Source: a virus (lineage: Duplodnaviria > Caudoviricetes). Taken from it: DNA of 64,000 nucleotides. The DNA is taken from the IMG/VR virus record IMGVR_UViG_3300028886_000037, positions 160,001 through 224,000 of that record; one strand, 5' to 3'. The notes beneath the pieces were generated by a model that ran no database searches, was not told the origin of the DNA, and was given only the letters and a program-made list of their open reading frames with translations. This document shows, in pieces, positions 1 to 64,000 of this stretch (the stretch's first letter is position 1; each line of letters opens with the position of its first letter). The position numbers and the translations under genes were made by a program.

Positions 1-280
1 TGCGGGGCTGGAGATGTTCGACGCCGTTAGCGAGAATATCGTAGTAGCGGGGACGGCCGAGAGTGTTAGCTTCGTTGAACTGAGTTTCGTTGTCGATGAC
101 CAGATCGACGATGGACTGGAACTTAGCCATGCCCACGGTCTTCGGGATAGAGATGGCGCAGTTGCGCGGCCATTCAGAGTTGCGGAGGAAGCCACTGTAG
201 GTCTTGTTCTTGAGACCGCGATAGTGGAGGTTGAAGGTTGCACCAGACTTGGTTTCGATGTTGTTGTCCCAGATATTCAT
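1..280 (-). CDS. hypothetical early protein, truncated by the window edge (MNIWDNNIETKSG...)
   Basis: Manually translated open frame from ATG at 280; AAGGA RBS and early promoter at 321-353 upstream. Confidence 0.8.
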   Translation of the reverse strand, partial: MNIWDNNIETKSGATFNLHYRGLKNKTYSGFLRNSEWPRNCAISIPKTVGMAKFQSIVDLVIDNETQFNEANTLGRPRYYDILANGVEHLQPR

Positions 281-320
281 AGTTGATCCTTTTGAGGGAG
301 GTTAGTTTTGTTTACGCAGT

Positions 321-353
321 AAATATAGGTATTCCTTTGAGAAATCTAAACCC
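321..353 (-). promoter_or_regulatory. T4-early-like promoter (GGGTTTAGA-N17-TATATT), first of about 20 copies
   Basis: Same motif recurs upstream of minus-strand genes near 3858, 5153, 7224, 8275, 10801, 13235, 32011, 34978, 37343, 38804, 40778, 43536, 45622, 47471, 49197, 50824, 52744, 54384; resembles T4 early GTTTAC -35 consensus. Confidence 0.8.
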
Positions 354-392
354 TATTTTTAGAAAAATCTCAATTTTTTTCTGCAACACAAG

Positions 393-422
393 AAAAAAGC
401 TGCCCAGTTAGGACAGCTTTTG
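393..422 (-). terminator. intrinsic terminator
   Basis: AAAAAAGCTG...CAGCTTTT inverted repeat just downstream of the 446-1471 stop. Confidence 0.65.
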
Positions 423-445
423 TTAATAAGTTGTTTACAAACAGC

Positions 446-1471
446 TTATAGGCTGCTGATGTAAGCCTTCTTGAAGAGGAACGGGTAGTTGTCGAGCAGC
501 TCTTCGCCGTACTCGGCTTCGAGACCGACAGCGTTCTCGGTGTAAGCGTCCACGAGCTTGATGAGATTCTGGATCGTCTCTTCCTCGTCAGCCTCTTCGT
601 AGGTGCCGAGATCGATGCAGACATAGTTCTTGCCTGTCTGAGCGCCATACTTGACTCCACCGTCTCTCCAGTGAGCGCCCTTGAAGATCTCGCGGAGATA
701 AGTCGGGACAGACTTGTCTTCTAGAGCAGCGTTGATCAAGTCAGCGACTTCGTCCGGATCGTAGTCGTAAGTCTTGATGAAGAGCACATCTTCCTTTGCC
801 TCTGGCTTCTCGCCATCATATTCTCTAGCGAGATCAGCGATGTCGTTGTCTTCGTCCTTCTCCTTCACGACCTTGAAGCCCTTAGCCTCTACGATCCTCT
901 GAGCCTCTTCGAGCTGCTCGTGAGTGATGACGCGATAGCCGTGCTTCTTAGCGACTTCGATAGCTTCGTCGATCTGGTCCTGAGTGATCACTTCGTGACT
1001 TGCAGACTTCTCAGCGATCTTGTTGACCTTGTAGCCCTCTGCCTCAACGATCTTGATAGCTTCGTCGATCATCTCCTGGGACGGCTTGCCGTCGATCTTC
1101 TCAGCCTTGCGGGCTTCGGACAGGAACTGCTGGAATGACTTGACAGGAACTGCGGTGGACTCGTTGTAGCCGATTCCAGCGCCCATGCCGTCACCCTTGA
1201 GCATGTAGTTGGCCAAGATCGTGTCGACTGCTGGAGTGGACTTAGCCGTGAGGATAGCAGTAGCGAACTTCTTAGCAGCTGGTGCAGAAGTGCCGTGGCC
1301 GATCATTTCCTTCAGGTCGGACATCAGAATGTCCTTAGCGATCTTGATGCCGCTGGAGTCAACGAGCTTGTCGAAGAAAGATCCAGCGATGTACTTCTTG
1401 CAAAGAGTAGCGATGGAGTTCTTCACGTCGCTGAGCTCTGCTTCAGTCAATGTTACTTCTTGTTCTTTCAT
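446..1471 (-). CDS. putative internal head protein with three tandem EAxxIxxxxGYxV repeats
   Basis: Late promoter TATAAATA at 1515-1522; VKSFQQFLSE resembles the T4 capsid-targeting sequence MKTYQEFIAE; internal repeats. Confidence 0.55.
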   Translation of the reverse strand: MKEQEVTLTEAELSDVKNSIATLCKKYIAGSFFDKLVDSSGIKIAKDILMSDLKEMIGHGTSAPAAKKFATAILTAKSTPAVDTILANYMLKGDGMGAGIGYNESTAVPVKSFQQFLSEARKAEKIDGKPSQEMIDEAIKIVEAEGYKVNKIAEKSASHEVITQDQIDEAIEVAKKHGYRVITHEQLEEAQRIVEAKGFKVVKEKDEDNDIADLAREYDGEKPEAKEDVLFIKTYDYDPDEVADLINAALEDKSVPTYLREIFKGAHWRDGGVKYGAQTGKNYVCIDLGTYEEADEEETIQNLIKLVDAYTENAVGLEAEYGEELLDNYPFLFKKAYISSL

Positions 1472-1514
1472 TTTAGAAACTCTCCTATGTGTTCGAACTT
1501 TAGGTTTCTATTGA

Positions 1515-1522
1515 TATTTATA
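1515..1522 (-). promoter_or_regulatory. T4-type late promoter TATAAATA
   Basis: Exact T4 gp55 consensus; further copies at 4941(-), 5185(+), 10842(+), 18551(-), 35928(-), 55161(-), 60487(-), and a GATAAATA variant at 14212(+). Confidence 0.75.
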
Positions 1523-2441
1523 GGGTGATGATGAAGGCTTCGTTGTTGTACTCGAACGACTTGAGAGCGCGAAGCTGTCCTTTGTGCGTTTCGGGCTCAT
1601 AGACCCATGTGTGAGGGTCGTCTGGATAGCCGTTCGGGTTACACAGGATCGTGATTTTAAAGCCCTTAGCGTTCGTGTATACCGCCCTTTTGGCCTCATG
1701 CACGTGTCCGCACAGCCAATAGGCGTCATGATCGAAGATCTCGAGGAATTCTCTAGCGTCGAAGTAGAAGACTGCGTTTAGAGGGTCGTTCCTGAAGTCG
1801 AACGAGATCCCAAGCTGGATCGGCGTAAAGTGAGTGACCATGACTTTCGGCTGCATGAGACACAGCGTTCTCATTCTGCTGCTCTCAGCTTCCCACAACG
1901 CGTCTGCGTTGAAGTCTTTTCCTCTCCAGTACTTTCCGTCATACCATGATCTCTTCCAGTACAGCTTCGTTCTCTCTGCCCACGCTGTGTCTGGACAGCA
2001 GCACTTGAAGTCCGGAAAACCCATAGTGCCAGCGATGTCGTCATAGAGCATCTTGTCTAGCACTCTCACGTTTCCGAGTCCATTGCCATACTCTACCAAA
2101 GCGTCGACTTTCTCTTGGCTCGACTTGAATGGCAGGTTGCTCCTACTCGGCGTAGCGTTTCCGCGAACAGTCATGTCGTGATTGCCGATGACGATGTAGA
2201 CCTTCTTGTACTTCTCAGACAGCCACTTGATCGTATAGCATGTTGACTGGTAGTCGTTCGTGATGTCGCCAGGGACGATGATTCCGTCAACATCTGTCGG
2301 GTACTCTCTGAGCTTCCAGATGTAGTCGAGCGTCTCTTGAATTACGCTCTCGTGCGGATCATAGCATTCCCAGCGCTTTCTATCGACTGCCATAGGAAAC
2401 CACAGATCTGTGTGGATGTCGCTTACGACGAAGTATCTCAT
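1518..2441 (-). CDS. calcineurin-like metallophosphoesterase
   Basis: SDIH, GDI, GNHD, VTH, GHVH motifs. Confidence 0.9.
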   Translation of the reverse strand: MRYFVVSDIHTDLWFPMAVDRKRWECYDPHESVIQETLDYIWKLREYPTDVDGIIVPGDITNDYQSTCYTIKWLSEKYKKVYIVIGNHDMTVRGNATPSRSNLPFKSSQEKVDALVEYGNGLGNVRVLDKMLYDDIAGTMGFPDFKCCCPDTAWAERTKLYWKRSWYDGKYWRGKDFNADALWEAESSRMRTLCLMQPKVMVTHFTPIQLGISFDFRNDPLNAVFYFDAREFLEIFDHDAYWLCGHVHEAKRAVYTNAKGFKITILCNPNGYPDDPHTWVYEPETHKGQLRALKSFEYNNEAFIITL

Positions 2442-2857
2442 TATTCCCTCGGAAGCTTATCGACTGGAACGATCCTCCAAGCGTACTTGCCAGCGTACCA
2501 AGCAGCGAAGCTCTTAGCGTCGTTCATGTCGTTCCACTTCAGAACATCATCCTGAGTGCACTTGTTGCTGAAGAGAAGCTTGTGATTCGTCGGATATGCC
2601 TTCTCTCCTTCGAAGTCCCATTCGATGGTCCATGCTCCTGGCTCAGTCTTGCCGTCATACTCTTCGACTTTGGCTTCAGCCAGAACTCGGATCTCATGGT
2701 CGATCTTCTTGAGGCGTTCCTGGTACTGGATCAGGGCATACTTCACGCCGTCGTTCATCGGAATGCTCTCCGACTTGAGAATCTTGACTGCGAGGTTGAT
2801 CTTCCTCTGCTCAGCTACAAGTTCCTCTCTCTTCTGGATCTGTTCGTTTCTCGTCAT
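2441..2857 (-). CDS. hypothetical protein
   Basis: ORF track; translationally coupled in operon. Confidence 0.7.
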   Translation of the reverse strand: MTRNEQIQKREELVAEQRKINLAVKILKSESIPMNDGVKYALIQYQERLKKIDHEIRVLAEAKVEEYDGKTEPGAWTIEWDFEGEKAYPTNHKLLFSNKCTQDDVLKWNDMNDAKSFAAWYAGKYAWRIVPVDKLPRE

Positions 2858-3395
2858 GTTCTTTTTCCTTTATAAGTTCGTTCAATCTCTTGTTTTCTCT
2901 CAGCAGCGCTCTAACATCCTTGAACAGAGTGTTGTTAGAGAACTTGTCGTCAAACTCATCACAGAAGTCTTTAAGTCTTACGATCGAGTCTTCCAGAGTG
3001 TCTGGCTCATCCTCGTCTTCGTCGTGCTTCACTAGACTCTCAGCGCACTTTGTGATCTGGTCTGTGTAGTCTTTGAATTTATCAAAGTCGAACCTGACTC
3101 TCTTCTGTCCGTTCATCTCGAAGAACTCAGACATCAAGAAGTCTCTAGCCTTCGGGAACTTGTCAGTGAAGTACTTGTACAGACGCATGTTCGTGTAAGT
3201 GCAGCTGTCTTCCTCTGATTCCCATAAGCGTGTCGTGATAGCGCCGACGATGGCAGTCTTGTAGTACAAGTGCCAGCAGTTTACGCCGTTCAGATGGATG
3301 CACGCTAGATCGAATCCAGCATTTGCGAAGATCAACCTGAAGAGATACGACGTGTCAGTTAGCTTGTCAAATTGAGTCTTCTCTTCTACGGTCAT
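2811..3395 (-). CDS. hypothetical protein
   Basis: ORF track; coupled overlaps. Confidence 0.7.
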   Translation of the reverse strand: MTVEEKTQFDKLTDTSYLFRLIFANAGFDLACIHLNGVNCWHLYYKTAIVGAITTRLWESEEDSCTYTNMRLYKYFTDKFPKARDFLMSEFFEMNGQKRVRFDFDKFKDYTDQITKCAESLVKHDEDEDEPDTLEDSIVRLKDFCDEFDDKFSNNTLFKDVRALLRENKRLNELIKEKEHDEKRTDPEERGTCS

Positions 3396-3841
3396 TTGAG
3401 CTTCAACTCTCTAAATACGAGTTCTTTGAATATGTCCCAGTTCTCTTTGAGCTGAGTGTAGATGTCGATCTTTCGATCTGAGCCATCTTTAGGAGGCCAA
3501 GCCGATACGATCACTTCATACTCGCACTTAGCCCAGAAGTAGTACATGCACTGACGGTCAAGCTGCTTTTCGACAGTGTACTTGATCAGCTCGTCCATGT
3601 TCTTGCATCTCTTGAACTCGATACTCCAGGTCAGCTCTTCTTTGAAGAACTTTCTCAGCTCTGGCTGAATCTCGTCGAATCCGATCTTGTAAGCGTAGAG
3701 CTTTTCGCATTTCCTCAGCTTCTTGATCGTCTTAGACAGCTCTCTCTTGATGACAGACCACTGTCCGAAGTCGAACCAGTTCTGGAACTCGATAGTGTTC
3801 CCGTTGAAGTTCTCGTATAGTACTTTGAATGTAGGTTTCAT
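3392..3841 (-). CDS. hypothetical phage protein (YYFWAKCEYE...KIDIY motif)
   Basis: First gene behind early promoter at 3858-3890; RBS. Confidence 0.75.
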   Translation of the reverse strand: MKPTFKVLYENFNGNTIEFQNWFDFGQWSVIKRELSKTIKKLRKCEKLYAYKIGFDEIQPELRKFFKEELTWSIEFKRCKNMDELIKYTVEKQLDRQCMYYFWAKCEYEVIVSAWPPKDGSDRKIDIYTQLKENWDIFKELVFRELKLK

Positions 3842-3909
3842 ATTATGCCTTCCATAGTAAATCTACAAAAATTCCAGCGATTCTGTAAAACCGCTGGACT
3901 TGTAAACTT

Positions 3910-4920
3910 TTATAAACCTAGGATCTTGCTAGCGAGTCTAGAAGCCAGATCGAAATGGATACGGATGCCGCAGTCATCGAGCATCTGCTCCAGCGTCTCA
4001 GCTACGTACTCCTGATCAACATCCTGTGATTCCATCTTCTCGGAGACGTACTCAGCGATGTCACGCGCGTCGTCGTATCTCAGATCTTCGATGTTGTCAT
4101 AGAGAATCTCTGTGATCTTCATCATCTTCTCGAAGTGATAGTCAGCTCCAGATTCCTTGACGAGCTTCTTTCCAGACTTCTTGATAATCTCGTTAGCTTC
4201 AGCGAGCTCGTAGAGACCCTTGTTCTCCTTGAAGTACTCGACGACCTTCTGGACGGAGTTGAACTTGTGCTTGTTTATGACGAACTTGTTGCGGATGAGC
4301 GATACGATCCTGTGGCCGCTAGAGATAGGAATGTCGTTCCACTTCTTGCATGCTTCTTGAGAGAACTCCAGATTAGTCTCCAAGTAGTCGCCCTTGCGGT
4401 TGCTTCTGATGCGGCATGGAAGTCCCAGTTTCTCTAGCTCTTCCTTCAGTTCGTTCAGACTCAGCTGCTCTTCTGCAGGAATCGCGAAGTAGTCAATTCG
4501 CTTCTTGAGACCCATTCTGCGATCTGCGAGAACTTCTGACACAGCGCTAGAAGGACTTTCGTTCTGAAGCCACTTAGTCTCGTACTTGTCTCTTCTACCG
4601 AAGATCGGAAGCCAGCTGACTGGAACCTTTCCGCCAGTTCTCTCGAGCTCCTTGTTCGGGATGATTCCAGCGACCCATGAGCTGTCATAGAGTCCCTCTG
4701 CTTCGATCTGCTTCTTGAACTCTTGGTAAGCATCGAAGCTGAAGTTCTCGTCGTTAAGCTTGAGACAGTAGAACGTGTGGTCTCCGCCGTCAGCAGAGCA
4801 CTTGCCGTTCTGATTCATCAGGTATGTCATGAAAGTGTCGAAGGTCTTCTTCTCGCGCTTCTCGACAACTAGATGACCAGTCGACTCGAGCAGCTTCTTA
4901 GCCTCATCAAATTCGCTCAT
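3910..4920 (-). CDS. putative internal head protein (two copies of EAxxxLxxxGxxV motif)
   Basis: TATAAATA at 4941-4948; N-term MSEFDEAKKLLESTGHLVVE and internal EANEIIKKSGKKLVKES. Confidence 0.55.
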   Translation of the reverse strand: MSEFDEAKKLLESTGHLVVEKREKKTFDTFMTYLMNQNGKCSADGGDHTFYCLKLNDENFSFDAYQEFKKQIEAEGLYDSSWVAGIIPNKELERTGGKVPVSWLPIFGRRDKYETKWLQNESPSSAVSEVLADRRMGLKKRIDYFAIPAEEQLSLNELKEELEKLGLPCRIRSNRKGDYLETNLEFSQEACKKWNDIPISSGHRIVSLIRNKFVINKHKFNSVQKVVEYFKENKGLYELAEANEIIKKSGKKLVKESGADYHFEKMMKITEILYDNIEDLRYDDARDIAEYVSEKMESQDVDQEYVAETLEQMLDDCGIRIHFDLASRLASKILGL

Positions 4921-4951
4921 AGAAATTCCTCTTTATAGGATATTTATAGAG

Positions 4952-5119
4952 CTATGCGTACCACTTCTTGATGTCGTGGAACGCCTTTACGATCGAATCT
5001 TCGCCGAGTTGTTCGAGAATGTCGCACAGCAGATTGTCAGCTCTTACGTGTGCGACTTCAGTGTCGGAATTATAGCGAAGCTTGATGAGTTCTTCGAGTT
5101 CACGTTGGAATTTTGTCAT
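4952..5119 (-). CDS. small phage protein (AHxxADxLLC...KWYA), not in ORF track
   Basis: 55-aa manual translation; AAGGACC RBS and early promoter at 5153-5183. Confidence 0.75.
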   Translation of the reverse strand: MTKFQRELEELIKLRYNSDTEVAHVRADNLLCDILEQLGEDSIVKAFHDIKKWYA

Positions 5120-5217
5120 AGTTCTGGTCCTTTTGTGAAGTTTGACATAAACAATATAGGTATTTCCAGAGAATTTGTAAACGGTATAAATAAACTAAAT
5201 TGAAATTGAGTGATATT

Positions 5218-5952
5218 ATGCTAAGATTATCAGAGTGCATCAACGAAGGTTTCTTCGGAAACGGCTACGACAGATACAAGAGAAAGGTTCTAGACGCGCT
5301 TGCCTCGATCGGAATCGTCATCGACGAAGACAAGATGAAGAAGGCAGAAGACTGGATCCGAGACTTCTACGCTGACAAGATGAACGCCTACGACTGCGCT
5401 TCTGCTGTCAGAGACGAGTTCAGACGCTATAGAGCTCCAGTGACGGAAGCTTTCGAGAACTACGCTACCGAGATCATCAACAGCGCACCGCAGTCTAAGC
5501 GCAAGAACGCAGTAGATCTCATCAAGTCTATGGACAACATCAAGAAGGCTCACTTCGATCACTGCATCATGAGCATCGCCGAGAAAAAGAAGATGGATCC
5601 GAAGGGCGTAGTCAAAGCTAGAGGCTTCGACATCATGGAGCTCGTCAATGACGGAAAGCAGGCGCCGTCTCAGATCGTAGATTCGATCTCCAGACATCTG
5701 CTCGACACTAAAGAGCCCATGTCCGTCAAAGAAGCGCTTGAGATCATCAAAGAGTCTGGAAAGGTCGCATCGATGAGTGACTACATCGACATGGTCAAGG
5801 ATGAGCTCATCAGGATGGACTTTGGAGAATCTTACACAGACAGTCTAGTAGACAGATACTACCGCAAGACGATCGCTTTCTATTTCAACGAGGGTTTCAC
5901 TCCAGAAGAGACAGCAGAACATATTCGTGCTCTTGAAGACGATGAAGCTTAA
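5218..5952 (+). CDS. putative internal head protein with CTS-like N-terminus MLRLSECINE
   Basis: TATAAATA at 5185-5192; internal EALEIIKESGKV motif; two copies of a ~50-aa helical domain. Confidence 0.55.
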   Translation: MLRLSECINEGFFGNGYDRYKRKVLDALASIGIVIDEDKMKKAEDWIRDFYADKMNAYDCASAVRDEFRRYRAPVTEAFENYATEIINSAPQSKRKNAVDLIKSMDNIKKAHFDHCIMSIAEKKKMDPKGVVKARGFDIMELVNDGKQAPSQIVDSISRHLLDTKEPMSVKEALEIIKESGKVASMSDYIDMVKDELIRMDFGESYTDSLVDRYYRKTIAFYFNEGFTPEETAEHIRALEDDEA

Positions 5953-6015
5953 TAGAAAAGAGACGGCGAGAAACCGTCTCTTTTTGTGTCCAAACCAACT
6001 TTGTTAATAAGTTGT

Positions 6016-7191
6016 TTACATTCTGTCTACAGCATCTTGGTAGATCTTTTCGATCTCGCCACGGAGAATGTCGCCGAAGACGGGACCAGGCTCATAGCCC
6101 TCTGCCTTGAGACGGTCAGAGATTGCAGTCTGGTCGATCTCGATCTTAGCGAGCTGCAGAGCTTCGGGAATCCTCATAGCCCAGTCGGGAAGTTCACGCT
6201 GATCGAGAATGCTGATGAAAGTTTCCCAGTCTCCCTTGACGAACTGAACCATCTCGGTCCAGCTCATCAGTTCCTCTCGATTGGACAAGAATCTCTTATA
6301 CCACTTCAGCTGCTTCTTCTCTTCTCTCGTGAGCAGGCAGAGCTCTGCCTGACGATCCCACTGCTGACTGAACATAGTCATCATCACGAAGACAGAAGTC
6401 TTGCCGAAAGAGGGAGCCCTGAGCGCTGCGACATGAAGAGCGTGCAGATCGATCCATTCGAACATGGGGCAGACGTCCGTGATTCCAGTCTTGCTCAGAA
6501 TGTTGAGGAACAGCTGGAATCCGCACTCTTTGTTCTTGACAGCAGAGATCTCTTTGCGGATTCTCTCGTTAGAGAGACCCTTAGTCAGAGCAGCGTTGTC
6601 CTTCATAGCCTTGTACGTGTCGGGCTCGATCTCGTACCCGAAGTTGACAGCGAAACGTGCGCCACGGAGAATCCGGAGAGAGTCTTCCTTGAATCGCTTG
6701 TCGGGATCACCGACAGCACGCAGAACGTGATCTTCGATGTCGTGAATGCCGTCGAAAGGATCGATGATGTTTCCTTCGCCATCCATGCCCATAGCGTTGA
6801 TCGTGAAGTCACGACGGGCAGCGTCTTCCTTGAAGTCTCTCGTGAAAGCCACAGTGTCTGGATGACGACCGTCAGAGTAGTCGCCGTCAGTACGGAACTG
6901 AGTCACTTCGAACGGATAGCCGTAGATGTTGAAGACCAAGATAGTTCCGTGAGCTTCGCCGTTGTTAGACTCAGTGCGGAAGTTCTTCTTGAGCGCGTCG
7001 ATTGGCATGTTAGTCGCTATGTCCACGTCGTGCAGATCCAAGACGTTAGTCTGGCCGAGCTCGACGCGAACCATGTCTCTCACCGAGCCGCCGACGATGT
7101 AAGCTTCGTGACCGTAGTCGCGGATTCTCTTGCAGAGATCCATAGCGCAGTTGAGCGCAGAAGACTGGAAGCGGTTAGTGTTGATTTTCAT
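6016..7191 (-). CDS. cca: CCA tRNA nucleotidyltransferase / poly(A) polymerase family
   Basis: YIVGGSVRD, DVDIAT, RRDFTINAM, EDSLRILRGARF motifs; start reset to ATG 7191 (RBS, promoter 7224-7253). Confidence 0.92.
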   Translation of the reverse strand: MKINTNRFQSSALNCAMDLCKRIRDYGHEAYIVGGSVRDMVRVELGQTNVLDLHDVDIATNMPIDALKKNFRTESNNGEAHGTILVFNIYGYPFEVTQFRTDGDYSDGRHPDTVAFTRDFKEDAARRDFTINAMGMDGEGNIIDPFDGIHDIEDHVLRAVGDPDKRFKEDSLRILRGARFAVNFGYEIEPDTYKAMKDNAALTKGLSNERIRKEISAVKNKECGFQLFLNILSKTGITDVCPMFEWIDLHALHVAALRAPSFGKTSVFVMMTMFSQQWDRQAELCLLTREEKKQLKWYKRFLSNREELMSWTEMVQFVKGDWETFISILDQRELPDWAMRIPEALQLAKIEIDQTAISDRLKAEGYEPGPVFGDILRGEIEKIYQDAVDRM

Positions 7192-7280
7192 TAGTTGGTC
7201 CTCTTGTTGAAGGTTACGCTTCAAATATATGAAAATCCTGTCTGTTTGTAAATAGCAGTCTTCCATTTTTAGTAATTTTT

Positions 7281-7625
7281 AGTCCGACATTTTAAGCCGT
7301 AGCGCTGGAACGAAGCACAACTCAATGATGCTGTCGGTAAGCGTGCGCCGTTCGCGATGGAACTCCTCTCGCACGAATGAACGAACATGGAGTATCGAAG
7401 CACGATTGTAGCTATTCGTGCACACAGCCGCCATTAGCGCCTGAAGATGTAGCTGGAATACAGGATGACCGATCCATAAGCTTCAGGGTGAGTCTACTCA
7501 TAAGTCGACGGGCGAAGGAGTCAGCAAAAGACGTTCTTCAGAGGTCAGAGACAGTGAGATTCCTGAATAGGCTCATTGTCTCTGGGCTCTGGATGTAGCA
7601 AAAGAAAGCTCAGCTCCGCTTCGCA
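7281..7625 (+). ncRNA. putative structured non-coding RNA (family not recognised)
   Basis: No credible ORF; multiple nested stems, with G-U pairs favouring the + strand; followed by terminator. Confidence 0.55.
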
Positions 7626-7630
7626 ACAGA

Positions 7631-7659
7631 AAAACCTCAGGATCAGATCCTGAGGTTTT
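7631..7659. terminator. bidirectional intrinsic terminator
   Basis: AAAACCTCAGGATC-A-GATCCTGAGGTTTT near-perfect palindrome. Confidence 0.8.
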
Positions 7660-7678
7660 GTAAATTTATCGTTACGTG

Positions 7679-8242
7679 TTATGCGATGTCGGTGAGCTTG
7701 TCCCAGCCTTCGGAATGCTGCTTTGGATATGCGTCCTGATATTCCTGGTAAGTCTTTCGCAGATCGTCGTAGTGACGATCGCGGACTTTCACGTCGAGAT
7801 CTAAGACGATCGGTTCAGAGACCTTGATGAGCTTCTTGAAGGACAGAGAGCCGTAAGTCGTGTAGTCGTCGCAGTGACGGATAGCCGTGCGTTCTGCTTC
7901 CTTCTGAGTCTTAGCGTAGACTTCGTCAGTGCGGACAGAGCAGCCGAGCTGCGGGTTGTAGCGGTTGTATTCATAGATCCAGCGGCGTAGCGGATTCTTG
8001 ACCTTGCGCTTCCTTTCACGCTTCGGCTTCTCTTCTAAGCCGTTGATGTTGTCGGCGTTAGCGCAGTTAGCGCCCTTCTCGTTGAGCGGATAGCATCCGA
8101 CTCCCTTGATGATGAAGCAGAGATCTTCGTCGTGTTCGGATACGATCTCAGCGTTGTACTTCTTGAGAAGCTTTGCGAGATCCTTGCGGAAGTCGAGATT
8201 GTCGTTGAGGGTCGGGTGCTGGGAGCGGTCGAGATTGGTCAT
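7679..8242 (-). CDS. hypothetical early protein
   Basis: AAGGACCAAAACTATG RBS; promoter 8275-8306. Confidence 0.75.
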   Translation of the reverse strand: MTNLDRSQHPTLNDNLDFRKDLAKLLKKYNAEIVSEHDEDLCFIIKGVGCYPLNEKGANCANADNINGLEEKPKRERKRKVKNPLRRWIYEYNRYNPQLGCSVRTDEVYAKTQKEAERTAIRHCDDYTTYGSLSFKKLIKVSEPIVLDLDVKVRDRHYDDLRKTYQEYQDAYPKQHSEGWDKLTDIA

Positions 8243-8474
8243 AGTTTTGGTCCTTGTTTTAAGTTTGTATAACAAATATAGGTAAAACTATGAGAAATCT
8301 AAACCCTTTGGATTGAGATTTTCTTGATTTTCTTGACTGTTAGAAGATCCAGATGCCGATCAGGCACAAGATGTTTGATTCTGTACTTTACACTCTGATC
8401 GGGTTGATAGCTTCTGATGATCTCTCGATCTCTGTAGTACTCATCTAATACTTCGTCAGTTAAACTTCCCATAA

Positions 8475-8696
8475 TTATGCCTCTTCTATATCGCCTTCAT
8501 CGCTGATGATAAAGCCTTCAGGAATTATGCCTTCCGTGATTGGAGTTATCTCGGATGATCTTACACGATGTCGAATAGCTAATTTCGCGCTTACGGTCTC
8601 TTTCCATTCGTCCTCAGCAGCTCCATAGCTATCGAACTGCTCTACGAACGCCTCGCCTTTCGGATCTTTGTGAATAAAGAAGTACTTTCTCTGCAT
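8475..8696 (-). CDS. hypothetical protein
   Basis: ORF track. Confidence 0.6.
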   Translation of the reverse strand: MQRKYFFIHKDPKGEAFVEQFDSYGAAEDEWKETVSAKLAIRHRVRSSEITPITEGIIPEGFIISDEGDIEEA

Positions 8697-8699
8697 AAC

Positions 8700-9050
8700 C
8701 TATCTCTTACGCTTATCTCTCACTAGGTTTGCGTACTCGACCTGCTGTCCAAGGAACTCATACAGTTCCCCGCGTTCTACAGACTTGATAGAGACTTCCT
8801 TCGGTGCCGCCTTTACGAGCTTCATGCGGATGTCTTCATAGTACTGACGATATTCGATCGTAGTCGAGTTGATGATCATGTCCCAGCGGAATCCGCCATT
8901 TGCTCTTATGCGCTGCTCTTCGTCGTTGAGCTTCGAGTAAGCGATTGCCGTGAATTCCTCTTTTCCACCGACATAGTTAGTGACCTTGATCTGGTCTGGA
9001 TAGTCGGTCATAGCGTCAAGCGCAGTCTGCTTTGCCTCTTCGTAAGTCAT
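8700..9050 (-). CDS. hypothetical phage protein (MTYEEAK...), in frame with upstream TnpB
   Basis: Own AAGGAAGG RBS and ATG at 9050; phage-like codon usage. Confidence 0.7.
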   Translation of the reverse strand: MTYEEAKQTALDAMTDYPDQIKVTNYVGGKEEFTAIAYSKLNDEEQRIRANGGFRWDMIINSTTIEYRQYYEDIRMKLVKAAPKEVSIKSVERGELYEFLGQQVEYANLVRDKRKR

Positions 9051-10367
9051 TATGCCTTCCTTGTGTGAACTGTTCACCGCCTTTAGGCTGTGAGCTTCTA
9101 GTTTTCGCTTCAACGGAGCCACTTGTGCTAACCCAGTAAAACCGGGAGGCATAGAGGCGGCTACCTCAGCGGAGGCGTGTTCCACGCACTCAGCACGTTT
9201 AGTCGTGCCAAACAAGAGTACATTACAGGCGGAATGCCAATCCCTCGGCTTAGTATAGCCGCAATCGCAGTGATATGTGCGTTCATCCAAGCCAATGGTA
9301 TTTACAGCACCGCAAACTGGGCACATCTTGGTAGTCGGTAACCACTTTGACAGCACGAATGCACGGTCTGTCTTAACAAGCATCTTGATTTTCTGCTTGA
9401 GAGCACCCATACACGAATGCTGAACTTGCTTACCAAACCAAGTCTGGCTCCAGTTCTTAATCTGTTCGTCCTGTATGTAGATGACATCATAATTAGACAC
9501 AAGGTCGTGATAGATTTTGTTGCAGATGTCCTTGCGGATATTCGCAACATGTTCATGCTCACGGGCAAGCTGCTTCCTACAGTTCCACCGCCGCTTGGAG
9601 TCCTTCTCTTTCTTGTGCCTGTTGAGCATCTTGCTCAGGTACTTTAGGTACTCGGTTTCTTGCACTTTGCAATCGTAGGTCTTGTTGTCCGATGTCGTTA
9701 TCGTATTCTTGATGCCGAAGTCCAGACCGACATTCTTTCGAGTGCGGTTTCTCTGCTCCTTCGGCAACATAGTCGTGAGTTTTACATAGTAGCCGGACGC
9801 CTTGCGGATTAGCTTGGCATCTGCTATCTCGTATTCCTCAAACTCTATCTGATGCAAGCCGTTCACCTTCAATTTCCTGAAGCCAGGAATGGTGATATGG
9901 CTTGCATCCAAAATCCTCGTGAAACCTGTAATGATGGGAATGCAGTTCACTTCGCTCTTGAACTTCAACGCGCCGACCTTCATCCCCTTGGCTTTCGCCT
10001 TGGCAAGGTTGACAATATCCGTCTTCTTCTGTGCTACAGTAGCACGATGAAGCACCGATGGTAATGTGACCGTATCCGTTATCGGGTTCTTGCCCTTGTC
10101 GTAGTGGACTACATCCTTGTGTTCGGTGTACTTGTAGTCGAATATACTGTTATCTGGATTGTCCTTCGACAATGACAACATATCGTTGATTACCCACTTC
10201 GCTTCCTTGAAGCACTGGGACAGCTTCTGGAATGTTTCCTTCGGATTGTGCCTTATGGAAACCTTCAGCTCGAACACTCGGCATATCTGCGTCTTACGAC
10301 GGGCATGAGTCTCTGCCATGCTCGCCTTAATCTTTGCCTTTGTATCTTCGCTTCTTACTGCTTCCAT
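8700..10367 (-). CDS. tnpB: RNA-guided endonuclease TnpB (reads through into downstream gene)
   Basis: VGLDFGIK (RuvC-I), IYIQDE (RuvC-II region), CPVCG/CDCG zinc ribbon, RDWHSACN (RuvC-III). Confidence 0.9.
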   Translation of the reverse strand: MEAVRSEDTKAKIKASMAETHARRKTQICRVFELKVSIRHNPKETFQKLSQCFKEAKWVINDMLSLSKDNPDNSIFDYKYTEHKDVVHYDKGKNPITDTVTLPSVLHRATVAQKKTDIVNLAKAKAKGMKVGALKFKSEVNCIPIITGFTRILDASHITIPGFRKLKVNGLHQIEFEEYEIADAKLIRKASGYYVKLTTMLPKEQRNRTRKNVGLDFGIKNTITTSDNKTYDCKVQETEYLKYLSKMLNRHKKEKDSKRRWNCRKQLAREHEHVANIRKDICNKIYHDLVSNYDVIYIQDEQIKNWSQTWFGKQVQHSCMGALKQKIKMLVKTDRAFVLSKWLPTTKMCPVCGAVNTIGLDERTYHCDCGYTKPRDWHSACNVLLFGTTKRAECVEHASAEVAASMPPGFTGLAQVAPLKRKLEAHSLKAVNSSHKEGIMTYEEAKQTALDAMTDYPDQIKVTNYVGGKEEFTAIAYSKLNDEEQRIRANGGFRWDMIINSTTIEYRQYYEDIRMKLVKAAPKEVSIKSVERGELYEFLGQQVEYANLVRDKRKR

Positions 10368-10481
10368 AAAATGGTTTCTTGACTATACTTATAGTTTAGA
10401 ATGTTTACTCAAAAATATAACTATTTTTAGCGTCCATGAAATGTTATTTATTTATTACATTTGCAATCGGTGGGTCTTACC
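9065..10481 (-). mobile_element. non-autonomous IS200/IS605-superfamily (TnpB-only) element
   Basis: tnpB, right-end hairpin CTCACAGCCTAAAGGCGGTGA then GTTCAC terminus; no tnpA; different codon style; left boundary approximate. Confidence 0.8.
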
Positions 10482-10772
10482 CTACGCCTTCCTTGTGTTA
10501 GCGAGGATCACGCCGATCTTCTTTCCCTTCGGCAGTTCTTTTCCAGTGTAAGTTCCGATCTCTTCGATTGACTTGAATCCCTGATACGAGTTCATGCGGA
10601 ACGCAACGCCCACGATCGGCATCTTAGCTTTCTTTGTCTCGTCCCACGGAAGGAATCCCTGATGGAACTCATCTTCGTGTTCACGAATCGTATCTTCGTC
10701 CTTTGCGACCATGACAGCGCTGATGAAGTCATCATAGTCAGAATCCGATAGAAGCACTTTGAAAATCTTCAT
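10482..10772 (-). CDS. hypothetical early protein
   Basis: AAGGAG RBS, promoter 10801-10833. Confidence 0.75.
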   Translation of the reverse strand: MKIFKVLLSDSDYDDFISAVMVAKDEDTIREHEDEFHQGFLPWDETKKAKMPIVGVAFRMNSYQGFKSIEEIGTYTGKELPKGKKIGVILANTRKA

Positions 10773-10870
10773 ATTTACTCCTTTTGCCTAGTTTGTAATC
10801 AAAATATACGAAAGTTTCTATATTTCGTAAACCGATCATGCTATAAATAAACTGATTATTGAGGAAATTT

Positions 10871-11662
10871 ATGGAATTCACTAAAGCAAAAGAACTTCTA
10901 GAGAGCATGGGCTCAAAAGTCATCTTGGAGAGCTACATTGATCTATTCGGAGTCTTGAAAGTCGATCGAGAGAATCTGAAGAGATCTCAGATCAAACACA
11001 TAAACGATGCAAAGCGTGAGATTCAGACATTCCTAGATGACGAGAACTTCTACGATCATCCGGGTAGAGCGATCGACTACGCAGTCAAGCAGTTGAGAAA
11101 CTATGGAGCATTCACTGGATCCGACATGTCTGATGAGGAGTTCAAGGACAGAGTTGGAATCACCGACAAGCGTGAAGAGTTCCATAAGCAGATCGAAGAC
11201 TTCAAGGCTGCTAACAAGGCTAACAGAGAGCAGTTCGAATCAGATCTCGTCAAGGGCGCAGACATGGAGCTGATCGAGTCAGACGGCTATCGCACTGTCA
11301 TCGCATACAAGGACTTCGATCCGAAGACTATCCGTTTCGACATCGCTTGGACTCACGGAGACCTAGACACTGGCAAGAGACCGTCTATCGATGGACTCTA
11401 TCCGCACGGCTGGGTCGAGCTCGGCTACAGCACTCTTGGACATCGTGAGAACGCGCCAGAGATTCCTAACTGGACTGCTGGAGATCACAGAGTCAAGAAC
11501 TGGCCAGTCACTGCATCGGTAGAAGTTCTCAAAGAGATTCACGACTTCTTGAAGAGCCATCCTGAGGACGTCGAAGATCAGATCGGTTCTGAGAAGGCTA
11601 ACGCAGAAGACATCGCAAGAGATATTGCAAACTACAAGGGACGCAACTGGTCTGGAGACTAA
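10871..11662 (+). CDS. putative internal head protein (MEFTKAKELLESMGSKVILES)
   Basis: TATAAATA at 10842-10849; GAGG RBS; shared motif. Confidence 0.55.
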   Translation: MEFTKAKELLESMGSKVILESYIDLFGVLKVDRENLKRSQIKHINDAKREIQTFLDDENFYDHPGRAIDYAVKQLRNYGAFTGSDMSDEEFKDRVGITDKREEFHKQIEDFKAANKANREQFESDLVKGADMELIESDGYRTVIAYKDFDPKTIRFDIAWTHGDLDTGKRPSIDGLYPHGWVELGYSTLGHRENAPEIPNWTAGDHRVKNWPVTASVEVLKEIHDFLKSHPEDVEDQIGSEKANAEDIARDIANYKGRNWSGD

Positions 11663-11663
11663 T

Positions 11664-12491
11664 ATGAGCTTGGTAGATTCAGCACTCAAATCTGCTCGGA
11701 AACTCGTTGACGGCATGGGAAACGGCGGAGTCGCTGCAGTTCACGCATCCAACAAGCTATTCGGAGACGGTTTCGAGCTAACTTGTCTAGGCTGGGCAAT
11801 TCGTGGAGTCGACCCAGTCAATCTCTGCTCTTGGGAGGAAGTCAATCACGTCGGTGATAATAAGCCCAACGAGCTCGGATTCGTAAGAGACTTCAGCTAT
11901 AAGTACAAGATCAATGCCGTTCACTACTACGGCTATCCGTCAAAGTTGCAAGAGACACAGTTCTTCGTGGACGATCTCGGCCCACTCAAGACTAAATTAA
12001 GAGAGTACAAGAGGGAAGATATGAAAGAGAAAATGACAGTTTCAGAGGCAATGGAGATTCTCAAGGAATCTGGAAAGAAAGCTATCAACGAGAGCTACCT
12101 TGAACAGGTGAACGTAGAAGAACTCTACTCGCTCGCACTCGAGTCGCTGTTCTTCGCTGACCAAGTTCATCTATGGCACTGGACATGCAAGAGTGGTTTC
12201 CATCACACCCATCTACAGGAAGTCTACGAGTCGCTCAGAGACTTCGCAGATGAGCTCGTGGAGATCTGCTTGGCTTCTGGAAAGAAGTTCCAGGTGAAGG
12301 CCAATACGAGAGAGCTTGGCGGGGACGGAGAGTTCGACGTCCAGGACGCTATCGACGAGATCGAAGAGTTCATCGACGAGATTCAGGCTACTGCTAAGGT
12401 CTTCAAGGAAGAGTCCGAGATCACTACGCTGATCGACGACGAAGCTAAGGCGCTGACTAAAGAGATCGGACTGCTAAAGTCCTTCAGCTAG
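11664..12491 (+). CDS. fusion: unknown N-domain + head-motif linker + ferritin/Dps-like four-helix bundle (DUF5856-like)
   Basis: HLWHW..HHTHLQEVYE..DELVE pattern typical of Dps/ferritin-like proteins; EAMEILKESGKKAINES linker. Confidence 0.65.
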   Translation: MSLVDSALKSARKLVDGMGNGGVAAVHASNKLFGDGFELTCLGWAIRGVDPVNLCSWEEVNHVGDNKPNELGFVRDFSYKYKINAVHYYGYPSKLQETQFFVDDLGPLKTKLREYKREDMKEKMTVSEAMEILKESGKKAINESYLEQVNVEELYSLALESLFFADQVHLWHWTCKSGFHHTHLQEVYESLRDFADELVEICLASGKKFQVKANTRELGGDGEFDVQDAIDEIEEFIDEIQATAKVFKEESEITTLIDDEAKALTKEIGLLKSFS

Positions 12492-12514
12492 CGTTTGATT
12501 ACAAATTCGACAAC

Positions 12515-12545
12515 AAAAATGCTGTGATCAACTCACAGCATTTTC
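12515..12545. terminator. bidirectional terminator
   Basis: AAAATGCTGTGA...TCACAGCATTTT between convergent genes. Confidence 0.75.
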
Positions 12546-12570
12546 TATTTGTTACATCTCTATTTTACTT

Positions 12571-12891
12571 CTACGCTTGCGCGTTTTTTGAGTTTTCCTC
12601 AATGTAATCGCGAGTTGCACACTCAGCGTCTACCTTGAAGTTCGTTACGTTGTATAGTGCCTTGGCTAGAACCTTGGCCATGCAGTTTCGGCAGAGATCA
12701 GGACGTTCGACTGCCTTCTGGTAGGGAGCGCACAGATCACTGAAGCGGATCCTCACGTGGCTCACCTGATCCATGAAGTAAGCATACGGAGTTTCAAGGT
12801 CACGAGCGAGTTCTGCGACTTCGTACTGTGTCATTTCCTTGTCGCAGATGTCGCATACGATCTTTTCGATCTTTATCTCTTTGGTGGACAT
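12571..12891 (-). CDS. hypothetical zinc-binding protein (CDIC...CRNC)
   Basis: Two CxxC pairs. Confidence 0.7.
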   Translation of the reverse strand: MSTKEIKIEKIVCDICDKEMTQYEVAELARDLETPYAYFMDQVSHVRIRFSDLCAPYQKAVERPDLCRNCMAKVLAKALYNVTNFKVDAECATRDYIEENSKNAQA

Positions 12892-13202
12892 TATGCTTCC
12901 TCCTTCTTGGGTTCGGTAGTTTCGACGCCTTCTGGAAGATCATACATGAGCGTGTAGATAGCGATCACAACGTCGTCGTAACCGTTATTGTGACGATCTA
13001 CGGTGTAAGTCGTAACCTTGATGTCCTTGACGATCGCGTTGTTCTTTTCGATCCAACGGTTGATCTTCTTGTCGATCTCCTTCTCGGCGACGTATGGATG
13101 ATTTCTGTCTACCTTAACTTTCTGTTTCCAGTCGTCGGCGTTGTTGTGTAAGTCGTTGCCGCAGCAGTTGGAGAGACAGAACTGAAAGTTCTTGATTTTC
13201 AT
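12891..13202 (-). CDS. hypothetical early protein (MKIKNFQ...)
   Basis: Start reset to 13202 by AAGGACACC RBS and promoter 13235-13267. Confidence 0.75.
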   Translation of the reverse strand: MKIKNFQFCLSNCCGNDLHNNADDWKQKVKVDRNHPYVAEKEIDKKINRWIEKNNAIVKDIKVTTYTVDRHNNGYDDVVIAIYTLMYDLPEGVETTEPKKEEA

Positions 13203-13263
13203 AGTTGTTGGTGTCCTTGTTGAAGTTACGCCTATAATATACGTATTTTCAAGAGAATCGTAA

Positions 13264-14208
13264 ACCCTACAGAGAGAAGCTAAGAGACTTCGTGCAAAGG
13301 CGAGAAGAGAGAAGCGCAAAGAACAGACTAGCAGCTCCAGTCCAGCTCCAGCTAACGACGAAGAGAAGCCGAGAGCGCCGAGAGAGATCGATCCAGCAGC
13401 TCCAGTCGACATCTCTAGCGGGTTCTTGAGAGTTCAGTGGAGAAACTTCAACGAGAAGTACTTCGGAGGAGAGCTGAGAGAGCCGAAGTTCTTCATGCCG
13501 AAGAGCGGAAAAGGATCTCTCGGACAGTGCACTCACGACTTCGACGCGTATGAGAACAAGCTCTTCTGTTCGACTATACGCGTAAACGAGAAGGTCGAGA
13601 ACTACCATACTTTCAGAAACACAATGGTCCACGAGATGGTCCATCAGTGGGCTTACCAGCAGCTTGGAGAGTCTGACATCAGATCAGCTAACATCTACGG
13701 CCAGGCGAGAAGCCGAAAGTGGTGGAACGCTCTGACACGTCCGATGGGCAAGGATGGACATCACGGCATCTGGCTCCAGAAGTGCGAAGAGCTGATGAGC
13801 GAGTACCCGTATCTGAAGCTGACGAAGTTCGGACAGACTGACGAGCTAGAAGATACTGGAGAAGAGAAGGGCGCAGCCATCGAAGCCACGAAGGGAAACC
13901 ACATCGTTCTCTGCGAGCCTGGTGGGGGAAGACACAAGTACTTCTACTACATCACAGACAGCGGATTCCAAGAGCTCAAGAAAGACATCGAAGCTGGAAT
14001 CAAGAAGGGAAAGTGGGTCGAGTACGAGTTCGATCCAGAGAAGCTCGCGAAAGAGAAGCTCACTCCAGTCTCGCATCCTGGAAGCAGCGCATGGAAGGGA
14101 AGCTATCTCGACGATCTGCTAGATCGAGGCGTCGTGAACGAGTGGAAGTCGAAGTACCTCGGCGGCGAGAAGACATCTGGCAGAAGAAGCCGATTCAGAC
14201 TATGGTAA
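13264..14208 (+). CDS. SprT-like zinc metalloprotease, apparently lacking its 5' start
   Basis: FNEKYFGG..HEMVH..H(H)G..W SprT motifs; frame open from 13264 with no ATG/RBS before the TTG at 13426. Confidence 0.75.
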   Translation, partial: TLQREAKRLRAKARREKRKEQTSSSSPAPANDEEKPRAPREIDPAAPVDISSGFLRVQWRNFNEKYFGGELREPKFFMPKSGKGSLGQCTHDFDAYENKLFCSTIRVNEKVENYHTFRNTMVHEMVHQWAYQQLGESDIRSANIYGQARSRKWWNALTRPMGKDGHHGIWLQKCEELMSEYPYLKLTKFGQTDELEDTGEEKGAAIEATKGNHIVLCEPGGGRHKYFYYITDSGFQELKKDIEAGIKKGKWVEYEFDPEKLAKEKLTPVSHPGSSAWKGSYLDDLLDRGVVNEWKSKYLGGEKTSGRRSRFRLW

Positions 14209-14223
14209 GGAGATAAATAAAAT

Positions 14224-14884
14224 ATGAAGATGACATTTGAACAATCGAAAGAGATCCTCGAGAGCGCTGGCCTCACTGTAGAGGAAGATACGCTAAAAGA
14301 GAAGAGCAAGCTCGCAGATACCTTCATTCATTCTATCTGGCTAGAGATCGAAAAATACTTCTCAGGAAAAACTTCAAAGTATTTTAAATACGACGAAATA
14401 GAGATCATGCGTCAAATAATGGCTTCTGTATATGAATATGCACAAAGAACGTGTGAATTGGACGGAAGACCTTGTAACTTGGAAACGTTAAAACAAGTAA
14501 TAAAAGACGCATACGACTCAAACCGTACAGGAAAGTAAGATTCAGCTAGATCAAGCACTACGTCTGTTGAGAGAAAACCACTATGTCTGCAATGCGGCTG
14601 GACATAGTGGCTTTGAACTCGACTATCCGTCAGTCGACTACTATAGAGAGCAGATCAAGATCGAATTGAAGAAGCTCGGCTACAATACCGTCGACTGGGT
14701 TGACTGGGAGTGCTGGACCAAGTTGATAAACGACTTGTACAGTGACGAGAAAGACGTCGAAGATGCAGCTGAGATTCTCAGAGATTATGAGAACGAAGAG
14801 CAGATGCGAGCTCAGGAAGAGCAAGCGCAAGAAGAGCAGCTGATGAACAACTACGACTTCGATCACGGAGACTGGATCTACTAG
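14224..14884 (+). pseudogene. putative head-motif protein split by a +1 frameshift near 14520
   Basis: ORFs 14224-14538 and 14567-14884; second frame open from 14504 encoding VQES-KIQLDQALRLLRENHYV motif. Confidence 0.5.
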
Positions 14885-14888
14885 CCTA

Positions 14889-15734
14889 TTACACGATGCT
14901 CATAGTCTCAGTGCAGAAGACTGACTTTCCGGTGTTGTCTCGTATAATTCTCGCTTCTCTCAGAGAACTCTCAATAAAGAAAATATAATATGGATCTTTA
15001 TATATCTCGGCCTTATATTCTCCATATTTTCCCCAGATTCTCCTCTCATAAGCACTACTCATATTTAACATGACTAATCTGTCATATTTTATATCATTTT
15101 TATTCAGCCAGTTCTCTGTCTCTTTACGATATTTCTCTAATCTGCAAGTTACTAGTGTGTTTATTTTAACAGTAGGAATAAATCTGGGCTCTACTGTAGA
15201 TAAAAATTTGATATAATTAGCACCGTCATCATTCTCTTCTGGATAAGGATCACGACAAAGTACACCATCTATATCCATGCAAGATCGAGATAATATCATT
15301 TCATGATGGAACAAGTTCCATTCAAATACTCTAAGACCATCTATAACTTCGCAGAATATATCTACTTCACTTTTACTTGTGCTTCTAACATACACTGCAG
15401 CGAATAGAAAATTATACGGAATTCCTTTCAATTTAGCTTTCGCTTTTCCAATTGCGCTGCCACTTGATACGCTATCGTCTATCACCAGTACCTTTCGGAT
15501 CTTGTGATCTTTAATATAATTTCCTCTATATCCACAGGCATATACCTTTCCTTCAAGAAACGACTCTATGTCAGTATATGGCTTATTCATATATAGTGCT
15601 AATAGGTTTGCTGGTAGCATTCCGCTTCGAGGTACACCTACAATAAGGTCAATATCTTTTGGAAATTTAGAGATCGATGATAGTATCGTCTTATTCAATT
15701 GTGAAACAGATCTAAATTGTACGCTTTCTGACAT
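14889..15734 (-). CDS. phosphoribosyltransferase fused to HAD-like domain
   Basis: VGVPRSG and VLVIDDSVSSG PRPP-binding motif; DIDGVL HAD motif. Confidence 0.8.
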   Translation of the reverse strand: MSESVQFRSVSQLNKTILSSISKFPKDIDLIVGVPRSGMLPANLLALYMNKPYTDIESFLEGKVYACGYRGNYIKDHKIRKVLVIDDSVSSGSAIGKAKAKLKGIPYNFLFAAVYVRSTSKSEVDIFCEVIDGLRVFEWNLFHHEMILSRSCMDIDGVLCRDPYPEENDDGANYIKFLSTVEPRFIPTVKINTLVTCRLEKYRKETENWLNKNDIKYDRLVMLNMSSAYERRIWGKYGEYKAEIYKDPYYIFFIESSLREARIIRDNTGKSVFCTETMSIV

Positions 15735-15747
15735 ATTTACTCTAAAT

Positions 15748-16602
15748 CTAAAAATTACTATTGGATTTCCATAAATTCAAAATTCTTGTATCAATTTCTG
15801 ATTTATAATTGTACAGATCTCTATATTTAGTCGGAAAATCCTTCAAGAAGTTCTTTGCACCAGGACTCTTACGGTTCTTACACTTATATTGCCATTCCTC
15901 TTCGGACACGAACTGATAATGATACAATATCAAGTCAGAATCGGACTCTGTTGGTGTGATCTGCCAGCTTCGCTCTACTGGCTTCATGTTGGAGGTATGT
16001 CCTGGACTATATTTTCCATCTACGAGCGGATCATGTGTAGAGTGGCTGAGACGATCAGACCATTCGTACTTGCGAGATGTGTGAACAAATGTCTTCACTG
16101 GCAGATTGCCAGCTTGCCATACCATGCTAGCACGATCTGACCATGCAGTAGCGTTCTCGATTCTGTGTTCAGACTGTCTCTTCTCAATATGCTTCTCTGG
16201 GAACATATTTCTCCATCCTACGCATATCTTGAACCATCCAGCGTATATATTTGGCATCCCATTCAGCCACTGTTTGATAAACTCGTTTACATTGTTCTTG
16301 TACTTATCAGAGACATATAGATACTCGTCGTCATCAATAGGTAGAACCCACCATGCTTGACTTTCATTATTGATGTATCTATCGTACAGGTTGTACTGGT
16401 CAGGCCATCCTTTCACTAGCTCATAGCTAACTCGGTCTCCGTACTTGTCACATACAGATTTAATGTCGACTAAGCTCTCGTTGTCGAAGATCTTACAGTG
16501 ATCGAATCCAATAACATCTAAGTGCCAATGCATCCAGTCCTTAAAATCTTGAAGATTGTAAGACTTAGTTAGCAGAACGACTTCAGTTAGATAGTTCTTC
16601 AT
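15748..16602 (-). CDS. glycosyltransferase (GT-A fold, GT2/GT92-like)
   Basis: IFDNES and WVLPIDDDEY (DxD) motifs, LYHY. Confidence 0.8.
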   Translation of the reverse strand: MKNYLTEVVLLTKSYNLQDFKDWMHWHLDVIGFDHCKIFDNESLVDIKSVCDKYGDRVSYELVKGWPDQYNLYDRYINNESQAWWVLPIDDDEYLYVSDKYKNNVNEFIKQWLNGMPNIYAGWFKICVGWRNMFPEKHIEKRQSEHRIENATAWSDRASMVWQAGNLPVKTFVHTSRKYEWSDRLSHSTHDPLVDGKYSPGHTSNMKPVERSWQITPTESDSDLILYHYQFVSEEEWQYKCKNRKSPGAKNFLKDFPTKYRDLYNYKSEIDTRILNLWKSNSNF

Positions 16603-16608
16603 ACGATT

Positions 16609-17241
16609 CTATTTACTCATAAAATTCTTTATCTTGTCGCTGTATACTTGAGCATACCATCGAGGGAATCTATTACCAGCGCCTTTATATCCTCCTCCTC
16701 TTCCATGTGGGTCATAAATTACCAACAGATTTTCTTTAGGAGGCAAATCACTAAGCTTCGTATTGTAAGTGATCACTGCAACCTTATACTTCAGCTCAGG
16801 AAGATTATAAATTTTACTAAATGCTTTTTCATCATAGTCTAAATGCTCCCATTCGATAACGAACATCGGTTGATTTTTACTATCAAGCATTTTCTTGACA
16901 TGCTCACGATATTTTAATACAATATACTCCCAAATCTTGCAGTAGTGTACATCGCATTCGCGAATAGTTGGCTGCTTAGCATTTGGGTCATAAATCATGT
17001 GAATATAGGTTAGCTTAACCTTCTTATCAATCGTCAGTTCGAATACTTCTTGCCCTTTAGTGTATGGATGCTGGCGATGCGTAAGTTCTATATCTTCCCA
17101 ATTTATGTTTTCATAATCAGTAAGTAAGTTATAGAATGAGTCGAAGTTCATGTCAATCCAAGTAAATGGATTTGTATTTCCGAATCCCCACATCCTTAAA
17201 AGAAAGTTACTTATACAGCAATTACCAATTAAATTCATCAC
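16609..17241 (-). CDS. DUF1919-like polysaccharide-locus protein
   Basis: N-terminal IGNCC...NPF motif and H in LTYIH. Confidence 0.5.
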   Translation of the reverse strand: MMNLIGNCCISNFLLRMWGFGNTNPFTWIDMNFDSFYNLLTDYENINWEDIELTHRQHPYTKGQEVFELTIDKKVKLTYIHMIYDPNAKQPTIRECDVHYCKIWEYIVLKYREHVKKMLDSKNQPMFVIEWEHLDYDEKAFSKIYNLPELKYKVAVITYNTKLSDLPPKENLLVIYDPHGRGGGYKGAGNRFPRWYAQVYSDKIKNFMSK

Positions 17242-18521
17242 ACTCCTTTAAAGAGTTGATCGATTCTAGTTCTAGTGATGAAGTCGAAGTAGCTCTTTAC
17301 GCATAGATTTATGCACTGAACACCGTCCATCTCTGATCCTTCACTTAGACCTTCGATCTCGTCATGGAAAATGTAAGGAACACGTTGAGGATCTTCGACT
17401 GCCTGCTTGACATGAATGTTCATCATCTTAGCAAGAACGCCATAGTAGATGTCGTCATGATTGCTGTCAACGATCTGAGGGTTCAGCGCAAGAAGACCAT
17501 ATTCTCCAAAGCAGTTAGGCGGATATAAGCAAGCGGGACCATGACCGAAGAAAAATACCTTAGTGTTAGTGTCTCTCTTGTAAGTCCAGATCGCTTTCTT
17601 GTCTCTCAGCCACTTCTCGTATAGCACCTTCACGTAGTCTTCTTTGTACAGACAGTCATCGTCTGCGCTGACTACTGGGAAATTCTTGTAACGTTCTAGA
17701 GTGTATAGGACTTTCTTGAATGATCGAACATTCCCACGAGTCCACTGGATCTCTACTTTGCCATCTCTTGCGTACTGGAGCAGATCGAACGGCAGATCAT
17801 CTGCCATGTTCGGAAATTCCTCGCCAGATAGAGTCAATACGATCTTGTAAGGGTTGCAGTGATCTAGAATACTCTCGATGGTCTTGCCCACTGTATTGAT
17901 TCGCTTCTTCCACGAAGTGAGACTGACGATGACTGGTAGCTTTCCTTCTGGTACTGCATCTTCGTTCTGCGATCCGAATATGTATCTCTCTGTCATCTGC
18001 CAGACCTGATTGCCCTCTTCGTACATCAGCGGACCAACTACATCTACATTAGCTTCAGAAAGCATTGACTGTTCGAACCAATAGCGATCTTCGTGCACTT
18101 TTAGAACTTTCAAGATATTCTCAGCTGCTTTGACGTTTAGAACGAAACCATTGTACCAGCAGATCTTGCGTTTAGGTGCTACGAATAGAGCAGAAGCTGC
18201 TGCCTCATTTCTTTCATCAACTACTTTGAAGTATGTATCTCTCTCATTAGTGAATACACGACGCCACATCTCTCTTACGATGGGCTGAGCTCTGTTTGGC
18301 ATAGCAGCGCCCTTAGTGTGAAGATACAGCACGGATTCACGACTCTCTAGAGCGACTTCACATGCTCTCTTAATGAACGGCAGCTCAAATTCCACATCGT
18401 TTGGCGGATCGACTTCAACAGTCTCGACATCATAGAACGGCTCAAGCCAAGCAAGCATCTCTTCTTTGATTAGTAGTCCAGCTTCGGTCTTCAGGACGCC
18501 AAGCACGCATTTTCTCTTCAT
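17238..18521 (-). CDS. two-domain glycosyltransferase-like protein
   Basis: YLHTKG domain plus IVSLTSW..R / SFKK / ADDD / DDIY GT2-like domain; TATAAATA at 18551. Confidence 0.7.
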   Translation of the reverse strand: MKRKCVLGVLKTEAGLLIKEEMLAWLEPFYDVETVEVDPPNDVEFELPFIKRACEVALESRESVLYLHTKGAAMPNRAQPIVREMWRRVFTNERDTYFKVVDERNEAAASALFVAPKRKICWYNGFVLNVKAAENILKVLKVHEDRYWFEQSMLSEANVDVVGPLMYEEGNQVWQMTERYIFGSQNEDAVPEGKLPVIVSLTSWKKRINTVGKTIESILDHCNPYKIVLTLSGEEFPNMADDLPFDLLQYARDGKVEIQWTRGNVRSFKKVLYTLERYKNFPVVSADDDCLYKEDYVKVLYEKWLRDKKAIWTYKRDTNTKVFFFGHGPACLYPPNCFGEYGLLALNPQIVDSNHDDIYYGVLAKMMNIHVKQAVEDPQRVPYIFHDEIEGLSEGSEMDGVQCINLCVKSYFDFITRTRIDQLFKGV

Positions 18522-18549
18522 CAGTTGAATTCCTTTTAAAAGTTACGCT

Positions 18550-21500
18550 CTATTTATAGTTGCCTTCTCTCAAGTCTTTCTCGAGTCGGTCATGCTCATC
18601 ACGCAGCTCTATGTACTTGTCACTTCCAAACGGGCAGCAGTGCATCAATTGACATAGCTGTCCGAGTCGATCAGTCAGCTCGCTGAATGTCTTCTGATTA
18701 TCACTCTTCTCCATAGTGCTGACTATATTGATGTCATCCTTCGTGATCATCCTATTGCTATCCTCTCTACATAAGGGTCTATCGGGTCAGTGACTGTTCT
18801 TTCATAATTCAGTGCATAATTGCATTTTGGACACTCCCATCTGATCCAGCCTGGTCCGAAATAAACATAAGCATTAAGTAAGTTTACTTTTTCTTTGCAT
18901 TTTTCACACTTAGGCATCTCTGCTTCTCCATACGATCTTCTTGACGCGTTTCTTTTCGGGCTGCCAACGGATCTTCAACCAGTCCACTGCCTCATCCAGA
19001 GTATTGAAGTATTCTGTTCTAGCTAGCTCGCCGCAGTCAGTCCAGAAGTAGTGCCACCAGATGAACCATACTTTCGGAAAGAATCCCTTTCCCTCATAGG
19101 TTATGACGCGCTTGGGCAGCTTTCTCATCAACCATTTCCACATACTCGTTTCCTCAATGAAAGTCTATACTGACTAGAGACTCTGTCTCATGAACTTGCT
19201 CCCATGCCTTAGCAGCTTCATCGTATCTGTCGAACTTAGTGCAACCGACTTCAGAATTTAGCCAAGTCACGAATTTTTCCGTCTCCGAGGTAGAACTTCT
19301 TATCTCCATGTTTGTCTATGTAATATAGAAAATACTCAGGATGTTTCATCTTCATTCGAGCTCTCACTCGTCCTCATCCCTGTTCTCCTCTTGCCACTTC
19401 TTGTAAGCTTCAGCTCTGTGCTTGTTGAAGGTCTTCAGATCGACTTCTTGCAGCTTCGAGTAGTCACGGTTGCACCAGTAGTCCACATACAGATTGCCGT
19501 CCTTGCCGATGTTGAACATCTCTTCTGATGCGTAGTTGATCTCAGCGAACGGCGTGATGCGCATATCCTTCAAGTCCTCATCGTCCTGTAGATGAGAGTA
19601 GTCAGGGAATTCCCATCTGATTCCATGCTTCTCTATCTTCTCGTAGATGAACTCCTGCCAGAGCTTAGAATCGTTCCAGTACTTGTTGTCTCTGTCGCTT
19701 CTGAGACCAAGAATCTTGATCATGTATGTTCCGCCGTGCGGCGACTTGAAGCATCTTCCGATTAGCTTCTGAACTGTCTCTTCTGGAGCATCGAAGAAGT
19801 CCATAATGCGCTGAAAGAAGTAGTCATCCAAGTCGAACGGCTTTCCGTCTCTCGTCAATCCGAGTCCCTCTGGAAAGTCTTCTACCTTCGAATTCAACTC
19901 GAACAGCTGCTGAATGCTCATGTCTTCTAGTTTCATCGTTACACCTTATATCCCTTGATCGTGTAAGTTTTGTCGTATGGGTTGTAAGCGAAGTTCTGAT
20001 TGTCGTATTCGAACTCGTTCTTGTCTATAGCGCTCAACAGCTTCTCATACTCTGCTTCGTCGATTTGATTCCAGTCGAAGTCGTAGAATACTACCGTGCT
20101 GTCGTCAGGGAAGTGGAGTATAGGCGGCTTAGCTTTAGATACAGGCTTGATCTGCGGAATGTAACCAGGAAGAAGAACAGGTCTCGGCTTTCCAGACTTA
20201 GTCCATGCGCACTTCCAGGCTAGCATGATAGTCGGTAGCTTGTCTTCTCGGAGAGCTTTTCTCATTAGGTTCAGGCAGTGCCAGTGGACTGGATCTGACT
20301 CTTGGCTCATAGTCATAGTTACAATTTCACTCATTTCTCTTTCCTCAGTAATGGACAGCGCTTCGGACGATGGTACTCCAAGCCGTCATATCCGATGTTT
20401 TCTCTCTGGTAGCGGTTCTTGTTGTGAGAAGTCTTCACGACTTCGAAGCTAGCGAGATCGATGTTGAAGTTTCCTAGACCGCAGTACCGTCTCCAGTTGT
20501 GCGGAGTGTTCTTTAGCTCTACTTCTACAAAGTGTTCGCAGTCTTCGCAACCTTTCAACTGTGATGTGCCCATATCCATGCTCCTGGCTCGTAGTTAGGA
20601 TCGTCCCAGCCGTGGACGAAATAGTTTCCGTAAGGATCATTAGGGTTGAGCTCGAGATAGCGTCTGAACTCAGGATCTTCACGTTTCATTCGCTCGATGG
20701 TCTCGTTGGTCAAGTTAGTCATCTTGTCTCATCAGCTTATTGATCAAACGAGTGCATTCTTCTTTGCCCTCTTCGGATTCTAGCTTCTTTCTAGCTTCCA
20801 GAATATAATCTAACCATTCTTCGATATTATCGTTGATCTGTCTGTCGTGAAGCTTTCTAGCATCGTCTTCAGAGACTTCGGACATATCTAACAGAACCTT
20901 GTCAGCTACTTCCTCAGACAGAAGCGTCTTGTTCGTTATCTCGAAGCAGACCTTGTAGTCTCTAGTGACGAAGATCCAGCCCCGGAAGTCAGAGTCGCAG
21001 TCTTTAGAGAGCTCCTCAAGGTTTATGTGCTTTCCGAAATTGTCGATCACTAAGTCATCGAACTTGTCGAGCTCGTCGTCGAACTTCGATCTCATATCCT
21101 TATCGTCTGGATCTATCGCCTCAGAGTTCTTACATACGCCAGATCTGGCCCATGCGTAATAGCCCCATTCAGAATAGTCATTGTCGCCCAGTGTACAGAG
21201 TATTATGATCTTCTTGTCTGGACCATAAGTCTCGAATAGTCTGTCTACTTCTCTCGTAAATCTGTTCATCCTTCGTCTCCAGTCTCGTTGATCTGTACCG
21301 TCGTGTCGATCTCGCCGACGAACATTCTGTCCTCGTCAGTGAAGTCGAACCAACTGCATTCCTTGTAGAATTTTCGCATCTTGGTCATAGTAGCTTTAGC
21401 TCTGCCCTTATTGGGATAGTGAGTAGCCTGACTCAAGTCATCTTCCCAGTGACCAGCGTTCCCTTTGCCACTCCAGTAGTGAATTTCACCATTCCAGCCA

Positions 21501-23820
21501 GAGTGATCAGGTCTCGGCTGACAACAGAGTACCCAAGTCTTCAGTTTTGCATCAATCATTGGTCATATCTCCAGTTAGTGTAGTTGAAGCAGAATCCTAA
21601 GATCCAGAACGATCCGTCATAGCACCGGTCTCTACCCTTCTTTGCACCGTTGTTGTGAAAGCGCAAGAAGCAGCGTAGAGTGTGTCTGGGACACCACTGG
21701 ATGCAGAAGGTCTTCGTGTTGTGATCCCACCACTTCTCGAACAGCGTCATATCTTTCCTTCCAGATAGGCGTTGACCATGTCAATAGAGTCGTAGCCGTT
21801 AGCGATGAAGTTCAGAATCTGTCCAGTGTCATACTTCTCGTTGATAGCTATCAGCGTATCCTGCTCTTCTTTCCTGAAGGAGTCTAGCTCGTCGATGGCT
21901 TTCATGTTCTCAGCTTCAGCAGTCTTCTTGATGTCGCTCAGCTTCGCGTCCATTCCATACAGAGTCTGAAGATGACCCACTGTCGATACGACCTCGAACT
22001 GTGCGCTCATCGCGTCTGTGAGCTCTTTGCACTTCTTTTTGTACTCTTCTTTGTTCTCGATCATTTTTGACTCCAGTTGTTTTCTATCCAAATATAGATA
22101 AAGCTGCTGTGTTTGGCACTATGCATCCTCGAACTTGACAGTAGAAGTTGCTTTCAAGATCTTGATCTCCACATAGTCGCCATATTTGGCCTTCAGAGGC
22201 TTGATTCCCCAGTTGCCGAGATGTCCACTAGAGGCGCTAGTCGGACCTAGCAGATAAGCAGCAGCGCCGTGAGAAGAGTAGTGCATAGCCTTCGACACGT
22301 CATCTGTCCACTTGTTTCGGTTCTTGTTCCAGAACAGCACGCTCGGCTCCATAGCTGGAAGACTGATGATAGCCGCGATCACATAGCAGCTAGTCTCTGT
22401 TTTCTTGTACATTTGCCTTCTCCTTCTTAGCGTCTCTCAATTTACAGAACGCTGTCGCGATAGTTCCAGTCACTCTGAAGTTAGTTCCATCGTAGATGTC
22501 GAAACTGAATCCTCGTTCAGATGGAACGCCACAGCCGTCATAGACCGTCTCCCAGAACTTCTCGCGGAGAGGATAGTCTGGCAGATCGAATCCCTCGTCA
22601 GTCTGATTCTCGTACCAGAACTCACGAAGCTTCACGTTCTCTTTGAGGAACTTCACGACACCATTTGACGGAAAGAACTGGATAGCGATGTAGTTGACGC
22701 CGTCCAGAGTCCTGGGAAAGACCATAGCCTGAAGCTGATAGTCCCAGACTCCGCCCTTGAACGGATCTTTCGTATCTTTCTCGATAGCCTTCATCACGTC
22801 GAATCGGTCTTCTATGTCCTTGTAGAACGAGTCCCAACGGATCATGTCTTTCGGAACCCACTCGATGAACTTATCACGCAGATCGGCTAGATATGATCTC
22901 GCTTTGTCCAAGTCTCCAAATTCTGCATTCTCCTTGAAGAGATATGCGTAAAATACTTTCGTTGACATTATGCCCAACCTCTCTCTGAAAGCTTATCTTT
23001 GGTAGATTTTTCGATCTCGAACGGAACTTTCGTATCCTTGTAGAATATGATCAAACGGTCTTTGATCTCGCGGAAGTCCACGATCTCGCAGCTCTGATGA
23101 TCATCGATCCACTTCTGCAAGCAGCCCTCAAGAGACGCTAGCATGTAGCAGTCGATGTTCTCGACATATACTTTCAATCCTTTGCACTTCATCTGATCTC
23201 GATTCCTCCTCTAGCCTCTGGAACGCCTAGCTGCTTGTCCAGAAAGTCTGAGATCTCAGAACGACCTTCTGGAGTCCAGTCGGCAGTGTCATAGGATTCT
23301 TTGAGTGTCTTAGCGATGTTGTCTATCGATTCCTTGCAGAGGTTTAGCCTCACAGAATCTCCGACCATCGGTCTAGGCTCATCAGTCTTATCCTGCACGT
23401 CGTGATCAGGCGCTCTCATCTCTTCAGCGAACTCGATTCCATCTGAGATTCCGCAGATGTAGCCCTTGACGCTCTGAAGGATCCACTTCGGATCAGCTTG
23501 CTGCTCCTCTGACTGTTCGATGAAGTCGAGAATCTTGTTCGCGAACTCGTTAACTTTTGCTTCTGCTGCTGTCATACTGCCTCCCTTACGATGAAGCCCA
23601 GGACGAACCCGAGCATAACTCCTATCAGAATGTAGCCAGCGATGGGTCCGTTGTCCATTTGATTCACTTCAACGATAGAGTCTGGAACAGCCGTCGTAGC
23701 GACCGTGTCGGTGCTGCGATGGCTTGAGTGATGCATCGGATTTAGCGGACTTATCGGATTCGCTGGATTCATCATGCTAAATGGACTCGCTGGATGTGCT
23801 GGATTCATTATCGGATTCAT
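18550..23820 (-). other. array of about 18 small, coupled hypothetical genes
   Basis: Abutting/overlapping ATGA or TAATG junctions, e.g. 19364-19936, 19939-20334, 20715-21269, 21266-21559, 22119-22412, 22390-22977, 23189-23575, 23572-23820. Confidence 0.7.
19154..19355 (-). pseudogene. small gene with +1 frameshift in A5 run
   Basis: MKMKHPEYFLYYIDKHGDKKFYLGDGK continues as FVTWLNSEVGCTKFDRYDEAAKAW.. if one A at 19274-19278 is removed. Confidence 0.5.
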
Positions 23821-23821
23821 T

Positions 23822-24349
23822 CTATTCTCCCAAGTAAGATACGCCGTTCACATAGTAGTCGCAGTTGTGCACAGCGAAATTGTGACACTCGGCCAAGAAT
23901 TCGTGAAGCTGTCTGGGAAGCACGAACTTCTGCTCGCCACGCTCATCGTCTGTGCCTTCGAAAGTCACGACGAAGCTTCCAGGCTCTGGTACGGGCTGCT
24001 CTTCAGTATTGGCGAAGTCGACGAGTTCTAGACCATCATATTTCAGAATGAAGAAAAAGTCATTCTCTCCGATTGCAGTTCTACCGTGATGTCCGATCAA
24101 GCACTCGTTCTTTTCGAGTTCAGGTGCGAGATAGACCTTGATGACTCCATTGAGAGTTCCCAAGTAGCCATATTCAGAGACTTTATCCGGACGTTCGGCC
24201 ATGAAGATCGGATCAGCATTGAGAGCAGTTCCTACAGCTTCGCCCACATAGAGACAGTCGCCACAGTAGTTGCACTTTGCTTGACAGTCGTTAGCAGCGT
24301 GCAGGATAGTAGCGATGAGGCGTCCAATTCTAGCACGGCTCCACGTCAT
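23822..24349 (-). CDS. stand-alone homolog of the gp23 major capsid protein A-domain segment
   Basis: W..LI..I..AN...G...V...V..L...YLGTLNGVIKVY..P...LIG..G aligns by eye with T4 gp23 RWAGE..FAGVLGGKYRVYIDQY..TVGYKG. Confidence 0.6.
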   Translation of the reverse strand: MTWSRARIGRLIATILHAANDCQAKCNYCGDCLYVGEAVGTALNADPIFMAERPDKVSEYGYLGTLNGVIKVYLAPELEKNECLIGHHGRTAIGENDFFFILKYDGLELVDFANTEEQPVPEPGSFVVTFEGTDDERGEQKFVLPRQLHEFLAECHNFAVHNCDYYVNGVSYLGE

Positions 24350-24450
24350 TCCATCGTTCTATGCTAGAGTGAAGTTTCTCGGTTCTGCATTTTCCTTTAG
24401 TTTCTTGATGTCGATCATTTGTGTTCCTTTTTTTTGAATTTCCCTGTCCT

Positions 24451-27400
24451 TTATGCTCGATGGCGGAAGTTGCCTTTCTCATCTTTCACGATCTCGTCGA
24501 CGAATTCGAACTTCCGTCTGATCTTGATAACTGCATGGTCGTGTGAAAACTTGTGATGAGTCTTGTAAAAAGTCATCATTCTGTAAGCGCTTCTAGGAGA
24601 CCTGAAGGTTTTAGCTGCAGGAAGAAAGTCTGTCACTGGTACATTTTCTCCGATATACATAGCTTTTCCGGGCTGTTCTGGTCTCTCGAACTTGACTACA
24701 TAGATGAAATCTTGGATCATATTATTAGGATTTGATCTGTTTTTCCAAGTACCTTATGTACTTTTCAAGTTTCTTGATGTATTGGTCTCTATCGTCGCAT
24801 GCGTTGTACCAAGCACTAAGAGACGCCATCTCTTCGATGTCGCCTATGCACTCGTACTCAGGCTTTTCTGGTTTCTTTACACTTCTCATTTTCAATAATT
24901 CCTGTGATCTCGAAGGTGCGCTTCACTCGCAGAATTACGAAGTCATGTGCGAACCCGTTGTTGCGAGAGTGATACGATACGGATTGATTAGCGTTCTTCA
25001 TAGTCTTGAAGAACTTAGCTTCTGAGAGCTCGGTCGTGTAGTAAGCGTCCTGACTGATATACTGCAAAATATCTTCGCCGTCTTTGCCACACGGCATCTT
25101 GCACTGTACTACGAAGTTCTCTAGTGTGATCATTATAACCCCAGTTTGCTCTTGAGGTCAGCCAATACTGCTGGATCTTCAATATCGGTGACGTTGTTGA
25201 TCTCTTTGTCCATGTCGATGATATAGTCTTCCTTCTGGAAACGCTTGAGAACGACCTGAGGGCCAAACGTGTCTCGATTGATCTTACGCTGGTAAACTAC
25301 GCCGTGCATATCGTTCTTGAGGAGCCACTGTCTCATCTGCTCGTCTTGAGGGTTCGATACGATGTCGACTAAGAGACTCTTCGTTGTCGGATTGATGTGA
25401 AGATGATGGATCTTGTCAGAGTTCCGGTCGATAGAAATTCTAGAGTACACTCTCATCATGCCGATGAAAGAATCTTCGCCTAGGACGAACTCCATGCTGC
25501 TCGATGGTTGAGCTATCCAGCCGCCGTCGTCGTTCGAGTGGACCTCTTCCTCACGCACTGCGACAGACAGCATGATTCCGCCGTCCCTGACGTTGGGTGT
25601 GTGCCATTGGAGAATGCTCGGAATGTACCACTGCTTGAGTTTCTCATATTCCATGAGTTTCGGTATGAAGTATAGATCGATTCCTTCATTAGCTGTCGCC
25701 CATTCCTTGCGCTCCCAGTCATTCGCTTCATCCATAGACACTTTTCTGAAGCGCATAATCGGTTCGGCATTAGTTTCTTCGCTCATAAGTTCCTCTTGTT
25801 TTTGTACAATCTAGAAAAAAGCGGTGCAAAACTAAATAGCCTTGCACCACATTTTCTTTGATTTTACGTATTTTTAAGCGGGAATGAACGAAATGTGGAT
25901 GTCTGTGATCTGATTGTCATCTTGTCTCTTGACTTTTATGGAGTCGACCGAGACTAGATTGATTCCTAGCTGATTGACGATGAATTCGCCGAGCTTGTTC
26001 GCTGCAGGATCTTCTTTCATATCTTGCATGAGATTGTTCTGCTTTTTCATGTACTTGTCCACGTCGAAGGGGAGTTCGACATGCAGCGAGTAGCCGTTGT
26101 TGATGACGCCATACTTCACCTTGCAGTCTTCCTTGCATTTCTTCATCGCTTCACGTAGTCTTTCCCAAGACTTCTGAGAGACATCATACTCCAGAACGCC
26201 ATCGGCATAGTCTAGAAAGTCGTAGAGTCTCTCTTCGAGATTTGTTAGTTCACGTTTGATCATACTCTTTCCTCTTCTTTAGTCTTCTTTAGGAGCGAAC
26301 GGGTTCTTGATGACCTTAGCCTTAGTGCTCTTCAACTGGCCAGGATCGTCGTCCCAGATGTGAAGATGGTCATACTGGAATGTTCCGGAGAAGGATCCAG
26401 TCAGCGAGAGTGCGATGCCGAAGCCCTCGTTAGCCATAGCTGTCAGAAGCTCGATGTTATCTTGCGTAGGAATGACCTTCACTTCTGCGTAGATAGTGCC
26501 CTGCCATTCCTCTTTCTCGTCTGGATTCCTGACGAGCTCGGGTCTGCGAACGAAGAACATCGGCTTGCCGTTCACTTCGAGGATCATCTTGCCAAGGATC
26601 CAGTAGCGATGATCTTCAGTCGTCAGATATTCGGCATCCATGCCCTTGAGAGAGTCAAAAGCAGTTCCACCGCCAAATCCGCCATAGTACATGTAGTTCG
26701 ATCCGAAGGAAACCTTGATCCATAGCTCGTCTGAATTGTTCTGATCTTTTTCACAGACCCAACGCCCTTCGCGAGTCTTAAGTATCTCTTTCAGCATCTT
26801 GCTCGTGATTAGCGGTCTGAATAGATTGTCTAGCATTCTTCATTCTCCATAGGCTTAATTCTATCTACGATAGCTCGTTCAAGTTCGTGAAGCTTCTCGT
26901 AGGAACAGATCATTCCCTGCCATAGACCTTTTCGTTCGCCATATCCCTTTTCTGATAAGACGGCAAAGTAGGACCCTGGCAGGACTTCATCTCTGTTCTC
27001 GAAGTACACGCAGTATTCTTTATATCCGTTCTCGTATCTGATGTAGTGGCAGCTTCCGTTGTCCTCGCGCTTGTACTCGATCCGGTAGTTGTAGAGCAGC
27101 TTCTCGATTTTCTCGATTGGCATCTTCCAGACGGGAATATCCTCACTCTCTTCTGACTGTTCCTTAACAGGTTCTTTAGGAGCCTCTTCTGGCTGTTCGT
27201 TGTTAGCCTCTTTAGGCTTTTCATCTTCCAGAATCGAATCGAGCTCAGCGAGATATTTCTCCATGCTCTCTGGATTGAACACGTCGTCTCGGTAGATTAC
27301 GCAACCGACCTTTACATCTGGATCTATGTCGAACTTGCTGATCGTAACGAGGTTGCTCAGATCTTGTTTCAGTTCGAACTTGATTCTGTACTTGTGATTG

Positions 27401-30100
27401 CCGAGTTCGAATCTTACTGTATAGGCAGATCCATAGTCTTTAGCCTCAAATGGAAGTCCGTGATCATTCAGCTTTCTCTCAGTGAGTTCAGCTACGCAGT
27501 CCCACTCGACCCTGGTAGGTTCTAGCTTCTTGAAACCTATCTGGTCGTCTTTTCTGACAGCGCCCGCCTTAGCCATCTTAGCTTTCTGACAGCAGACCCC
27601 ATGAATGCACTCGCCGCATGTCTCTGTGCTAGGAATGCAGATATCCGGATCGAACACGTACTTGTCTCCGACCTTTTCTGCTACCTGAAAGTATCTCGGA
27701 TCCTTAGGTTGTTCATCTACTGGAGACAGATCGCTAAGGTAGCGCTCCTGGAACTCTTCATCAGTCTCTTGATTATCATCAGGCTGTGTCTCTTCGGTCT
27801 TACCCACGATGCTGTCGAATCCAGCTACGCCCATCATGTGTTCCTCGAACTCGATTAGCGTGACCGTGTCAGCGTCAACATATCGGATGAGAATGTAGCC
27901 AGGCTTGTTCATCGGATGGAAGATGTCGGGAATGAGCTCGAACTGATTACCCTCGATCTGACCCTGCCACAGCATATTGCCAATTGGCTCTAGACGCATG
28001 ATGAGACTCAGCGCCGTGAGAATGTCTGGCGTAGTGATCATCACGAATCTGCGCTTCAGATTAGCAGTGATCTTGATGAATTCGGTGATCTGACGGAACT
28101 TGTCGATCGGAAACAAGTCGTCTGACGGTTGAAAGTGAAATGTGCTCTTTAAGATTTTCATAGTTATTCCTCTGTGCTCTCTATCCAGAAGTCAGCGCTT
28201 ACGAGCGCATCACGCTCGTCTAGATGGTAAGTGCGATTCCTGAGCTTGAAGTTGTTCTTTTCAAGAACATTTTTGATCATAGTGTCGATTGGTGCTAGAT
28301 CTGTGTACTTGTTTGAGGGACGGATCTTGATCATGCCCTTCACGATGGGTTCGTAGCATTGATGACGGAATCTCGTCATCTCTCTAGAGTGGCCAGGCGT
28401 CTGCTCGGCATCGTCGATGATGTCAAGCTTACTGCATAGAACTCCGCTTAGCTTAAATTTCATAGTTTGGTGTCCTTGAGTTGATCTTGAATTCTTTCGA
28501 CATAGCGTCGATCTCTCGGTAAGTGTTTCCGATCAAGACGAACATGCCGTCGTCTGGAAGCTTGTTCTCTTCCCACTGTTTCTGAACACGATAAGCGTTT
28601 ACGACGGTCATCAGATTCTCTTGAAGAGTCTTGAACTCCTCTTCCGCATCCTGATGGTAACGGATCTCGATGTTGAACGCTTCGTGATCCGTGTCTTTAG
28701 CCTTCGTGATCATCACCACGAGCTTGTAGTCATCAAGTATCTTTTTTACAATTTCCATGTGTTTTTCCTGTGACTCCGCAGTCGAAGATCATCTGGATCG
28801 GTCTTCCTTGCTTTGTCCTGTTCAGCCACGGCACATCGAGCTTGAAGTGTCTGACACGGCCTTCGATCTCTTTCTGCAAATCCCAGCCGTTCTTGTTTGA
28901 ACGGAAGCTGAAAGTCTGAATTACAGTAGATCCGCCTCCATCAGACGTGTAGAACGTGACCATGTAGACGTGATGTCTATCTCCCTTCATTTTTTCTTTA
29001 CCTCTCTGTCGTATTGCTGATTGAGACGAAAAAGCATCGTGTCGACTTCCTCGGGCTGGAGTCTAGCCAACCAGTCGACTAAGCTCTTCTTTACGTTCTC
29101 TTTCACGGTTCGCCCTTTAGGAAGCTCTTCACCATCTCGTCCTGCGCTTCTCGAACACGATTCACGATCTCTCTCACTTCGTCTTCTGTGTACTCACGCT
29201 CGATCTCGTCCAGATCGACTCTGACCTGCTGAGAGTTGAAGATAGAGAAGTCGACCTTCTCGAAGTTGTGGTCTACGATGTGATTCGCAGCGTCGAATCC
29301 GTCTGGATTCATGTTGACGTCGAGAACACGTCCCTCGAACTCGATAGTAGTCTCCCAGCAGTATCTTACGCCAGTCACGTACAGGAAGTAGTATCGGTAG
29401 ATCAGCTCATGCTTGTTCAACGGAGACAGTCCACGCCAGTACTGCTTGACGCGAATGATCTTGCCCTTGTACTGCTTCAGTGCAGCTTCCTTGCGGTTGT
29501 TGCCCTGACTGTTTCTGTACTCGTCCAGCTCGTTCTGCTTCGCATTGAGCTGCTCTTTGAGCTGATCACGTTCTGCTTTCAGTCTCAGTTCTGTCTCATC
29601 GATATGCTTTGAGAATCCCTTAATCATCATTTATCACCTCTCGGCCAGTAGAATAGAAATATAGCTAAATTTGCGATACCCAGGAATAGTGCATAGAGGA
29701 TGTAGAGCAGGATGTAGACTGTGATCTTCAGAATGTACCAGCCGCTCATCCACTGAGCAGCTTCGATGAAGAACCAGCCTCTGTCTGTCGGCTCGTCTGT
29801 CCTGTTAGTCACGTTTCCGTGTGTCTCGTACTTCAGATCGCATGCGCCGAGTCCGTAGAAGAACAGCATCAGAACTGCGTTTCCTATCAGCACTGATCCA
29901 AGGAGAGCAGGAGCGAAGCCCATGATGACTCCAGGAAGAGAGTACCCCAATGAGACGATAGCTGCGAACAGAACCCAAGCGAACGCAGTAGATCTCCGAA
30001 AGAAGTCCTTTCCAGCGTACTCTAGCGGAGTTTCGATTCGGTAGTATTGCTTCACGGCAGACTCCAAGTTAGTGCGACTTGCCTGTCGATTACGTGACAT
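24451..30100 (-). other. array of hypothetical early genes
   Basis: ORFs 24451-24720, 24858-25133, 25133-25786, 25874-26263, 26279-26836, 26830-28161, 28164-28463, 28453-28758, 28733-28990, 29103-29630, 29627-30100 (membrane). Confidence 0.7.
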
Positions 30101-30639
30101 GTCTCTCTGACGGTCATTTCATTGTCGCCAGCCAACAGAGCGATGGGACACTTGATTGGCACTTCTGGACGTATAGCACGGATAGCGAAGATGGTCGATA
30201 CGATCTGCTCTTCGATCTTAGTTCCAGCGATCACGATGTCAGAGTAAGTCATGATGTTGTTAGCCCAGTCGTGCCAGGTCTGACCATAAGCTTCGACAGT
30301 GCGGAACTTGCAGCTCTTCTCGTTCTTCTGCTGGAGCACCGGAAGCAGATCGGGAACGATCTGCCATCCCTCGGACCACTTGATGCAGTGTTCAGCGAAG
30401 CCCGTGTAGATGTACTCGCGCATCTGATCCCACGGCTTGACGTCTGGAATGCAAGCTAGACCGTCTTTTATCTGATCTTCGGTTAGGCGTGTCTCTTTTA
30501 CGACAATTATGTCACCGTCCCAATTTTGCACATAATCGGCGATTCTAGGGAGAACTGGCGTCATCCGGGTATTCCCAAAGGGAAGGCGGAAAAAGTCGTT
30601 CTGCACGCCCGTAAGGACCAATAAACGGTTAGGCTGCAT
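30052..30639 (-). CDS. degenerate isochorismatase/nicotinamidase-family protein
   Basis: LLVLTGVQNDF, EHCIKWSEGWQIV, IVIAGT; catalytic Asp and Cys positions substituted. Confidence 0.7.
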   Translation of the reverse strand: MQPNRLLVLTGVQNDFFRLPFGNTRMTPVLPRIADYVQNWDGDIIVVKETRLTEDQIKDGLACIPDVKPWDQMREYIYTGFAEHCIKWSEGWQIVPDLLPVLQQKNEKSCKFRTVEAYGQTWHDWANNIMTYSDIVIAGTKIEEQIVSTIFAIRAIRPEVPIKCPIALLAGDNEMTVRETCHVIDRQVALTWSLP

Positions 30640-33346
30640 CCTCTCCCTCCGTTTCGAGTTTCTTTAGGATCGTTTTTGCCTGTTTAGCGAGCTTCTCGCC
30701 CATAGCAGCAGAGTATTTGTCCATGATTTCGAGAAGCGCTAGCTTCACTTCCTTCTTGAACTGCTGGTCGTCCTTCATGATGAAGCTAGTAGCGCTCTTC
30801 TTTTCTTTCCACCACAGAATGTCAGTCATGGTGAAGTCGAAGATGCCTATATTGCTATCGGCACTCGGATTGAGCTTCTTGTTGCCGAGCTTCTGACGAA
30901 CTTCGAACGGCAGATTCTCGGTCAGATATTCTGCGAGCTTCAAGAACTCCTGCCAGCGGCGTTCGTTCTCTTTCTCGCTATATGTGAAAAATTCGATCAA
31001 TGCGTCAAAGAATTTCATTGTTTCTCCTTAGAATTTCTCATTAGTCGTGAGGTCTGTCTCCGTGTGCGAACTGATCAAGATACTTGATCAACTTCTCGTC
31101 TCCGATGTAGTCTGATTCTGGAATGCAGCCGAGGAAGTTGACTAAGAGCTGACCGAAACGCCAGTCTGGGAAGTAGTCCTTGTGAAGATCTCGGAACTTG
31201 TCGTAAGTGGAAGAGTCGAACTTAACCTTTCCGTCCCACTCTGGCTGTGTGCGTTTAGTAGCCCACTTTTCGACATCTTTGAGATACTCATCTTCTTCAG
31301 GGAAGAAAGGATCTCGATTATAGTCCTTCAAGAAGCCATATATGAACTGTTCGAACGTGAGATCGGGACAGTAAGTCGATTGGATCTTCTGGAGTTCAGC
31401 GTAGAATTTGTAGAGTCGGTTTGGATCACGCATTGTAAGTCTCCGTTGCGGGCTTCTTTCCCTTCTTGATGATTGCAGTGTTCGGCTTCTTTGCCTGTTC
31501 GTAGTGAACGAGAGTCTTGTCTTCCTCGCCAGCGAGCCAGTCACCCCAGTATTCCTGAACTCGGTTGCCAGTGTCGAGCGCATATTCGATAGCTAGAATG
31601 AGCTTCTTCTTTACGTTCTTCCAGTCGGCGAGGCAGTAGTCCATGTTGTATGCGAAGCACGCGAGATCGTCTGGATTGCACTTGATTCCATCTTCTGTGA
31701 TCCGGATATTAGGAATCTTACAAATTCGAGTGAGATAGGGCAGAAACTTTCCGTTGACCGGTGCGTACTTGAACTGTATGAACCAGTCCTTGTTTGCGAA
31801 GCTGTCGAGATAGAAGCTCTTGCGCTTCATCTTGTGGCGCTTCGCTTGTTCTTCAGGATCGTCGGTGGGTACGACAGCTTCGACCTGATACTTCAGGCGA
31901 TACTCCTTGATGATGTCACAGGTTTCTCGGTAGATTTCAGCTCCGCTGATAGAGCGGAAGTTATCAAAGATTGACATAGTTAGTCCTTCAGCTTAAATTG
32001 TTGATAGTGCAAATATAAGAAAATCTGAGAGGATAGTAAACCTCCCAGATTTGTAAAGAATTAGTTACGTTTAGTTGGGAATCTCTTTTCTCGGATGATC
32101 GATGTTCGTGATGTCCAGGTCAAGGATTCCGTCCTCTGTGATAGCGAAGAGATCAGTCTTGAGATGATCGAAGTCGTCGATCGCGAATCCTACGTGAGTT
32201 GCGAGTCTCGGACTTCCATCTGGGTATTGGCCGAAAGTCAACGGCTTCGGAAGCTTGATGAGCATTGGACCGTCTGGATCCATCTTCTGCATCTTGAGCA
32301 TCATCCAGACTTCGTTCCATGACAGAACTGTGCCTGGCGGAAGAGGTTTCTCTTTCGGTTTCTTTCTCTTAGCCATCAGATCTCCGTTTCGATCTTCTTC
32401 TGTGCAGCGTCCTTGATCTCGTTGATCACAGACTCGAACTCTTTGTTCTTCGCCTGATAGTTGAGGTCGTTCAGATGACGCTTTTCGAAGTCAGAGTAGG
32501 TCCAGCAGTACACGACAGGCTGATTGTAAGCGACCGTCTTCACTTTTCTGACGCCGACCGAGCTAGTACCGATTGAAGCTTCTGCGAGCTTGTCGATCAA
32601 GTACTTGCGATATTCACGAATGATCAGATCGAGAAACTGACTGAACTGACCGTAATCGTACTTTGAGCTTACGAGCTGCTGACATGCAGTGTTGAGCAAT
32701 GTGTGCCATTGCTCGTTGAGAGCATCAGCTTCTTTTCTGACCTTAGACTTGAAGAGGTCTTTGAAAAAACCCATAGTTGTCCTCCTTAGAATCCGTGGCA
32801 TTCGAAACATTCGAGCCATTCTTTGTTGTCTGGATCGTTTGCAGTTTCCTCGCTGATCTCGAGGTTGCCGAGCCATTCCCTCAGCATATCCTCTGTCGGA
32901 GGATTGACGAAGCCGAACTTGTCGAAGTCGTAGCAGCGGTCCACGTCTCCATCGAGATCGCCGTCAACGAAAGCCTTCAGTTTCTTGAAGAGAAGATCGA
33001 AGTTAGCGCAGTCCTTGAGCTTGATGTTCATCTTCGGATCCGGTTCGTATTCATTAAGTGCGGGATCATTGTAGACGAACGGAAGTAGATCTTCGTTCGT
33101 TACGAAGTAACCCCATTCGAGAGTGTCGTAGAACCTATCACCGCTGCATTCATAGCAGCAGCCAGTGTAGTGTCCTTCCCAGTTGAAGATACGATCCACG
33201 AGAGGCTGATTCCGCTTTGCTTTGATCTTGTCCTGTTTCTGTTTCACGTAGCGTGGCTGGCACCATTCGCCGCATTCATCGTAGAGTACCTTTTCCTTCA
33301 AGAAGGCGATGAGATTTTCTTTAGTCAGTGCTTGTTCTGAGAACAT
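30629..33346 (-). other. hypothetical early genes
   Basis: 30629-31018, 31041-31433 (MRDPNRL, internally duplicated PDxxFxQ), 31426-31977, 32071-32376, 32376-32774, 32786-33346. Confidence 0.7.
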
Positions 33347-33358
33347 TTTGAGTTTCCT

Positions 33359-34654
33359 TTAGATAGAGTAGTTGGGGTTCTTGACTTTGAAGGACACGTT
33401 GTAGTCGTCCTTGAGACGGAGAACGAAGCCCTCACGCTTGTGCTTGAGATTGCGACCGAAGATGGTGTTCTTGTCGGACTGCTGGAGCATGATGTCAGCG
33501 CCAGAGACCTTGACCCCCTTCTCGTTCACAGTGCTCTCGGGGAGCTTGTAGTTATCGTCGAGCAGCGGAACCATCGGAAGATTCCACTTCTCAGCGAATT
33601 CCTTAGACTCTTCGTAGTTGAGCTTCACCCAGCGAGACTTCTGCTTCTTTCCGCAGGTCGTGTCGATGTAGTACTCTTTGCGGTAGAAGTCGAAGAAGTA
33701 GATCTCTGTTCTCGGAAGCTGGTAGATGTTCTTCTGGATTCCCGGACCCACGTGTTCTCCACGGCAGAACCATTCACCAGGGATCTGTTCAATGATCTTG
33801 TCGTATCCGAGACGCTTGACAGTGTCCCAGAAGTTCTTTCCGCTGCCATTGCCGTTGAGTTCACGAGTGCGAGAGCAGACGCCCACGTGCTTGACGCGCT
33901 TCTTGAAGAAGAGCCACTTGACCTTGTCTTCATACTCGGTGAAGATGGTGATGTTCTGACCTTCGAGCTTCTCAGTCGCTACCCAGACCTTGTCCTTGTA
34001 CTTCTCGTACATCTTAGTGTAGATCTTCTGGACGTTCTCTTCGTCGGACTTGCCCGGATGAGTCGGATCCCAAGTCTCGGGATGCTTCTTGCGCTTGCGC
34101 CAATCGCGGAACCACTTGAAGCGCATGAGCTTCTTAGTGAGCCAGCCGTCTTTCTCGTACTGAGCAGCGAGACCAGCTTCCTCTTCGTCCTGAACGATCT
34201 CAGTGATGCTGAAGTGCTGAGTGTAGTCCTGTCCCTCTTTGACGTTAGTCAAGCCGAGATCAGACGGCTTGAACAGAATTCCCTGAGATACGACGCCGAA
34301 CTTGCTCAGCTTCATAGACTTGATCTTGAACTTCTTGTCGCGGAGGAATTCGAAGTACGGGTACTTGCTCTGATTCTGGATCTCTGCCAGTGCAGCAGCG
34401 CGTTCATCTTCGGTAGCTTCTGCGAGATCAGTTCCGTCCTTGATTGCCTGATACTTGGCTCTCAGTTCGTCGCTGAGACCATCGGGAAGCAAGCTGTCGA
34501 CTTCGACATAGATGCCAAAGTCCCCAGGCTTGTATTCGCCCTTCTTTACGACTACAGTATAGTCCATCACGGATGCGAGCTCGATACGATCGGCTCCCGG
34601 AATTTCACGGATTTCGCCTACTCTTACGACGTAGGCAAGCGGTTTTCCATACAT
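33359..34654 (-). CDS. RNA ligase, Rnl2/DRB0094-like, with N-terminal OB-type domain
   Basis: IPGADRIE N-terminus, EKLEG (motif I), GEHVGPGIQKN, REGFV, FKVKN. Confidence 0.9.
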   Translation of the reverse strand: MYGKPLAYVVRVGEIREIPGADRIELASVMDYTVVVKKGEYKPGDFGIYVEVDSLLPDGLSDELRAKYQAIKDGTDLAEATEDERAAALAEIQNQSKYPYFEFLRDKKFKIKSMKLSKFGVVSQGILFKPSDLGLTNVKEGQDYTQHFSITEIVQDEEEAGLAAQYEKDGWLTKKLMRFKWFRDWRKRKKHPETWDPTHPGKSDEENVQKIYTKMYEKYKDKVWVATEKLEGQNITIFTEYEDKVKWLFFKKRVKHVGVCSRTRELNGNGSGKNFWDTVKRLGYDKIIEQIPGEWFCRGEHVGPGIQKNIYQLPRTEIYFFDFYRKEYYIDTTCGKKQKSRWVKLNYEESKEFAEKWNLPMVPLLDDNYKLPESTVNEKGVKVSGADIMLQQSDKNTIFGRNLKHKREGFVLRLKDDYNVSFKVKNPNYSI

Positions 34655-35022
34655 TTAGTTATCTCCAGTTTAGTTGAGTGTGAAAGTTTTAGTCTTCGCC
34701 GTGTTCGTGATTCGATACCTTGTTAGCGATCCAGAACTTGACGGTAGCGAGACTGTCAGTGCAGCTTACGCCGCCAGGAACTTCCCAGCTCACCGAGTAG
34801 AAGTCACGATCACGGTAGATTCGAATGTCGCAGTCGTCGTAGAAGAGAATGTCTACCGAGTCTGGGTGCAGATCGGCGGTCTTGTGTTCTACGCCAAAGA
34901 AGTCAAGGTCTTTGTTGATAGCGTCAACGGCATTTGAAAGTTCCAGATATCTCATAAGGTAAATCTCCTGTATTGTCAATATAGGAATTTATCACGATTT
35001 TGTAAATAGTGAAAATTGAAAT

Positions 35023-35313
35023 TTATTCAACTTTCGGAGAGATTACGATAGACCAGCCAGCGTTGTTGTACTGAAGCAAATCGCCATCCATGTCGTAGAA
35101 CTGGAAAAAAGCGTGTTCCATGATGATCTTCTTGGCTTTGTACTCGACGCAGTTCTCGCCAGTCTGGTCGCCAAGAGAGCAGACCTTCACTGGCCAATAA
35201 GGTTCAGCAGATCTTCGCTTTTTGCTGTACTTGTGTTCGTGATCATGTCCGCAGAGTTGGTCACATGAAGTTAGAAATAGGGCAAATGCCAATAGAGTTA
35301 AGATTCTCTTCAT
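35023..35313 (-). CDS. putative lipoprotein
   Basis: Signal peptide with lipobox LTSC. Confidence 0.6.
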   Translation of the reverse strand: MKRILTLLAFALFLTSCDQLCGHDHEHKYSKKRRSAEPYWPVKVCSLGDQTGENCVEYKAKKIIMEHAFFQFYDMDGDLLQYNNAGWSIVISPKVE

Positions 35314-35316
35314 TAG

Positions 35317-35736
35317 TTATTCCTCTTCAGTTTCGATGTCTGATCGTTTCCATTTGAGTTCGTTCTCGCCAGATTCTATGAATCCCTCTTTGATGTAGAA
35401 GAACTTAGCTTCAACGAGATAGCAGAGCGTGATCTCATCAGCGTCCCACTTGAGCTCTTCCATGAGCTTGTGTCCGAATCCTCGACCGTGCTCGCCGAGC
35501 GCTACTTCGAAGCAGAAGATCCTGCGTCTCGTCATAGCGTTGTCGTCATTGTACTTGTCTCGGTAGATCACGATAGCCGATGGCTTCGATCTAGTATCTC
35601 TGAACAGCTTACGGACACGCACTGTCTCGTCATAGCGGTTCTTGTGGATCATCTCGTAAGTGAGCGGAAAGTCTTCCTGATCGATCTCGTTAGCGAGATC
35701 CATGCTGAACTGGACGTCTTTCAATTCTACTGACAT
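35317..35736 (-). CDS. GNAT family acetyltransferase
   Basis: HGRGFGHKLM acetyl-CoA motif and FYIKEGF. Confidence 0.75.
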   Translation of the reverse strand: MSVELKDVQFSMDLANEIDQEDFPLTYEMIHKNRYDETVRVRKLFRDTRSKPSAIVIYRDKYNDDNAMTRRRIFCFEVALGEHGRGFGHKLMEELKWDADEITLCYLVEAKFFYIKEGFIESGENELKWKRSDIETEEE

Positions 35737-35904
35737 GTTAGTCCCACGGCATGCTGTTGAGCTGATTGAAGACCGTACCCATGTCCTTGCCCTTAGCCCA
35801 CTCTAGATGCTTAGGGTCGTTGCAGAACTTGCGTGCGCCTGGGTTGAATTGAAGGAGCATCTCGGGAACCTGAAGTTCGCCGTCTTTGCACTGAATTACC
35901 ATAC

Positions 35905-36504
35905 TTATTCCTCTTTCGGTTTGTCACTATTTATAGCTTTTCTTAGCTTCTCGTTAGCTTCGTCGACCATAGCGATCAGTTCGTCGCTGGAGTCAAGGAG
36001 TTCCTTCGCTTCGGCCTGCTGACTCTTGATGCGCTGGATGCACTTCTCGATGTCGAGCTCTGCACCCAGCTTCTCGAGCATCTTAGCGATCCATTCGCCC
36101 GACTTCTGGTAGTCGATCTCGTCGAAAGACTTCATGTTCTCTTGAGCGTAGACAGAGTCCATTCCGCATTCACGTTCAGGGATGAACGCTGCCACTCGGT
36201 ACACGTACCTGGTCTTGTCGTTCGGGTCAGAAGACCAGTAGTCATCATTCTTGTCGAAGTCTTCGATGAGCTTGATGCCCGACATAGATTCTCTCATGTA
36301 GTCGATGAGATCATCCGATACGAAGTTGTGTTCTCCGTGATAGTTGTCTAGATTTCGATAAAAGCCATCATCCGCTTTCTCCTTTTTGATCAACTTGGGG
36401 AACTTGTACCACAGGTTGAAGCGGTAGTCGCTGTTTCCGATCTTCTGATAGTTGCCACGGTCCGGCATATCATCCGGATCAGGAATCACGTCATATTTTT
36501 CCAT
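35905..36504 (-). CDS. hypothetical protein
   Basis: ORF track. Confidence 0.7.
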   Translation of the reverse strand: MEKYDVIPDPDDMPDRGNYQKIGNSDYRFNLWYKFPKLIKKEKADDGFYRNLDNYHGEHNFVSDDLIDYMRESMSGIKLIEDFDKNDDYWSSDPNDKTRYVYRVAAFIPERECGMDSVYAQENMKSFDEIDYQKSGEWIAKMLEKLGAELDIEKCIQRIKSQQAEAKELLDSSDELIAMVDEANEKLRKAINSDKPKEE

Positions 36505-36717
36505 TATCCTTCTCTCTTCACGACATCGTCGTAGGTTGTAGGTTGATTGAGTCTCTTGTTCATTGGATCAAGTTCTAGGGTCTTCTCTAGAAGCGCATAA
36601 GCGCACTTATAGCAGACGTTCGAGAACTTCCTGTGTAGATACTTGTCCAGACAGTTTTCGAACGTTATACAGGTCCCTGGGACGCTAAACGGCTGTTGAC
36701 AGATGGAGCACTTCATG

Positions 36718-36942
36718 TTATGCCTCTTTGATGACGTGGTACTGGTCGTTGGGCAGAATTCCAAGACCTCCCCAAGTGCCGTGAATGTCTCCCATGTCAC
36801 CGACATAAGTGACGACGCCAGACTTTCCGATCAGACGTTTTTCAGATTCAGGAATAGTCCCGTCGCGATCAGTAGCGAAGCCGTCTATCATGATAGTGTC
36901 GCCCTCTTTAGCGCGAGCGTCTTTCTTGGTAGTGTAGTTCAT
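36718..36942 (-). CDS. DUF4314-like protein
   Basis: G.V..VGDMG.IH..W..L.I.P pattern. Confidence 0.6.
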   Translation of the reverse strand: MNYTTKKDARAKEGDTIMIDGFATDRDGTIPESEKRLIGKSGVVTYVGDMGDIHGTWGGLGILPNDQYHVIKEA

Positions 36943-37465
36943 TAGTTTTCCTCCTCGGCGTCGCCTTCATCTTCGTCTTCGAGAGAATCGGGATCGAAGA
37001 TAGCCTTGAGCAGCTTTCTCGCTGCATCCTCTTCAATCTTGTTCGCGTAGACTTCGATAGTCTCTTCAGCGATACGGACCGAGGAAGCCCTGAGAACGAC
37101 TGGGTTGATAGAAGCGGGCATATCTTCGTCGAGCCACTTGGCGTAAGCCATGTCTTCTGCGAGGTCCGCGATCTTAGCCACGAGAGCTTCATAAGTGTCG
37201 TTTACGTCGCCGACCAGACTTTCGCGTTTCTTTCTCATGACCACGAACTTGCGGATTTCGGTTTCAACGGTTTCAGGCACTTCTATGTATCTCAGCATAG
37301 CTTTTTCTCCTTGAAGGAAAGAGGTTTAACGGGTTGTACATTATATTATAGTAATTTTTGAGCATTTTGTAAACTGTAAAAATGAAAAAGTGCAAAAAAA
37401 GACAGCCCACTCGGACTGTCTTGCTTATCGATGGATTGGGAAACTCTTACTTAAGAAGACAAGCT

Positions 37466-38761
37466 TTACTTAGCCTTCATTCCATTGATGACTTCGAAAG
37501 CCTTTGCGCTTGCGAGAGCGTCTATGCCGCTTACGCCTTTGCTGCCACCTTCGATGTTGTATTCAGGTACGATCGGCACTTGAATGCGAGAGATAGCGTC
37601 CCACTTGTCCTTGTTCATCTGGACTTCAGCAGCGAGACGTTCCTGCGGAGTAAGACCTGCCTGAACCTTCAAGCGGTTTGCTTCAGCTTCTGCTCGGCCC
37701 GCTTCACGAGTAGAGTCAGCCTGATACTTCGCCTTGAGGGCGTTACGCTTTGCAACTTCAGATTCACGTTCGGCCAAGATGATTGCAGAGTCCTTAGACT
37801 GTTCCATCTTCACGATGACCCGTGCCTTCTCAGCTTCTGCGTCCCACTTAGCCTTTGCTGCGTTCGCCTTACCGTTTGCTTCGTTAGTGATAGCGAGCTG
37901 CTTAGCGGTCTCAGCTTCTGTGATGTTAGCGACACGCTGAGTTTCACGCTTCTTGACGACGTCCAACTGATTCTGAGACACCTCGTCTAGCTTGACGCCA
38001 CGGATCTGGAACTGGGTAACCTTGATCTCGAACTCCTTCAGAGCAGACTCGTTCATGACGATGCGACGGCCTGTAGAGTCGAGCTTCAGACTAGTGACCT
38101 TATATTCGGCATATTCTGGCTTCTTGATGACCTTGCCGCTGGAGTCTTTTTCCTCTTCAGATACGAGTTCCTTTTCAGTGCGAGTCTCTGTGAGATATTC
38201 GCCCTGCGTGATCTGATCGTAAGCTAGAGCCTGGAATTCGGCCAAGTTAGTGACCTTCGCAGCTTCTGCGGTGAACATCGGCGCAGTCTTAGCGATACCT
38301 GACATCACAGCGTTACGGACTAGGTTGTGCTTGATCTCGTCGTCGGTGTGATGCTTTTCACGAAGTCGTAGCAATACAGAACAGTCGGACGGGAGTTCAT
38401 ACATGAGGTAGCCAGAGATCCATGCCTTGGAGTTACGAGACAGCGTCACTTCAATGTCGTCTTCATCCGTTTCGTCTCCTTCCCAGTTCTTGTCTCCGAC
38501 CTTCTCTGTCGAAGAGTTGAAGTAGAAGGAACGAGCCTTGAGGAACGTCCAGGTCTTAGAGAAGCCCTTGAAGTAGTAGCCCTGATCCTCGACACAGCTC
38601 ATATCGCCGAACGGGCTCTGTTTGATCACGATTTCCGTAGAGTCCTTGTAGCCCACGTTTTCCACGAGAAACCAGATGACGAGTAGAAGCGCTGGAAGAG
38701 CACAGACGACGAGGCACTTTTGCCAGAACTTGAGTTTTTCGAACGTGAATTTCTTTTCCAT
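37466..38761 (-). CDS. SPFH/band-7 domain membrane protein
   Basis: N-terminal TM, SPFH-like core, Ala/Glu-rich coiled coil (AEAEA). Confidence 0.8.
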   Translation of the reverse strand: MEKKFTFEKLKFWQKCLVVCALPALLLVIWFLVENVGYKDSTEIVIKQSPFGDMSCVEDQGYYFKGFSKTWTFLKARSFYFNSSTEKVGDKNWEGDETDEDDIEVTLSRNSKAWISGYLMYELPSDCSVLLRLREKHHTDDEIKHNLVRNAVMSGIAKTAPMFTAEAAKVTNLAEFQALAYDQITQGEYLTETRTEKELVSEEEKDSSGKVIKKPEYAEYKVTSLKLDSTGRRIVMNESALKEFEIKVTQFQIRGVKLDEVSQNQLDVVKKRETQRVANITEAETAKQLAITNEANGKANAAKAKWDAEAEKARVIVKMEQSKDSAIILAERESEVAKRNALKAKYQADSTREAGRAEAEANRLKVQAGLTPQERLAAEVQMNKDKWDAISRIQVPIVPEYNIEGGSKGVSGIDALASAKAFEVINGMKAK

Positions 38762-38846
38762 TTAGTTTATCTCCTTTTGGATGATTGTTTAGTTGATGTT
38801 CGATAATTTAGAAAATGTTTTGGAGTCGTAAACCATAAATCTCAAA

Positions 38847-41800
38847 TTATTTTCGAGAATCCGAGAAAGCGAGCTTTTCAGCGAGCTCTTTCTGGTCCTT
38901 CTTTGAGAGCTTCGGTTCGACATCTGCTGCCTTGAGCTTCTTTGGACCTTTAGCAGTGAAAGCGTAGAAGTCATGTATAGACTTAGTCTCGCCATACGGA
39001 GACTTAGCAGAGATCACGTAGCAGATCTCGTTGCCATGTTCGTCGCAGAGATTGTCGAATTCGATCATGCGGACCTGATAGCGGTCAGGCGACGGGTAGT
39101 ACGGGAACTTGATAAGCGGTCCGAAGAACTTCTCGGCGATAACGTCGCCCTTGTTAGAAGTGCAAGTGCAGAAGTGATCCTTCTCTGCGTAGCAAGTGCA
39201 TACGAGATCGATGTCGTGATACTTGTAAGTTCCATCGGGCATCTTTTTGCGGAACAGAGAGAATCTGCGGAGACACTGGTCTTCGCCAGTGAGGGAGTCC
39301 TTGCTGGACCAGCAGTCTTCGTCTTCCTCGATCGCGGTGAGCGGAGCTTCTCTCAATAGACGGATGAGAATGTTCGCAGTGATCGACCAAGACATTCCCG
39401 AGTGATCGTCTTCGCACATGCAGTGATATGCCTTGAGCGCAGATTGGTAGCAAGCATTCGCATAGCCGACTCCGATACCTTTGTCATCGTCTTTATCGGC
39501 TGCCTTGCGTTCCTTGTCCATCGCGATAGCGACTTCGTTCTTCGCCCACTGTTCTGTTGTCATAGTTTACCTCTTTCCAGATTTGTTCGTGTTCTTTGTA
39601 AGTTATTTTGTCAAAAAGATATGATCCGAGTGCTAGCAATAACAGCATGCCGATTGCTATACCAGCGATACCCCACAGCTGTGGCGGATATATCAGCTCT
39701 TCGCCGTTGCCTCCTGCGTATTGAGCAGCGAGAATAGTTGCGCGATTAGCGAGTTCTGGGCTCATCTTTGTTCCATCTCGGTACGCTCATCACGATGTGC
39801 TCTTCGTGATGAAGTGGATATTTCCCTTCGATCTTTCCGACAAAGGGAGGTTTAGTTCTCAACCAAAAGACGTTTCCGTCAACGGTAACCTTCTTTGGAT
39901 TTGAGAAGTTGCTGATGTTGTAGATAGCGCGTGTGAGCGCTTTGTTGAGCTCGGCCATCTGCTTTTCTGTGAAGTCAGCGCCGTCAAACTCGATCTCGAT
40001 TCTCTTTTTCATCTGGTACCCTCATTCCTAAGCTGATTGCTTTGTTGATGCACTTTCCTGCGGCCTTGCCGAACTTTACAGACTTCTTGAGTAGTTCTTT
40101 GTAGTCTTGGATCTCGCCGATAGCGAGCTTAGCGCAGGATAGTGCGTGAAACTTCTGGGACTCCGCAGAGCATCTAAGGCTTCTCGCTTCCCATAGCGCG
40201 AGCAGGAGTTCTTTCTCAGTCATCAGTCTTCTTTCTCCTTCTGACTGGCTTCTTTATTTCGGACTCTTCAACTTTCGCTTTCTGCTTAGACTTAGTCTTG
40301 TTTGGAAGTTCTGTCGGCTTGGGCGCATTTTCCTCGCGTAGCTTCTTGAGGATCTTGTCTGTCAGCTCGATGGTGTCAGACATATCGAGGATCTTGTGAA
40401 TGCGTATATTGTATAGGTAGAAATCGGTCTTAGGATCAACCTTCGGCTTCTCGTTCTCGCACTTGAAGCGGAACTCTGCCATGAGCTCGCAGTATCTCTT
40501 CTTAGCGTCGTCTGGATCGGTGAAGACTTCGGTAGTGTTCATCCACTGCCATCCAGTCGGCTCGTTTCCGTAGAACTCGTAGTGCTGGATTCTGTACTTG
40601 TCGAATCCGTCGAGAATGATTCGATACGGGTTGTTCATTGCTGCGCAATGTTCTTCCTGTTCAGACTTGATTTTTGAGCCAGTCCAGATAGCGTAGATTG
40701 CTGCAGCTGCGATGAAAAATACTAGTACTGTTGCTGCGATTAGAAGCGGCATTTAAGTTGTCCTCTTGTTTTAGTTCAATATAGAAACTCTGGCGCCGTT
40801 GTAAACCCAGAGTTATGTTAAAGAAAATTTACTTTATGAAATATGATGAGTGTCGTGCAGACAACAATTCCGAAGATCATGGCACCGATTGCCAAGTCAT
40901 ACCAGAATCCGCTGTCTTCATCTCTTCTCACATATTATTTATCGTCTGGTACGTGCACTAGATCAGTATTGACGTAGATAGTCGAATCAGGAAATTCTCT
41001 GATCAGCACTTCGATCAACCTGTCTTTCTCGTACTCGTGCTTGTAATCGGCTTCGACTTCGATCACGTTCATTAGTACACTCCGTTGAACTTCTCGAGCA
41101 TCTCTTCAACATCCATTCTGAACTTCATCGAAGCGCCAGACGGAATAGCGTCGAGAACACGTGTCTTGAAGTCTTGAACGTCTGCGGACGGAAGATCTTC
41201 GGGATCGAGTTCAAGCAAGTCATCGTCATCGTCTGAATCCTCGATGTCGCTGAGGTAGCCTCTAGCCCTGCGGACCGCATCTTCGATCTCTGTCTGATCG
41301 TCTGCGAGTTCTTCGATCTCATCGAGAATGTCATCAAGTCGCTCTACTGCGTAATTGTCAATGCTCATTTTGTTGTTCCTTATCAAATTCTGTCCTGTAG
41401 TTCACTAGCCAGGTGTGATCTTTGTTGTACTTGTATCTCTTCATGATTGAGCCAGTTCCGATCCAGCGCTTATAGCCGAACGTGTCGCCATAGCGCTTCA
41501 TAGATTCTAGATCTTCAGTCTCGTTTAGCGACTTCAAGCAGTCCTCACAGAGATTAGTGATCCAGCCAGAAGTCTGGTAGATGTATTGGCGGCCGTGTTC
41601 GTCGATCAACTCTTTTCCGCAGTGCTCACAGATGAACTCAGACATCCACTCGAGGATGAATTCCAAGTCGTCGGGCAGAGCGAACGAAGTAGAGATTCTG
41701 AGACTTCCGAACTTGCTCTTCGTATCTAGGATCTTGAAGTTGTTCTTTTTCTCTTCGTCCCACGAGTTGTAAGCTTCGAACAGCTTGGGCATAAAGTAGA

Positions 41801-42595
41801 CTTTCCAGAGTTTCTCCCACCCTGTACCGTCCCAGTCCTTGTACCAGTTGTTCCTGATGTCCTCTTTCTCTGTATTGAAGCAGAGTGTCGGATCATCTCT
41901 ATAATCAGAAAAACGCTTCCTCAGGAAGGGGTACTTCTGAAGAAGCTCGTGCATAGCTGCATCGGCTATCGGGTATCTAACAAGTATCTTCACATTCCAA
42001 ATATAAGAATCTTAGAGCTCCTTGTACTTCGTCTTAGCTTGTTCTTCGTTTCCATCGAGGTAGAGTTCCAAGATGGAGATCGGAAGTTTGCCTTCATACT
42101 CGAAACTGTCTTCCTCGATCACGTAAGTAAGCTCATCCTCGCCAGACTGGTACATGTAGCTGTTCTTGAGATACGGATCGCCGATGTTCAGAGACTTGAT
42201 GTAGATGATACCTTCGACGGCTCTTGACTTGTACATCTCGCACCGTTCATGCATCTCGTCATATTCGTGGAATGTCACTTTACGTCTCCGTAGTACTTCC
42301 TGATCAGGTCGCACAGCGAGCTGTTGAAAGCGAGAATAGAGCTCAGCGAGATGTCGGAAGTGTTTGAGTTAACGGCGAACTTGATGCCGTATTGAAGGTT
42401 GTTGATGAGATTCCACGCTGGATCTTTGCGGTTGATCGAACCACGATCGCTAGTGTGGTGCTCTTTGAGCCATTCCTTCAAGGCGAGGCGAAGTTCGAAG
42501 GCGAAGTCTACAGCGTCATTCACGTTCTCGATTGGCTTGACCAGTTCATCGATCTTCGCCTTGATGAGCTTTCGTTTATCTACATTTCCTTCCAT
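38847..42595 (-). other. hypothetical early genes
   Basis: 38847-39563 (HSGMS motif), 39746-40012, 39984-40223, 40216-40752, 41072-41368, 41358-41993 (KSKFGSLR..CEHC..GWI..LC), 42012-42250, 42275-42595. Confidence 0.7.
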
Positions 42596-42605
42596 CTTTC
42601 ACTCC

Positions 42606-43505
42606 TTACGGCACGTAGAGAATCGTCGGGTTGTCTTTGTGGATGTCTGGCTTCTCGAGGTAGAAGTTGTAAGCCAAGCACATAGACTTCCAGTGATCTT
42701 CGAAGTTTTCGAAGATGAACGTGTCGTTCTTGACGTGAACGATAGTCTTGTTCTTGTCCTTGATGTCGATCGCCATGATTGCGCCACGCTTTTCGTGGAA
42801 GGCAGTGAACCAGTCGAGACGCTTGAGATTCTTTCCAGTGAGCGAGAAGTGCGTGTACTCGGGATCACGTTCGAACTGCGGGATAGCAGCGGGGATGTCG
42901 TTCTCGATCACGTACTGATTCCAGCTCTTTTCGAAGCTGTTGCAGTTGAACGGATGAGGAATGAGATGAACGCCAGACTTGCTGGGAATTCTCGGAAGAG
43001 GCATCAGAATAGCCTGGCTGCTTGCATACGGCTCGCATTCGAAGATGAGCTGTTCGATCTTGTCGAGGTGCGGCTTATGTTCAGCGTCGCAGTCCACGAT
43101 CCAAGTCTTGTTGCCCTTTCCAGCGCAGTTAGCGAGGCCAGCAGCAGAAGCGACGAGATGGAACGGAGAAGAGAAGCTCTGTCCAGAGATTTCCTGTTCC
43201 GCGATGTGCTTGAGCATGTGAAGCGAGATCTGCTTGTAGTTGCGCTTGTTGAGACGGATGTAAGCTCTAACGTTGAACGTCTGGCAGATCTTGATGATGT
43301 CGTCCTTGCGCTGTTCCAAGTGGTCTACCGAAGTGATGAAGTAGTCCTTGATGCTGCGGCTGTGCATGTTGCCATGATACGCAGGATCCGGAATTCCATC
43401 GATCATCGGGTCATCGGATTGACGACGGAGAAGTTGAACGTAGTAGCAGTCGCCTTCATTCTCGAAGGTGAGAAGCCGCTTGATGATTTCGAAGTTGTCG
43501 ACCAT
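42606..43505 (-). CDS. phage protein with AEP (primase-polymerase)-like DxD and SGxH motifs
   Basis: RAYIRLNKR, WIVDCD, SKSGVHLI, DIHKDNPTILY. Confidence 0.45.
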   Translation of the reverse strand: MVDNFEIIKRLLTFENEGDCYYVQLLRRQSDDPMIDGIPDPAYHGNMHSRSIKDYFITSVDHLEQRKDDIIKICQTFNVRAYIRLNKRNYKQISLHMLKHIAEQEISGQSFSSPFHLVASAAGLANCAGKGNKTWIVDCDAEHKPHLDKIEQLIFECEPYASSQAILMPLPRIPSKSGVHLIPHPFNCNSFEKSWNQYVIENDIPAAIPQFERDPEYTHFSLTGKNLKRLDWFTAFHEKRGAIMAIDIKDKNKTIVHVKNDTFIFENFEDHWKSMCLAYNFYLEKPDIHKDNPTILYVP

Positions 43506-44317
43506 TTAGGCCTCCTAGTTGAAGTTTACATGATCAATATAGAATCTTCAAGCCGTTTTGTAAATGGGTAAATTTACTGTTCTCCGTAAGTATAGATGAA
43601 TTTTCCTGCCAAGCTCTTCGAAATGTCCAGGAACTTGAGCCCTGCGATCTTGAGCGGAAGTCGGTACTTCTCGTTGCAAGCTACCTTAGCGTAGTGCTTG
43701 AACTGCTCTCCGCTCTCGTAGTCGTTCTCTACCCACTTGACGAGTTCGCAGTCATAACCAGACAGCGCAAGCAGGAATTCACTCTGTACATTCGCAAATG
43801 CCGCAAAAGCGAGCACGCAGATGATAGTCATTGTTCTCTTCATGTTTTCTTCCTTCTATCGGAGGTTCTTCAGCTTCAGCTTCAGCATCTCGATGTCGAC
43901 CAAGAGCTGAAGTCTGCGAGCCTCTTTTTCTCCGAATGTTGAATTTATAAGCTTCTTTCGGCTCTCTGTGTAGTTGTGATGGAACGTGATCGTGTCCGAC
44001 TTGTAGAAGTTCCACAGCCACTTGTTGATCGTTCGATGCGCAGTGAATCTCACAGTCAACGGAATCCCCTTGATGTAGAACTTCACGAACTTTACGTCCA
44101 CGTCCCAGTCTTTTGTCTCGAAAAACTTACTCATGGTCCTTCTTGTCTCGATCTTCAAGCTTAGCTAAGATGTAAGCCAGTGTAGCGACTACGCCAGAGC
44201 CAACGCCTAGAACTACTGCAGCAGATGTAGGAAGCTTATCAAGTCCGCAGATGTTCCTGACGGCAATTTCCATGCCACTCACTACAATGAACATTCCCAA
44301 GTAGAACCACAAATTTC

Positions 44318-44602
44318 TCATTCCTCTACCTCATACTCAGTGTGGATCTTCAACTCTTTTACTGTACAAGAGCTCATTATATCAGCGAGTAGCTTTTCCG
44401 AGTTCCAACGCATAGTGTTTCTATCTCTCTCTTTATTTCGTTTGATTGCAGACTCAGCTAAGTCACGAATAGAAAAACGTGTCGCTTTTACTGGATCATC
44501 AGTGAGATATTCAAATTCGAGTGGAGTAGCATTCTGAATCGAGAAGTACTTTCCACTTTCGTGCTTTAGGATATATCCTGTTTAGTCTCTTGTGTAGATC
44601 AT
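44318..44602 (-). pseudogene. small gene interrupted by in-frame TAA at codon 7
   Basis: MIYTRD*TGYILKHESGKYF...; coupled to both neighbours by ATGA overlaps. Confidence 0.6.
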
Positions 44603-45423
44603 TTTTGTTTTCCTTTTCTGAATGATGTCTTTGGATCGAAACCATAGGCTTTGATCCTCGTGATGTCGTCGCCAACGGGGACGACTGCGTCGTCTGGCCT
44701 TGCGTGGCTGTCTAACCAGTTCTCTAGTCTCAATAGAGCACGGTATGGATCCATGATCTTCTGGAACCCTATGGATTTCAGGCAGATGTTCTTGAAGATC
44801 CATATACGGCGCTTATCGCGATTTAACGTGTACTTGGATTGAACTGGAAATACGGCCATGAAGATCGGACCGAACTTGTCGAACGCTTCGTCCTTCCAGA
44901 ACTCGGTCTCTTCTGGATTCTTGAATTCCTTGTTGAGAACGTTCGCTGGAATCTTGATGCCGCAGTGACGGTCGAAGTCGATCTCGAAAGACGAGTATCT
45001 CTTCACAGTCTCGAAAGAAGTCGGCATCACGTTTCTCTTGACTCCCGGATCGAAGAACGAGCCCCAGTTCTGATACTTCAACGGCTCTTCGATAGCGCCA
45101 GGATCCAAGCGTGACCATACCATCTCTCCGAACGTTCCGCCCGCAGCTACGAAAGGATAATAGTGTCCAGCGAATCCCACCCAAAAGCTGTAGAGTTCAA
45201 GATGAGCCGATGGACTAAATTTCAGCATACGGTCTGGATCGCAGTCTCTTATGAAGGACTCTGCGCTGTATAGCCTTCCATCGAAGTCCTCGCCGAGAGA
45301 AGTCAGTTCTCTCGGATCATAGCTCACGATCTCTGGCGTGCGGTTGTATACTACGTCAGAGTCTGGAAATGATCCGATTGCGCTGTCGTAGTAGTCTTTG
45401 AACTTCGAGTTTATTTTGATCAT
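44599..45423 (-). CDS. hypothetical phage protein (SKFKDYYD...GFDPKTSFRK)
   Basis: ORF track. Confidence 0.75.
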   Translation of the reverse strand: MIKINSKFKDYYDSAIGSFPDSDVVYNRTPEIVSYDPRELTSLGEDFDGRLYSAESFIRDCDPDRMLKFSPSAHLELYSFWVGFAGHYYPFVAAGGTFGEMVWSRLDPGAIEEPLKYQNWGSFFDPGVKRNVMPTSFETVKRYSSFEIDFDRHCGIKIPANVLNKEFKNPEETEFWKDEAFDKFGPIFMAVFPVQSKYTLNRDKRRIWIFKNICLKSIGFQKIMDPYRALLRLENWLDSHARPDDAVVPVGDDITRIKAYGFDPKTSFRKGKQK

Positions 45424-45862
45424 ACTTGCTCTTCCTCTGAGTATACGTTGTCAACAACTATCTTTATCGTAAGCTTCTGTGCGAACTTATCTCGCATTGC
45501 TTTTAGAGCGCTCTTCAAATCGATCTGGTGCTCAATCAGAATGTTCTTGTGTTCCCATTCAGAGTCCCAGATGTTGCGGTATCTCACAGTGAATAGATAG
45601 GTTCTAAGTTTCATACGTTCAAAATATACAAAAAGTCCGGGCTCTTGTAAACCCGGACTTCCCATTTAACATATCGGAGGTTTTTAGACTTTTACGGTCT
45701 TCGTCTTGTCAAGCTCGACGGACTGGATCTGGAAGATATGCCCGTAGGATTCTCTCAGGAATGCCTGAAGTTCACTACGGACCGTCTCTTCATCCTTTCC
45801 ATAGCGCTTGAAGACTTCGGCTTCGCCGCCAATGAGGACTTCGCAGCGGTAACGCTTCTTAC

Positions 45863-47368
45863 TCACTTGATGACCTCATAGCGCTTGGAAAGCAGAGTTT
45901 CCTTCAAGACTTCGAACGGATCGAGCTTGTTAGAGAGCGCCATGTTGAGCACGTTCTGGCTGAAGCCAGAGAGGAGCTTGAGACCATACTTGTTCTCCTG
46001 AAGCGGAACTGCGTTGGTGCGAGAGTTGACGTTCCAGAAGACCATGCCCGGAAGATCGTAACCTTCTGCCTTGTACTTCTGACGGATGGACTCGAACACG
46101 GTCGGCAGATCCTTCGTGGAAGTTCTCTGCCAGCTGTAGCAAGAGCAAGTAGTTGCAGAGTCGAACTCCATGTCGGAGATGATCAGCACATCCGGGATCT
46201 GGTCCTGCTTCATGTGATTGCTCTTAGCCACGTTCAGGATGAGATCCATAGTGGCCTCGATGTCAGTGTTGGAGCAGTCTGCTTCTCGGTAAGCCAAGTT
46301 CATCTTGTCTCGAAGAGTCATCTTCTGACCGAACTTCACGAGCTTCGGCTTGTTACCGAAGGTGATGAACTCGTTCTCGAAGCCAGGAGCAGCGTGCTCA
46401 GAGCAGTAGATTGCGAGAGCAGTTGCGACGTCGAGCGCATGGACACTAGTACCGCCGACCGGGCATTCCATAGAGCCAGAGCCGTCGCGAACGACGATCA
46501 TCGGCTTGGTCATCTCGATGGACTTCAGGTTCTTCCACATACCCTCGAGCGCCGGATCGACGGTAGAGCTGTATTCTCCAGACTGACAGCGGTACTTGTA
46601 TACCACTTCGTGCGGGAAAGCAGCAGAAGCGTTGATCTTGGCTTCGCCCTTGGTTAGCTTACCGAGGAATTCACGACGACGAGCTTCGTCATGCTTGAGG
46701 AACGCGTCCTTGTACTTCAGGTTAGCATGAGACGGAACAGCTTCGTAGTTCACGTCGCTCCATTCGTTCTTACATAGCTTGACTTCGATCACATTCGAGT
46801 AAGCGCGAAGCTTGGAGAGAGTCTTACGATATTCCGACGGCTTCATACCGAGGAGTGCGCAAAGCTTGTTAGCCTTAGCGACCGTTTCCTTGGAGGAAGT
46901 GTTCACAGACGGCATCCACTTAGCGAGCAGCGAGATCGGCTTTCCGGCCTTCATATCGGCGAGATCGATGTCGAGACGTTCCTTGATTAGTTCCACGACT
47001 TCCTTCTCGACAGCGGTGCCGAGCAGTTCAGTCACGATGTCCCAGCGAGAGTAGTCCGGGATGAACTTGATCAACCACGGGTACTTCGGCAAGACGTTCT
47101 TGACGAGGATCTTGAACAGACGGCGCTCGCCGAGACCTTCACGAACGTCACCCGCATAGAACATCCACTTGATAGCGAGTTCCGGGGTTTCTGCGAAAGC
47201 CTTCAGAAAGTCAGACAAGATAGTGCCCTCGTCCGCAGTGCGGTAAGACGCTACCTTGTAGTTCATATCCAAGAGGGCGTGGCCAGAGGTTTCATAACCG
47301 ACACCACCGTTCTCGGTGAGAGTCTTGTTATTCTTGAGGATCTTTTCCATTTTGGAATAGAATGACAT
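45863..47368 (-). CDS. DUF2828-family TROVE-like/vWA domain protein
   Basis: TENG, DVREGLGER, LLAKWMPS, DGSGSM (MIDAS), ISDMEFD, FWNVN, SGFS; start reset to ATG 47368 (AAGGAAG RBS). Confidence 0.85.
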   Translation of the reverse strand: MSFYSKMEKILKNNKTLTENGGVGYETSGHALLDMNYKVASYRTADEGTILSDFLKAFAETPELAIKWMFYAGDVREGLGERRLFKILVKNVLPKYPWLIKFIPDYSRWDIVTELLGTAVEKEVVELIKERLDIDLADMKAGKPISLLAKWMPSVNTSSKETVAKANKLCALLGMKPSEYRKTLSKLRAYSNVIEVKLCKNEWSDVNYEAVPSHANLKYKDAFLKHDEARRREFLGKLTKGEAKINASAAFPHEVVYKYRCQSGEYSSTVDPALEGMWKNLKSIEMTKPMIVVRDGSGSMECPVGGTSVHALDVATALAIYCSEHAAPGFENEFITFGNKPKLVKFGQKMTLRDKMNLAYREADCSNTDIEATMDLILNVAKSNHMKQDQIPDVLIISDMEFDSATTCSCYSWQRTSTKDLPTVFESIRQKYKAEGYDLPGMVFWNVNSRTNAVPLQENKYGLKLLSGFSQNVLNMALSNKLDPFEVLKETLLSKRYEVIK

Positions 47369-47679
47369 TTGAGTTACTTCCTTCGGTTCAAAGTTGACGA
47401 GATGGAATTTGATTGTGCGAACCATGCATAAAAAAAAATTGCTGTGACCATCTCTCGTTTTGTGTTCTACAATATAGAAAACTTTTGCGGATCTGTAAAT
47501 AGTAAACTTTATTTTACAGAAGATCGATCGTCGGCTGGACTAGTTCAGTGCTGCCGTTCGGACGCACCAGAACACCAGCTTCGACATAGTTGTTCTCGTC
47601 CTTTATCTGGTACTGATGGATCATGGAAACCCAACCAGTCTTAGTGATCTTTACTCCATTGAGTTCGTTCGTCTTTCTC

Positions 47680-48834
47680 TTATTCGTCGTTGTCGCCATC
47701 GTTGTCTCCTTGTGATTTGAGTTCTTCTACTGCGAACTTGAAGACGAGATCGTTGATCTTCCTTCCAGTCGCTAAGTTGATTGCCAGGCAAGCGTATCTC
47801 TTGCCCATGATTTCCACAGCCTTCTCGTATCGCTCACGGCCTTCAAGATTCAATAGCTCAGCAGCAGAATCTTCAGCCTTAAATTTGATCTCTTCGCATT
47901 TACGTTCAAGTTTATCAGCGTATTCACGCATATCCCAGAGCTCTTCCGGAATCATCTTTTTGTACTCTGGCTCTACTATCAATGCTTCTTTATCGAAGTG
48001 AGCACGGATGTCCTTCTTAGAGATCGCAGACATCATCTTGAACTTCTCTAGATATTCTACGCCCTTGATCTTCATCTTGAACCCGGACGAGAATGTCACT
48101 ACGAATCCCTCGTGATCTACGTCAAGCTTCTTAGCCTGTTCGATCATCTTCTCCATCGAGTCGAAGTAGATCATTTCAGAGTAACGGATGTCCAGCTTGT
48201 AAGCGAGATCCGCGATCTCGACCATCTCTGCCTCTGTGTGATTCTCGTCGAAGAATCCCAACAGAACCAAGCCCTCGTAGTCGTAGTGACATACGTGCGG
48301 ATCTTCGTTGGAGATGATCTCGAAGCAGTAAGTCCAGTCCTTGTCCAAGTGCAATTCCTTTCGGTCATTGTCGATCTTAGTGTCGAACCAGTTCTGAGCC
48401 CACTTAGCCTGATCTGAGTCGAAGGATCCAGCAGTCTTGATGATCCACTTATCCTCGTAGTAGAACAAGATTCCGAGCGAGCCGTCAAGCTTGTCCATAG
48501 CACGGAAGTTCTTCGTGATCCTCGGCTCAAACCCGTGTCCCAGTCTCGTGAGAGTTTCTCCGAGCTTAGTGAGACGCATGTAGCCGTCATCAGTAGTCAC
48601 GTCGTAGATCTCTTCGTAGTTGAAGAACTTGTTGAACGGATGAGCGATGATGTCGCCCGTAGACTTATCGAACACGATGCCACGGCACTGGAGAGTGATC
48701 TCGTCCCAAGCGCCGTCGTATACGGTCTGTCGAGAGTACTTGAAGCCGACAAGCTTTCCGTCAGCAGACTCGTGCTTGTCGAGCCATCCGAGATCTGCAT
48801 ATTCTAAGCACTTTTCAAGAGTTAATTCGTTCAT
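47680..48834 (-). CDS. rnlA: RNA ligase 1 (T4 RnlA-like)
   Basis: CRGIVF, PFNKFFN, KLDGSL, FEII, EGFVV, KIK. Confidence 0.9.
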   Translation of the reverse strand: MNELTLEKCLEYADLGWLDKHESADGKLVGFKYSRQTVYDGAWDEITLQCRGIVFDKSTGDIIAHPFNKFFNYEEIYDVTTDDGYMRLTKLGETLTRLGHGFEPRITKNFRAMDKLDGSLGILFYYEDKWIIKTAGSFDSDQAKWAQNWFDTKIDNDRKELHLDKDWTYCFEIISNEDPHVCHYDYEGLVLLGFFDENHTEAEMVEIADLAYKLDIRYSEMIYFDSMEKMIEQAKKLDVDHEGFVVTFSSGFKMKIKGVEYLEKFKMMSAISKKDIRAHFDKEALIVEPEYKKMIPEELWDMREYADKLERKCEEIKFKAEDSAAELLNLEGRERYEKAVEIMGKRYACLAINLATGRKINDLVFKFAVEELKSQGDNDGDNDE

Positions 48835-49233
48835 GCTATTTCCTCGCCTTTCCACTCGAGAACCGGAGTGGTAGAGTGTGAGTAGGGATCCGGGTTCGGT
48901 TCAATTGACAGATTTTGTCGGACCTCTTTCTCGACTACTTCAGCAGCGATACGCTTGATCATGTCGTTCAAGGACTCGTTCTTAAGAGCGTCGTAGCGAG
49001 CCTGCAAGTCCTTTTCACGTTGGAGAAAGAACTTCTTCTGTTCTTCGAGCTCATACTGCATGCAGCGGAGAGTCTCTTCGGTCAATACGGAAGCGAGCTT
49101 ATTCGCACGATCGATGCTGATCTTGAGGTGTTCTCGTAAGAGAAATGCGAACATCGGAGTTTTCATAGTAGTGGTCCTTGTTGAAGTTACATATACAATA
49201 TAGGCATTTTCGGCCTATTTGTAAATAGTGAAA

Positions 49234-49776
49234 CTAAGAATTTTCAAGCATTTTGTCGTGATCTTCGCACAATTTGTCGAATTCTCTGTCATCGCATAGA
49301 ATCATATCCAGGCTGACCAGTGCAGACTTTGCGTCCGTGAACACGATGCCGCGAGAGTCTGGATGCGCCTTTACGTGCAGATCGACGTTGTCCCTGTTGT
49401 CATCGATCAGGATGTCGGACTCCTGGAGGAAGTGCCACTTGTCGATTCCCTTGTTGATGATCTCGATGTTCTGCATCTGGAACTCTGTACAGTTAGCAGC
49501 GATCCACTCGCGCTTACCCTTCTTGCCGTTGTGCAAGAAGATAGCAGAAGCGATGCCAAGCTCTAAGTCCGGGTTCTGCTTTACCAGTTCGAGAAGAGCA
49601 TTGTAGAGCTTGTGTCCCTCTTCGATCCACTTCATGTTCGACCAGAACTGCGGTCCTATCTTGTCCATCAGCTTCCAGTCGCACTTTCCGTTCTCTTTGA
49701 TAGCGTGAAAGTTTTTCACTTGCCAGTCGAAGTCACAAAGCACTCCGTCCATGTCTAGCACGATTCGTCTTTTCAT
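49234..49776 (-). CDS. HAD-family 5'(3')-nucleotidase-like protein
   Basis: LDMDGVLCDF, GKREW, ILIDD. Confidence 0.85.
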   Translation of the reverse strand: MKRRIVLDMDGVLCDFDWQVKNFHAIKENGKCDWKLMDKIGPQFWSNMKWIEEGHKLYNALLELVKQNPDLELGIASAIFLHNGKKGKREWIAANCTEFQMQNIEIINKGIDKWHFLQESDILIDDNRDNVDLHVKAHPDSRGIVFTDAKSALVSLDMILCDDREFDKLCEDHDKMLENS

Positions 49777-49952
49777 AGTTGTCTCTTATAAGTTTTCTGA
49801 GAGGATTTGTTCCGTGATCTCTTCCACTTTCTCTTCTGCCTTTATCGCATTGAGCTTCTCGTCGGTGACCACGTCAGTGTCGAATCGATCAACGTGCATG
49901 ATCATCCGCTTGAGCTCTTCTGCGTGAAAGACAGACAGCATGGAGTCGCTCA

Positions 49953-50096
49953 TTACGGGCACCACCACGGAGTATCACAGCCCTCTTTCTCTTCAGGCGG
50001 TTCCCAATACGGATTGTCTCCAGATCCTGCCAAGAGCTGTTCGTGGCTACCCATGTCGATGATGTCCATTGTAGGCTTCACATAAGTCTTACGCAT
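49953..50096 (-). CDS. 47-aa RiPP-precursor-like peptide, not in ORF track
   Basis: MRKTYVKPTMDIIDMGSHEQLLAGSGDNPYWEPPEEKEGCDTPWWCP; coupled to both neighbours. Confidence 0.7.
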   Translation of the reverse strand: MRKTYVKPTMDIIDMGSHEQLLAGSGDNPYWEPPEEKEGCDTPWWCP

Positions 50097-50535
50097 TTTT
50101 GTCCCTTTGTATTGCTGTAATTACGATTTCGCCAGGCCAGTCGATTTCCTTGGCCTTCATCTTTTCAAGGGTCTCTTCCGGAACGCCATGAACATTTCCA
50201 AACATGGTCTTCATGTGGAAGACTTCCATCTTCGCGTTCTCAGAGCTAGCGATCTGCTGCCAGAGATCCATTTCTTTCTTCGAGAGGTTTGTGTTCGCGA
50301 CGATCACAGTAGTGCAGTTGCGCAAGGCTTCACGAACCTTGTTGCGGCACCAAGCGTGCGCGTCCCCGAGTCTCTTCGGATCGAAGTGATACTGTCCGTC
50401 TTCTCCGATCCAGTACATGTCTGCTTCGTAGTAAGCTACAGTTTCACCCTGCTGGATGAGAGATTCCTGAAGCTTCTTTGCAGAAGTGGACTTGCCAGAG
50501 CCCGGGAGGCCACGATATACTACCAGTCTTTTCAT
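50089..50535 (-). CDS. P-loop kinase, polynucleotide-kinase/AAA_33-like
   Basis: RGLPGSGKST, EADMY, AHAWC, VANTN, NVHGVP; start reset to 50535. Confidence 0.85.
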   Translation of the reverse strand: MKRLVVYRGLPGSGKSTSAKKLQESLIQQGETVAYYEADMYWIGEDGQYHFDPKRLGDAHAWCRNKVREALRNCTTVIVANTNLSKKEMDLWQQIASSENAKMEVFHMKTMFGNVHGVPEETLEKMKAKEIDWPGEIVITAIQRDKNA

Positions 50536-51992
50536 AGTTTCCTTTTTTAGTTGAAGTGTGTAGTTAGGTACTCGATAGTCTTGTAAGATACATAGAACCA
50601 CGAGCAGAAAAAGTGCAGAATGTTCCAGCCGATTCCGTTGCCAACGAAGTGAGACAAGAAGGCAGCAGTCATACAGCCAAAGAACGGCATCTTGATCGTA
50701 AGTACGGGTCCTTTGTGATTCTTTAGCGTCTCGATCAGCTTCAGGAACAGTTCCTTCCAAGTGATCTTCGGCTTTTCCTCATATACGGATCCCAATTCAT
50801 CTTCCATGTTATACCTCACTATTAAATATAAGAAAATTCCCGAGTCTTGTAAACCCGGGAACTTTCTGTATTAGGAGATAATACGGAATTACTTGGTCTT
50901 CGGAAGCACCAGTTCTTTCGTCTTCAGATCGAACTGGAACACCTGAAGCGGATTCGCCTGACCCTGCTTAGTCTTCGGAAGGTTGCTCGGAGAGTCTACG
51001 ATCTCTTCGTAAGTTGCGAACGGTTCGAAGTTCACGCGCTTCGTTCCGTCAGGAAGAACGATCGTCGTGTACGGATTCTTGCTAGTTACGCCTCTCCAGA
51101 GGTTTGTCTTGTAGTTGCCGTTCTTGTCGCGATCGAGCTTGAAGAATCCAGTAGCGACGCCCTTTCCCTCGTGAGTCACGATGTACTGCACGTCCTTGAG
51201 GTTCACCTTTGCGATGTTCCACCAAGCGAGCTTATGGATAGTGTTCAATCCCTTAGTGTGAATTGCGAGGATTTTGACGGTCTTGTTTTCTGTTTTTGTC
51301 ATCGGATTTGTCCTTTTGTTCATTGTTAGTGTCAAGTACAGTAGCGTTCAATTTAGTCGGATCGTACTGGAAGCTGAGATTCTCTTTGAACGGATCAGAC
51401 GGATCTATCCTTGGAATCTCACAGCCATAGAGAGCTACGACGCCAGGCCAGTTCTGATATGGCTTCTTTTTAGGAGACGGAATGACGATCTTCTCGCCGT
51501 CATGTCCCTCAAGTTCCACCTTCAGATCGTCTAGCTTCTTTCCGATTAGCCCTCGTGCGATGAGCTCTTCATACTCATCCACGGTGCAGTCGATTGTAGT
51601 CAGATCAGGAAGCGTTACTTTCATTCTTGCTTCTCTCCTCGAGATCTTCGATATGCTTCATGACCTTTTCTGGAACTCCATTCGGCCAATTAGTCTTAGC
51701 CAGTTGACGGGCTTCATCGAAACGGCCCATAGCAGCTAGCTTTGCGACATCAAGCTGCTTCTTAGCCTCTTCGGACTTCTTTTTCTCACGCATAAGCTTG
51801 ATGATGTAGAAGAGCGCAATTCCCGAGATTACCAGGACTATGATTGCGGTCCACCAGATAGCGATGCAGAAGCAAGACCAGTGCCACGGCCATGCGATTA
51901 CAGGCCATTCAGCGAAGGCGCCAAAGCCCGCGAAGTGGAAGACAGTAGCGAGAATAGTCCAAAGGCCTACGAGGCCAATGCCAGTTGTGGGG

Positions 51993-52721
51993 CTACCAGA
52001 TTTTGTGTTGTTCGTTGACATGTAGTGTATCTCCTTTCCATTCAGGAATTCCGTGCCAGTGATCAAGGCACACATTCTTATAGTTGTCTAAATTTATTTT
52101 TCTTTCAGGCCACTTCAGTTCAGGTACAATGCCTTCACGAACTTGCTGTGCGTAGTTTTCCTGATCATAGCAGAAATAGTCTTCAGGAATGAGCAGATCG
52201 TGAGTGTGGCCGTAGAGGTTCACGAAGTGAGATCCAGGTTCGATCCATACCGGTTCATGAGAGAGGATCCACTTGTCTTCCAAGATGACTGGAGTGTCAT
52301 AGACCTCATCGAATCCTCTAGACTTATAGTAGTCTATTCGAGACTTGCTATAGTTGGGGATATTCCATGCGCGTTTCCCGTTATCGTGATTTCCGAGAAC
52401 TAAGAACAGTCGTCTGTTGTCGTTTCCATTCCTGATTCTATATACGAAGTCTTCTATTTCTCTTTTCAGTTCGTCGCTGTCAAAATCAGAATGTCTGCCT
52501 CCAGCGAACCAAAAGTCGCCCAAGTGCCAGATGTCGCAGTTATCAGGAAGTCTTTCAAACAACTGGAGAATATCTTCATTCATGCGCTTCACTTCGGGAA
52601 TGTTAGCTGGATTCTTGTTTCCGCCCTCGACGTGATACGGCCTTCCGCAGTACTTGATGATGTTAGAGTGGCCGAAGTGAGTGTCGGACGTGATGAAAGT
52701 TTGTCTAGTTCTCTTTAGCAT
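51993..52721 (-). CDS. calcineurin-like phosphoesterase
   Basis: SDTHFGH, LGDF, GNHD, LSHEP, GHTH. Confidence 0.9.
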   Translation of the reverse strand: MLKRTRQTFITSDTHFGHSNIIKYCGRPYHVEGGNKNPANIPEVKRMNEDILQLFERLPDNCDIWHLGDFWFAGGRHSDFDSDELKREIEDFVYRIRNGNDNRRLFLVLGNHDNGKRAWNIPNYSKSRIDYYKSRGFDEVYDTPVILEDKWILSHEPVWIEPGSHFVNLYGHTHDLLIPEDYFCYDQENYAQQVREGIVPELKWPERKINLDNYKNVCLDHWHGIPEWKGDTLHVNEQHKIW

Positions 52722-53535
52722 AGTTCTTGGTCCTTGTTTAGTTAATTATATTAATTTTGTGCAGTTTTGTAAACTATGTAAAGAAAAGATTTACAAACTG
52801 AACTCCATAGGAACTGCAGAGCTAGAGTGTCGCTCACTCATGTCACGCTCGACCAGCAGTCCCAGTTTGCCCAGATACTGCTCTAGTTCTTTGAAGCTGC
52901 ATTCGAACATAGTGTGTCCATCGAACGCATTCGTAAGCTTCGCCGTGTTGGTCTTGATGTCGTAAGACAGTTCGTATTGCTCAAGCCCATGATCGATTTT
53001 CGTCAGATACATGTCGGAAGATCTAAAGCCCTTCAAACGGCCCTCTAGACGCTTGAACTTCCAAAGTATAAAAGAATCTAGTGTCATGATTTTTCCGAGA
53101 TCATCTTTTTCCACTTCGATACACGGAAGGTGATGTCAGTGGGAAGATACTGTAAGTTAGTTGTGTTCAAAGTTGTCATGGCGTCCCATTCATCCACCAC
53201 GAAGATCTTAGAATTTCCGAAGATGTAAGAGAACGTCAGAATGTGACCGCTGTCTACTACCTTCAGCGTAAGAGACTTGTTGCTCTCGTTGACGATCAGG
53301 TCATACTTGTAGTCGTTGCTCATGCGGATGAAGAGTCCCTTCATCACTTCATACTCTTCTCTTGCTCTATCCATTCGTTCCTCCAATTGCGATGATGAAC
53401 ATTTTCAAGCCGATCAGGAATATAGCCATAGATCCTAGACAAATGAAGAACCAGACCACGACATCTATCGGGTCTGCGTCCATGATTTTTATTAGAAACT
53501 CGAAAATTCTTTTCATCTACTAAAATATATGAAAA

Positions 53536-53988
53536 TTACACGTAGTTGATTCTTCTCATCTCTTCAGTCTCCGGACAAGCGCCGCTGTGGAAGAACTGGA
53601 TTCCTTCTAGCTTTCGACACATCTTCGAGAGAAGCTTGAACAGCTCAGAGTTCTTGTCGTGGTCGATAGCGCGATAGAGTTCGTCAGCCATCTTGTCGAA
53701 AGGCTCGGCTACTTCTTTCTTGTAGAGCTTGTTTATTCGATCCTTCTCTTCCCGAACGGACTTGTAGTCTTCGTTAGCTAGAGCACGGCTGATCCAAGGC
53801 GCTTCGAGTGCTTGATCGAAGTCGATGACTCGATCATACATCTTTTCGAGCTTAGCCATGAGCTCAGGAGTCTTCTTCTGAGCCCTGCGGACTTTAGCTC
53901 TCCAGCGACGACGTGCGATCTGCTCTGGAGACTTTACGACTTTCACTTTTTCAGATTCTAGGATCTGTAGAGCCTTCTTGATTTCCAT
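53536..53988 (-). CDS. putative head-motif protein (MEIKKALQILESEKVKVV)
   Basis: Shared N-terminal motif followed by Arg-rich helix. Confidence 0.45.
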   Translation of the reverse strand: MEIKKALQILESEKVKVVKSPEQIARRRWRAKVRRAQKKTPELMAKLEKMYDRVIDFDQALEAPWISRALANEDYKSVREEKDRINKLYKKEVAEPFDKMADELYRAIDHDKNSELFKLLSKMCRKLEGIQFFHSGACPETEEMRRINYV

Positions 53989-54006
53989 TATTCAATCCTC
54001 AAATTG

Positions 54007-54363
54007 TTATTGTTTAAAGTAGTTGTCTACGATGCCGTCGATGTCCATGCTGTCGTAGCTATTGTACTCGTTCGAAACGATGTCGGCGCGTTCTTCTGAA
54101 ATGTCGCCGTTTGCGACAGCCTTAGAGATGCACTTCTCGAATGCCCTGTCGCCAGCCTGATTGATTCCGTCTCTGACACCCTCAAGCACAGCACGGATGA
54201 CTTCAGATACTGCATTGTTGTAGCTGTTGTCGAACTCTGTGATCACTTCTGTCGGATCATCGCTGTCATGGAATCTGAATGTGTTGGCAAAATCGATAGA
54301 AGCATTTAAGATACGCTTCTTGACTTCATCGGTGACGGTAGCCTTTAGCTTTTCGTAGTTCAT
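54007..54363 (-). CDS. hypothetical early protein
   Basis: GAGG RBS; promoter 54384-54416. Confidence 0.75.
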   Translation of the reverse strand: MNYEKLKATVTDEVKKRILNASIDFANTFRFHDSDDPTEVITEFDNSYNNAVSEVIRAVLEGVRDGINQAGDRAFEKCISKAVANGDISEERADIVSNEYNSYDSMDIDGIVDNYFKQ

Positions 54364-54440
54364 GATTTCCTCTTTGATATTTCAAATTTAAGAAAATCCT
54401 GAGTATTTCTAAACCCAGGATTTTAGATTTTTCAGAAAAA

Positions 54441-55130
54441 TTAGATGTGGCGATATACTTCGAAGAATTCTTTGAACGCCTCGGCGACAGCCTTAGATCC
54501 GCCAGCGTCAAGCTTCTTGTCGAAAGCTTCCTTAGCGGGCTCAAGAGTCTTGATAGCCTCTTCTGGTGTGTGCTGGATGCGCTTCTCGATGTAGAGACCA
54601 GTGGACTCGTTCAATACCCACTCATAGGACTCGTTCACTGCGTTGACGTAAGCGTCCGGACATGAAGGTCCGAGAACTGCGTCAATAGTGATCAAGTGGA
54701 AGTTGGACTCCACGATACCAGTGTCTTCGTTCACGTCGCCAACGCCTCTAGAGGAGACGCCCATTCTCACGTCGACGAGAAGACCAGCGAGCATCTTGCC
54801 GTTCGGCATATACTCAAGAACCTTAGCCTTGCCGATAGCGAAGTCCTCGTCCATGCGTAGAGAGCAGATCTTGATTGCTGCTTCCTTGGAGTTCACCTTC
54901 GCATATTCCGGGTGCTCTAGCTCACCAAGGCACTCGTTGCTGTTGATCAGCTTGTTCAAGGACGTTACTTCTCGTTCGATCAATTCACGCGGATAAGTTC
55001 TACCATTTCTGTTCTTCTTTCCAGCTCCCATGAAGACGCCCTCGATGTACAGAGACTTAGACTCGTTGTCTCTATTAGAAGTGACGTCGCTGAGATACGC
55101 TTCGTTCAAAAGTTTCTTATGTTCAGCCAT
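54441..55130 (-). CDS. prohead core protease (T4 gp21-like)
   Basis: NRNGRTYP, LGELEHP, GVSSRG, DAV..PS; TATAAATA at 55161-55168. Confidence 0.93.
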   Translation of the reverse strand: MAEHKKLLNEAYLSDVTSNRDNESKSLYIEGVFMGAGKKNRNGRTYPRELIEREVTSLNKLINSNECLGELEHPEYAKVNSKEAAIKICSLRMDEDFAIGKAKVLEYMPNGKMLAGLLVDVRMGVSSRGVGDVNEDTGIVESNFHLITIDAVLGPSCPDAYVNAVNESYEWVLNESTGLYIEKRIQHTPEEAIKTLEPAKEAFDKKLDAGGSKAVAEAFKEFFEVYRHI

Positions 55131-55247
55131 TTTACAGCTCCTTAAACTCTTTGTACCTATTATTTATACAAAGCCGATGTCTCAATACTGTCTAAACACA
55201 AGAAAAACGAGACAAAAATGTCTCGATTCTTGTCTCGATTTTGTCTC

Positions 55248-55757
55248 TTAAAGCTCGATTTTCTCGCAAATTACTCCATTTTGAAGCAGATACTCGATGC
55301 CTTTTCGATCATCATACTCCTCGATGTAGTACACTTCCTTGATCCCAGAAGTGAGAATGAGCTTACAGCAGTTCAGACATGGACTGGTAGTCAGGTACAG
55401 CTGTGCTCCGGTGATGTCCGTGTTGTTCTTCAGTGCGAATCCCAAGCAGTTCATCTCTGCGTGAATCTCGTACTTGTCTGCGAACTCATGATGCTCTTTG
55501 CGGTACTCTTCCTCTGTCAAGAACCTGGTCTGACGCGTGAGAGCGCTATTCCAAGTGATCTTGCCGTCAGGAGTTCTCTTGTAGATCTTGTTGCACTCAG
55601 TGCAGCCCTTAGCGACGCCGTTGTAGCCAGAGCTGAGAATTCTAGAATCCTTCACCAAGATCGCTGCGACTTGGAGTCTTGAGCATGTCGAGTACTTCTT
55701 TAGCGAGTTGAGCACGTCGACATAGAAACGGTTGAATTTCTTTGGATTGTTACACAT
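55248..55757 (-). CDS. dCMP deaminase
   Basis: SGYNG, HAEMN, PCLNC zinc motifs. Confidence 0.92.
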   Translation of the reverse strand: MCNNPKKFNRFYVDVLNSLKKYSTCSRLQVAAILVKDSRILSSGYNGVAKGCTECNKIYKRTPDGKITWNSALTRQTRFLTEEEYRKEHHEFADKYEIHAEMNCLGFALKNNTDITGAQLYLTTSPCLNCCKLILTSGIKEVYYIEEYDDRKGIEYLLQNGVICEKIEL

Positions 55758-56625
55758 CGATTCTCTCCAGTCTGATGAACGTGTTAGCGTATTCTGGCAC
55801 CTTGTCGAACTTGTTAGCGAGACCAGCAGCCATCAGGAACTCTGACATGTCTCGCATGCTCATGCTGCTGAAACGAAGTTTCTTGAACTCTTCCATGATC
55901 TTGAGCTGGACGTGAACTGGAATGTAGTCGAAGTCGATGAGCTTCTTGTTGCGCTCGAAGTTCGCTTTCACCTCATCAGTCTGTTCATTCAGCCAGTCTT
56001 CGAGACCGTTCTCTACGATGTCAGCAGCCGTCTTTACGGAGACTCTCGGCTTGATGTGTGGAATGCCGTCACCTTTGTCTCCAACTACGACTTTTTCGAG
56101 AAGATAGCGTTCTGGATTCACGACGTGAATGAACTGTCGCTTGATCGGATGGTACTGCTTGTAGCCATCGTATTTCAAGAGCTGGTAGAAGTCACGGTCA
56201 GTCGATACGCAGATCACCTCGTATTTTGGCGTGAGATTCTTGGTCAAGACAGCGACGAGATCGTCTCCCTCTGAACCTTCAACCTTGAGTTGATAGATGT
56301 TCGGAATGTATTGACGGAGTTTCTCACAGAATGCGTCTGCTACTGGATAGAACGTGTCGAAGTCGAGCTTGGCTTTAGCTTTCTCTTCTTTTCTGTGAGC
56401 TTTGTAAGCGTCGAAGATCTCGTATCTCCAGTTTCTCTTTCCTTCCTGGCAGAGAATCACAGAGTTAGCTTCGGTCTTCTGCACTAGAGTTGCGAGATTT
56501 TCTAGAATTTCGCACTTCCAGTTATTATATGTCGTGTCGGTCGGATCGTCTCTGTAGCACTTGCAACCAGTACGAATTGCCATGTTGGCCAAATCGACCA
56601 ATAGGATTCTTTTTCTTTGCTTCAT
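55750..56625 (-). CDS. rnh: T4-type RNase H / 5'-3' exonuclease
   Basis: LLVD, WR..F..YK..R, EGDD, STDRDFYQL, GDKGDGIP. Confidence 0.9.
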   Translation of the reverse strand: MKQRKRILLVDLANMAIRTGCKCYRDDPTDTTYNNWKCEILENLATLVQKTEANSVILCQEGKRNWRYEIFDAYKAHRKEEKAKAKLDFDTFYPVADAFCEKLRQYIPNIYQLKVEGSEGDDLVAVLTKNLTPKYEVICVSTDRDFYQLLKYDGYKQYHPIKRQFIHVVNPERYLLEKVVVGDKGDGIPHIKPRVSVKTAADIVENGLEDWLNEQTDEVKANFERNKKLIDFDYIPVHVQLKIMEEFKKLRFSSMSMRDMSEFLMAAGLANKFDKVPEYANTFIRLERIDV

Positions 56626-56724
56626 TGTAAATTAGCGCTTTGTGTTGCGCTCTCCTTATGAACAATTATAGTAAAATTTCGCAAAAACTATTTAGAATGA
56701 CCAAAAGATTACTAAATTTTGAAC

Positions 56725-58371
56725 ATGAACTTTCAATTCCCTTATGAAAAAATCCGTCCAGAGCAGCAAAAGTTCCTGGACACTGTGGCTGGTACCGACA
56801 AGAAGTATATTGTAGCTCAGATGCCTACGGGCTCTGGAAAGTCGGGTATCGCAATCTATGAATCCCTGTTGGCTAACTCGAGCTACATCGTCGTGACCAA
56901 CAAAGCTCTGCAGGATCAGTACTGGAGAGACTTCAAAGACAAGTTCCCTATCCAGATGCTGAAGGGTATGCAGAACTACGACTGCGTAGTGAACGACAAT
57001 GTCAAGTGCGACAGAGGTCCATGTCAGGGATCTGACTCTACTTCCATCGGCATCAAGCGTTACTGCAAGATCAACGACATGTGCCCGTACTACAACACGC
57101 TAAAGAAAGCGTTCGACTCTAAGGTCTTCCTCGCTAACACTTCCATCATGAGATCGGCTGTTGCGCCGAAGGGAGAACAGGTCAAGCGAGACGTGATGAT
57201 AATCGACGAAGCCCATCTTCTCGAAGATTTCCTAGTCGATGTCGGAACGATCAGCTTCAGCGCCGACAAGATGATCAAGGCTTTCGAAGCCGAGAAGAGA
57301 TTGACCAGCGAAGATCTCCACTACATCAAGCACTGTGACTTCGAGTCCTCCTCTAAGCCGACTGCCAAGATGGAGAAATACATCAACATCTGCCAGAACC
57401 TCGCACAGAGTATCGCAAAAGAGCTGATCGAGTACGAGGCCGAACAGCAGAAGAAAGTCGTGGACAGCAAGGTAAAGAAAGCGATGGAAGATGCTGCAGA
57501 TCCACGCAAGTCTAAGTACAAGCACAAGCGTGAGATTCTCGAAACGATCGCAAAGATTGACGCATACAAGGACAGCGACGAGACAGACTCTTGGGTCTAC
57601 AACTGGGACAAGAAAGAACGCCGTCTTGACATCGTTCCTGTGAACGTGGACTGGATCTTCAAGAAGTATTTCGATGGCCTCGCAGACAAGATTATCTTCA
57701 TGTCCGCTACCATTCTGAACCTCTCTAACTTCGCTAACAGCCTCGGCATCCGTCCAGATCAGTGCTGCTTCGTAGATGTCGAATCCACTTTCGATCCGAG
57801 AAAAGCCCCCATCGTCATTCTGGGAAACTGCAACACCAACTACAAGGATCTGCAAGATGAGTCGAACATGGCGAACATCGTGAAGTCCGTCAAGTACATC
57901 ATGGATCAGCACAAGGGACAGCGTGGCATCATCCATACGGGTAACATGAAGATCTCGAAATACATCAAGGAGCATCTCCACGACCCTCGCATTCTGGTGC
58001 GCCTTGACGAAGTGAGAAACGAAGATATTCTGGAAGAGCACTACGTCAGCAAGGACTCAGTTCTCGTGTCGTCTTCGATGACAGAAGGAATTGACCTTCA
58101 CGACGACCTTTCTACATTCCAGATCATCGTCAAGCTTCCGTGGGAATCCCTTGGCAACCTCAGAACCAAGACTCTGTCAGAGGAAGTGCCGCTATGGTAC
58201 TCGAACAAGATGTGGCAGAAACTGCTTCAGGCTAGTGGCCGTTCCGTGAGAAGCCACGAAGACTACGCTGAGACTTTCGTCCTCGATGCCTCGTTCAGTT
58301 TCCAACACAAAAAATTCTCGAAATACCTGCCTGAGTATTTCGAGAAAAGATTGATCGATCCTAACGCTTAG
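56725..58371 (+). CDS. DinG/XPD-family helicase
   Basis: Q motif, PTGSGKS, Cys cluster (Fe-S), DEAH, SAT, EGID, KLP, QASGRSVR. Confidence 0.88.
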   Translation: MNFQFPYEKIRPEQQKFLDTVAGTDKKYIVAQMPTGSGKSGIAIYESLLANSSYIVVTNKALQDQYWRDFKDKFPIQMLKGMQNYDCVVNDNVKCDRGPCQGSDSTSIGIKRYCKINDMCPYYNTLKKAFDSKVFLANTSIMRSAVAPKGEQVKRDVMIIDEAHLLEDFLVDVGTISFSADKMIKAFEAEKRLTSEDLHYIKHCDFESSSKPTAKMEKYINICQNLAQSIAKELIEYEAEQQKKVVDSKVKKAMEDAADPRKSKYKHKREILETIAKIDAYKDSDETDSWVYNWDKKERRLDIVPVNVDWIFKKYFDGLADKIIFMSATILNLSNFANSLGIRPDQCCFVDVESTFDPRKAPIVILGNCNTNYKDLQDESNMANIVKSVKYIMDQHKGQRGIIHTGNMKISKYIKEHLHDPRILVRLDEVRNEDILEEHYVSKDSVLVSSSMTEGIDLHDDLSTFQIIVKLPWESLGNLRTKTLSEEVPLWYSNKMWQKLLQASGRSVRSHEDYAETFVLDASFSFQHKKFSKYLPEYFEKRLIDPNA

Positions 58372-58946
58372 ATTACCCAGTCAATGTATGGTATAGGCTG
58401 TGAGATGACAGATTCGTCTAGATCAGATTCCCAAGGCTCATCTTCAGCTTGTACATACTTGATCTTAGCGTCATCCAGAGTCTTCAGAGCATCAGAGATA
58501 TTCATCTGCTTTGCGTACTCGGGATGCTTAGCGACGTTTCTGCCCTTGAGAACTTCGTACACGTAGTAGCAGTCAGCTACAGTCGAAGGCTGCTTGCTCT
58601 TTCTCCAGGATGTATCAAGATAGTCAGTCTCATCTGAGTTGTCTCTCTTCCAGTCAAGACCCTCTTCTTTGATGACCTGCTTGATCTTCTTAGCGAGCCA
58701 CTTCTTGACATCGTCATCAGTCATCTTGAGGAATCTGTTGTCTAAATAACCTCCGCTATGGTAGTGCTTAGATACGTGTAGAACGACTTCTCCACCCTCG
58801 AGCTCAGCGTCGATATATGGCCAATAGCCTTCAGCAGCTCTGCTGTTCTCCCACATGCCGTCAGACAGCTGTCCGAAGACTCCGTCTAGGATGTCGCACT
58901 CTTTCTGAGTCTTCAAACCAGTCTTGATAATTCTATACTGATCCAT
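58368..58946 (-). CDS. hypothetical late protein with C-terminal head motif (ISDALKTLDDAKIKYV)
   Basis: Last gene of late cassette. Confidence 0.6.
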   Translation of the reverse strand: MDQYRIIKTGLKTQKECDILDGVFGQLSDGMWENSRAAEGYWPYIDAELEGGEVVLHVSKHYHSGGYLDNRFLKMTDDDVKKWLAKKIKQVIKEEGLDWKRDNSDETDYLDTSWRKSKQPSTVADCYYVYEVLKGRNVAKHPEYAKQMNISDALKTLDDAKIKYVQAEDEPWESDLDESVISQPIPYIDWVI

Positions 58947-58948
58947 CT

Positions 58949-59815
58949 TTACTCCTTTACAAACTTCACAACCTGGTCACGGACCGAGTCGTAGTATTTA
59001 TCCCATACTTCGATGATGTGATTGATAGTCTTGTCGTCTGTCTTGTCCATCTTTATCTTTGTCGGATGCTCAGGAGAAGCACGGAAGATATTGTTGTAGC
59101 CTACGTTCGCTCTCGCCTCGAAGAAGTTAGCGTTACCAGTCGTAGCGACCCAGTCCTCCAAGATGTACTCGCCCCAACCGAGTGCTGTCTTGTTGCCTCT
59201 CGAGGTATTGGGAGTCATCATGCAGGTAGCGAACGTGAGAATCTTGTACTTCTTGTTGAAGCACATGTTCTTCAAGCCAGACTGTAGACAAGAGACTGGA
59301 TCGTTAGCCCACATACCACCATCGCAGTAGGAGATTCCGTCTCGGTCGATCACGTCGAAGTAGCGAGGTGCAGCAGCGCTCGTAAGAACAGCGAACCACT
59401 TCTCTACCTTCGGATCACCAAGGTCCCATACCTTCTCACGAGACTTGCCGTTCATAGCAGTCGTAGGGATGAAGATCGGCTTTTTCCAGTTCATGATGTT
59501 GCCATCAAGATTCTTCTTGAGCAGATCCTTCAGAGTCGAGTTGTCGTAAGTCGGACACTTCGGCTCGATTCTCTTGTACCACGGGTACTTCGTGAAGATC
59601 TTCTTCAGGTTGTTCTTGTACAGATTGAAGATGTCGTGAGCAGACATGCCCTCTGCTAGGCATGCTGCGATGATAGCGCCTGTTGAAGTTCCTGCGAAAG
59701 CGACGCTCTGATCTGTGAGCTTCTTTCCAAGATCTGATTCCAACCTGCACATGAACTGAAGCGGTCCGATGCCGAGTGCTCCGCCGCCAGAGATTGAGAT
59801 TGCTAACTTAGCCAT
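58949..59815 (-). CDS. patatin-like phospholipase
   Basis: SGGGALG, GTSTG, SAAAP, DGG. Confidence 0.9.
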   Translation of the reverse strand: MAKLAISISGGGALGIGPLQFMCRLESDLGKKLTDQSVAFAGTSTGAIIAACLAEGMSAHDIFNLYKNNLKKIFTKYPWYKRIEPKCPTYDNSTLKDLLKKNLDGNIMNWKKPIFIPTTAMNGKSREKVWDLGDPKVEKWFAVLTSAAAPRYFDVIDRDGISYCDGGMWANDPVSCLQSGLKNMCFNKKYKILTFATCMMTPNTSRGNKTALGWGEYILEDWVATTGNANFFEARANVGYNNIFRASPEHPTKIKMDKTDDKTINHIIEVWDKYYDSVRDQVVKFVKE

Positions 59816-59951
59816 TGTGTTCGTCCTCATCAAAAATCGAATCGACTATCCTGAACTGCTTGTCAGACTTCTTGACGCACTTCACTACACAAGCGACGAG
59901 AAGTCCCACGTACAAGACTGCTATGCCTATGAGAATTCCCAATACGATCAT
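59808..59951 (-). CDS. 47-aa single-TM protein, not in ORF track
   Basis: MIVLGILIGIAVLYVGLLVACVVKCVKK...; coupled between endolysin and patatin. Confidence 0.6.
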   Translation of the reverse strand: MIVLGILIGIAVLYVGLLVACVVKCVKKSDKQFRIVDSIFDEDEHNG

Positions 59952-60481
59952 TTCAGCTCCTTGTAAGTCTTGCCGTTGTCCAAGCTCATCAAGAACTTGT
60001 TTCTCTTTACAGTGATGCCCTTCTTGAAGATCAGTTCAGGATCGTTGCCCAGATGGATCCACTCAGCGCCAGTAGCCGGGTTCTTCTCGTAGATTACCTG
60101 ACCGAAGTTCACATCGTAGCTCAAGACGAGCTGCTTGATGTAGAGTGCAATCTGCTTAGTAGTCATCGAGCAGTTGTAGACCTGAATGTCTGCTGCACCC
60201 AGCGTAGGAGTCCCTTCGACCTGATACCCGCAGAAGTGGTCAGAAGTCTTGCTCGGATTGTAGCCCTTCTTTACGAGACGATCATAGTCAGCTTTAGTTC
60301 TGACGCCTGACGTGATCAGGACATAGACGGGCTTCATTCCCTCTTTGAACTCCTGAAGTCGATTTCTGACGATCTGTAGCTCACCCGCGAGAATCCTCAA
60401 CAGATCAACCTGGTAGCTCGTCAATTCACCCTTAGAAAACTCAGAAAGCTTAAAGTTATCGCTCAGTTTCTCATCTTTCAT
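59948..60481 (-). CDS. peptidase M15-type endolysin
   Basis: LSDNFKLSEF, ITSGVR, SDH, AADI, WIH; TATAAATA 5 nt upstream. Confidence 0.8.
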   Translation of the reverse strand: MKDEKLSDNFKLSEFSKGELTSYQVDLLRILAGELQIVRNRLQEFKEGMKPVYVLITSGVRTKADYDRLVKKGYNPSKTSDHFCGYQVEGTPTLGAADIQVYNCSMTTKQIALYIKQLVLSYDVNFGQVIYEKNPATGAEWIHLGNDPELIFKKGITVKRNKFLMSLDNGKTYKELK

Positions 60482-60550
60482 ATTGATATTTATACACAAA
60501 AAAAACGGCGCAGATTTGACCATGCACCGTCACCCAACCATAAAGGAAAC

Positions 60551-60985
60551 TCATGTTAGACAGAGATAGAGAATAGTGCCTACGAACATGATGCCTAGCA
60601 GACCTGCAGTCCAGACCTTCTCTCTATTCTGATATAGCTCATATTGCCACTTCCAGTATTTGCGCTGCATCTCCGAGATCGAACGACGGAAAGACTCCTT
60701 GATCTGTTCCTTGTCATACTTGATCTTCAAGCACAGCAGCGTGACAACGAGCGTAGTTGCGATAGTGTAGTTGAAATACTGAGGAATCTGCCAGTAGCCA
60801 GAGACCCAGTTAGTGTAGAAAATGTAAGATGCGCTACACAGATTTCCGCCGAGAGACAAAAGAATAAAGAGCAGGCTGATGTCAGCCGTACTCTTTCTCT
60901 TCAATACTCTCAGAATTTGTGGGGCCGTGCATAGTGCAAAGCAGCCAGCTCCGATAAAACCAAGAACAGTGATAAATGCTGTCAT
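60551..60985 (-). CDS. PQ-loop (SemiSWEET-like) membrane protein
   Basis: TM-PQI..KST.DIS-TM-TM pattern. Confidence 0.75.
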   Translation of the reverse strand: MTAFITVLGFIGAGCFALCTAPQILRVLKRKSTADISLLFILLSLGGNLCSASYIFYTNWVSGYWQIPQYFNYTIATTLVVTLLCLKIKYDKEQIKESFRRSISEMQRKYWKWQYELYQNREKVWTAGLLGIMFVGTILYLCLT

Positions 60986-60990
60986 ACGAT

Positions 60991-61635
60991 CTATTTATCG
61001 TCCTTCTTGTCCGGATCTTCAGCGAGTTCACGGAGATCAGATTGCACCTTCCAGTAACCGCACGGCTTGAACTCGGGACACTTGTGAAGATATTCACAGT
61101 TCTTGACCAAGACAGTTGCGAACTCGGGGTTAGTGCTGAGTACAGCCATCTTGATCATCTCCATGATCTTTCTTGCGTTCGGTGAAGCCATGTTGCAGAG
61201 ACGCTTTCTAGCCATGAACATCAGTTCAGCTGCGTTGATGACCATCACATGTGTGACATAGTGTCCCTGCGGTTCCTGATAGCGGTCATATTTGTCCTGC
61301 CTATCATTGCGCTGAGACTGAACGTAATGCTCTACGCCAGTGTGATGACGGCAGAAGCATACAGAGTCGCAGTACGGAATATGCATACGGATGATGAACT
61401 GGAGGTATCGGATCGGCGAGTGTTCTGAAGTCAGATATCTGACTTTGAGCTCATCGCTGAGAGGCTTTCCGTCATCGAGAATGTAGTTCTTTCCGATCGT
61501 GTTGAGAGCAAGAAACTTGACCCACTGCCAGTCCATCGAAGTGGGGTACTTCAGGACTTCAACGGTCATTCCGTAGATTCCCTCTTCCGTGCATACGCCG
61601 TGGAATTCGTTGTTGTTTACGATTTGAATCGACAT
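60991..61635 (-). CDS. thyX: flavin-dependent thymidylate synthase
   Basis: EHSP, RH..VQSQR, RLC motifs. Confidence 0.8.
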   Translation of the reverse strand: MSIQIVNNNEFHGVCTEEGIYGMTVEVLKYPTSMDWQWVKFLALNTIGKNYILDDGKPLSDELKVRYLTSEHSPIRYLQFIIRMHIPYCDSVCFCRHHTGVEHYVQSQRNDRQDKYDRYQEPQGHYVTHVMVINAAELMFMARKRLCNMASPNARKIMEMIKMAVLSTNPEFATVLVKNCEYLHKCPEFKPCGYWKVQSDLRELAEDPDKKDDK

Positions 61636-61637
61636 AC

Positions 61638-62087
61638 TTAGACTCCCGTGCTACCGAATCCGCCGCGATCCTTCTGATCTTCTAGCGTAGAATCTTCGAA
61701 GACGATCTTTGGCTGTTTCTTGATGATGCGGAACTGACAGATGCGTTCACCCTTCTTGATGAGCGGACCCTTGAGTCCAGCACCAAGCTTGAAGGCCGGA
61801 AACTTCCACATGTCGTTAGGACCGCAGTAGCTGTTGTCTACGACGCCGACCGAGTTGGTCATGATGATTCCGTAGTTCTTGAAAGTAGAGGAGCGAGGAG
61901 CGATGTGCGCTTCATAGCCAGCGGGCAGCTTCATAGCGACGCCGAGTGGAATGAGACGGAATTCACCCATGCCCATGAAGACATCTTCCATAGCCTTCAA
62001 GTCGATCCAGTCTCCATTTTCGATAGCTTCTGGTCTGCACGCTTCATCGAAGACCTTGAGTTGCACCATTTGAAGTTTGTCAGCCAT
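61638..62087 (-). CDS. dut: trimeric dUTPase
   Basis: DWIDL, PRSS, GVVDNSY, RICQ, RGGFGSTG. Confidence 0.95.
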   Translation of the reverse strand: MADKLQMVQLKVFDEACRPEAIENGDWIDLKAMEDVFMGMGEFRLIPLGVAMKLPAGYEAHIAPRSSTFKNYGIIMTNSVGVVDNSYCGPNDMWKFPAFKLGAGLKGPLIKKGERICQFRIIKKQPKIVFEDSTLEDQKDRGGFGSTGV

Positions 62088-62835
62088 TAGAGAATCCTAC
62101 CTCTGCGATCAGTGTGAATCTTGAACTCTACGAGCTCATCTTCCTTAGTCTCGGAAGAACGGTACAGTTCGATCAACTTTGCGCCGAGTGCGCCGATTTC
62201 CTTCTTGTTCATCTTCAATGAGACAGTGTGCGTGAAGGTAGCGATCGCAGCCTGATTGAGGTAGCGCTTAGCTTCCTGATACTTCTTACGAGCAGCAGTC
62301 AGATTTTTGTAGAGTTTCTGGATCATCTCGATCGTGTTAGAGTTCATGCGCATGACCTTGTAAGCCTTGAACTTATTGTAGGCCTGCTTAGCGTCATGAT
62401 ACTCCCTTCGAGCATTTACGAAAGCGACGTGAGCAGCGTTGAACTTACGAGTGTCGATCGTCATGTCTTTCAGTTGTTTTCTGTCGATAATTGACTTCAT
62501 AGTCAATCTCCTTTAAGTTTGGTGTGTAAAATTTAAGTTTATTGTAGAGCTTCTTCTTTCTCTTCTAGTTCTTTAGCTTCGTCGGCAGCGTCGATCTTCT
62601 GTAGGAGATCTTCGAGGCCGACTAGATCATCACGTCTAGCGAGAGCCAAAACGATCTGACGTTCGCACTCGCTCAAGCCATACCATAGCGAGACCATGTT
62701 GTCTGCGAACTTCGGTCGATAGAAGCGATCGTTCTTAGTGCCTTTGAAATAGCGTTCGAGAAAGTTTCTGACCACGGTGAACATCTTCATCATATCAGTA
62801 CCTTTTCCTTTTGTTGTAATTCTGTGGGGAATCAT
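62087..62835 (-). other. two hypothetical genes (62087-62506, 62539-62835)
   Basis: ORF track, RBS. Confidence 0.65.
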
Positions 62836-62863
62836 GTTCCGGACTGTTTCCTCTCTATTTATC

Positions 62864-63721
62864 TCATACTCCGAAGATTACGTTCATGTTGCATTCACCG
62901 ATATGATTAGTGTATTGGAACTTGTTCTCTTTGATAAGCTTGCGTAATGCGTTTTTAGCTACGATCTGTGCTCTGTTTCTCTTCTGCCTTATACGTTCTC
63001 CAGAGAGGCCAAACTCTTCGCCAATTTGATTCTGTGTCTTCCCGTAGAAGTAAGTGTCTTTGATGAGCTTATATTCCTTGCTGTCTAGAATTCCTTTCAG
63101 AAGGATGCCGAACTTTCGATCTTCCTCGTCTGAGTAGATGTTGTCGATCTCCTTGTAGTCTGCCTTTAGCGTGTCCGCGATAGTCATTCTGTCATCGTCG
63201 AACGCGCTATTTCCGTCATACATCGGAATGTCGGTCGATAGAACAATAGGCATCGCATGGAGATATTTTCGTCCTTTGCTGTCTTCAGAAGCGAACTGCT
63301 CGACGCAAAGACGCCGAGCAGCTTCAGCCTTCGAGTACATCGGACAGTGAACCTTGCAGTTCTCGACATAGATCTCTTCTTGAATCTTCTGAGTGATCCA
63401 CCAGATAGCGAATGAGGTAAACTTGACGCCTCTTCTCGGATCATACTTCAGCGTAGCGTTGAACATGCCCATATAGCCAGCTTGGAACATGTCTCCGACG
63501 ACTTTGTTGTATCTCCGTGCATACATATAGGCGACCCCGTAAACGAGCCGTATATGCGATTGTAGGAGCCTATTTCGAGCGGCATTCTGGATAGCCTTGC
63601 CATGCTTCGGATTCATCATGATGGCGATAGTGGCTTCCTCTTCCTTGGGATCCATGTGGATATAGTCTTTCAAGCGTCCACGAATGTAGCTTGAAGAGTC
63701 GACGGAGTCTAGTTCAATCAT
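62864..63721 (-). CDS. sigma-70 family RNA polymerase sigma factor
   Basis: Region 2 (RLV..A, DMFQAG..G, YDPRRGVKFTSFAIWWI) and region 4 HTH (IGEEFGLSGERIRQ). Confidence 0.9.
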   Translation of the reverse strand: MIELDSVDSSSYIRGRLKDYIHMDPKEEEATIAIMMNPKHGKAIQNAARNRLLQSHIRLVYGVAYMYARRYNKVVGDMFQAGYMGMFNATLKYDPRRGVKFTSFAIWWITQKIQEEIYVENCKVHCPMYSKAEAARRLCVEQFASEDSKGRKYLHAMPIVLSTDIPMYDGNSAFDDDRMTIADTLKADYKEIDNIYSDEEDRKFGILLKGILDSKEYKLIKDTYFYGKTQNQIGEEFGLSGERIRQKRNRAQIVAKNALRKLIKENKFQYTNHIGECNMNVIFGV

Positions 63722-64000
63722 AGTAGTTAGCCAAAATATAAGTTTATTTGTCAAATTTATAGCAGCATTCCGACGAAACGCATCAAGCAGATTAGAGAGA
63801 TGCAGTAAGTCAATGGAAACACTATGCCGTCGCAGAACCAGTCTTTGACCTGTTCGTGATACACAATACGGATGAATTCGCGCTCTTGCGGACTCAAGTC
63901 CTTTTCAAGATCGATTTCTTCTATTGTCATTGTTTACCTCATTTCACATTGTTAAAAAGAGGCCCGGTCGGGACCTCTTCTACATTGCTAATTTAGACTT

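What the first reader, a model, noticed from the sequence alone, without database searches (positions are those of the whole stretch)
446..58946. Dispersed family of mostly late genes carrying a shared ~20-aa tag next to gp21-type cleavage sites: candidate capsid-cargo sorting system
Seen: otherwise unrelated proteins share the motif [ML]x[hydrophobic]xxAxx[IL][LIV]xxxGxx[VL], often ending in [ILV]xE(S). Copies occur in 446-1471 (three tandem: DEAIKIVEAEGYKV, DEAIEVAKKHGYRV, EEAQRIVEAKGFKVVKE), 3910-4920 (DEAKKLLESTGHLVVE; EANEIIKKSGKKLVKES), 5218-5952 (EALEIIKESGKV), 10871 (KAKELLESMGSKVILES), 11664-12491 (EAMEILKESGKKAINES), 14224 (EQSKEILESAGLTVEE), ~14540 (DQALRLLRENHYV), 53536-53988 (KALQILESEKVKVV) and 58368-58946 (DALKTLDDAKIKYV). 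Almost all lie directly behind, or in an operon behind, TATAAATA late promoters, though scattered among early genes. Two also have T4 CTS-like decapeptides (VKSFQQFLSE, MLRLSECINE). Established: T4 gp21 cleaves after [IL]-x-E, internal proteins carry the CTS MKTYQEFIAE, and a gp21 homolog is in this window. Inference: the motif is a portable prohead-targeting tag, usable N-terminally, internally or in tandem, that loads diverse cargo domains (polyproteins cut by gp21) into the head for injection.
Basis: partly seen in the sequence, partly recalled or inferred. Interest (0 to 1): 0.85.

Follow-up and report, generated by a model that had tools for sequence, protein, structure and literature searches.

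The report
Portable leader peptide on late phage proteins
An uncultured 248-kb T4-like rumen phage attaches the same roughly 20-residue peptide, usually ending in its head protease's cutting motif, to about a dozen unrelated late proteins; it is probably a new, longer version of the T4 tag that loads proteins into the capsid, but neither cutting nor loading has been shown.

Summary
A profile of the motif finds 17 strong copies in 13 proteins of this 247,923-bp phage. All lie in real reading frames and are far above noise. Ten are in the window.

The motif is a helix, a glycine, then a short strand: M-x-[IFL]-x-E-A-x-x-[ILV]-[LV]-[EK]-[SA]-x-G-x-[KR]-[VL]-[IV]-x-E-S.

- **Late expression:** ten of 13 tagged genes have TATAAATA within 70 nt upstream, against 32 of 340 others (p = 4e-8).
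- **Protein-level selection:** codons differ between copies.
- **Modularity:** in relatives, domains are swapped, deleted or fused exactly at the tag.
- **Structure:** AlphaFold leaves the tag detached; the fold starts right after the Glu.
- **Cut site:** 81% of 129 distinct tags end in [ILVM]-x-E, like the protease's own conserved sites.
- **Synteny:** in a 416-kb relative, the tagged families sit beside gp21, gp22 and gp23.
- **Distribution:** the tag occurs only in unnamed metagenomic proteins. It was absent from the 74 kb of T4 tested.

The best reading (about 0.5) is a prohead-core propeptide and junction module, a variant of the T4 capsid-targeting sequence. Cleavage, packaging and injection are untested. 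C-terminal copies and a separate classical leader family complicate the reading.

The scan reported the same tag earlier in a related 243-kb phage (e1-5641939).

The parts
446..1471 (-). Late gene for a 341-aa 'hub' protein. In order it has a conserved helical C1 domain (res 1-105), an internal classical CTS-like site (res 110-119, window 1115-1144), three tandem tags (992-1078, 914-985, 839-925) and a C-terminal alpha/beta domain.
   Evidence: Tags score 26.8-29.6 bits. Orthologue alignment A2 keeps the CTS-like site invariant. AlphaFold shows isolated tag helices and a confident C-terminal domain. TATAAATA at 1515-1522.
3910..4920 (-). Late gene, 336 aa: N-terminal tag (4837-4920), domain A, internal tag (4126-4212), domain B.
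   Evidence: Tags score 30.0 and 34.4 bits. L011 and L012 have a 103-aa form with one hybrid tag plus domain B. The G001 orthologue has a 7-aa leader in place of the first tag. TATAAATA at 4941-4948.
5218..5952 (+). Late gene, 244 aa: classical CTS-like N-terminus (5218-5247), domain, internal tag (5716-5805), swappable C-terminal domain.
   Evidence: Tag scores 28.6 bits. The domain after the tag differs in L011 and L015. The homologue in the 416-kb phage ends in a C-terminal tag and lies next to gp22. TATAAATA at 5185-5192.
10871..11662 (+). Late gene, 263 aa, with an N-terminal tag (10871-10954; Glu20|Ser21 at the tag/fold boundary).
   Evidence: Tag scores 33.4 bits. In A1 the residues Met1, Ala6, Leu10, Ser12, Gly14, Lys16 and Glu20 are invariant. 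Homologues of 415-428 aa carry an extra N-terminal domain in front of the tag. AlphaFold gives pLDDT 46-57 for res 1-20, and the fold starts at res 21-22. TATAAATA at 10842-10849.
11664..12491 (+). Gene translationally coupled to 10871-11662: variable N-terminal domain, tag (12027-12119), DUF5856 (Dps-like) domain.
   Evidence: Tag scores 34.7 bits. PF19174 E = 1e-7 and phrog_858 E = 6e-11 match the part after the tag. The N-terminal modules differ in L012, L013 and L016.
14224..14538 (+). 104-aa gene with an N-terminal tag (14224-14310). The following ORF 14540-14884 has only a degenerate tag and no ATG.
   Evidence: Tag scores 31.2 bits. L011 has three successive small genes with N-terminal tags at this place. 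Sequence read.
53536..53988 (-). 150-aa gene with an N-terminal tag (53902-53988, Gly replaced), downstream of gp21.
   Evidence: Tag scores 30.3 bits. No TATAAATA within 70 nt. Hairpin after gp21.
54441..55130 (-). Prohead protease gp21 homologue with its own late promoter (55161-55168). It has conserved self-cleavage-type sites near both ends.
   Evidence: PF03420 E = 3e-30, phrog_207 E = 4e-52. Alignment A4 of 25 homologues keeps L-L-N-E near the N-terminus and A-V-N-E|S and V-L-N-E|S before the C-terminal tail.
58368..58946 (-). 192-aa protein: domain X followed by a degenerate tag (58458-58511) and a short tail.
   Evidence: Only 5.6 bits. However, domain X is the N-terminal domain of P0012-P0015, where a strong tag joins it to the 10871-type domain.

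Best explanation
The motif is a portable propeptide and junction module of about 20-22 residues: an amphipathic helix with an N-cap, a Gly, then a short strand ending in [ILV]-x-E. It is used by a clade of uncultured 240-416-kb T4-like phages.

The phages place it in front of, between or behind small unrelated domains of late-expressed accessory proteins.

The most likely mechanism is as follows.
1. During prohead assembly the helix docks its carrier onto the scaffolding core (inferred).
2. The gp21-type protease then cuts after the Glu (inferred).
3. The downstream domains are released inside the head, so multi-domain carriers behave as polyproteins.
4. C-terminal copies stay on their carrier.

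What is shown:
- the module is real
- it is late-expressed
- it lies at domain boundaries
- it is coupled to protease-type sites
- it belongs to head-module protein families

What is inferred: binding, cutting, packaging and injection.
For: 1. There are 17 copies far above noise, with different codons, so selection is on the peptide.
2. Ten of 13 tagged genes sit behind TATAAATA against 32 of 340 others, p = 4e-8.
3. Relatives at 47-90% identity keep the tag but shuffle domains exactly at it. X-tag-Y, tag-Y and X-tag forms all exist. A domain between two tags is deleted, leaving a hybrid tag. Tag-plus-domain genes come and go.
4. AlphaFold leaves the tag as a low-confidence free helix. The fold begins right after Glu20|Ser21. 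Three tandem tags form no domain.
5. 105 of 129 distinct tags have [ILVM]-x-E within 9 residues of the Gly, against 12-14% background. The Glu and the P3 Ile/Val are invariant or nearly so in A1.
6. These sites resemble gp21's own conserved sites and the inferred gp23 maturation site.
7. P0059 places a tag directly before a copy of the gp23 maturation site and N-arm.
8. In a 416-kb phage, the tagged hub gene is the divergent neighbour of gp21. It lies within 4 kb of gp23 and gp22, together with DUF5856, a two-tag protein and a 5218-type protein that ends in a tag.
9. Two tagged proteins also carry conserved classical CTS-like sites.
10. Of 45 tagged cluster representatives found in 1.84 billion proteins, 33 have the tag at residue 1-2.
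11. T4 precedent: 10-19-residue propeptides target diverse internal proteins to the core and are removed by gp21. Alt and gp21 also have C-terminal propeptides (PMC9026906, PMC3012670).
Against: - There is no direct evidence of cleavage, packaging or injection. The phage is uncultured and has no proteome.
- The genome has a separate family of classical CTS-like N-termini behind late promoters. A second targeting signal therefore looks redundant.
- Four of 17 copies are at the extreme C-terminus, where cutting after the Glu would achieve nothing.
- About 19% of tags lack the site. P1' is variable.
- The site statistic is partly circular, because those columns are in the profile.
- The G001 orthologue of 3910-4920 lost the helix of its first tag.
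- No tag is found on gp21, gp22 or gp23.
- Profile comparison with the gp23 propeptide shows no similarity.
- The low AlphaFold confidence may reflect shallow alignments.
Confidence: 0.5

Rival explanations
1. The tag is only a cleavable linker, that is, a processing cassette. It presents an accessible gp21 site between modules of head polyproteins. Targeting to the prohead is done by other signals, such as the classical CTS-like leaders or the domains themselves.
For: Two tagged proteins carry separate conserved CTS-like sites. The tag lies at domain joints and is disordered. 81% of tags end in the site. The G001 orthologue keeps only a 7-residue leader with the site.
Against: T4 gp21 needs very few determinants (PMC9026906), so a cut site would not need a conserved 13-residue helix with an invariant Ala and Gly. 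The C-terminal copies and the many N-terminal copies, which have nothing upstream to separate, are not explained.
Confidence: 0.15
2. The tag is a docking or oligomerisation peptide for a late complex that is not the prohead core. It might bind a common hub protein (possibly the C1 domain of the 446-1471 family), a chaperone or a tail/baseplate part. The Glu would be structural and not a cut site.
For: The tag works at either end and in tandem. It is a free amphipathic helix that needs a partner. C1-domain proteins nearly always carry two or more tags.
Against: The synteny is with gp21, gp22 and gp23, not with tail genes. The site after the tag matches the protease's own sites. P0059 links the tag to the capsid maturation site. 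AlphaFold did not dock the tags onto C1 within the same chain.
Confidence: 0.2
3. There is no shared function. The motif is a common helix-Gly-strand element (half of a PASTA-like or similar alpha/beta unit) that recurs by chance or by descent in small phage domains.
For: Weak, sub-threshold PASTA matches cover profile positions 9-37 (E = 0.003-0.0045). Small paralogue families have degenerate tag-like N-termini that may be part of their fold.
Against: The enrichment is extreme: 17 copies against none in shuffles or in T4. The late-promoter association has p = 4e-8. The domains on either side are unrelated. Recombination joints fall exactly at the tag. The tag is not packed against the adjacent fold.
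Confidence: 0.1

Closest known systems
Phage T4 capsid-targeting sequence (CTS) of internal proteins IPI-III and Alt, removed by prohead protease gp21 (Mullaney and Black 1996, as reviewed in PMC9026906 and PMC3012670)
   Same: Both are short leaders shared by otherwise unrelated, fast-evolving late proteins. Both end in [LI]-x-E. A gp21 homologue is present. The cargo genes are hypervariable between relatives.
   Different: The tag is twice as long and has a different consensus (helix, Gly, strand). It is also used internally, in tandem and at C-termini. It coexists with a separate family of classical CTS-like leaders in the same genome. It is unproven experimentally.
Propeptides of head and ejection proteins of giant phages phiKZ, 201phi2-1 and SPN3US, cut at A/S-x-E by a gp21-related protease (PMC5694885, PMC10052503)
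   Same: Many head proteins in a jumbo phage are processed after Glu. Paralogues share identical N-terminal leaders. Propeptides contain several sites.
   Different: Those propeptides are mostly over 100 residues and specific to a paralogue family. They are not one 20-residue module shared by unrelated domains.
Phage P1 DarB N-terminal capsid-targeting signal (PMC9024508) and encapsulin cargo-loading peptides (own knowledge)
   Same: A short terminal peptide is enough to load cargo into an HK97-fold shell. Encapsulin tags work at either terminus.
   Different: There is no sequence relation. Neither has coupled protease sites or tandem and internal use.
PASTA domain (PF03793)
   Same: The helix-Gly-strand sequence pattern of the first half of the domain.
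   Different: Scores are below the Pfam cut-off and only about 28 of 64 profile positions match. There is no third strand, no extracellular context, and the tag is not folded as a domain.

Membership tests
T4-type capsid-targeting propeptide (CTS) | Short leader shared by otherwise unrelated proteins, at the N-terminus | tested here: met
   Five of 13 tagged proteins in this genome and 33 of 45 tagged cluster representatives have the tag at residue 1-2. The flanking domains are unrelated ORFans. Internal, tandem and C-terminal copies go beyond the T4 pattern.
T4-type capsid-targeting propeptide (CTS) | Leader ends in the prohead protease motif [LI]-x-E | tested here: met
   105 of 129 distinct tags have the motif, against 12-14% background. 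The sites are similar to the conserved gp21 self-sites. The test is partly circular.
T4-type capsid-targeting propeptide (CTS) | Sequence likeness to the T4 IP leader decapeptide | tested here: not met
   The tag consensus is different. The tag profile scores at most 5.6 bits on 74 kb of T4, including genes 20-24. A different set of proteins in this genome carries T4-like leaders.
T4-type capsid-targeting propeptide (CTS) | Late expression together with head genes | tested here: met
   Promoter association p = 4e-8. This rests on the promoter motif only, with no RNA data.
T4-type capsid-targeting propeptide (CTS) | Cleavage by the prohead protease | not testable with these tools
   Needs co-expression or virion mass spectrometry.
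T4-type capsid-targeting propeptide (CTS) | Leader is sufficient to load a protein into the prohead core | not testable with these tools
   The one co-folding job gave no verdict (see Tried and rejected).
PASTA domain (PF03793) | Score above the Pfam gathering threshold over the whole ~64-residue domain | tested here: not met
   17.9 and 17.4 bits against a cut-off of 23.2. Only profile positions 9-37 match.

The most novel reading that the evidence does not exclude
The tag is the ligand of a cohesin-dockerin-like loading system inside the prohead. A conserved multi-tag hub protein (the C1-domain family, window 446-1471), or the scaffold, offers the receptor. Any late protein that acquires the 20-residue tag is recruited. 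The position of the tag then decides its fate. Domains downstream of a tag are cut free and can leave with the DNA. Domains upstream of a tag, or carrying a C-terminal tag, stay tethered. This would be a programmable two-fate cargo-sorting code used by 240-416-kb phages.
Probability: 0.15. Interest if true: 0.8.

Novelty: new variant of a known kind. Interest (0 to 1): 0.55.

Why it matters
If the tag does load proteins into the head, it marks out the likely injected arsenal of a large, uncultured group of rumen and gut jumbo phages: about a dozen proteins here and 22 tag copies in a 416-kb relative. All these proteins are of unknown function and turn over fast, as expected of counter-defence cargo.

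It would also show that capsid-targeting signals can be longer, position-independent and combined into polyproteins. That would give phage engineers a second, natural design for packaging foreign proteins.

The claim is directly testable with one protease gene and one tagged substrate.

Tried and rejected
- **Co-folding of the tag (A3) with the gp22-type scaffold (A5):** no verdict. This counts neither for nor against binding.
- **The tag as a copy of the gp23 propeptide helix:** suggested by the BLAST alignment of P0059 with gp23. Profile-profile comparison found nothing (probability 0.35%), so the idea was dropped.
- **C1 domain against T4 gp68:** no similarity.
- **Internal translation starts at the Met of internal tags:** no proper ribosome-binding sites at the right spacing.
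- **Recent DNA cassette spread:** rejected, because codons differ between copies.
- **Homologous cargo carrying a classical leader in one phage and the tag in another:** none found, apart from the 7-residue leader in G001.
- **Fold search of the 10871 cargo model against PDB:** nothing at E <= 0.001.
- **ESM Atlas on the C1 domain:** no usable hit.
- **Phage database searches:** megablast of the window, and tblastn of the two-tag protein and of P0029, found no match. No cultured relative was therefore found that could supply virion proteomics.
- **Relatives of the 10871 protein:** Viral contigs held none. They came from metagenome contigs instead.
- **Tools and limits:** Only 74 kb of T4 was scanned, not the whole genome.


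Full report
**Context.** The window is bases 160001-224000 of a single 247,923-bp contig with 47% G+C. It is a divergent T4-like phage.
- It has a gp21-type prohead protease (window 54441-55130; PF03420 E = 3e-30).
- It has a gp23 major capsid protein (genome 84982-86331; PF07068).
- It has a T4-type scaffold protein (genome 86362-87378; phrog_237, PF25623).
- It has a portal (genome 98642-100255).
- The best gp21 matches among 50,697 deposited phages are cyanophages at about 41% identity.
- Megablast of the window finds nothing, so there is no cultured relative.
- Earlier notes of this scan call it a rumen phage.

- After one refinement there are 17 copies at 15.6-34.7 bits in 13 proteins. 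Every one is in the true reading frame.
- The next hit scores 8.9 bits. Five shuffled proteomes peak at 6.5 bits and 74 kb of phage T4 at 5.6 bits.
- The consensus from 48 distinct copies is M-x-[IFL]-[ED]-E-A-x-[EK]-[ILV]-[LV]-[EK]-[SA]-x-G-x-[KR]-[VL]-[IV]-x-E-S. Ala is present in 94% and Gly in 96%.
- The copies use different codons, so the peptide is what is conserved, not a DNA cassette.
- The copies at ~14540 and in 58368-58946 are degenerate. The second is validated by homology (see the modularity section).
- Seven strong copies lie elsewhere in the genome.

**Late promoters.** Exact TATAAATA occurs 55 times in the genome and 8 times in the window.
- Ten of 13 tagged genes have one within 70 nt upstream, against 32 of 340 other genes. 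The odds ratio is 32 and Fisher p = 4e-8.
- Gene 11664-12491 is coupled to 10871-11662.
- Gene 53536-53988 lies downstream of gp21, but a terminator-like hairpin stands between them.

**The tag is a modular joint.** Homologues of the 10871 protein and six metagenomic loci at 47-90% identity keep the tag but rearrange what surrounds it.
- *Fused and split forms:* the 10871-type domain occurs with the tag at residue 1. In 415-428-residue proteins the tag joins it to an N-terminal domain, which is the domain of window 58368-58946.
- *Clean deletion:* the 336-residue protein of 3910-4920 (tag, domain A, tag, domain B) is a 103-residue protein in L011 and L012. There, one hybrid tag precedes domain B.
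- *Swapped domains:* the domain after the tag of 5218-5952 differs in L011 and L015. The modules before the tag of the DUF5856 protein differ in L012, L013 and L016.
- *Gene turnover:* small genes that begin with the tag are gained and lost between close relatives.

**Structure.** With alignment A1, AlphaFold gives a confident fold (mean pLDDT 82) for the 10871 protein.
- Residues 1-20 have pLDDT 46-57, with a helix at 3-12.
- The fold begins at residue 21-22, right after Glu20|Ser21.
- The three tandem tags of 446-1471 are modelled as isolated helices with floppy links, not as a domain.
- The tag therefore behaves as a linear motif that needs a partner.

**Protease-type sites.** Of 129 distinct tags from this clade and from the wide search, 105 have [ILVM]-x-E within nine residues after the Gly, mostly with Glu at +6.
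- The background is 12-14%. These columns are part of the profile, so the figure is inflated.
- In A1 the Glu is invariant, the P3 Ile/Val nearly so, and P1' is Ser, Thr or Gly.
- In 25 gp21 homologues, L-L-N-E near the N-terminus and A-V-N-E|S and V-L-N-E|S before the C-terminal tail are conserved.
- Alignment with T4 gp23 places this clade's capsid maturation site at [LI]-x-E|D-F.
- Natural C-terminal tags stop within a residue or two of where the cut would fall.
- T4 propeptides of 10-19 residues target internal proteins to the core and are removed by gp21. Alt and gp21 also lose C-terminal pieces (PMC9026906). The internal proteins are otherwise highly diverse (PMC3012670).

**Wider distribution and synteny.** The tag profile (A3) was run against 1.84 billion cluster representatives. 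It found 48 proteins at E <= 0.001.
- The ten checked are all unnamed metagenomic sequences.
- Of the 45 with a tag scoring at least 10 bits, 33 have the tag at residue 1-2 and 32 have two or more tags.
- Eleven carry the helical C1 domain that starts the 446-1471 protein.
- One, P0059, places a tag directly before a copy of the gp23 maturation site and N-arm (BLAST E = 3e-9).
- A related complete 243-kb phage has 12 tag matches. A complete 416-kb phage has 22.

In that 416-kb phage, the two-tag C1 protein has two TATAAATA sites upstream and is the divergent neighbour of gp21. Within 5 kb lie gp23, gp22, a DUF5856 protein, another two-tag protein and a homologue of the 5218 protein that ends in a C-terminal tag. 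The families that carry the tag here therefore belong to the head-assembly module in a distant relative.

**What argues for caution.**
- The genome has a second set of late proteins with T4-like leaders (earlier notes e1-5642312 and e1-5642309). Two tagged proteins carry both signals.
- C-terminal tags cannot be cleavable leaders.
- One orthologue has lost the helix of its first tag.
- No partner was identified.
- All cargo domains are ORFans.
- Weak PASTA-like matches are below threshold and cover half the domain.

**Verdict.**
- I rate a prohead-core propeptide and junction module at about 0.5.
- A mere cleavable linker is at 0.15.
- A docking peptide for another late complex is at 0.2.
- A common structural element with no shared function is at 0.1.

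This is a new variant of a known kind. The same tag was reported earlier by this scan in a related 243-kb phage (e1-5641939). That is not independent evidence. Here it is extended by the wide search, the synteny and the shuffling analysis.

Noticed in passing
window 8700-10367 (-): A 555-aa ORF that looks by eye like a TnpB/OrfB-type transposon nuclease, with paired Cys motifs near the C-terminal third. It sits among the tagged late genes.
   Followed up: no
window 14536-14570: The ORF after 14224-14538 has no ATG. An ATT five bases after an AGGAAAG would start it with a degenerate tag. Locus L011 has an ATG-started tagged gene at the same position.
   Followed up: partly
window 54441-55130 versus genome 84982-87378; L071:9231-14634: gp21 lies about 128 kb from gp22 and gp23 in this genome. 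In the 416-kb relative, gp21, gp23 and gp22 form one compact module. The head module has therefore been scattered here.
   Followed up: partly
P0059 (metagenomic protein): A 164-aa protein made of an N-terminal module, one tag, a copy of the mature N-arm of gp23 and a poly-Lys tail. It may be a capsid-wall mimic that binds DNA.
   Followed up: partly
L071:10001-10654 and P0021, P0029, P0035: Hub proteins of other phages carry a Cys-Cys-Gly, poly-Lys and F-V-P-F-W-A-K-K-K linker between the tags and the C1 domain. It is absent from this genome.
   Followed up: partly
genome 239571-239918; G001 38.5-41.4 kb; G005 216.2-217.1 kb: Tandem families of small paralogues whose N-termini are degenerate tag-like helices. 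In these the helix may be part of the fold.
   Followed up: no
window 3910-4920, residues 152-169: A weak SAP-like helix motif inside domain A (PF02037 E = 0.024; phrog_31904 E = 3e-4).
   Followed up: no
genome 54613-59545 (locus L003:14613-19545): A run of late ORFans with classical CTS-like N-termini surrounds the two-tag gene 55191-55589. It looks like an internal-protein cluster. There are no Pfam or PHROG matches.
   Followed up: partly

Follow-up and report, generated by a model that had tools for sequence, protein, structure and literature searches.

A cow-rumen-2 motif forms the centre of a larger, pseudoknotted non-coding RNA in T4-like phages of the rumen

The DNA considered here is a window of 64,000 nucleotides (the whole stretch analysed, numbered from its first base), corresponding to bases 160001-224000 of a 247,923-bp (~248 kb) virus record of IMG/VR judged 98% complete. 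The genes of the window lie nearly all on the minus strand. They include the gene of a CCA-adding enzyme (6016-7194, -), recognised by a PolyA_pol head domain (E 5e-30) and by the phrog 'tRNA nucleotidyltransferase' (E 3e-56), and a 198-codon gene with no assigned product (7679-8275, -). Between these two genes extend about 480 bases in which no reading frame is conserved. Toward the 198-codon gene, an A run, a 12-13-bp hairpin and a U run make up a bidirectional intrinsic terminator (7631-7660), apparent from both sequence and fold and already noticed when this DNA was read for the first time.

Within the gap, 7283-7662 (+) is a stand-alone gene for a structured non-coding RNA of ~380 nt, convergent with the 198-codon gene. 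The gap adjoining the CCA-enzyme gene had been described as non-coding, and comparison bears this out: ORFs of at least 60 amino acids occur in only 7 of 38 homologues of the RNA locus, on strands and at positions that are inconsistent, and no frame is conserved among them. The predicted transcript also folds better than its shuffled versions, with a z-score of -3.76 and none of 100 shuffles equally good. We assign the RNA to the plus strand because of the promoter found upstream in relatives, the terminator, and a match to an Rfam model on one strand only. The preference of G-U pairs for this strand, proposed as an argument in the sequence-only reading, does not carry over to the family, where 38 G-U cells stand against 32 A-C cells. 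The general description given in that reading, a structured phage RNA on the plus strand with a terminator of its own, is confirmed; the expression of the RNA, its two ends and its timing are predictions.

An ATG-initiated ORF of 73 codons (7377-7598, +) overlaps the RNA and would suit a different account of the locus, in which there is no RNA gene but a small protein or an element acting at the DNA level. This ORF is not conserved in relatives, however, and the helices described below stay paired through double changes; such changes preserve pairing and therefore point to an RNA, not to codons. We regard the absence of an RNA gene as hardly credible.

A search of the Rfam models, suggested in the sequence-only reading, gave the RNA a family. 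Its core (7394-7500, +) matches RF02947, cow-rumen-2, over positions 1-106 of the model, with 98.2 bits and an E of 1e-19, where the gathering score is 66 bits. RF02947 is the sole Rfam family matched in the whole window, on the plus strand only, and all 24 homologous loci that were scanned lie above the cow-rumen-2 cut-off (71.6-112.8 bits). This match makes the locus a real RNA locus, though a classified one, and the term 'unclassified' initially applied to the RNA has to be abandoned. The hallmarks of cow-rumen-2 are all found at 7400-7497, with the UAGC-loop hairpin, the AGCCGCCA linker and the long arm carrying AUGUAGC / ACAGGAUGACC / UAAG / GUAA, and the ruminant-gut habitat is shared as well.

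The cow-rumen-2 motif was reportedly described in the supplement of Weinberg et al. 2017. As catalogued, it is an orphan of 106 nt with neither an assigned function nor an assigned carrier. Here, in contrast, it occupies the middle of a ~380-nt RNA that adds a 5' domain, a 3' arm and four long-range pairings beyond the reach of the covariance model, and its carriers are large T4-like phages. In Rfam 15 (PMC11701678) the structure of the motif underwent a revision based on R-scape. In the literature covered, cow-rumen-2 is mentioned only in the list of revised structures of the Rfam 15 paper, and reports on structured RNAs of phages or of the rumen describe no larger form of it.

Relatives of the locus came from phage contigs of IMG/VR. 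Comparison with GenBank phages by blastn gave no matches, and a search for related loci by way of the CCA enzyme found no relatives. A scan of IMG/VR with the most conserved loop sequence yielded 45 loci and a scan with the 5' domain alone 59, of which 24 were new; about 80 homologous loci are present in IMG/VR rumen phage contigs. When these are aligned, conservation exceeds the 106-nt model on both sides, with a 5' block at 7303-7350 and a 3' block at 7560-7583 in window coordinates. It starts at ~7286-7296 and stops before the terminator, and from these limits and the fold the whole transcript is predicted. The 106-nt cow-rumen-2 motif is thus the centre of a larger RNA of 300-380 nt, with lengths of 300-660 nt across the family.

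Transcription signals frame this larger RNA. In most homologues a TTTACA-N17-TATATTTG element precedes the first conserved base by 7-10 nt, and its second box fits the TAnnTTTG form of Bacteroidota promoters; the promoter directly upstream of the RNA in most relatives is Bacteroidota-style. The window has at the aligned place a promoter-like stretch (7246-7280, +) composed of TTTG at 7246-49 and TAATTTTT at 7273-80, a weak match that the sigma-70 scan of the window did not call. At the other end, terminator hairpins follow the RNA in L067, L068, L081 and L011 as well.

The secondary structure was tested on 36 distinct core sequences, with shuffles and with partners slid by 1-3 columns as controls. 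In the tested structure 92.9% of cells are paired versus 73.4% in the shuffles, and 239 cells show double changes versus 67; none of the slid-partner controls has more than 46% of its cells paired. Covariation supports helices H1, H4, H6, H7 and H8, together with a 13-bp hairpin near the 3' end.

The 5' domain (7298-7347) consists of H1, H2 and H3. H1 joins 7298-7300 to 7345-47 and 7302-06 to 7340-44 around a bulged A7301, and counts five covarying pairs and 50 double-change cells. The bases of H2 (CGA 7311-13 with UCG 7334-36) are invariant, and H3 (7314-17/7329-32, loop CAACUCAAUGA) is read from the homologues. The stem CCGACA/TGTCGG (7284/7337) that had been drawn in this region can form in the window sequence, but conflicts with H2 and H3 and is not compensated in relatives. 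A helix between the H3 loop and the 3' tail was also considered and dropped, the register being inconsistent among relatives. H4 follows (7349-57/7369-79, with an 11-nt loop at 7358-68); it is taken from the MFE fold, and its closing helix covaries.

In the central part, H6 is a hairpin (7400-05/7416-21) of which all 7 pairs covary. The stem GCACGAAT/ATTCGTGC (7371/7421) proposed earlier had used the wrong copy of GCACGA, since the conserved partner of 7416-7421 is 7400-7405. Pairing of the strand before H6 with UCGA after H7 has an inconsistent register among relatives and was rejected. The long arm H7 (7440-46/7481-87, continued by 7435-38/7492-96) covaries at every pair and is the stem CCTGAAG/CTTCAGG (7440-7487) already recognised in the sequence alone. 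It encloses H8 (7454-56/7474-76 and 7458/7473), in which all pairs covary and whose loop is used by two pseudoknots; H8 occupies the region to which the inner hairpins TGTA/TACA and GGAT/ATCC had been assigned without support from relatives. A sarcin-ricin-like loop in H8 was excluded, the supposed 'bulged G' covarying as a Watson-Crick pair (columns 71/87). The junctions of the long arm (7435-7496), namely AUGUAGC 7447-53, UAAG 7477-80 and GUGA 7488-91, are invariant, and about 25 unpaired junction bases are invariant or nearly so.

The 3' arm (7512-7624) comprises GCGAAGGAG/CUCCGCUUCGC, UUCAGAG/CUCUGGA and the 13-bp hairpin 7546-58/7572-84. This hairpin, also proposed at the outset, has counterparts of unlike sequence in other lineages (GACAGUAAG/CUUACUGUC, CUGUUUAAG/CUUAGACAG, GUGCUUG/CAAGCAC and AAACUUCAG/CUGAAGUUU); automated search for it in relatives was unreliable. 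The two outer helices, GCGAAGGAG/CUCCGCUUCGC (GCGAAG/CTTCGC) and UUCAGAG/CUCUGGA, are predictions from the folding energy of a single sequence. About half of the stems put forward before the comparison pair the wrong partners.

Four long-range pairings complete the fold and offer concrete base-pair predictions for direct experimental testing. PK3 and PK4, which are strongly supported, are both new bridges. PK3 joins UCG 7395-97 to CGA 7470-72 in the H8 loop with strong covariation: its first pair is GC (16), UA (13), AU (3) or CG (2), its second CG (25), UA (7) or UG (2), and 94% of cells are paired. PK4 joins ACUCC 7362-66 in the H4 loop to GGAGU 7389-93. Among 38 representatives, 28 can form 4 bp or more between the H4 loop and the 7-mer that precedes PK3, and they do so through 18 different word pairs, such as UGUAG/CUACA, AUUGC/GCAAU, GGUAC/GUACC and GACGU/ACGUC; the significance of this pairing belongs to a test restricted to the loop, an unconstrained search for the partner giving no significant result. 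A pseudoknot ACTCCT/AGGAGT had been suspected from the sequence, and its 5' half, ACUCC, was well chosen; comparison most likely places the 3' partner at GGAGU 7389-7393 and not at 7517-7522.

PK1 and PK2 are moderately supported. PK2, a pseudoknot or kissing contact, connects two loops, through CAGGA 7461-65 of H8 and UCCUG 7561-65 of the 3' hairpin. It is paired in 91% of cells, and the clade L064/L069/L073 is compensated, GGU(U) facing (A)ACC. Variants consistent with the pairing are found in L065 (GGAA/UUCC) and L079 (GGAG/UUCC), and L080 is uncompensated. This contact could form within one molecule or between molecules. PK2 and PK3 probably take the place of the GG/CC mini-hairpin that the RF02947 model draws within the H8 loop. 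PK1, predicted by RNAalifold, pairs AGCC 7426-29, part of the invariant AGCCGCCA, with GGCU 7570-73; 97% of cells are paired and the bases are almost invariant. A single compensatory change occurs, in L068 (UGCC/GGCA); L011 extends the pairing (AGCCC/GGGCU), and the L015 clade breaks it. C7572 and U7573 double as the innermost pairs of the 3' hairpin. In many relatives the GGCU can also pair locally, in GCCUAU/AUAGGC covarying to GUCUAG/CUAGGC and GUCUAAUG/CAUUAGGC, so that PK1 and a local hairpin may be alternative states.

Large, intricately folded RNAs are rare in bacteria and phages, and once understood they have usually proved to be ribozymes, ribonucleoprotein cores or, recently, RNA cages. 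Several known classes could be set aside. ARAGORN finds no tRNA or tmRNA in the window, and Rfam models of RNase P, introns, SRP and 6S RNA give no match at E <= 10 in 7150-7720, in agreement with the lack of tRNA, tmRNA or RNase P signatures stated beforehand. Short words that resemble the Tetrahymena intron (GAUAUAGUCGGA), the E. coli 4.5S RNA (GAUGUAGCUGG) or a CsrA site (ACAGGAUGA) suggested a group I intron, an SRP RNA or a CsrA sponge, none of which is matched by a model. For a group I intron, moreover, the RNA is flanked by a promoter, a terminator and unrelated genes, and there is no Intron_gpI match. In the word read as a site for a CsrA-type protein, a change of GGA to GGU is compensated in the pairing partner, a pattern that favours RNA-RNA pairing over a site for a protein.

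RNase P RNA deserved closer comparison. The AGCC/GGCU pairing followed by UUAU presumably resembles the outer part of P4 in the E. coli sequence, and the two RNAs share an AGCC/GGCU(UAU) pseudoknot near the 3' end, a similar size and, in some phages, an association with tRNA genes. The features around P4 of RNase P RNA (P1-P3 placed 5' of the pseudoknot, the bulged U, CR-I and CR-V) are absent here, the conserved regions being missing or reordered. There is no room for P1-P3, as the promoter abuts the 5' domain. RNase P models find no match in 11 homologous loci at E <= 5, and the identity prompted by AAAGUC...GGCUUAU fails in L068, which has GGCA with AAAGUC kept.

These observations also bear on whether the RNA is a new ribozyme, for instance an RNA-processing enzyme for the tRNA or RNA metabolism of the phage, with the invariant junction bases as its active site. 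Large ribozymes typically have a core like this one, with several pseudoknots and ~25 invariant unpaired nucleotides, and the likeness to the outer part of P4 leans the same way. No RNase P, group I, group II or small-ribozyme model matches at E <= 10, however; L068 speaks against a P4-like helix between the 5' AAAGUC and GGCUU; nothing equivalent to P1-P3 stands upstream; and neither a substrate nor a cleavage site is evident. A ribozyme or a decoy had been among the first suggestions, and no test run points to either; we consider a ribozyme improbable.

The carriers of the RNA are T4-like phages, whose neighbouring genes include those for the baseplate hub, tail tube, Gp23, UvsY and RNA ligase 1. 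The genes that flank the RNA vary by lineage (baseplate hub, tail tube, head closure, Rad50-like and others), and among 102 ORFs flanking 26 distinct loci no RNA-related family recurs. Nor are a transposase or TnpB listed among the recurrent families of these ORFs. Guide RNAs of TnpB or IscB (omega or reRNA) lie on the same strand as their nuclease gene, at the 3' end of TnpB or on the 5' side of IscB, and travel with it. The TnpB-like gene of the window (8700-10367) is encoded on the opposite strand, at a distance of 1 kb that includes three ORFs, and the RNA was not retained as its guide.

Outside viral records, a scan of 185,579 prokaryote genomes found matches only in contigs of metagenome-assembled genomes from the ruminant gut (goat, yak), including contigs of 170-190 kb binned as Methanobrevibacter. 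Mis-binning of phage DNA is the most likely origin of these contigs.

Two complete phages of 415 and 424 kb (G001 and G002) each possess four dispersed, diverged copies of the RNA, and the phage of the window has one. The four copies differ in their helices and peripheral domains and keep the core loops, and one type of paralogue has a different 5' domain. Giant phages of the rumen thus maintain up to four ancient copies of an RNA of which the database knew the heart.

Since the neighbours vary, since the copies in the four-copy phages are dispersed and diverged, and since in the window a terminator and a convergent gene lie downstream of the RNA, it probably acts in trans and not as a leader or as a guide for a single gene. 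Action in cis, by a long leader, a processive antiterminator or a structured replication-primer RNA working on the adjoining DNA or genes, would agree with the position of the RNA in many AT-rich relatives, where it immediately precedes late structural genes and has their orientation, and with a copy number that rises with genome size. Against such action, the RNA of the window meets its strong terminator before a convergent gene, and terminators stand 3' of the RNA in several lineages. The downstream genes differ too, and whichever gene follows the RNA in relatives is preceded by a T4-type late promoter, TATAAATA, of its own. A cis-acting element is accordingly very unlikely.

A trans-acting RNA might need a protein partner or none. 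A Ro60-like DUF2828 protein is encoded by the phage of the window (G000) and is absent from the complete four-copy genomes G001 and G002, which excludes it as the partner. The RNA could instead resemble ROOL and GOLLD, two large RNAs with several pseudoknots and no assigned function that are often found in phages or prophages, sometimes beside tRNA genes, ROOL having been first seen in the cow rumen (PMC5737381). According to a recent cryo-EM preprint, ROOL and GOLLD form nanocages (10.1101/2024.12.08.627333). By analogy, the present RNA would be an ornate, self-assembling particle made of RNA only, with PK2 as an intermolecular contact and with copies, or the four paralogues, building a ring or cage. 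Its large and intricate fold, phage carriers, rumen origin, occasional tRNA neighbours and lack of a conserved protein neighbour all fit, and PK2 joins two hairpin loops in a geometry workable between molecules. The RNA resembles ROOL and GOLLD neither in sequence nor by model, however, whether at the gathering score or at E <= 10, and paralogues within one genome share the H8 loop, giving no sign of specific hetero-pairs. ROOL and GOLLD are also longer (~580-800 nt versus 300-660 nt in the extended cow-rumen-2 family). An RNA-only particle is an unlikely outcome, if less so than a ribozyme.

Overall, the best explanation of the locus is a free-standing gene of the cow-rumen-2 family (7283-7662, +) whose RNA has a knotted core and acts in trans, a conclusion that we hold with moderate confidence. 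The four long-range pairings hold a compact core. The 9-nt strand 7389-7397 bridges the H4 loop, through PK4, and the H8 loop, through PK3; the H8 loop also touches the loop of the 3' hairpin through PK2, and the invariant AGCC of the H6-H7 linker pairs with GGCU at the foot of the 3' hairpin to form PK1. The knotted core may thereby fix the ~25 invariant unpaired bases (AUGUAGC, UAAG, GUAA, GCCA) in a pocket, and the RNA would work as a folded particle displaying outward the U-turn loop of H6 and twin A-rich words. The twin word AGCAAAAGA is found at 7523-31 and 7597-7605, and across lineages the two A-rich words change in parallel; a scan of viral sequences for the twin motif gave 118 chance matches and 0 family members.

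What such a particle might engage is suggested by a partial link to tRNA biology. A CCA-adding enzyme and T4 RNA ligase 1 (Rnl1) are encoded in all five genomes tested. In the phage of the window the RNA adjoins the CCA-enzyme gene, and in the 415-kb lineage (G001/G003) the RNA, a 108-aa gene, SLT, Rnl1 and CCA follow on one strand, with the Rnl1-CCA pair 1.5 kb downstream. In G002 and G004 the RNA is not near the CCA-enzyme or Rnl1 genes. The partnership with RNA-repair proteins evoked in the sequence-only reading thus survives as a weak hint, since just 2 of ~38 lineages have a CCA-enzyme or Rnl1 gene close to the RNA. In L065/L072 the RNA follows an array of 17-18 tRNA genes, and such an array adjoins it in this one lineage only.

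A second resemblance lies in H6, which, like a tRNA anticodon arm, has a stem of 6-7 bp and a loop of 7 nt. The loop has the family consensus Y-U-N-R-C-A-A, usually YUAGCAA, equal to the anticodon loop UUAGCAA of the tRNA-Ala(AGC) encoded by the phage of the window. The likeness is confined to the loop, the RNA having no D, T or acceptor arm, and an ordinary U-turn would be enough to account for Y-U-N-R-C-A-A; in the window itself H6 has the loop UUGUAGCUAU, a poorer fit to an anticodon loop. From the H6 loop, the adjacency to the CCA gene, the Rnl1-CCA pair and the tRNA array, our best guess for the target of the RNA is tRNA or the translation apparatus, and it is a guess of low confidence. 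A more elaborate proposal, somewhat more doubtful again, would make the full-length RNA an undescribed class whose four-pseudoknot core serves as a catalytic or a ligand- or protein-binding centre for the tRNA and translation machinery. Its anticodon-arm look-alike might serve to engage an enzyme or nuclease acting on A34 tRNAs, tRNA-Ala(AGC) being an example, and four specialised versions of the RNA would be maintained in the largest T4-like phages.

The CCA-enzyme gene next to the RNA, which it faces away from, has signals of its own: the sigma-70 scan places its early promoter, TTTACA-N17-TATATT, at 7224-7252 (-), outside the RNA, and this promoter and its leader recur at 13200-13260 and 5150-5180.

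The two A-rich words that flank the 3' hairpin of the RNA (window 7523-7531 and 7597-7605) are alike inside each RNA, reading AGCAAAAGA in both positions of the window copy and AAACAAAGA twice, or CCAAAAG twice, elsewhere. Between lineages (loci L026, L064, L069, L081, L068, L012 and L047) the two words vary in parallel, not as complementary partners. This parallel change suggests that the two words may share a common partner or constitute a repeated local motif.

In phage genome G003 (L027, 7463-11480), the RNA is followed on one strand by genes for a 108-aa protein of unknown function, an SLT transglycosylase, RNA ligase 1 and the CCA-adding enzyme, an arrangement also present in the four-copy megaphage G001 (L030). 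In the window, a DUF2828 (Ro60-like) gene adjoins a T4-type RNA ligase 1 gene on the minus strand (45863-47425 and 47680-48855; 206583-207317 and 208055-208690 in the phage record, G000). DUF2828 is absent from both complete four-copy megaphages. ARAGORN called 19 tRNAs in a minus-strand array of the same record (L212, positions 148000-160000), among them an A34-bearing tRNA-Ala(AGC), a tRNA with anticodon UUA, reading a stop codon (L212 5020-5092, minus strand), and another whose anticodon loop is unusual (6099-6175, minus strand). Further A34 tRNAs, Gly(ACC), Ala(AGC) and Arg(ACG), are found in the L065 and L072 arrays.

One kilobase from the RNA, the opposite strand encodes a 555-aa TnpB/Cas12f-like protein (window 8700-10367, minus strand; OrfB_IS605 and Cas12f1-like TNB domains; phrog 'transposase' match, E 1e-44), which appears to have no relation to the RNA.

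An early promoter, TTTACA-N17-TATATTTG, recurs on the minus strand (window 7194-7252, 13200-13260, 5150-5180 and 10800-10830). At the first two sites the leader downstream of it is conserved, reading TGAAG(C)GTAAC(C)TTCAACAAG. The second box of the promoter has the Bacteroidota form, which hints at a host in that phylum. In goat-gut MAGs assigned to Methanobrevibacter, contigs of 170-190 kb (L084, L085, L087 and L088; JAFQXD010000042.1, JAFRFB010000097.1) carry two RNA copies each and are probably mis-binned T4-like phage genomes.

Follow-up and report, generated by a model that had tools for sequence, protein, structure and literature searches.

A stand-alone A-domain of the T4-type major capsid protein gp23 in an accessory region of a large uncultured phage

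Why does a T4-like phage carry, among small accessory genes, an open reading frame resembling one part of its major capsid protein gp23? The question arose in a window of 64,000 bp (positions 160001-224000 in a virus record of 247,923 bp with a completeness estimate of 98%), where the initial annotation had described a gp23 A-domain fragment with a different C-terminal domain, lying among early genes and far from any head operon, and had suggested a decoy for capsid sensors or a dominant-negative directed at competing phages. The structural half of this description was borne out, as the locus encodes a stand-alone gp23 A-domain joined to a foreign C-terminal domain. To place the gene, we combined profile and structure searches with the analysis of relatives, selection and gene neighbourhood.

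Gene limits and the amber codon

The ORF of 175 aa is present as initially described, but its limits are not those of the true gene, which comprises 198 codons and starts at ATG 24418 behind the AAGGAA site (Table 1). The 23 residues encoded at 24350-24418 open the protein in all 15 of 15 full-length relatives (197-200 aa), and ATG 24349 is not preceded by a site comparable to AAGGAA. In the window copy the frame is broken by an in-frame TAG at a position where the codon alignment has GAG in four relatives (L005, L010, L011 and L013) and where Glu is nearly invariant in the protein alignment. This TAG is either a true allele or an assembly error; as the dN/dS of the window copy against its relatives is not raised, the stop is recent if it is not such an error. 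The 175-aa product could arise only via re-initiation at Met24, 9 nt past the amber codon, a residue that the protein alignment shows to be kept in many relatives and not in all, and according to the structural model described below the domain in such a product would be short of its first helix and strand. The window copy is probably a null or a hypomorph if no restart takes place at Met24. The gene belongs to a tightly packed, co-oriented run of small genes, in which the downstream neighbour starts 1 nt past its stop and the upstream neighbour ends at 24451.

Read-through of the TAG by a phage suppressor tRNA was considered and is not relied on, the genome being without general stop-codon recoding. 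Among the 37 tRNA genes reported by ARAGORN, one outside the window has the anticodon UUA, of the ochre-suppressor type (G000:C1:153019-153091, minus strand). It carries two mismatches in the anticodon stem and is possibly not a functional suppressor but a tRNA-like RNA.

Table 1. Features of the A-domain gene, in positions of the window.
Feature	Position	Strand	Remarks
Full gene, as kept in relatives	23822..24418	-	198 codons and stop (TAG 23822-23824); broken at codon 20 here
Shine-Dalgarno-like AAGGAA	24424..24429	-	5 nt upstream of ATG 24418; read directly in the sequence
In-frame amber codon TAG, codon 20	24359..24361	-	codon alignment and protein alignment against relatives
ORF of the initial annotation, 175 aa from Met24	23822..24349	-	only by re-initiation past the amber codon
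N-terminal module, residues 1-130, exapted gp23 A-domain	24029..24418	-	helix, strand, long helix, strand, helix, beta-hairpin, strands
Acidic, proline-containing linker, residues ~131-146	23981..24028	-	low model confidence
C-terminal module, residues ~147-198	23825..23980	-	predicted: two strands, helix, hairpin

Homology to gp23 and predicted structure

The N-terminal module (N-module) is a diverged copy of the axial A-domain of the T4-type gp23 of this phage lineage. The Pfam family Gp23 (PF07068) matched the 175-aa ORF with an E-value of 0.0024, residues 2-92 aligning to profile positions 215-312, and the scores of 17.8 bits for this ORF and 20.9 bits for the 198-aa read-through product remain below the whole-protein gathering cut-off of 24.4 bits. 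All 16 of 16 close family members match PF07068 weakly (best E 4.9e-6), and PHROGs gave a weak match to “major head protein” for the 175-aa ORF. Comparison with the phage's own full gp23 revealed 28% identity over 98 aa (gp23 aa 280-377), with a BLASTP E-value of 2e-7 in the pairwise search and of 8.8e-5 when the search was run against all ORFs of the genome. Furthermore, a profile of the stand-alone family, made from 18 diverse members, matched the genome at two loci only, this ORF and gp23 (aa 278-377, E 2.6e-16, 57 bits), and recognised every one of ~120 gp23 proteins of the clade with 39-62 bits. The alignment with gp23 is collinear and passes through the motifs W-S-Q-x-R, A-x-N, G-(N/D)-x-x-x-V, a helix ending in T-x-L and G-x-L-N-G-x-I-x-V-(Y/F), followed by strands. 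By the Pfam, BLASTP and profile evidence, the first ~90-115 aa are thus homologous, in order, to the gp23 segment to which they had been aligned by eye. As had also been noticed, no other part of the HK97 fold is present, the match being confined to profile positions ~198-312 of 376 and the protein having 198 aa against 449 in gp23. Without an N-arm, E-loop and P-domain, the protein cannot serve to build the shell.

We also compared 12 diverse stand-alone members with the 35 columns that are invariant in the gp23 proteins of the clade. Identity was 50% at these columns and 16% at variable ones; between 10 and 12 of the 12 members retain the W-S-Q-x-R, N43 and G-L-N-G-I-V blocks, and the gp23-invariant R304, S-P and K-G are lost. 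A chance resemblance without kinship to gp23 would agree with the single-sequence Pfam match lying under the gathering score, with the search of PDB sequences by the family profile, which missed T4 gp23 and any other gp23 and returned only a spurious repeat match to a designed TIM barrel, and with the search of 1.8 billion proteins, where no full-length single-copy gp23 was listed at E <= 0.001 and the sole match of capsid length was P0036. It is ruled out by the profile match within the phage's own genome, by the scores of all clade gp23 proteins, by the collinear motifs and by the structure search, which ranks T4 gp23 first; its probability is negligible and the gp23 homology of the N-module is firm. 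P0036 itself is a metagenomic protein of 702 aa that consists of two tandem gp23-like capsid halves, with the A-domain profile matching at 205-275 and 526-616.

The structure predicted by AF2 from the 16 close relatives only was unusable (pLDDT 34), and the prediction from an alignment of 62 rows, which took in diverse stand-alone members and trimmed gp23 segments, reached a pLDDT of 80 and a pTM of 0.62. Owing to these gp23 segments, the likeness of the model to gp23 is partly built in, and the following Foldseek result is to be read accordingly: the first eight matches in the PDB were T4 gp23 or gp24. This agrees with the gp23 assignment of the initial annotation, and the sequence evidence for the kinship is independent of the structural model. 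Residues 1-130 of the model align only to the A-domain parts of capsid chains. Structural matches in BFVD include small uncharacterised proteins of the jumbo phages Erwinia Y3, Pseudomonas Noxifer and Phabio, and Achromobacter Motura. A C-x3-C-x2-C metal site was considered in the N-module and rejected as a family feature, the cysteines being confined to the closest subfamily.

The linker has a pLDDT below 50 at residues 135-143, and its composition varies among the aligned relatives. The C-terminal module (C-module) differs from gp23, as initially described, and is a separate unit of ~55 aa, predicted to be alpha/beta, with stand-alone relatives of its own. Its end, AVHNCD(Y/F)YVNG.SY.GE, is nearly invariant. 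The module occurs alone in proteins of 52-56 aa (P0024 and P0029) and in two other fusions, its relatives of either kind being P0023, P0024, P0028 and P0029. No Pfam family matched it, and searches of the genome found no second copy of either the N-module or the C-module.

Compared with gp23 (PF07068; PDB 5VF3 and 7VRT), the protein thus shares the homologous A-domain segment, ~130 of ~450 residues, and is without the propeptide, N-arm, E-loop and P-domain; in addition it has an unrelated C-terminal module, no late promoter and a position outside the head module. The vertex paralogue of gp23, gp24 (1YUE), is full-length and not a fragment. The gp23 of this phage is at most ~31% identical to the gp23 of any cultured phage, and this identity of only ~30% indicates a deep uncultured T4-like lineage. 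In a set of 50,697 phage records, nothing significant was found by megablast of the region or by tblastn of the protein.

Relatives, selection and gene neighbourhood

Metagenomes yielded sixteen full-length cluster representatives, on contigs of up to 254 kb; a scan of IMG/VR found no relatives. Pairwise comparison among five genomes gave dN/dS values of 0.14-0.23 at dS of 0.36-0.81 in both modules, which indicates purifying selection on the gene. Two relatives are deletion-fusions: in P0017 the upstream 89-aa gene is joined to residue ~58 of the A-domain gene, and in P0018 residue ~135 is joined to the middle of the gene two positions downstream, both junctions lying at short similar stretches. 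Together with the nonsense codon in the window, these fusions imply that the gene is dispensable at least sometimes.

An exhaustive scan of 1.8 billion representatives with a profile, together with a second, word-indexed search, also revealed the N-module in further short proteins of 105-258 aa with 25-40% identity, some of which consist of the N-module alone and others of which (P0025, P0026 and P0038) carry an N-terminal extension of ~125 aa. Between the C-terminal tail of P0031, another protein with an N-module, and the final 47 residues of the window ORF 25874-26263 (minus strand, 129 aa) the identity is 55% (E 2e-14), and the tail of this ORF has no other copy in the genome. Small modules are shuffled among these accessory proteins. 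A 678.8-kb contig carries one family member, surrounded by small genes without annotation. The shared region was used for an unrooted maximum-likelihood tree over ~140 columns, in which one branch (95/85) parts all 37 stand-alone rows from all 21 gp23 rows, and the stand-alone side has much longer internal branches; the tree is in keeping with a single ancient capture and rapid divergence thereafter. On the evidence of these sequences, this is an old, diverse, fast-evolving and selectively maintained family of stand-alone A-domains in large uncultured T4-like phages, its members bearing exchangeable additions at the N- or C-terminus.

A second gp23-derived mini-gene, P0172 (63 aa), lies ~3.4 kb downstream of the A-domain gene in close relatives (L011:8397-8588 on the plus strand, L010:8971-9162 and L012:8397-8588). 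It matches Pfam Gp23 with 27.6 bits, above the cut-off, and spans the gp23 hairpin and the following strands; the present genome has no copy of it. In the relative L005, the same accessory region holds an IS605-type TnpB gene (OrfB_IS605, Cas12f1-like_TNB; L005:625-1854, plus strand) ~3 kb upstream of the A-domain gene.

The claim that the gene lies far from any head operon held in part. The T4-type gp23 gene (449 aa, G000:84982-86331) adjoins a scaffold-like gene, and this gp22-gp23 pair is ~98 kb away from the A-domain gene; the prohead protease gp21, however, was found only 30 kb away in the same window (54441-55130, minus strand; Peptidase_S77 E 1.5e-31). As gp21 is itself ~130 kb from gp22-gp23, the head genes of this phage are dispersed. 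Directly upstream of gp21 there is a T4-type late promoter, TATAAATA, at 55161-55168, a sequence with 8 occurrences in the window where 0.6 would be expected. None was found on the same strand within 11 kb upstream of the A-domain gene, the nearest being 11.5 kb away, and by its position and by this absence of TATAAATA the gene would not belong to those expressed late within a head-gene module. Matches to sigma-70-like promoters were no commoner than in shuffled sequences, and we only infer the early class that had been ascribed to the gene.

The neighbours of the A-domain gene encode small proteins without family matches, and the loci of relatives look alike. We considered 25133-25786 and 26279-26836 as gp21-like and the N-terminus of 26830-28161 as gp23-like, and obtained support for none of the three: BLASTP of the former two against gp21 gave E-values of 0.63 and 6.6, the Peptidase_S77 model matches only the true gp21 in the genome, hhalign against the family profile returned a probability of 0.3%, and no relevant Pfam or PHROGs match was obtained. 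Two further neighbours on the minus strand, 24451-24720 and 24858-25133 (89 and 91 aa), are paralogues of each other (28% identity, E 5e-7 within the genome) and have no family match. A strong terminator-like hairpin at 25821-25850 (minus strand), with a 13-bp stem followed by a T-run, separates the ORFs 25874-26263 and 25133-25786; the transcription unit of the A-domain gene probably begins there.

Possible roles of the A-domain protein

The structural identity of the protein is firm; decoy, assembly modulator or another role are candidates for its function. As a whole, the data are best explained, with moderate confidence, by a conserved accessory gene for an A-domain scaffold exapted outside the head programme. 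The A-domain would have been recruited as a soluble scaffold for protein-protein interaction or oligomerisation, made outside the late head-gene programme, and it would present the attached module to a partner, for which the protein itself, gp23 and a host factor recognising the corresponding face of gp23 are candidates. In proteins with the HK97 fold, subunits within a capsomer touch one another chiefly through the two helices of the A-domain (Andreas & Giessen 2021, PMC8346489). Two blocks are kept family-wide, the polar beginning of the long helix (W-S-Q-x-R ... N) and the hairpin with G-x-L-N-G-x-I-x-V, a pattern of residues which suggests that selection acts to keep contacts of the A-domain type; these residues could also be determinants of the fold rather than of an interface. 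Against the scaffold counts that the only solved protein consisting of an A-domain alone is a dimer unlike the capsomer contacts (PMC11664910), as do the amber codon of the window copy and the deletion-fusions P0017 and P0018. A complex prediction of the N-module with residues 85-449 of the phage's own gp23 scored 0.00, which is no verdict and was counted neither way. If the protein is such a scaffold, we would roughly give somewhat less than half of the weight to a role unrelated to capsids, about a third to mimicry aimed at a gp23-binding host factor and about a quarter to contact with gp23.

The proposal of an immune decoy or sensor inhibitor, in which a soluble A-domain made before gp23 occupies a capsid sensor without activating it, appears unlikely. 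It envisages host sensors of the capsid core fold of the CapRel, Avs, Thoeris or CBASS type, and it draws on the fact that capsid proteins are established triggers of all four kinds of system and that Avs sensors bind conserved core folds, as well as on the clade-specific polar gp23 motifs that the family retains. Small accessory neighbours, the missing late promoter, fast evolution and variable loss or breakage are moreover the usual profile of a conflict gene; the nonsense codon in the window and the deletion-fusions of the relatives give the gene its accessory look, which fits a role in conflict and does not show one. A mimic of the trigger could, however, equally activate the sensor, an identity of only 28% to the phage's own gp23 makes faithful surface mimicry doubtful, and titration alone leaves the fused C-module and the varied fusions unexplained. 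None of the known anti-defence families matches the A-domain protein, and its likeness to the DNA mimic Ocr and the nucleotide sponges Tad/Acb is limited to the logic of the decoy proposal and the setting among small accessory genes; a November 2026 review of phage counter-defences holds no capsid-mimic decoy nor any other protein mimic of a capsid trigger. The broader notion that T4-like phages keep soluble A-domain look-alikes as pre-emptive decoys or inhibitors of capsid-core sensors has, likewise, a low and marginally smaller probability; if the decoy reading were true, this would be the first counter-defence working by mimicry of a protein trigger. We rate as quite improbable that the protein uses its A-domain to bind gp23 subunits on their A-domain face as a modulator of capsid assembly or a dominant-negative, either tuning the phage's own head assembly or poisoning the capsomers of a co-infecting related phage. 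The intra-capsomer contacts made by A-domain helices (PMC8346489), the retained gp23-invariant helix and hairpin motifs and the nearby P0172 of the relatives (27.6 bits) speak for such docking, whereas the gene is neither placed nor promoted with the head genes and poisoning of the phage's own capsomers would be costly. Finally, a functionless remnant, left over from a gp23 gene that was duplicated or captured and now decaying, with its frame open by chance, is very unlikely. It would account for the premature TAG at codon 20 in this genome and for the fusions to neighbouring genes by deletion in P0017 and P0018, but not for purifying selection at the family level (dN/dS 0.14-0.23 at dS up to 0.8), the conservation of length and of both modules in 15 intact relatives, the deep diversification of the family with intact frames, or the dN/dS of the window copy, which is not raised.

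The closest known kind to the proposed scaffold are the Family 4 “A-domain” encapsulins (PF08967/DUF1884; PF0899 of Pyrococcus furiosus, PDB 2PK8). These are proteins of ~100 aa consisting of the HK97 A-domain only, found in Pyrococcus, Thermococcus and a small number of Bacteroidota, in most cases encoded behind the gene for an enzyme (PMC8346489); no function has been assigned to them, and 2PK8, the single structure solved, shows a dimer (PMC8346489, PMC11664910). With Family 4 the present protein has in common an HK97 A-domain of ~100 aa on its own. It differs in deriving from the gp23 branch, as an independent exaptation, in being encoded by a phage (248-kb genome) and not by hyperthermophilic archaea or Bacteroidota, in the extra C-terminal module and in not being paired in an operon with the gene of an enzyme (hydrogenase, OsmC, GAPDH or DeoC), its neighbours being small and unmatched. 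PF08967 had no match genome-wide at E <= 10, nor in the Pfam scans of the ORF at E <= 10 and of the family members at E <= 1. Stand-alone HK97 A-domains have so far been known only from the few archaeal and Bacteroidota Family 4 encapsulins, and the same reduction arose independently from gp23 within phages, where it was selected, diversified and recombined with small modules. The gene offers a tractable soluble domain of ~130 residues for asking what an isolated A-domain binds, and a concrete candidate for testing phage mimicry against capsid-sensing immunity. It also carries a warning for annotation, as weak Gp23 matches in accessory regions are real exapted genes and not noise.

Elsewhere in the genome, outside the window, a 221-aa ORF (G000:C1:135859-136524, minus strand) contains 30 residues that are 83% identical to gp23 residues 52-81 (tblastn E 1.2e-11), the region around the expected maturation cleavage, and this stretch may be a shared propeptide or targeting piece.
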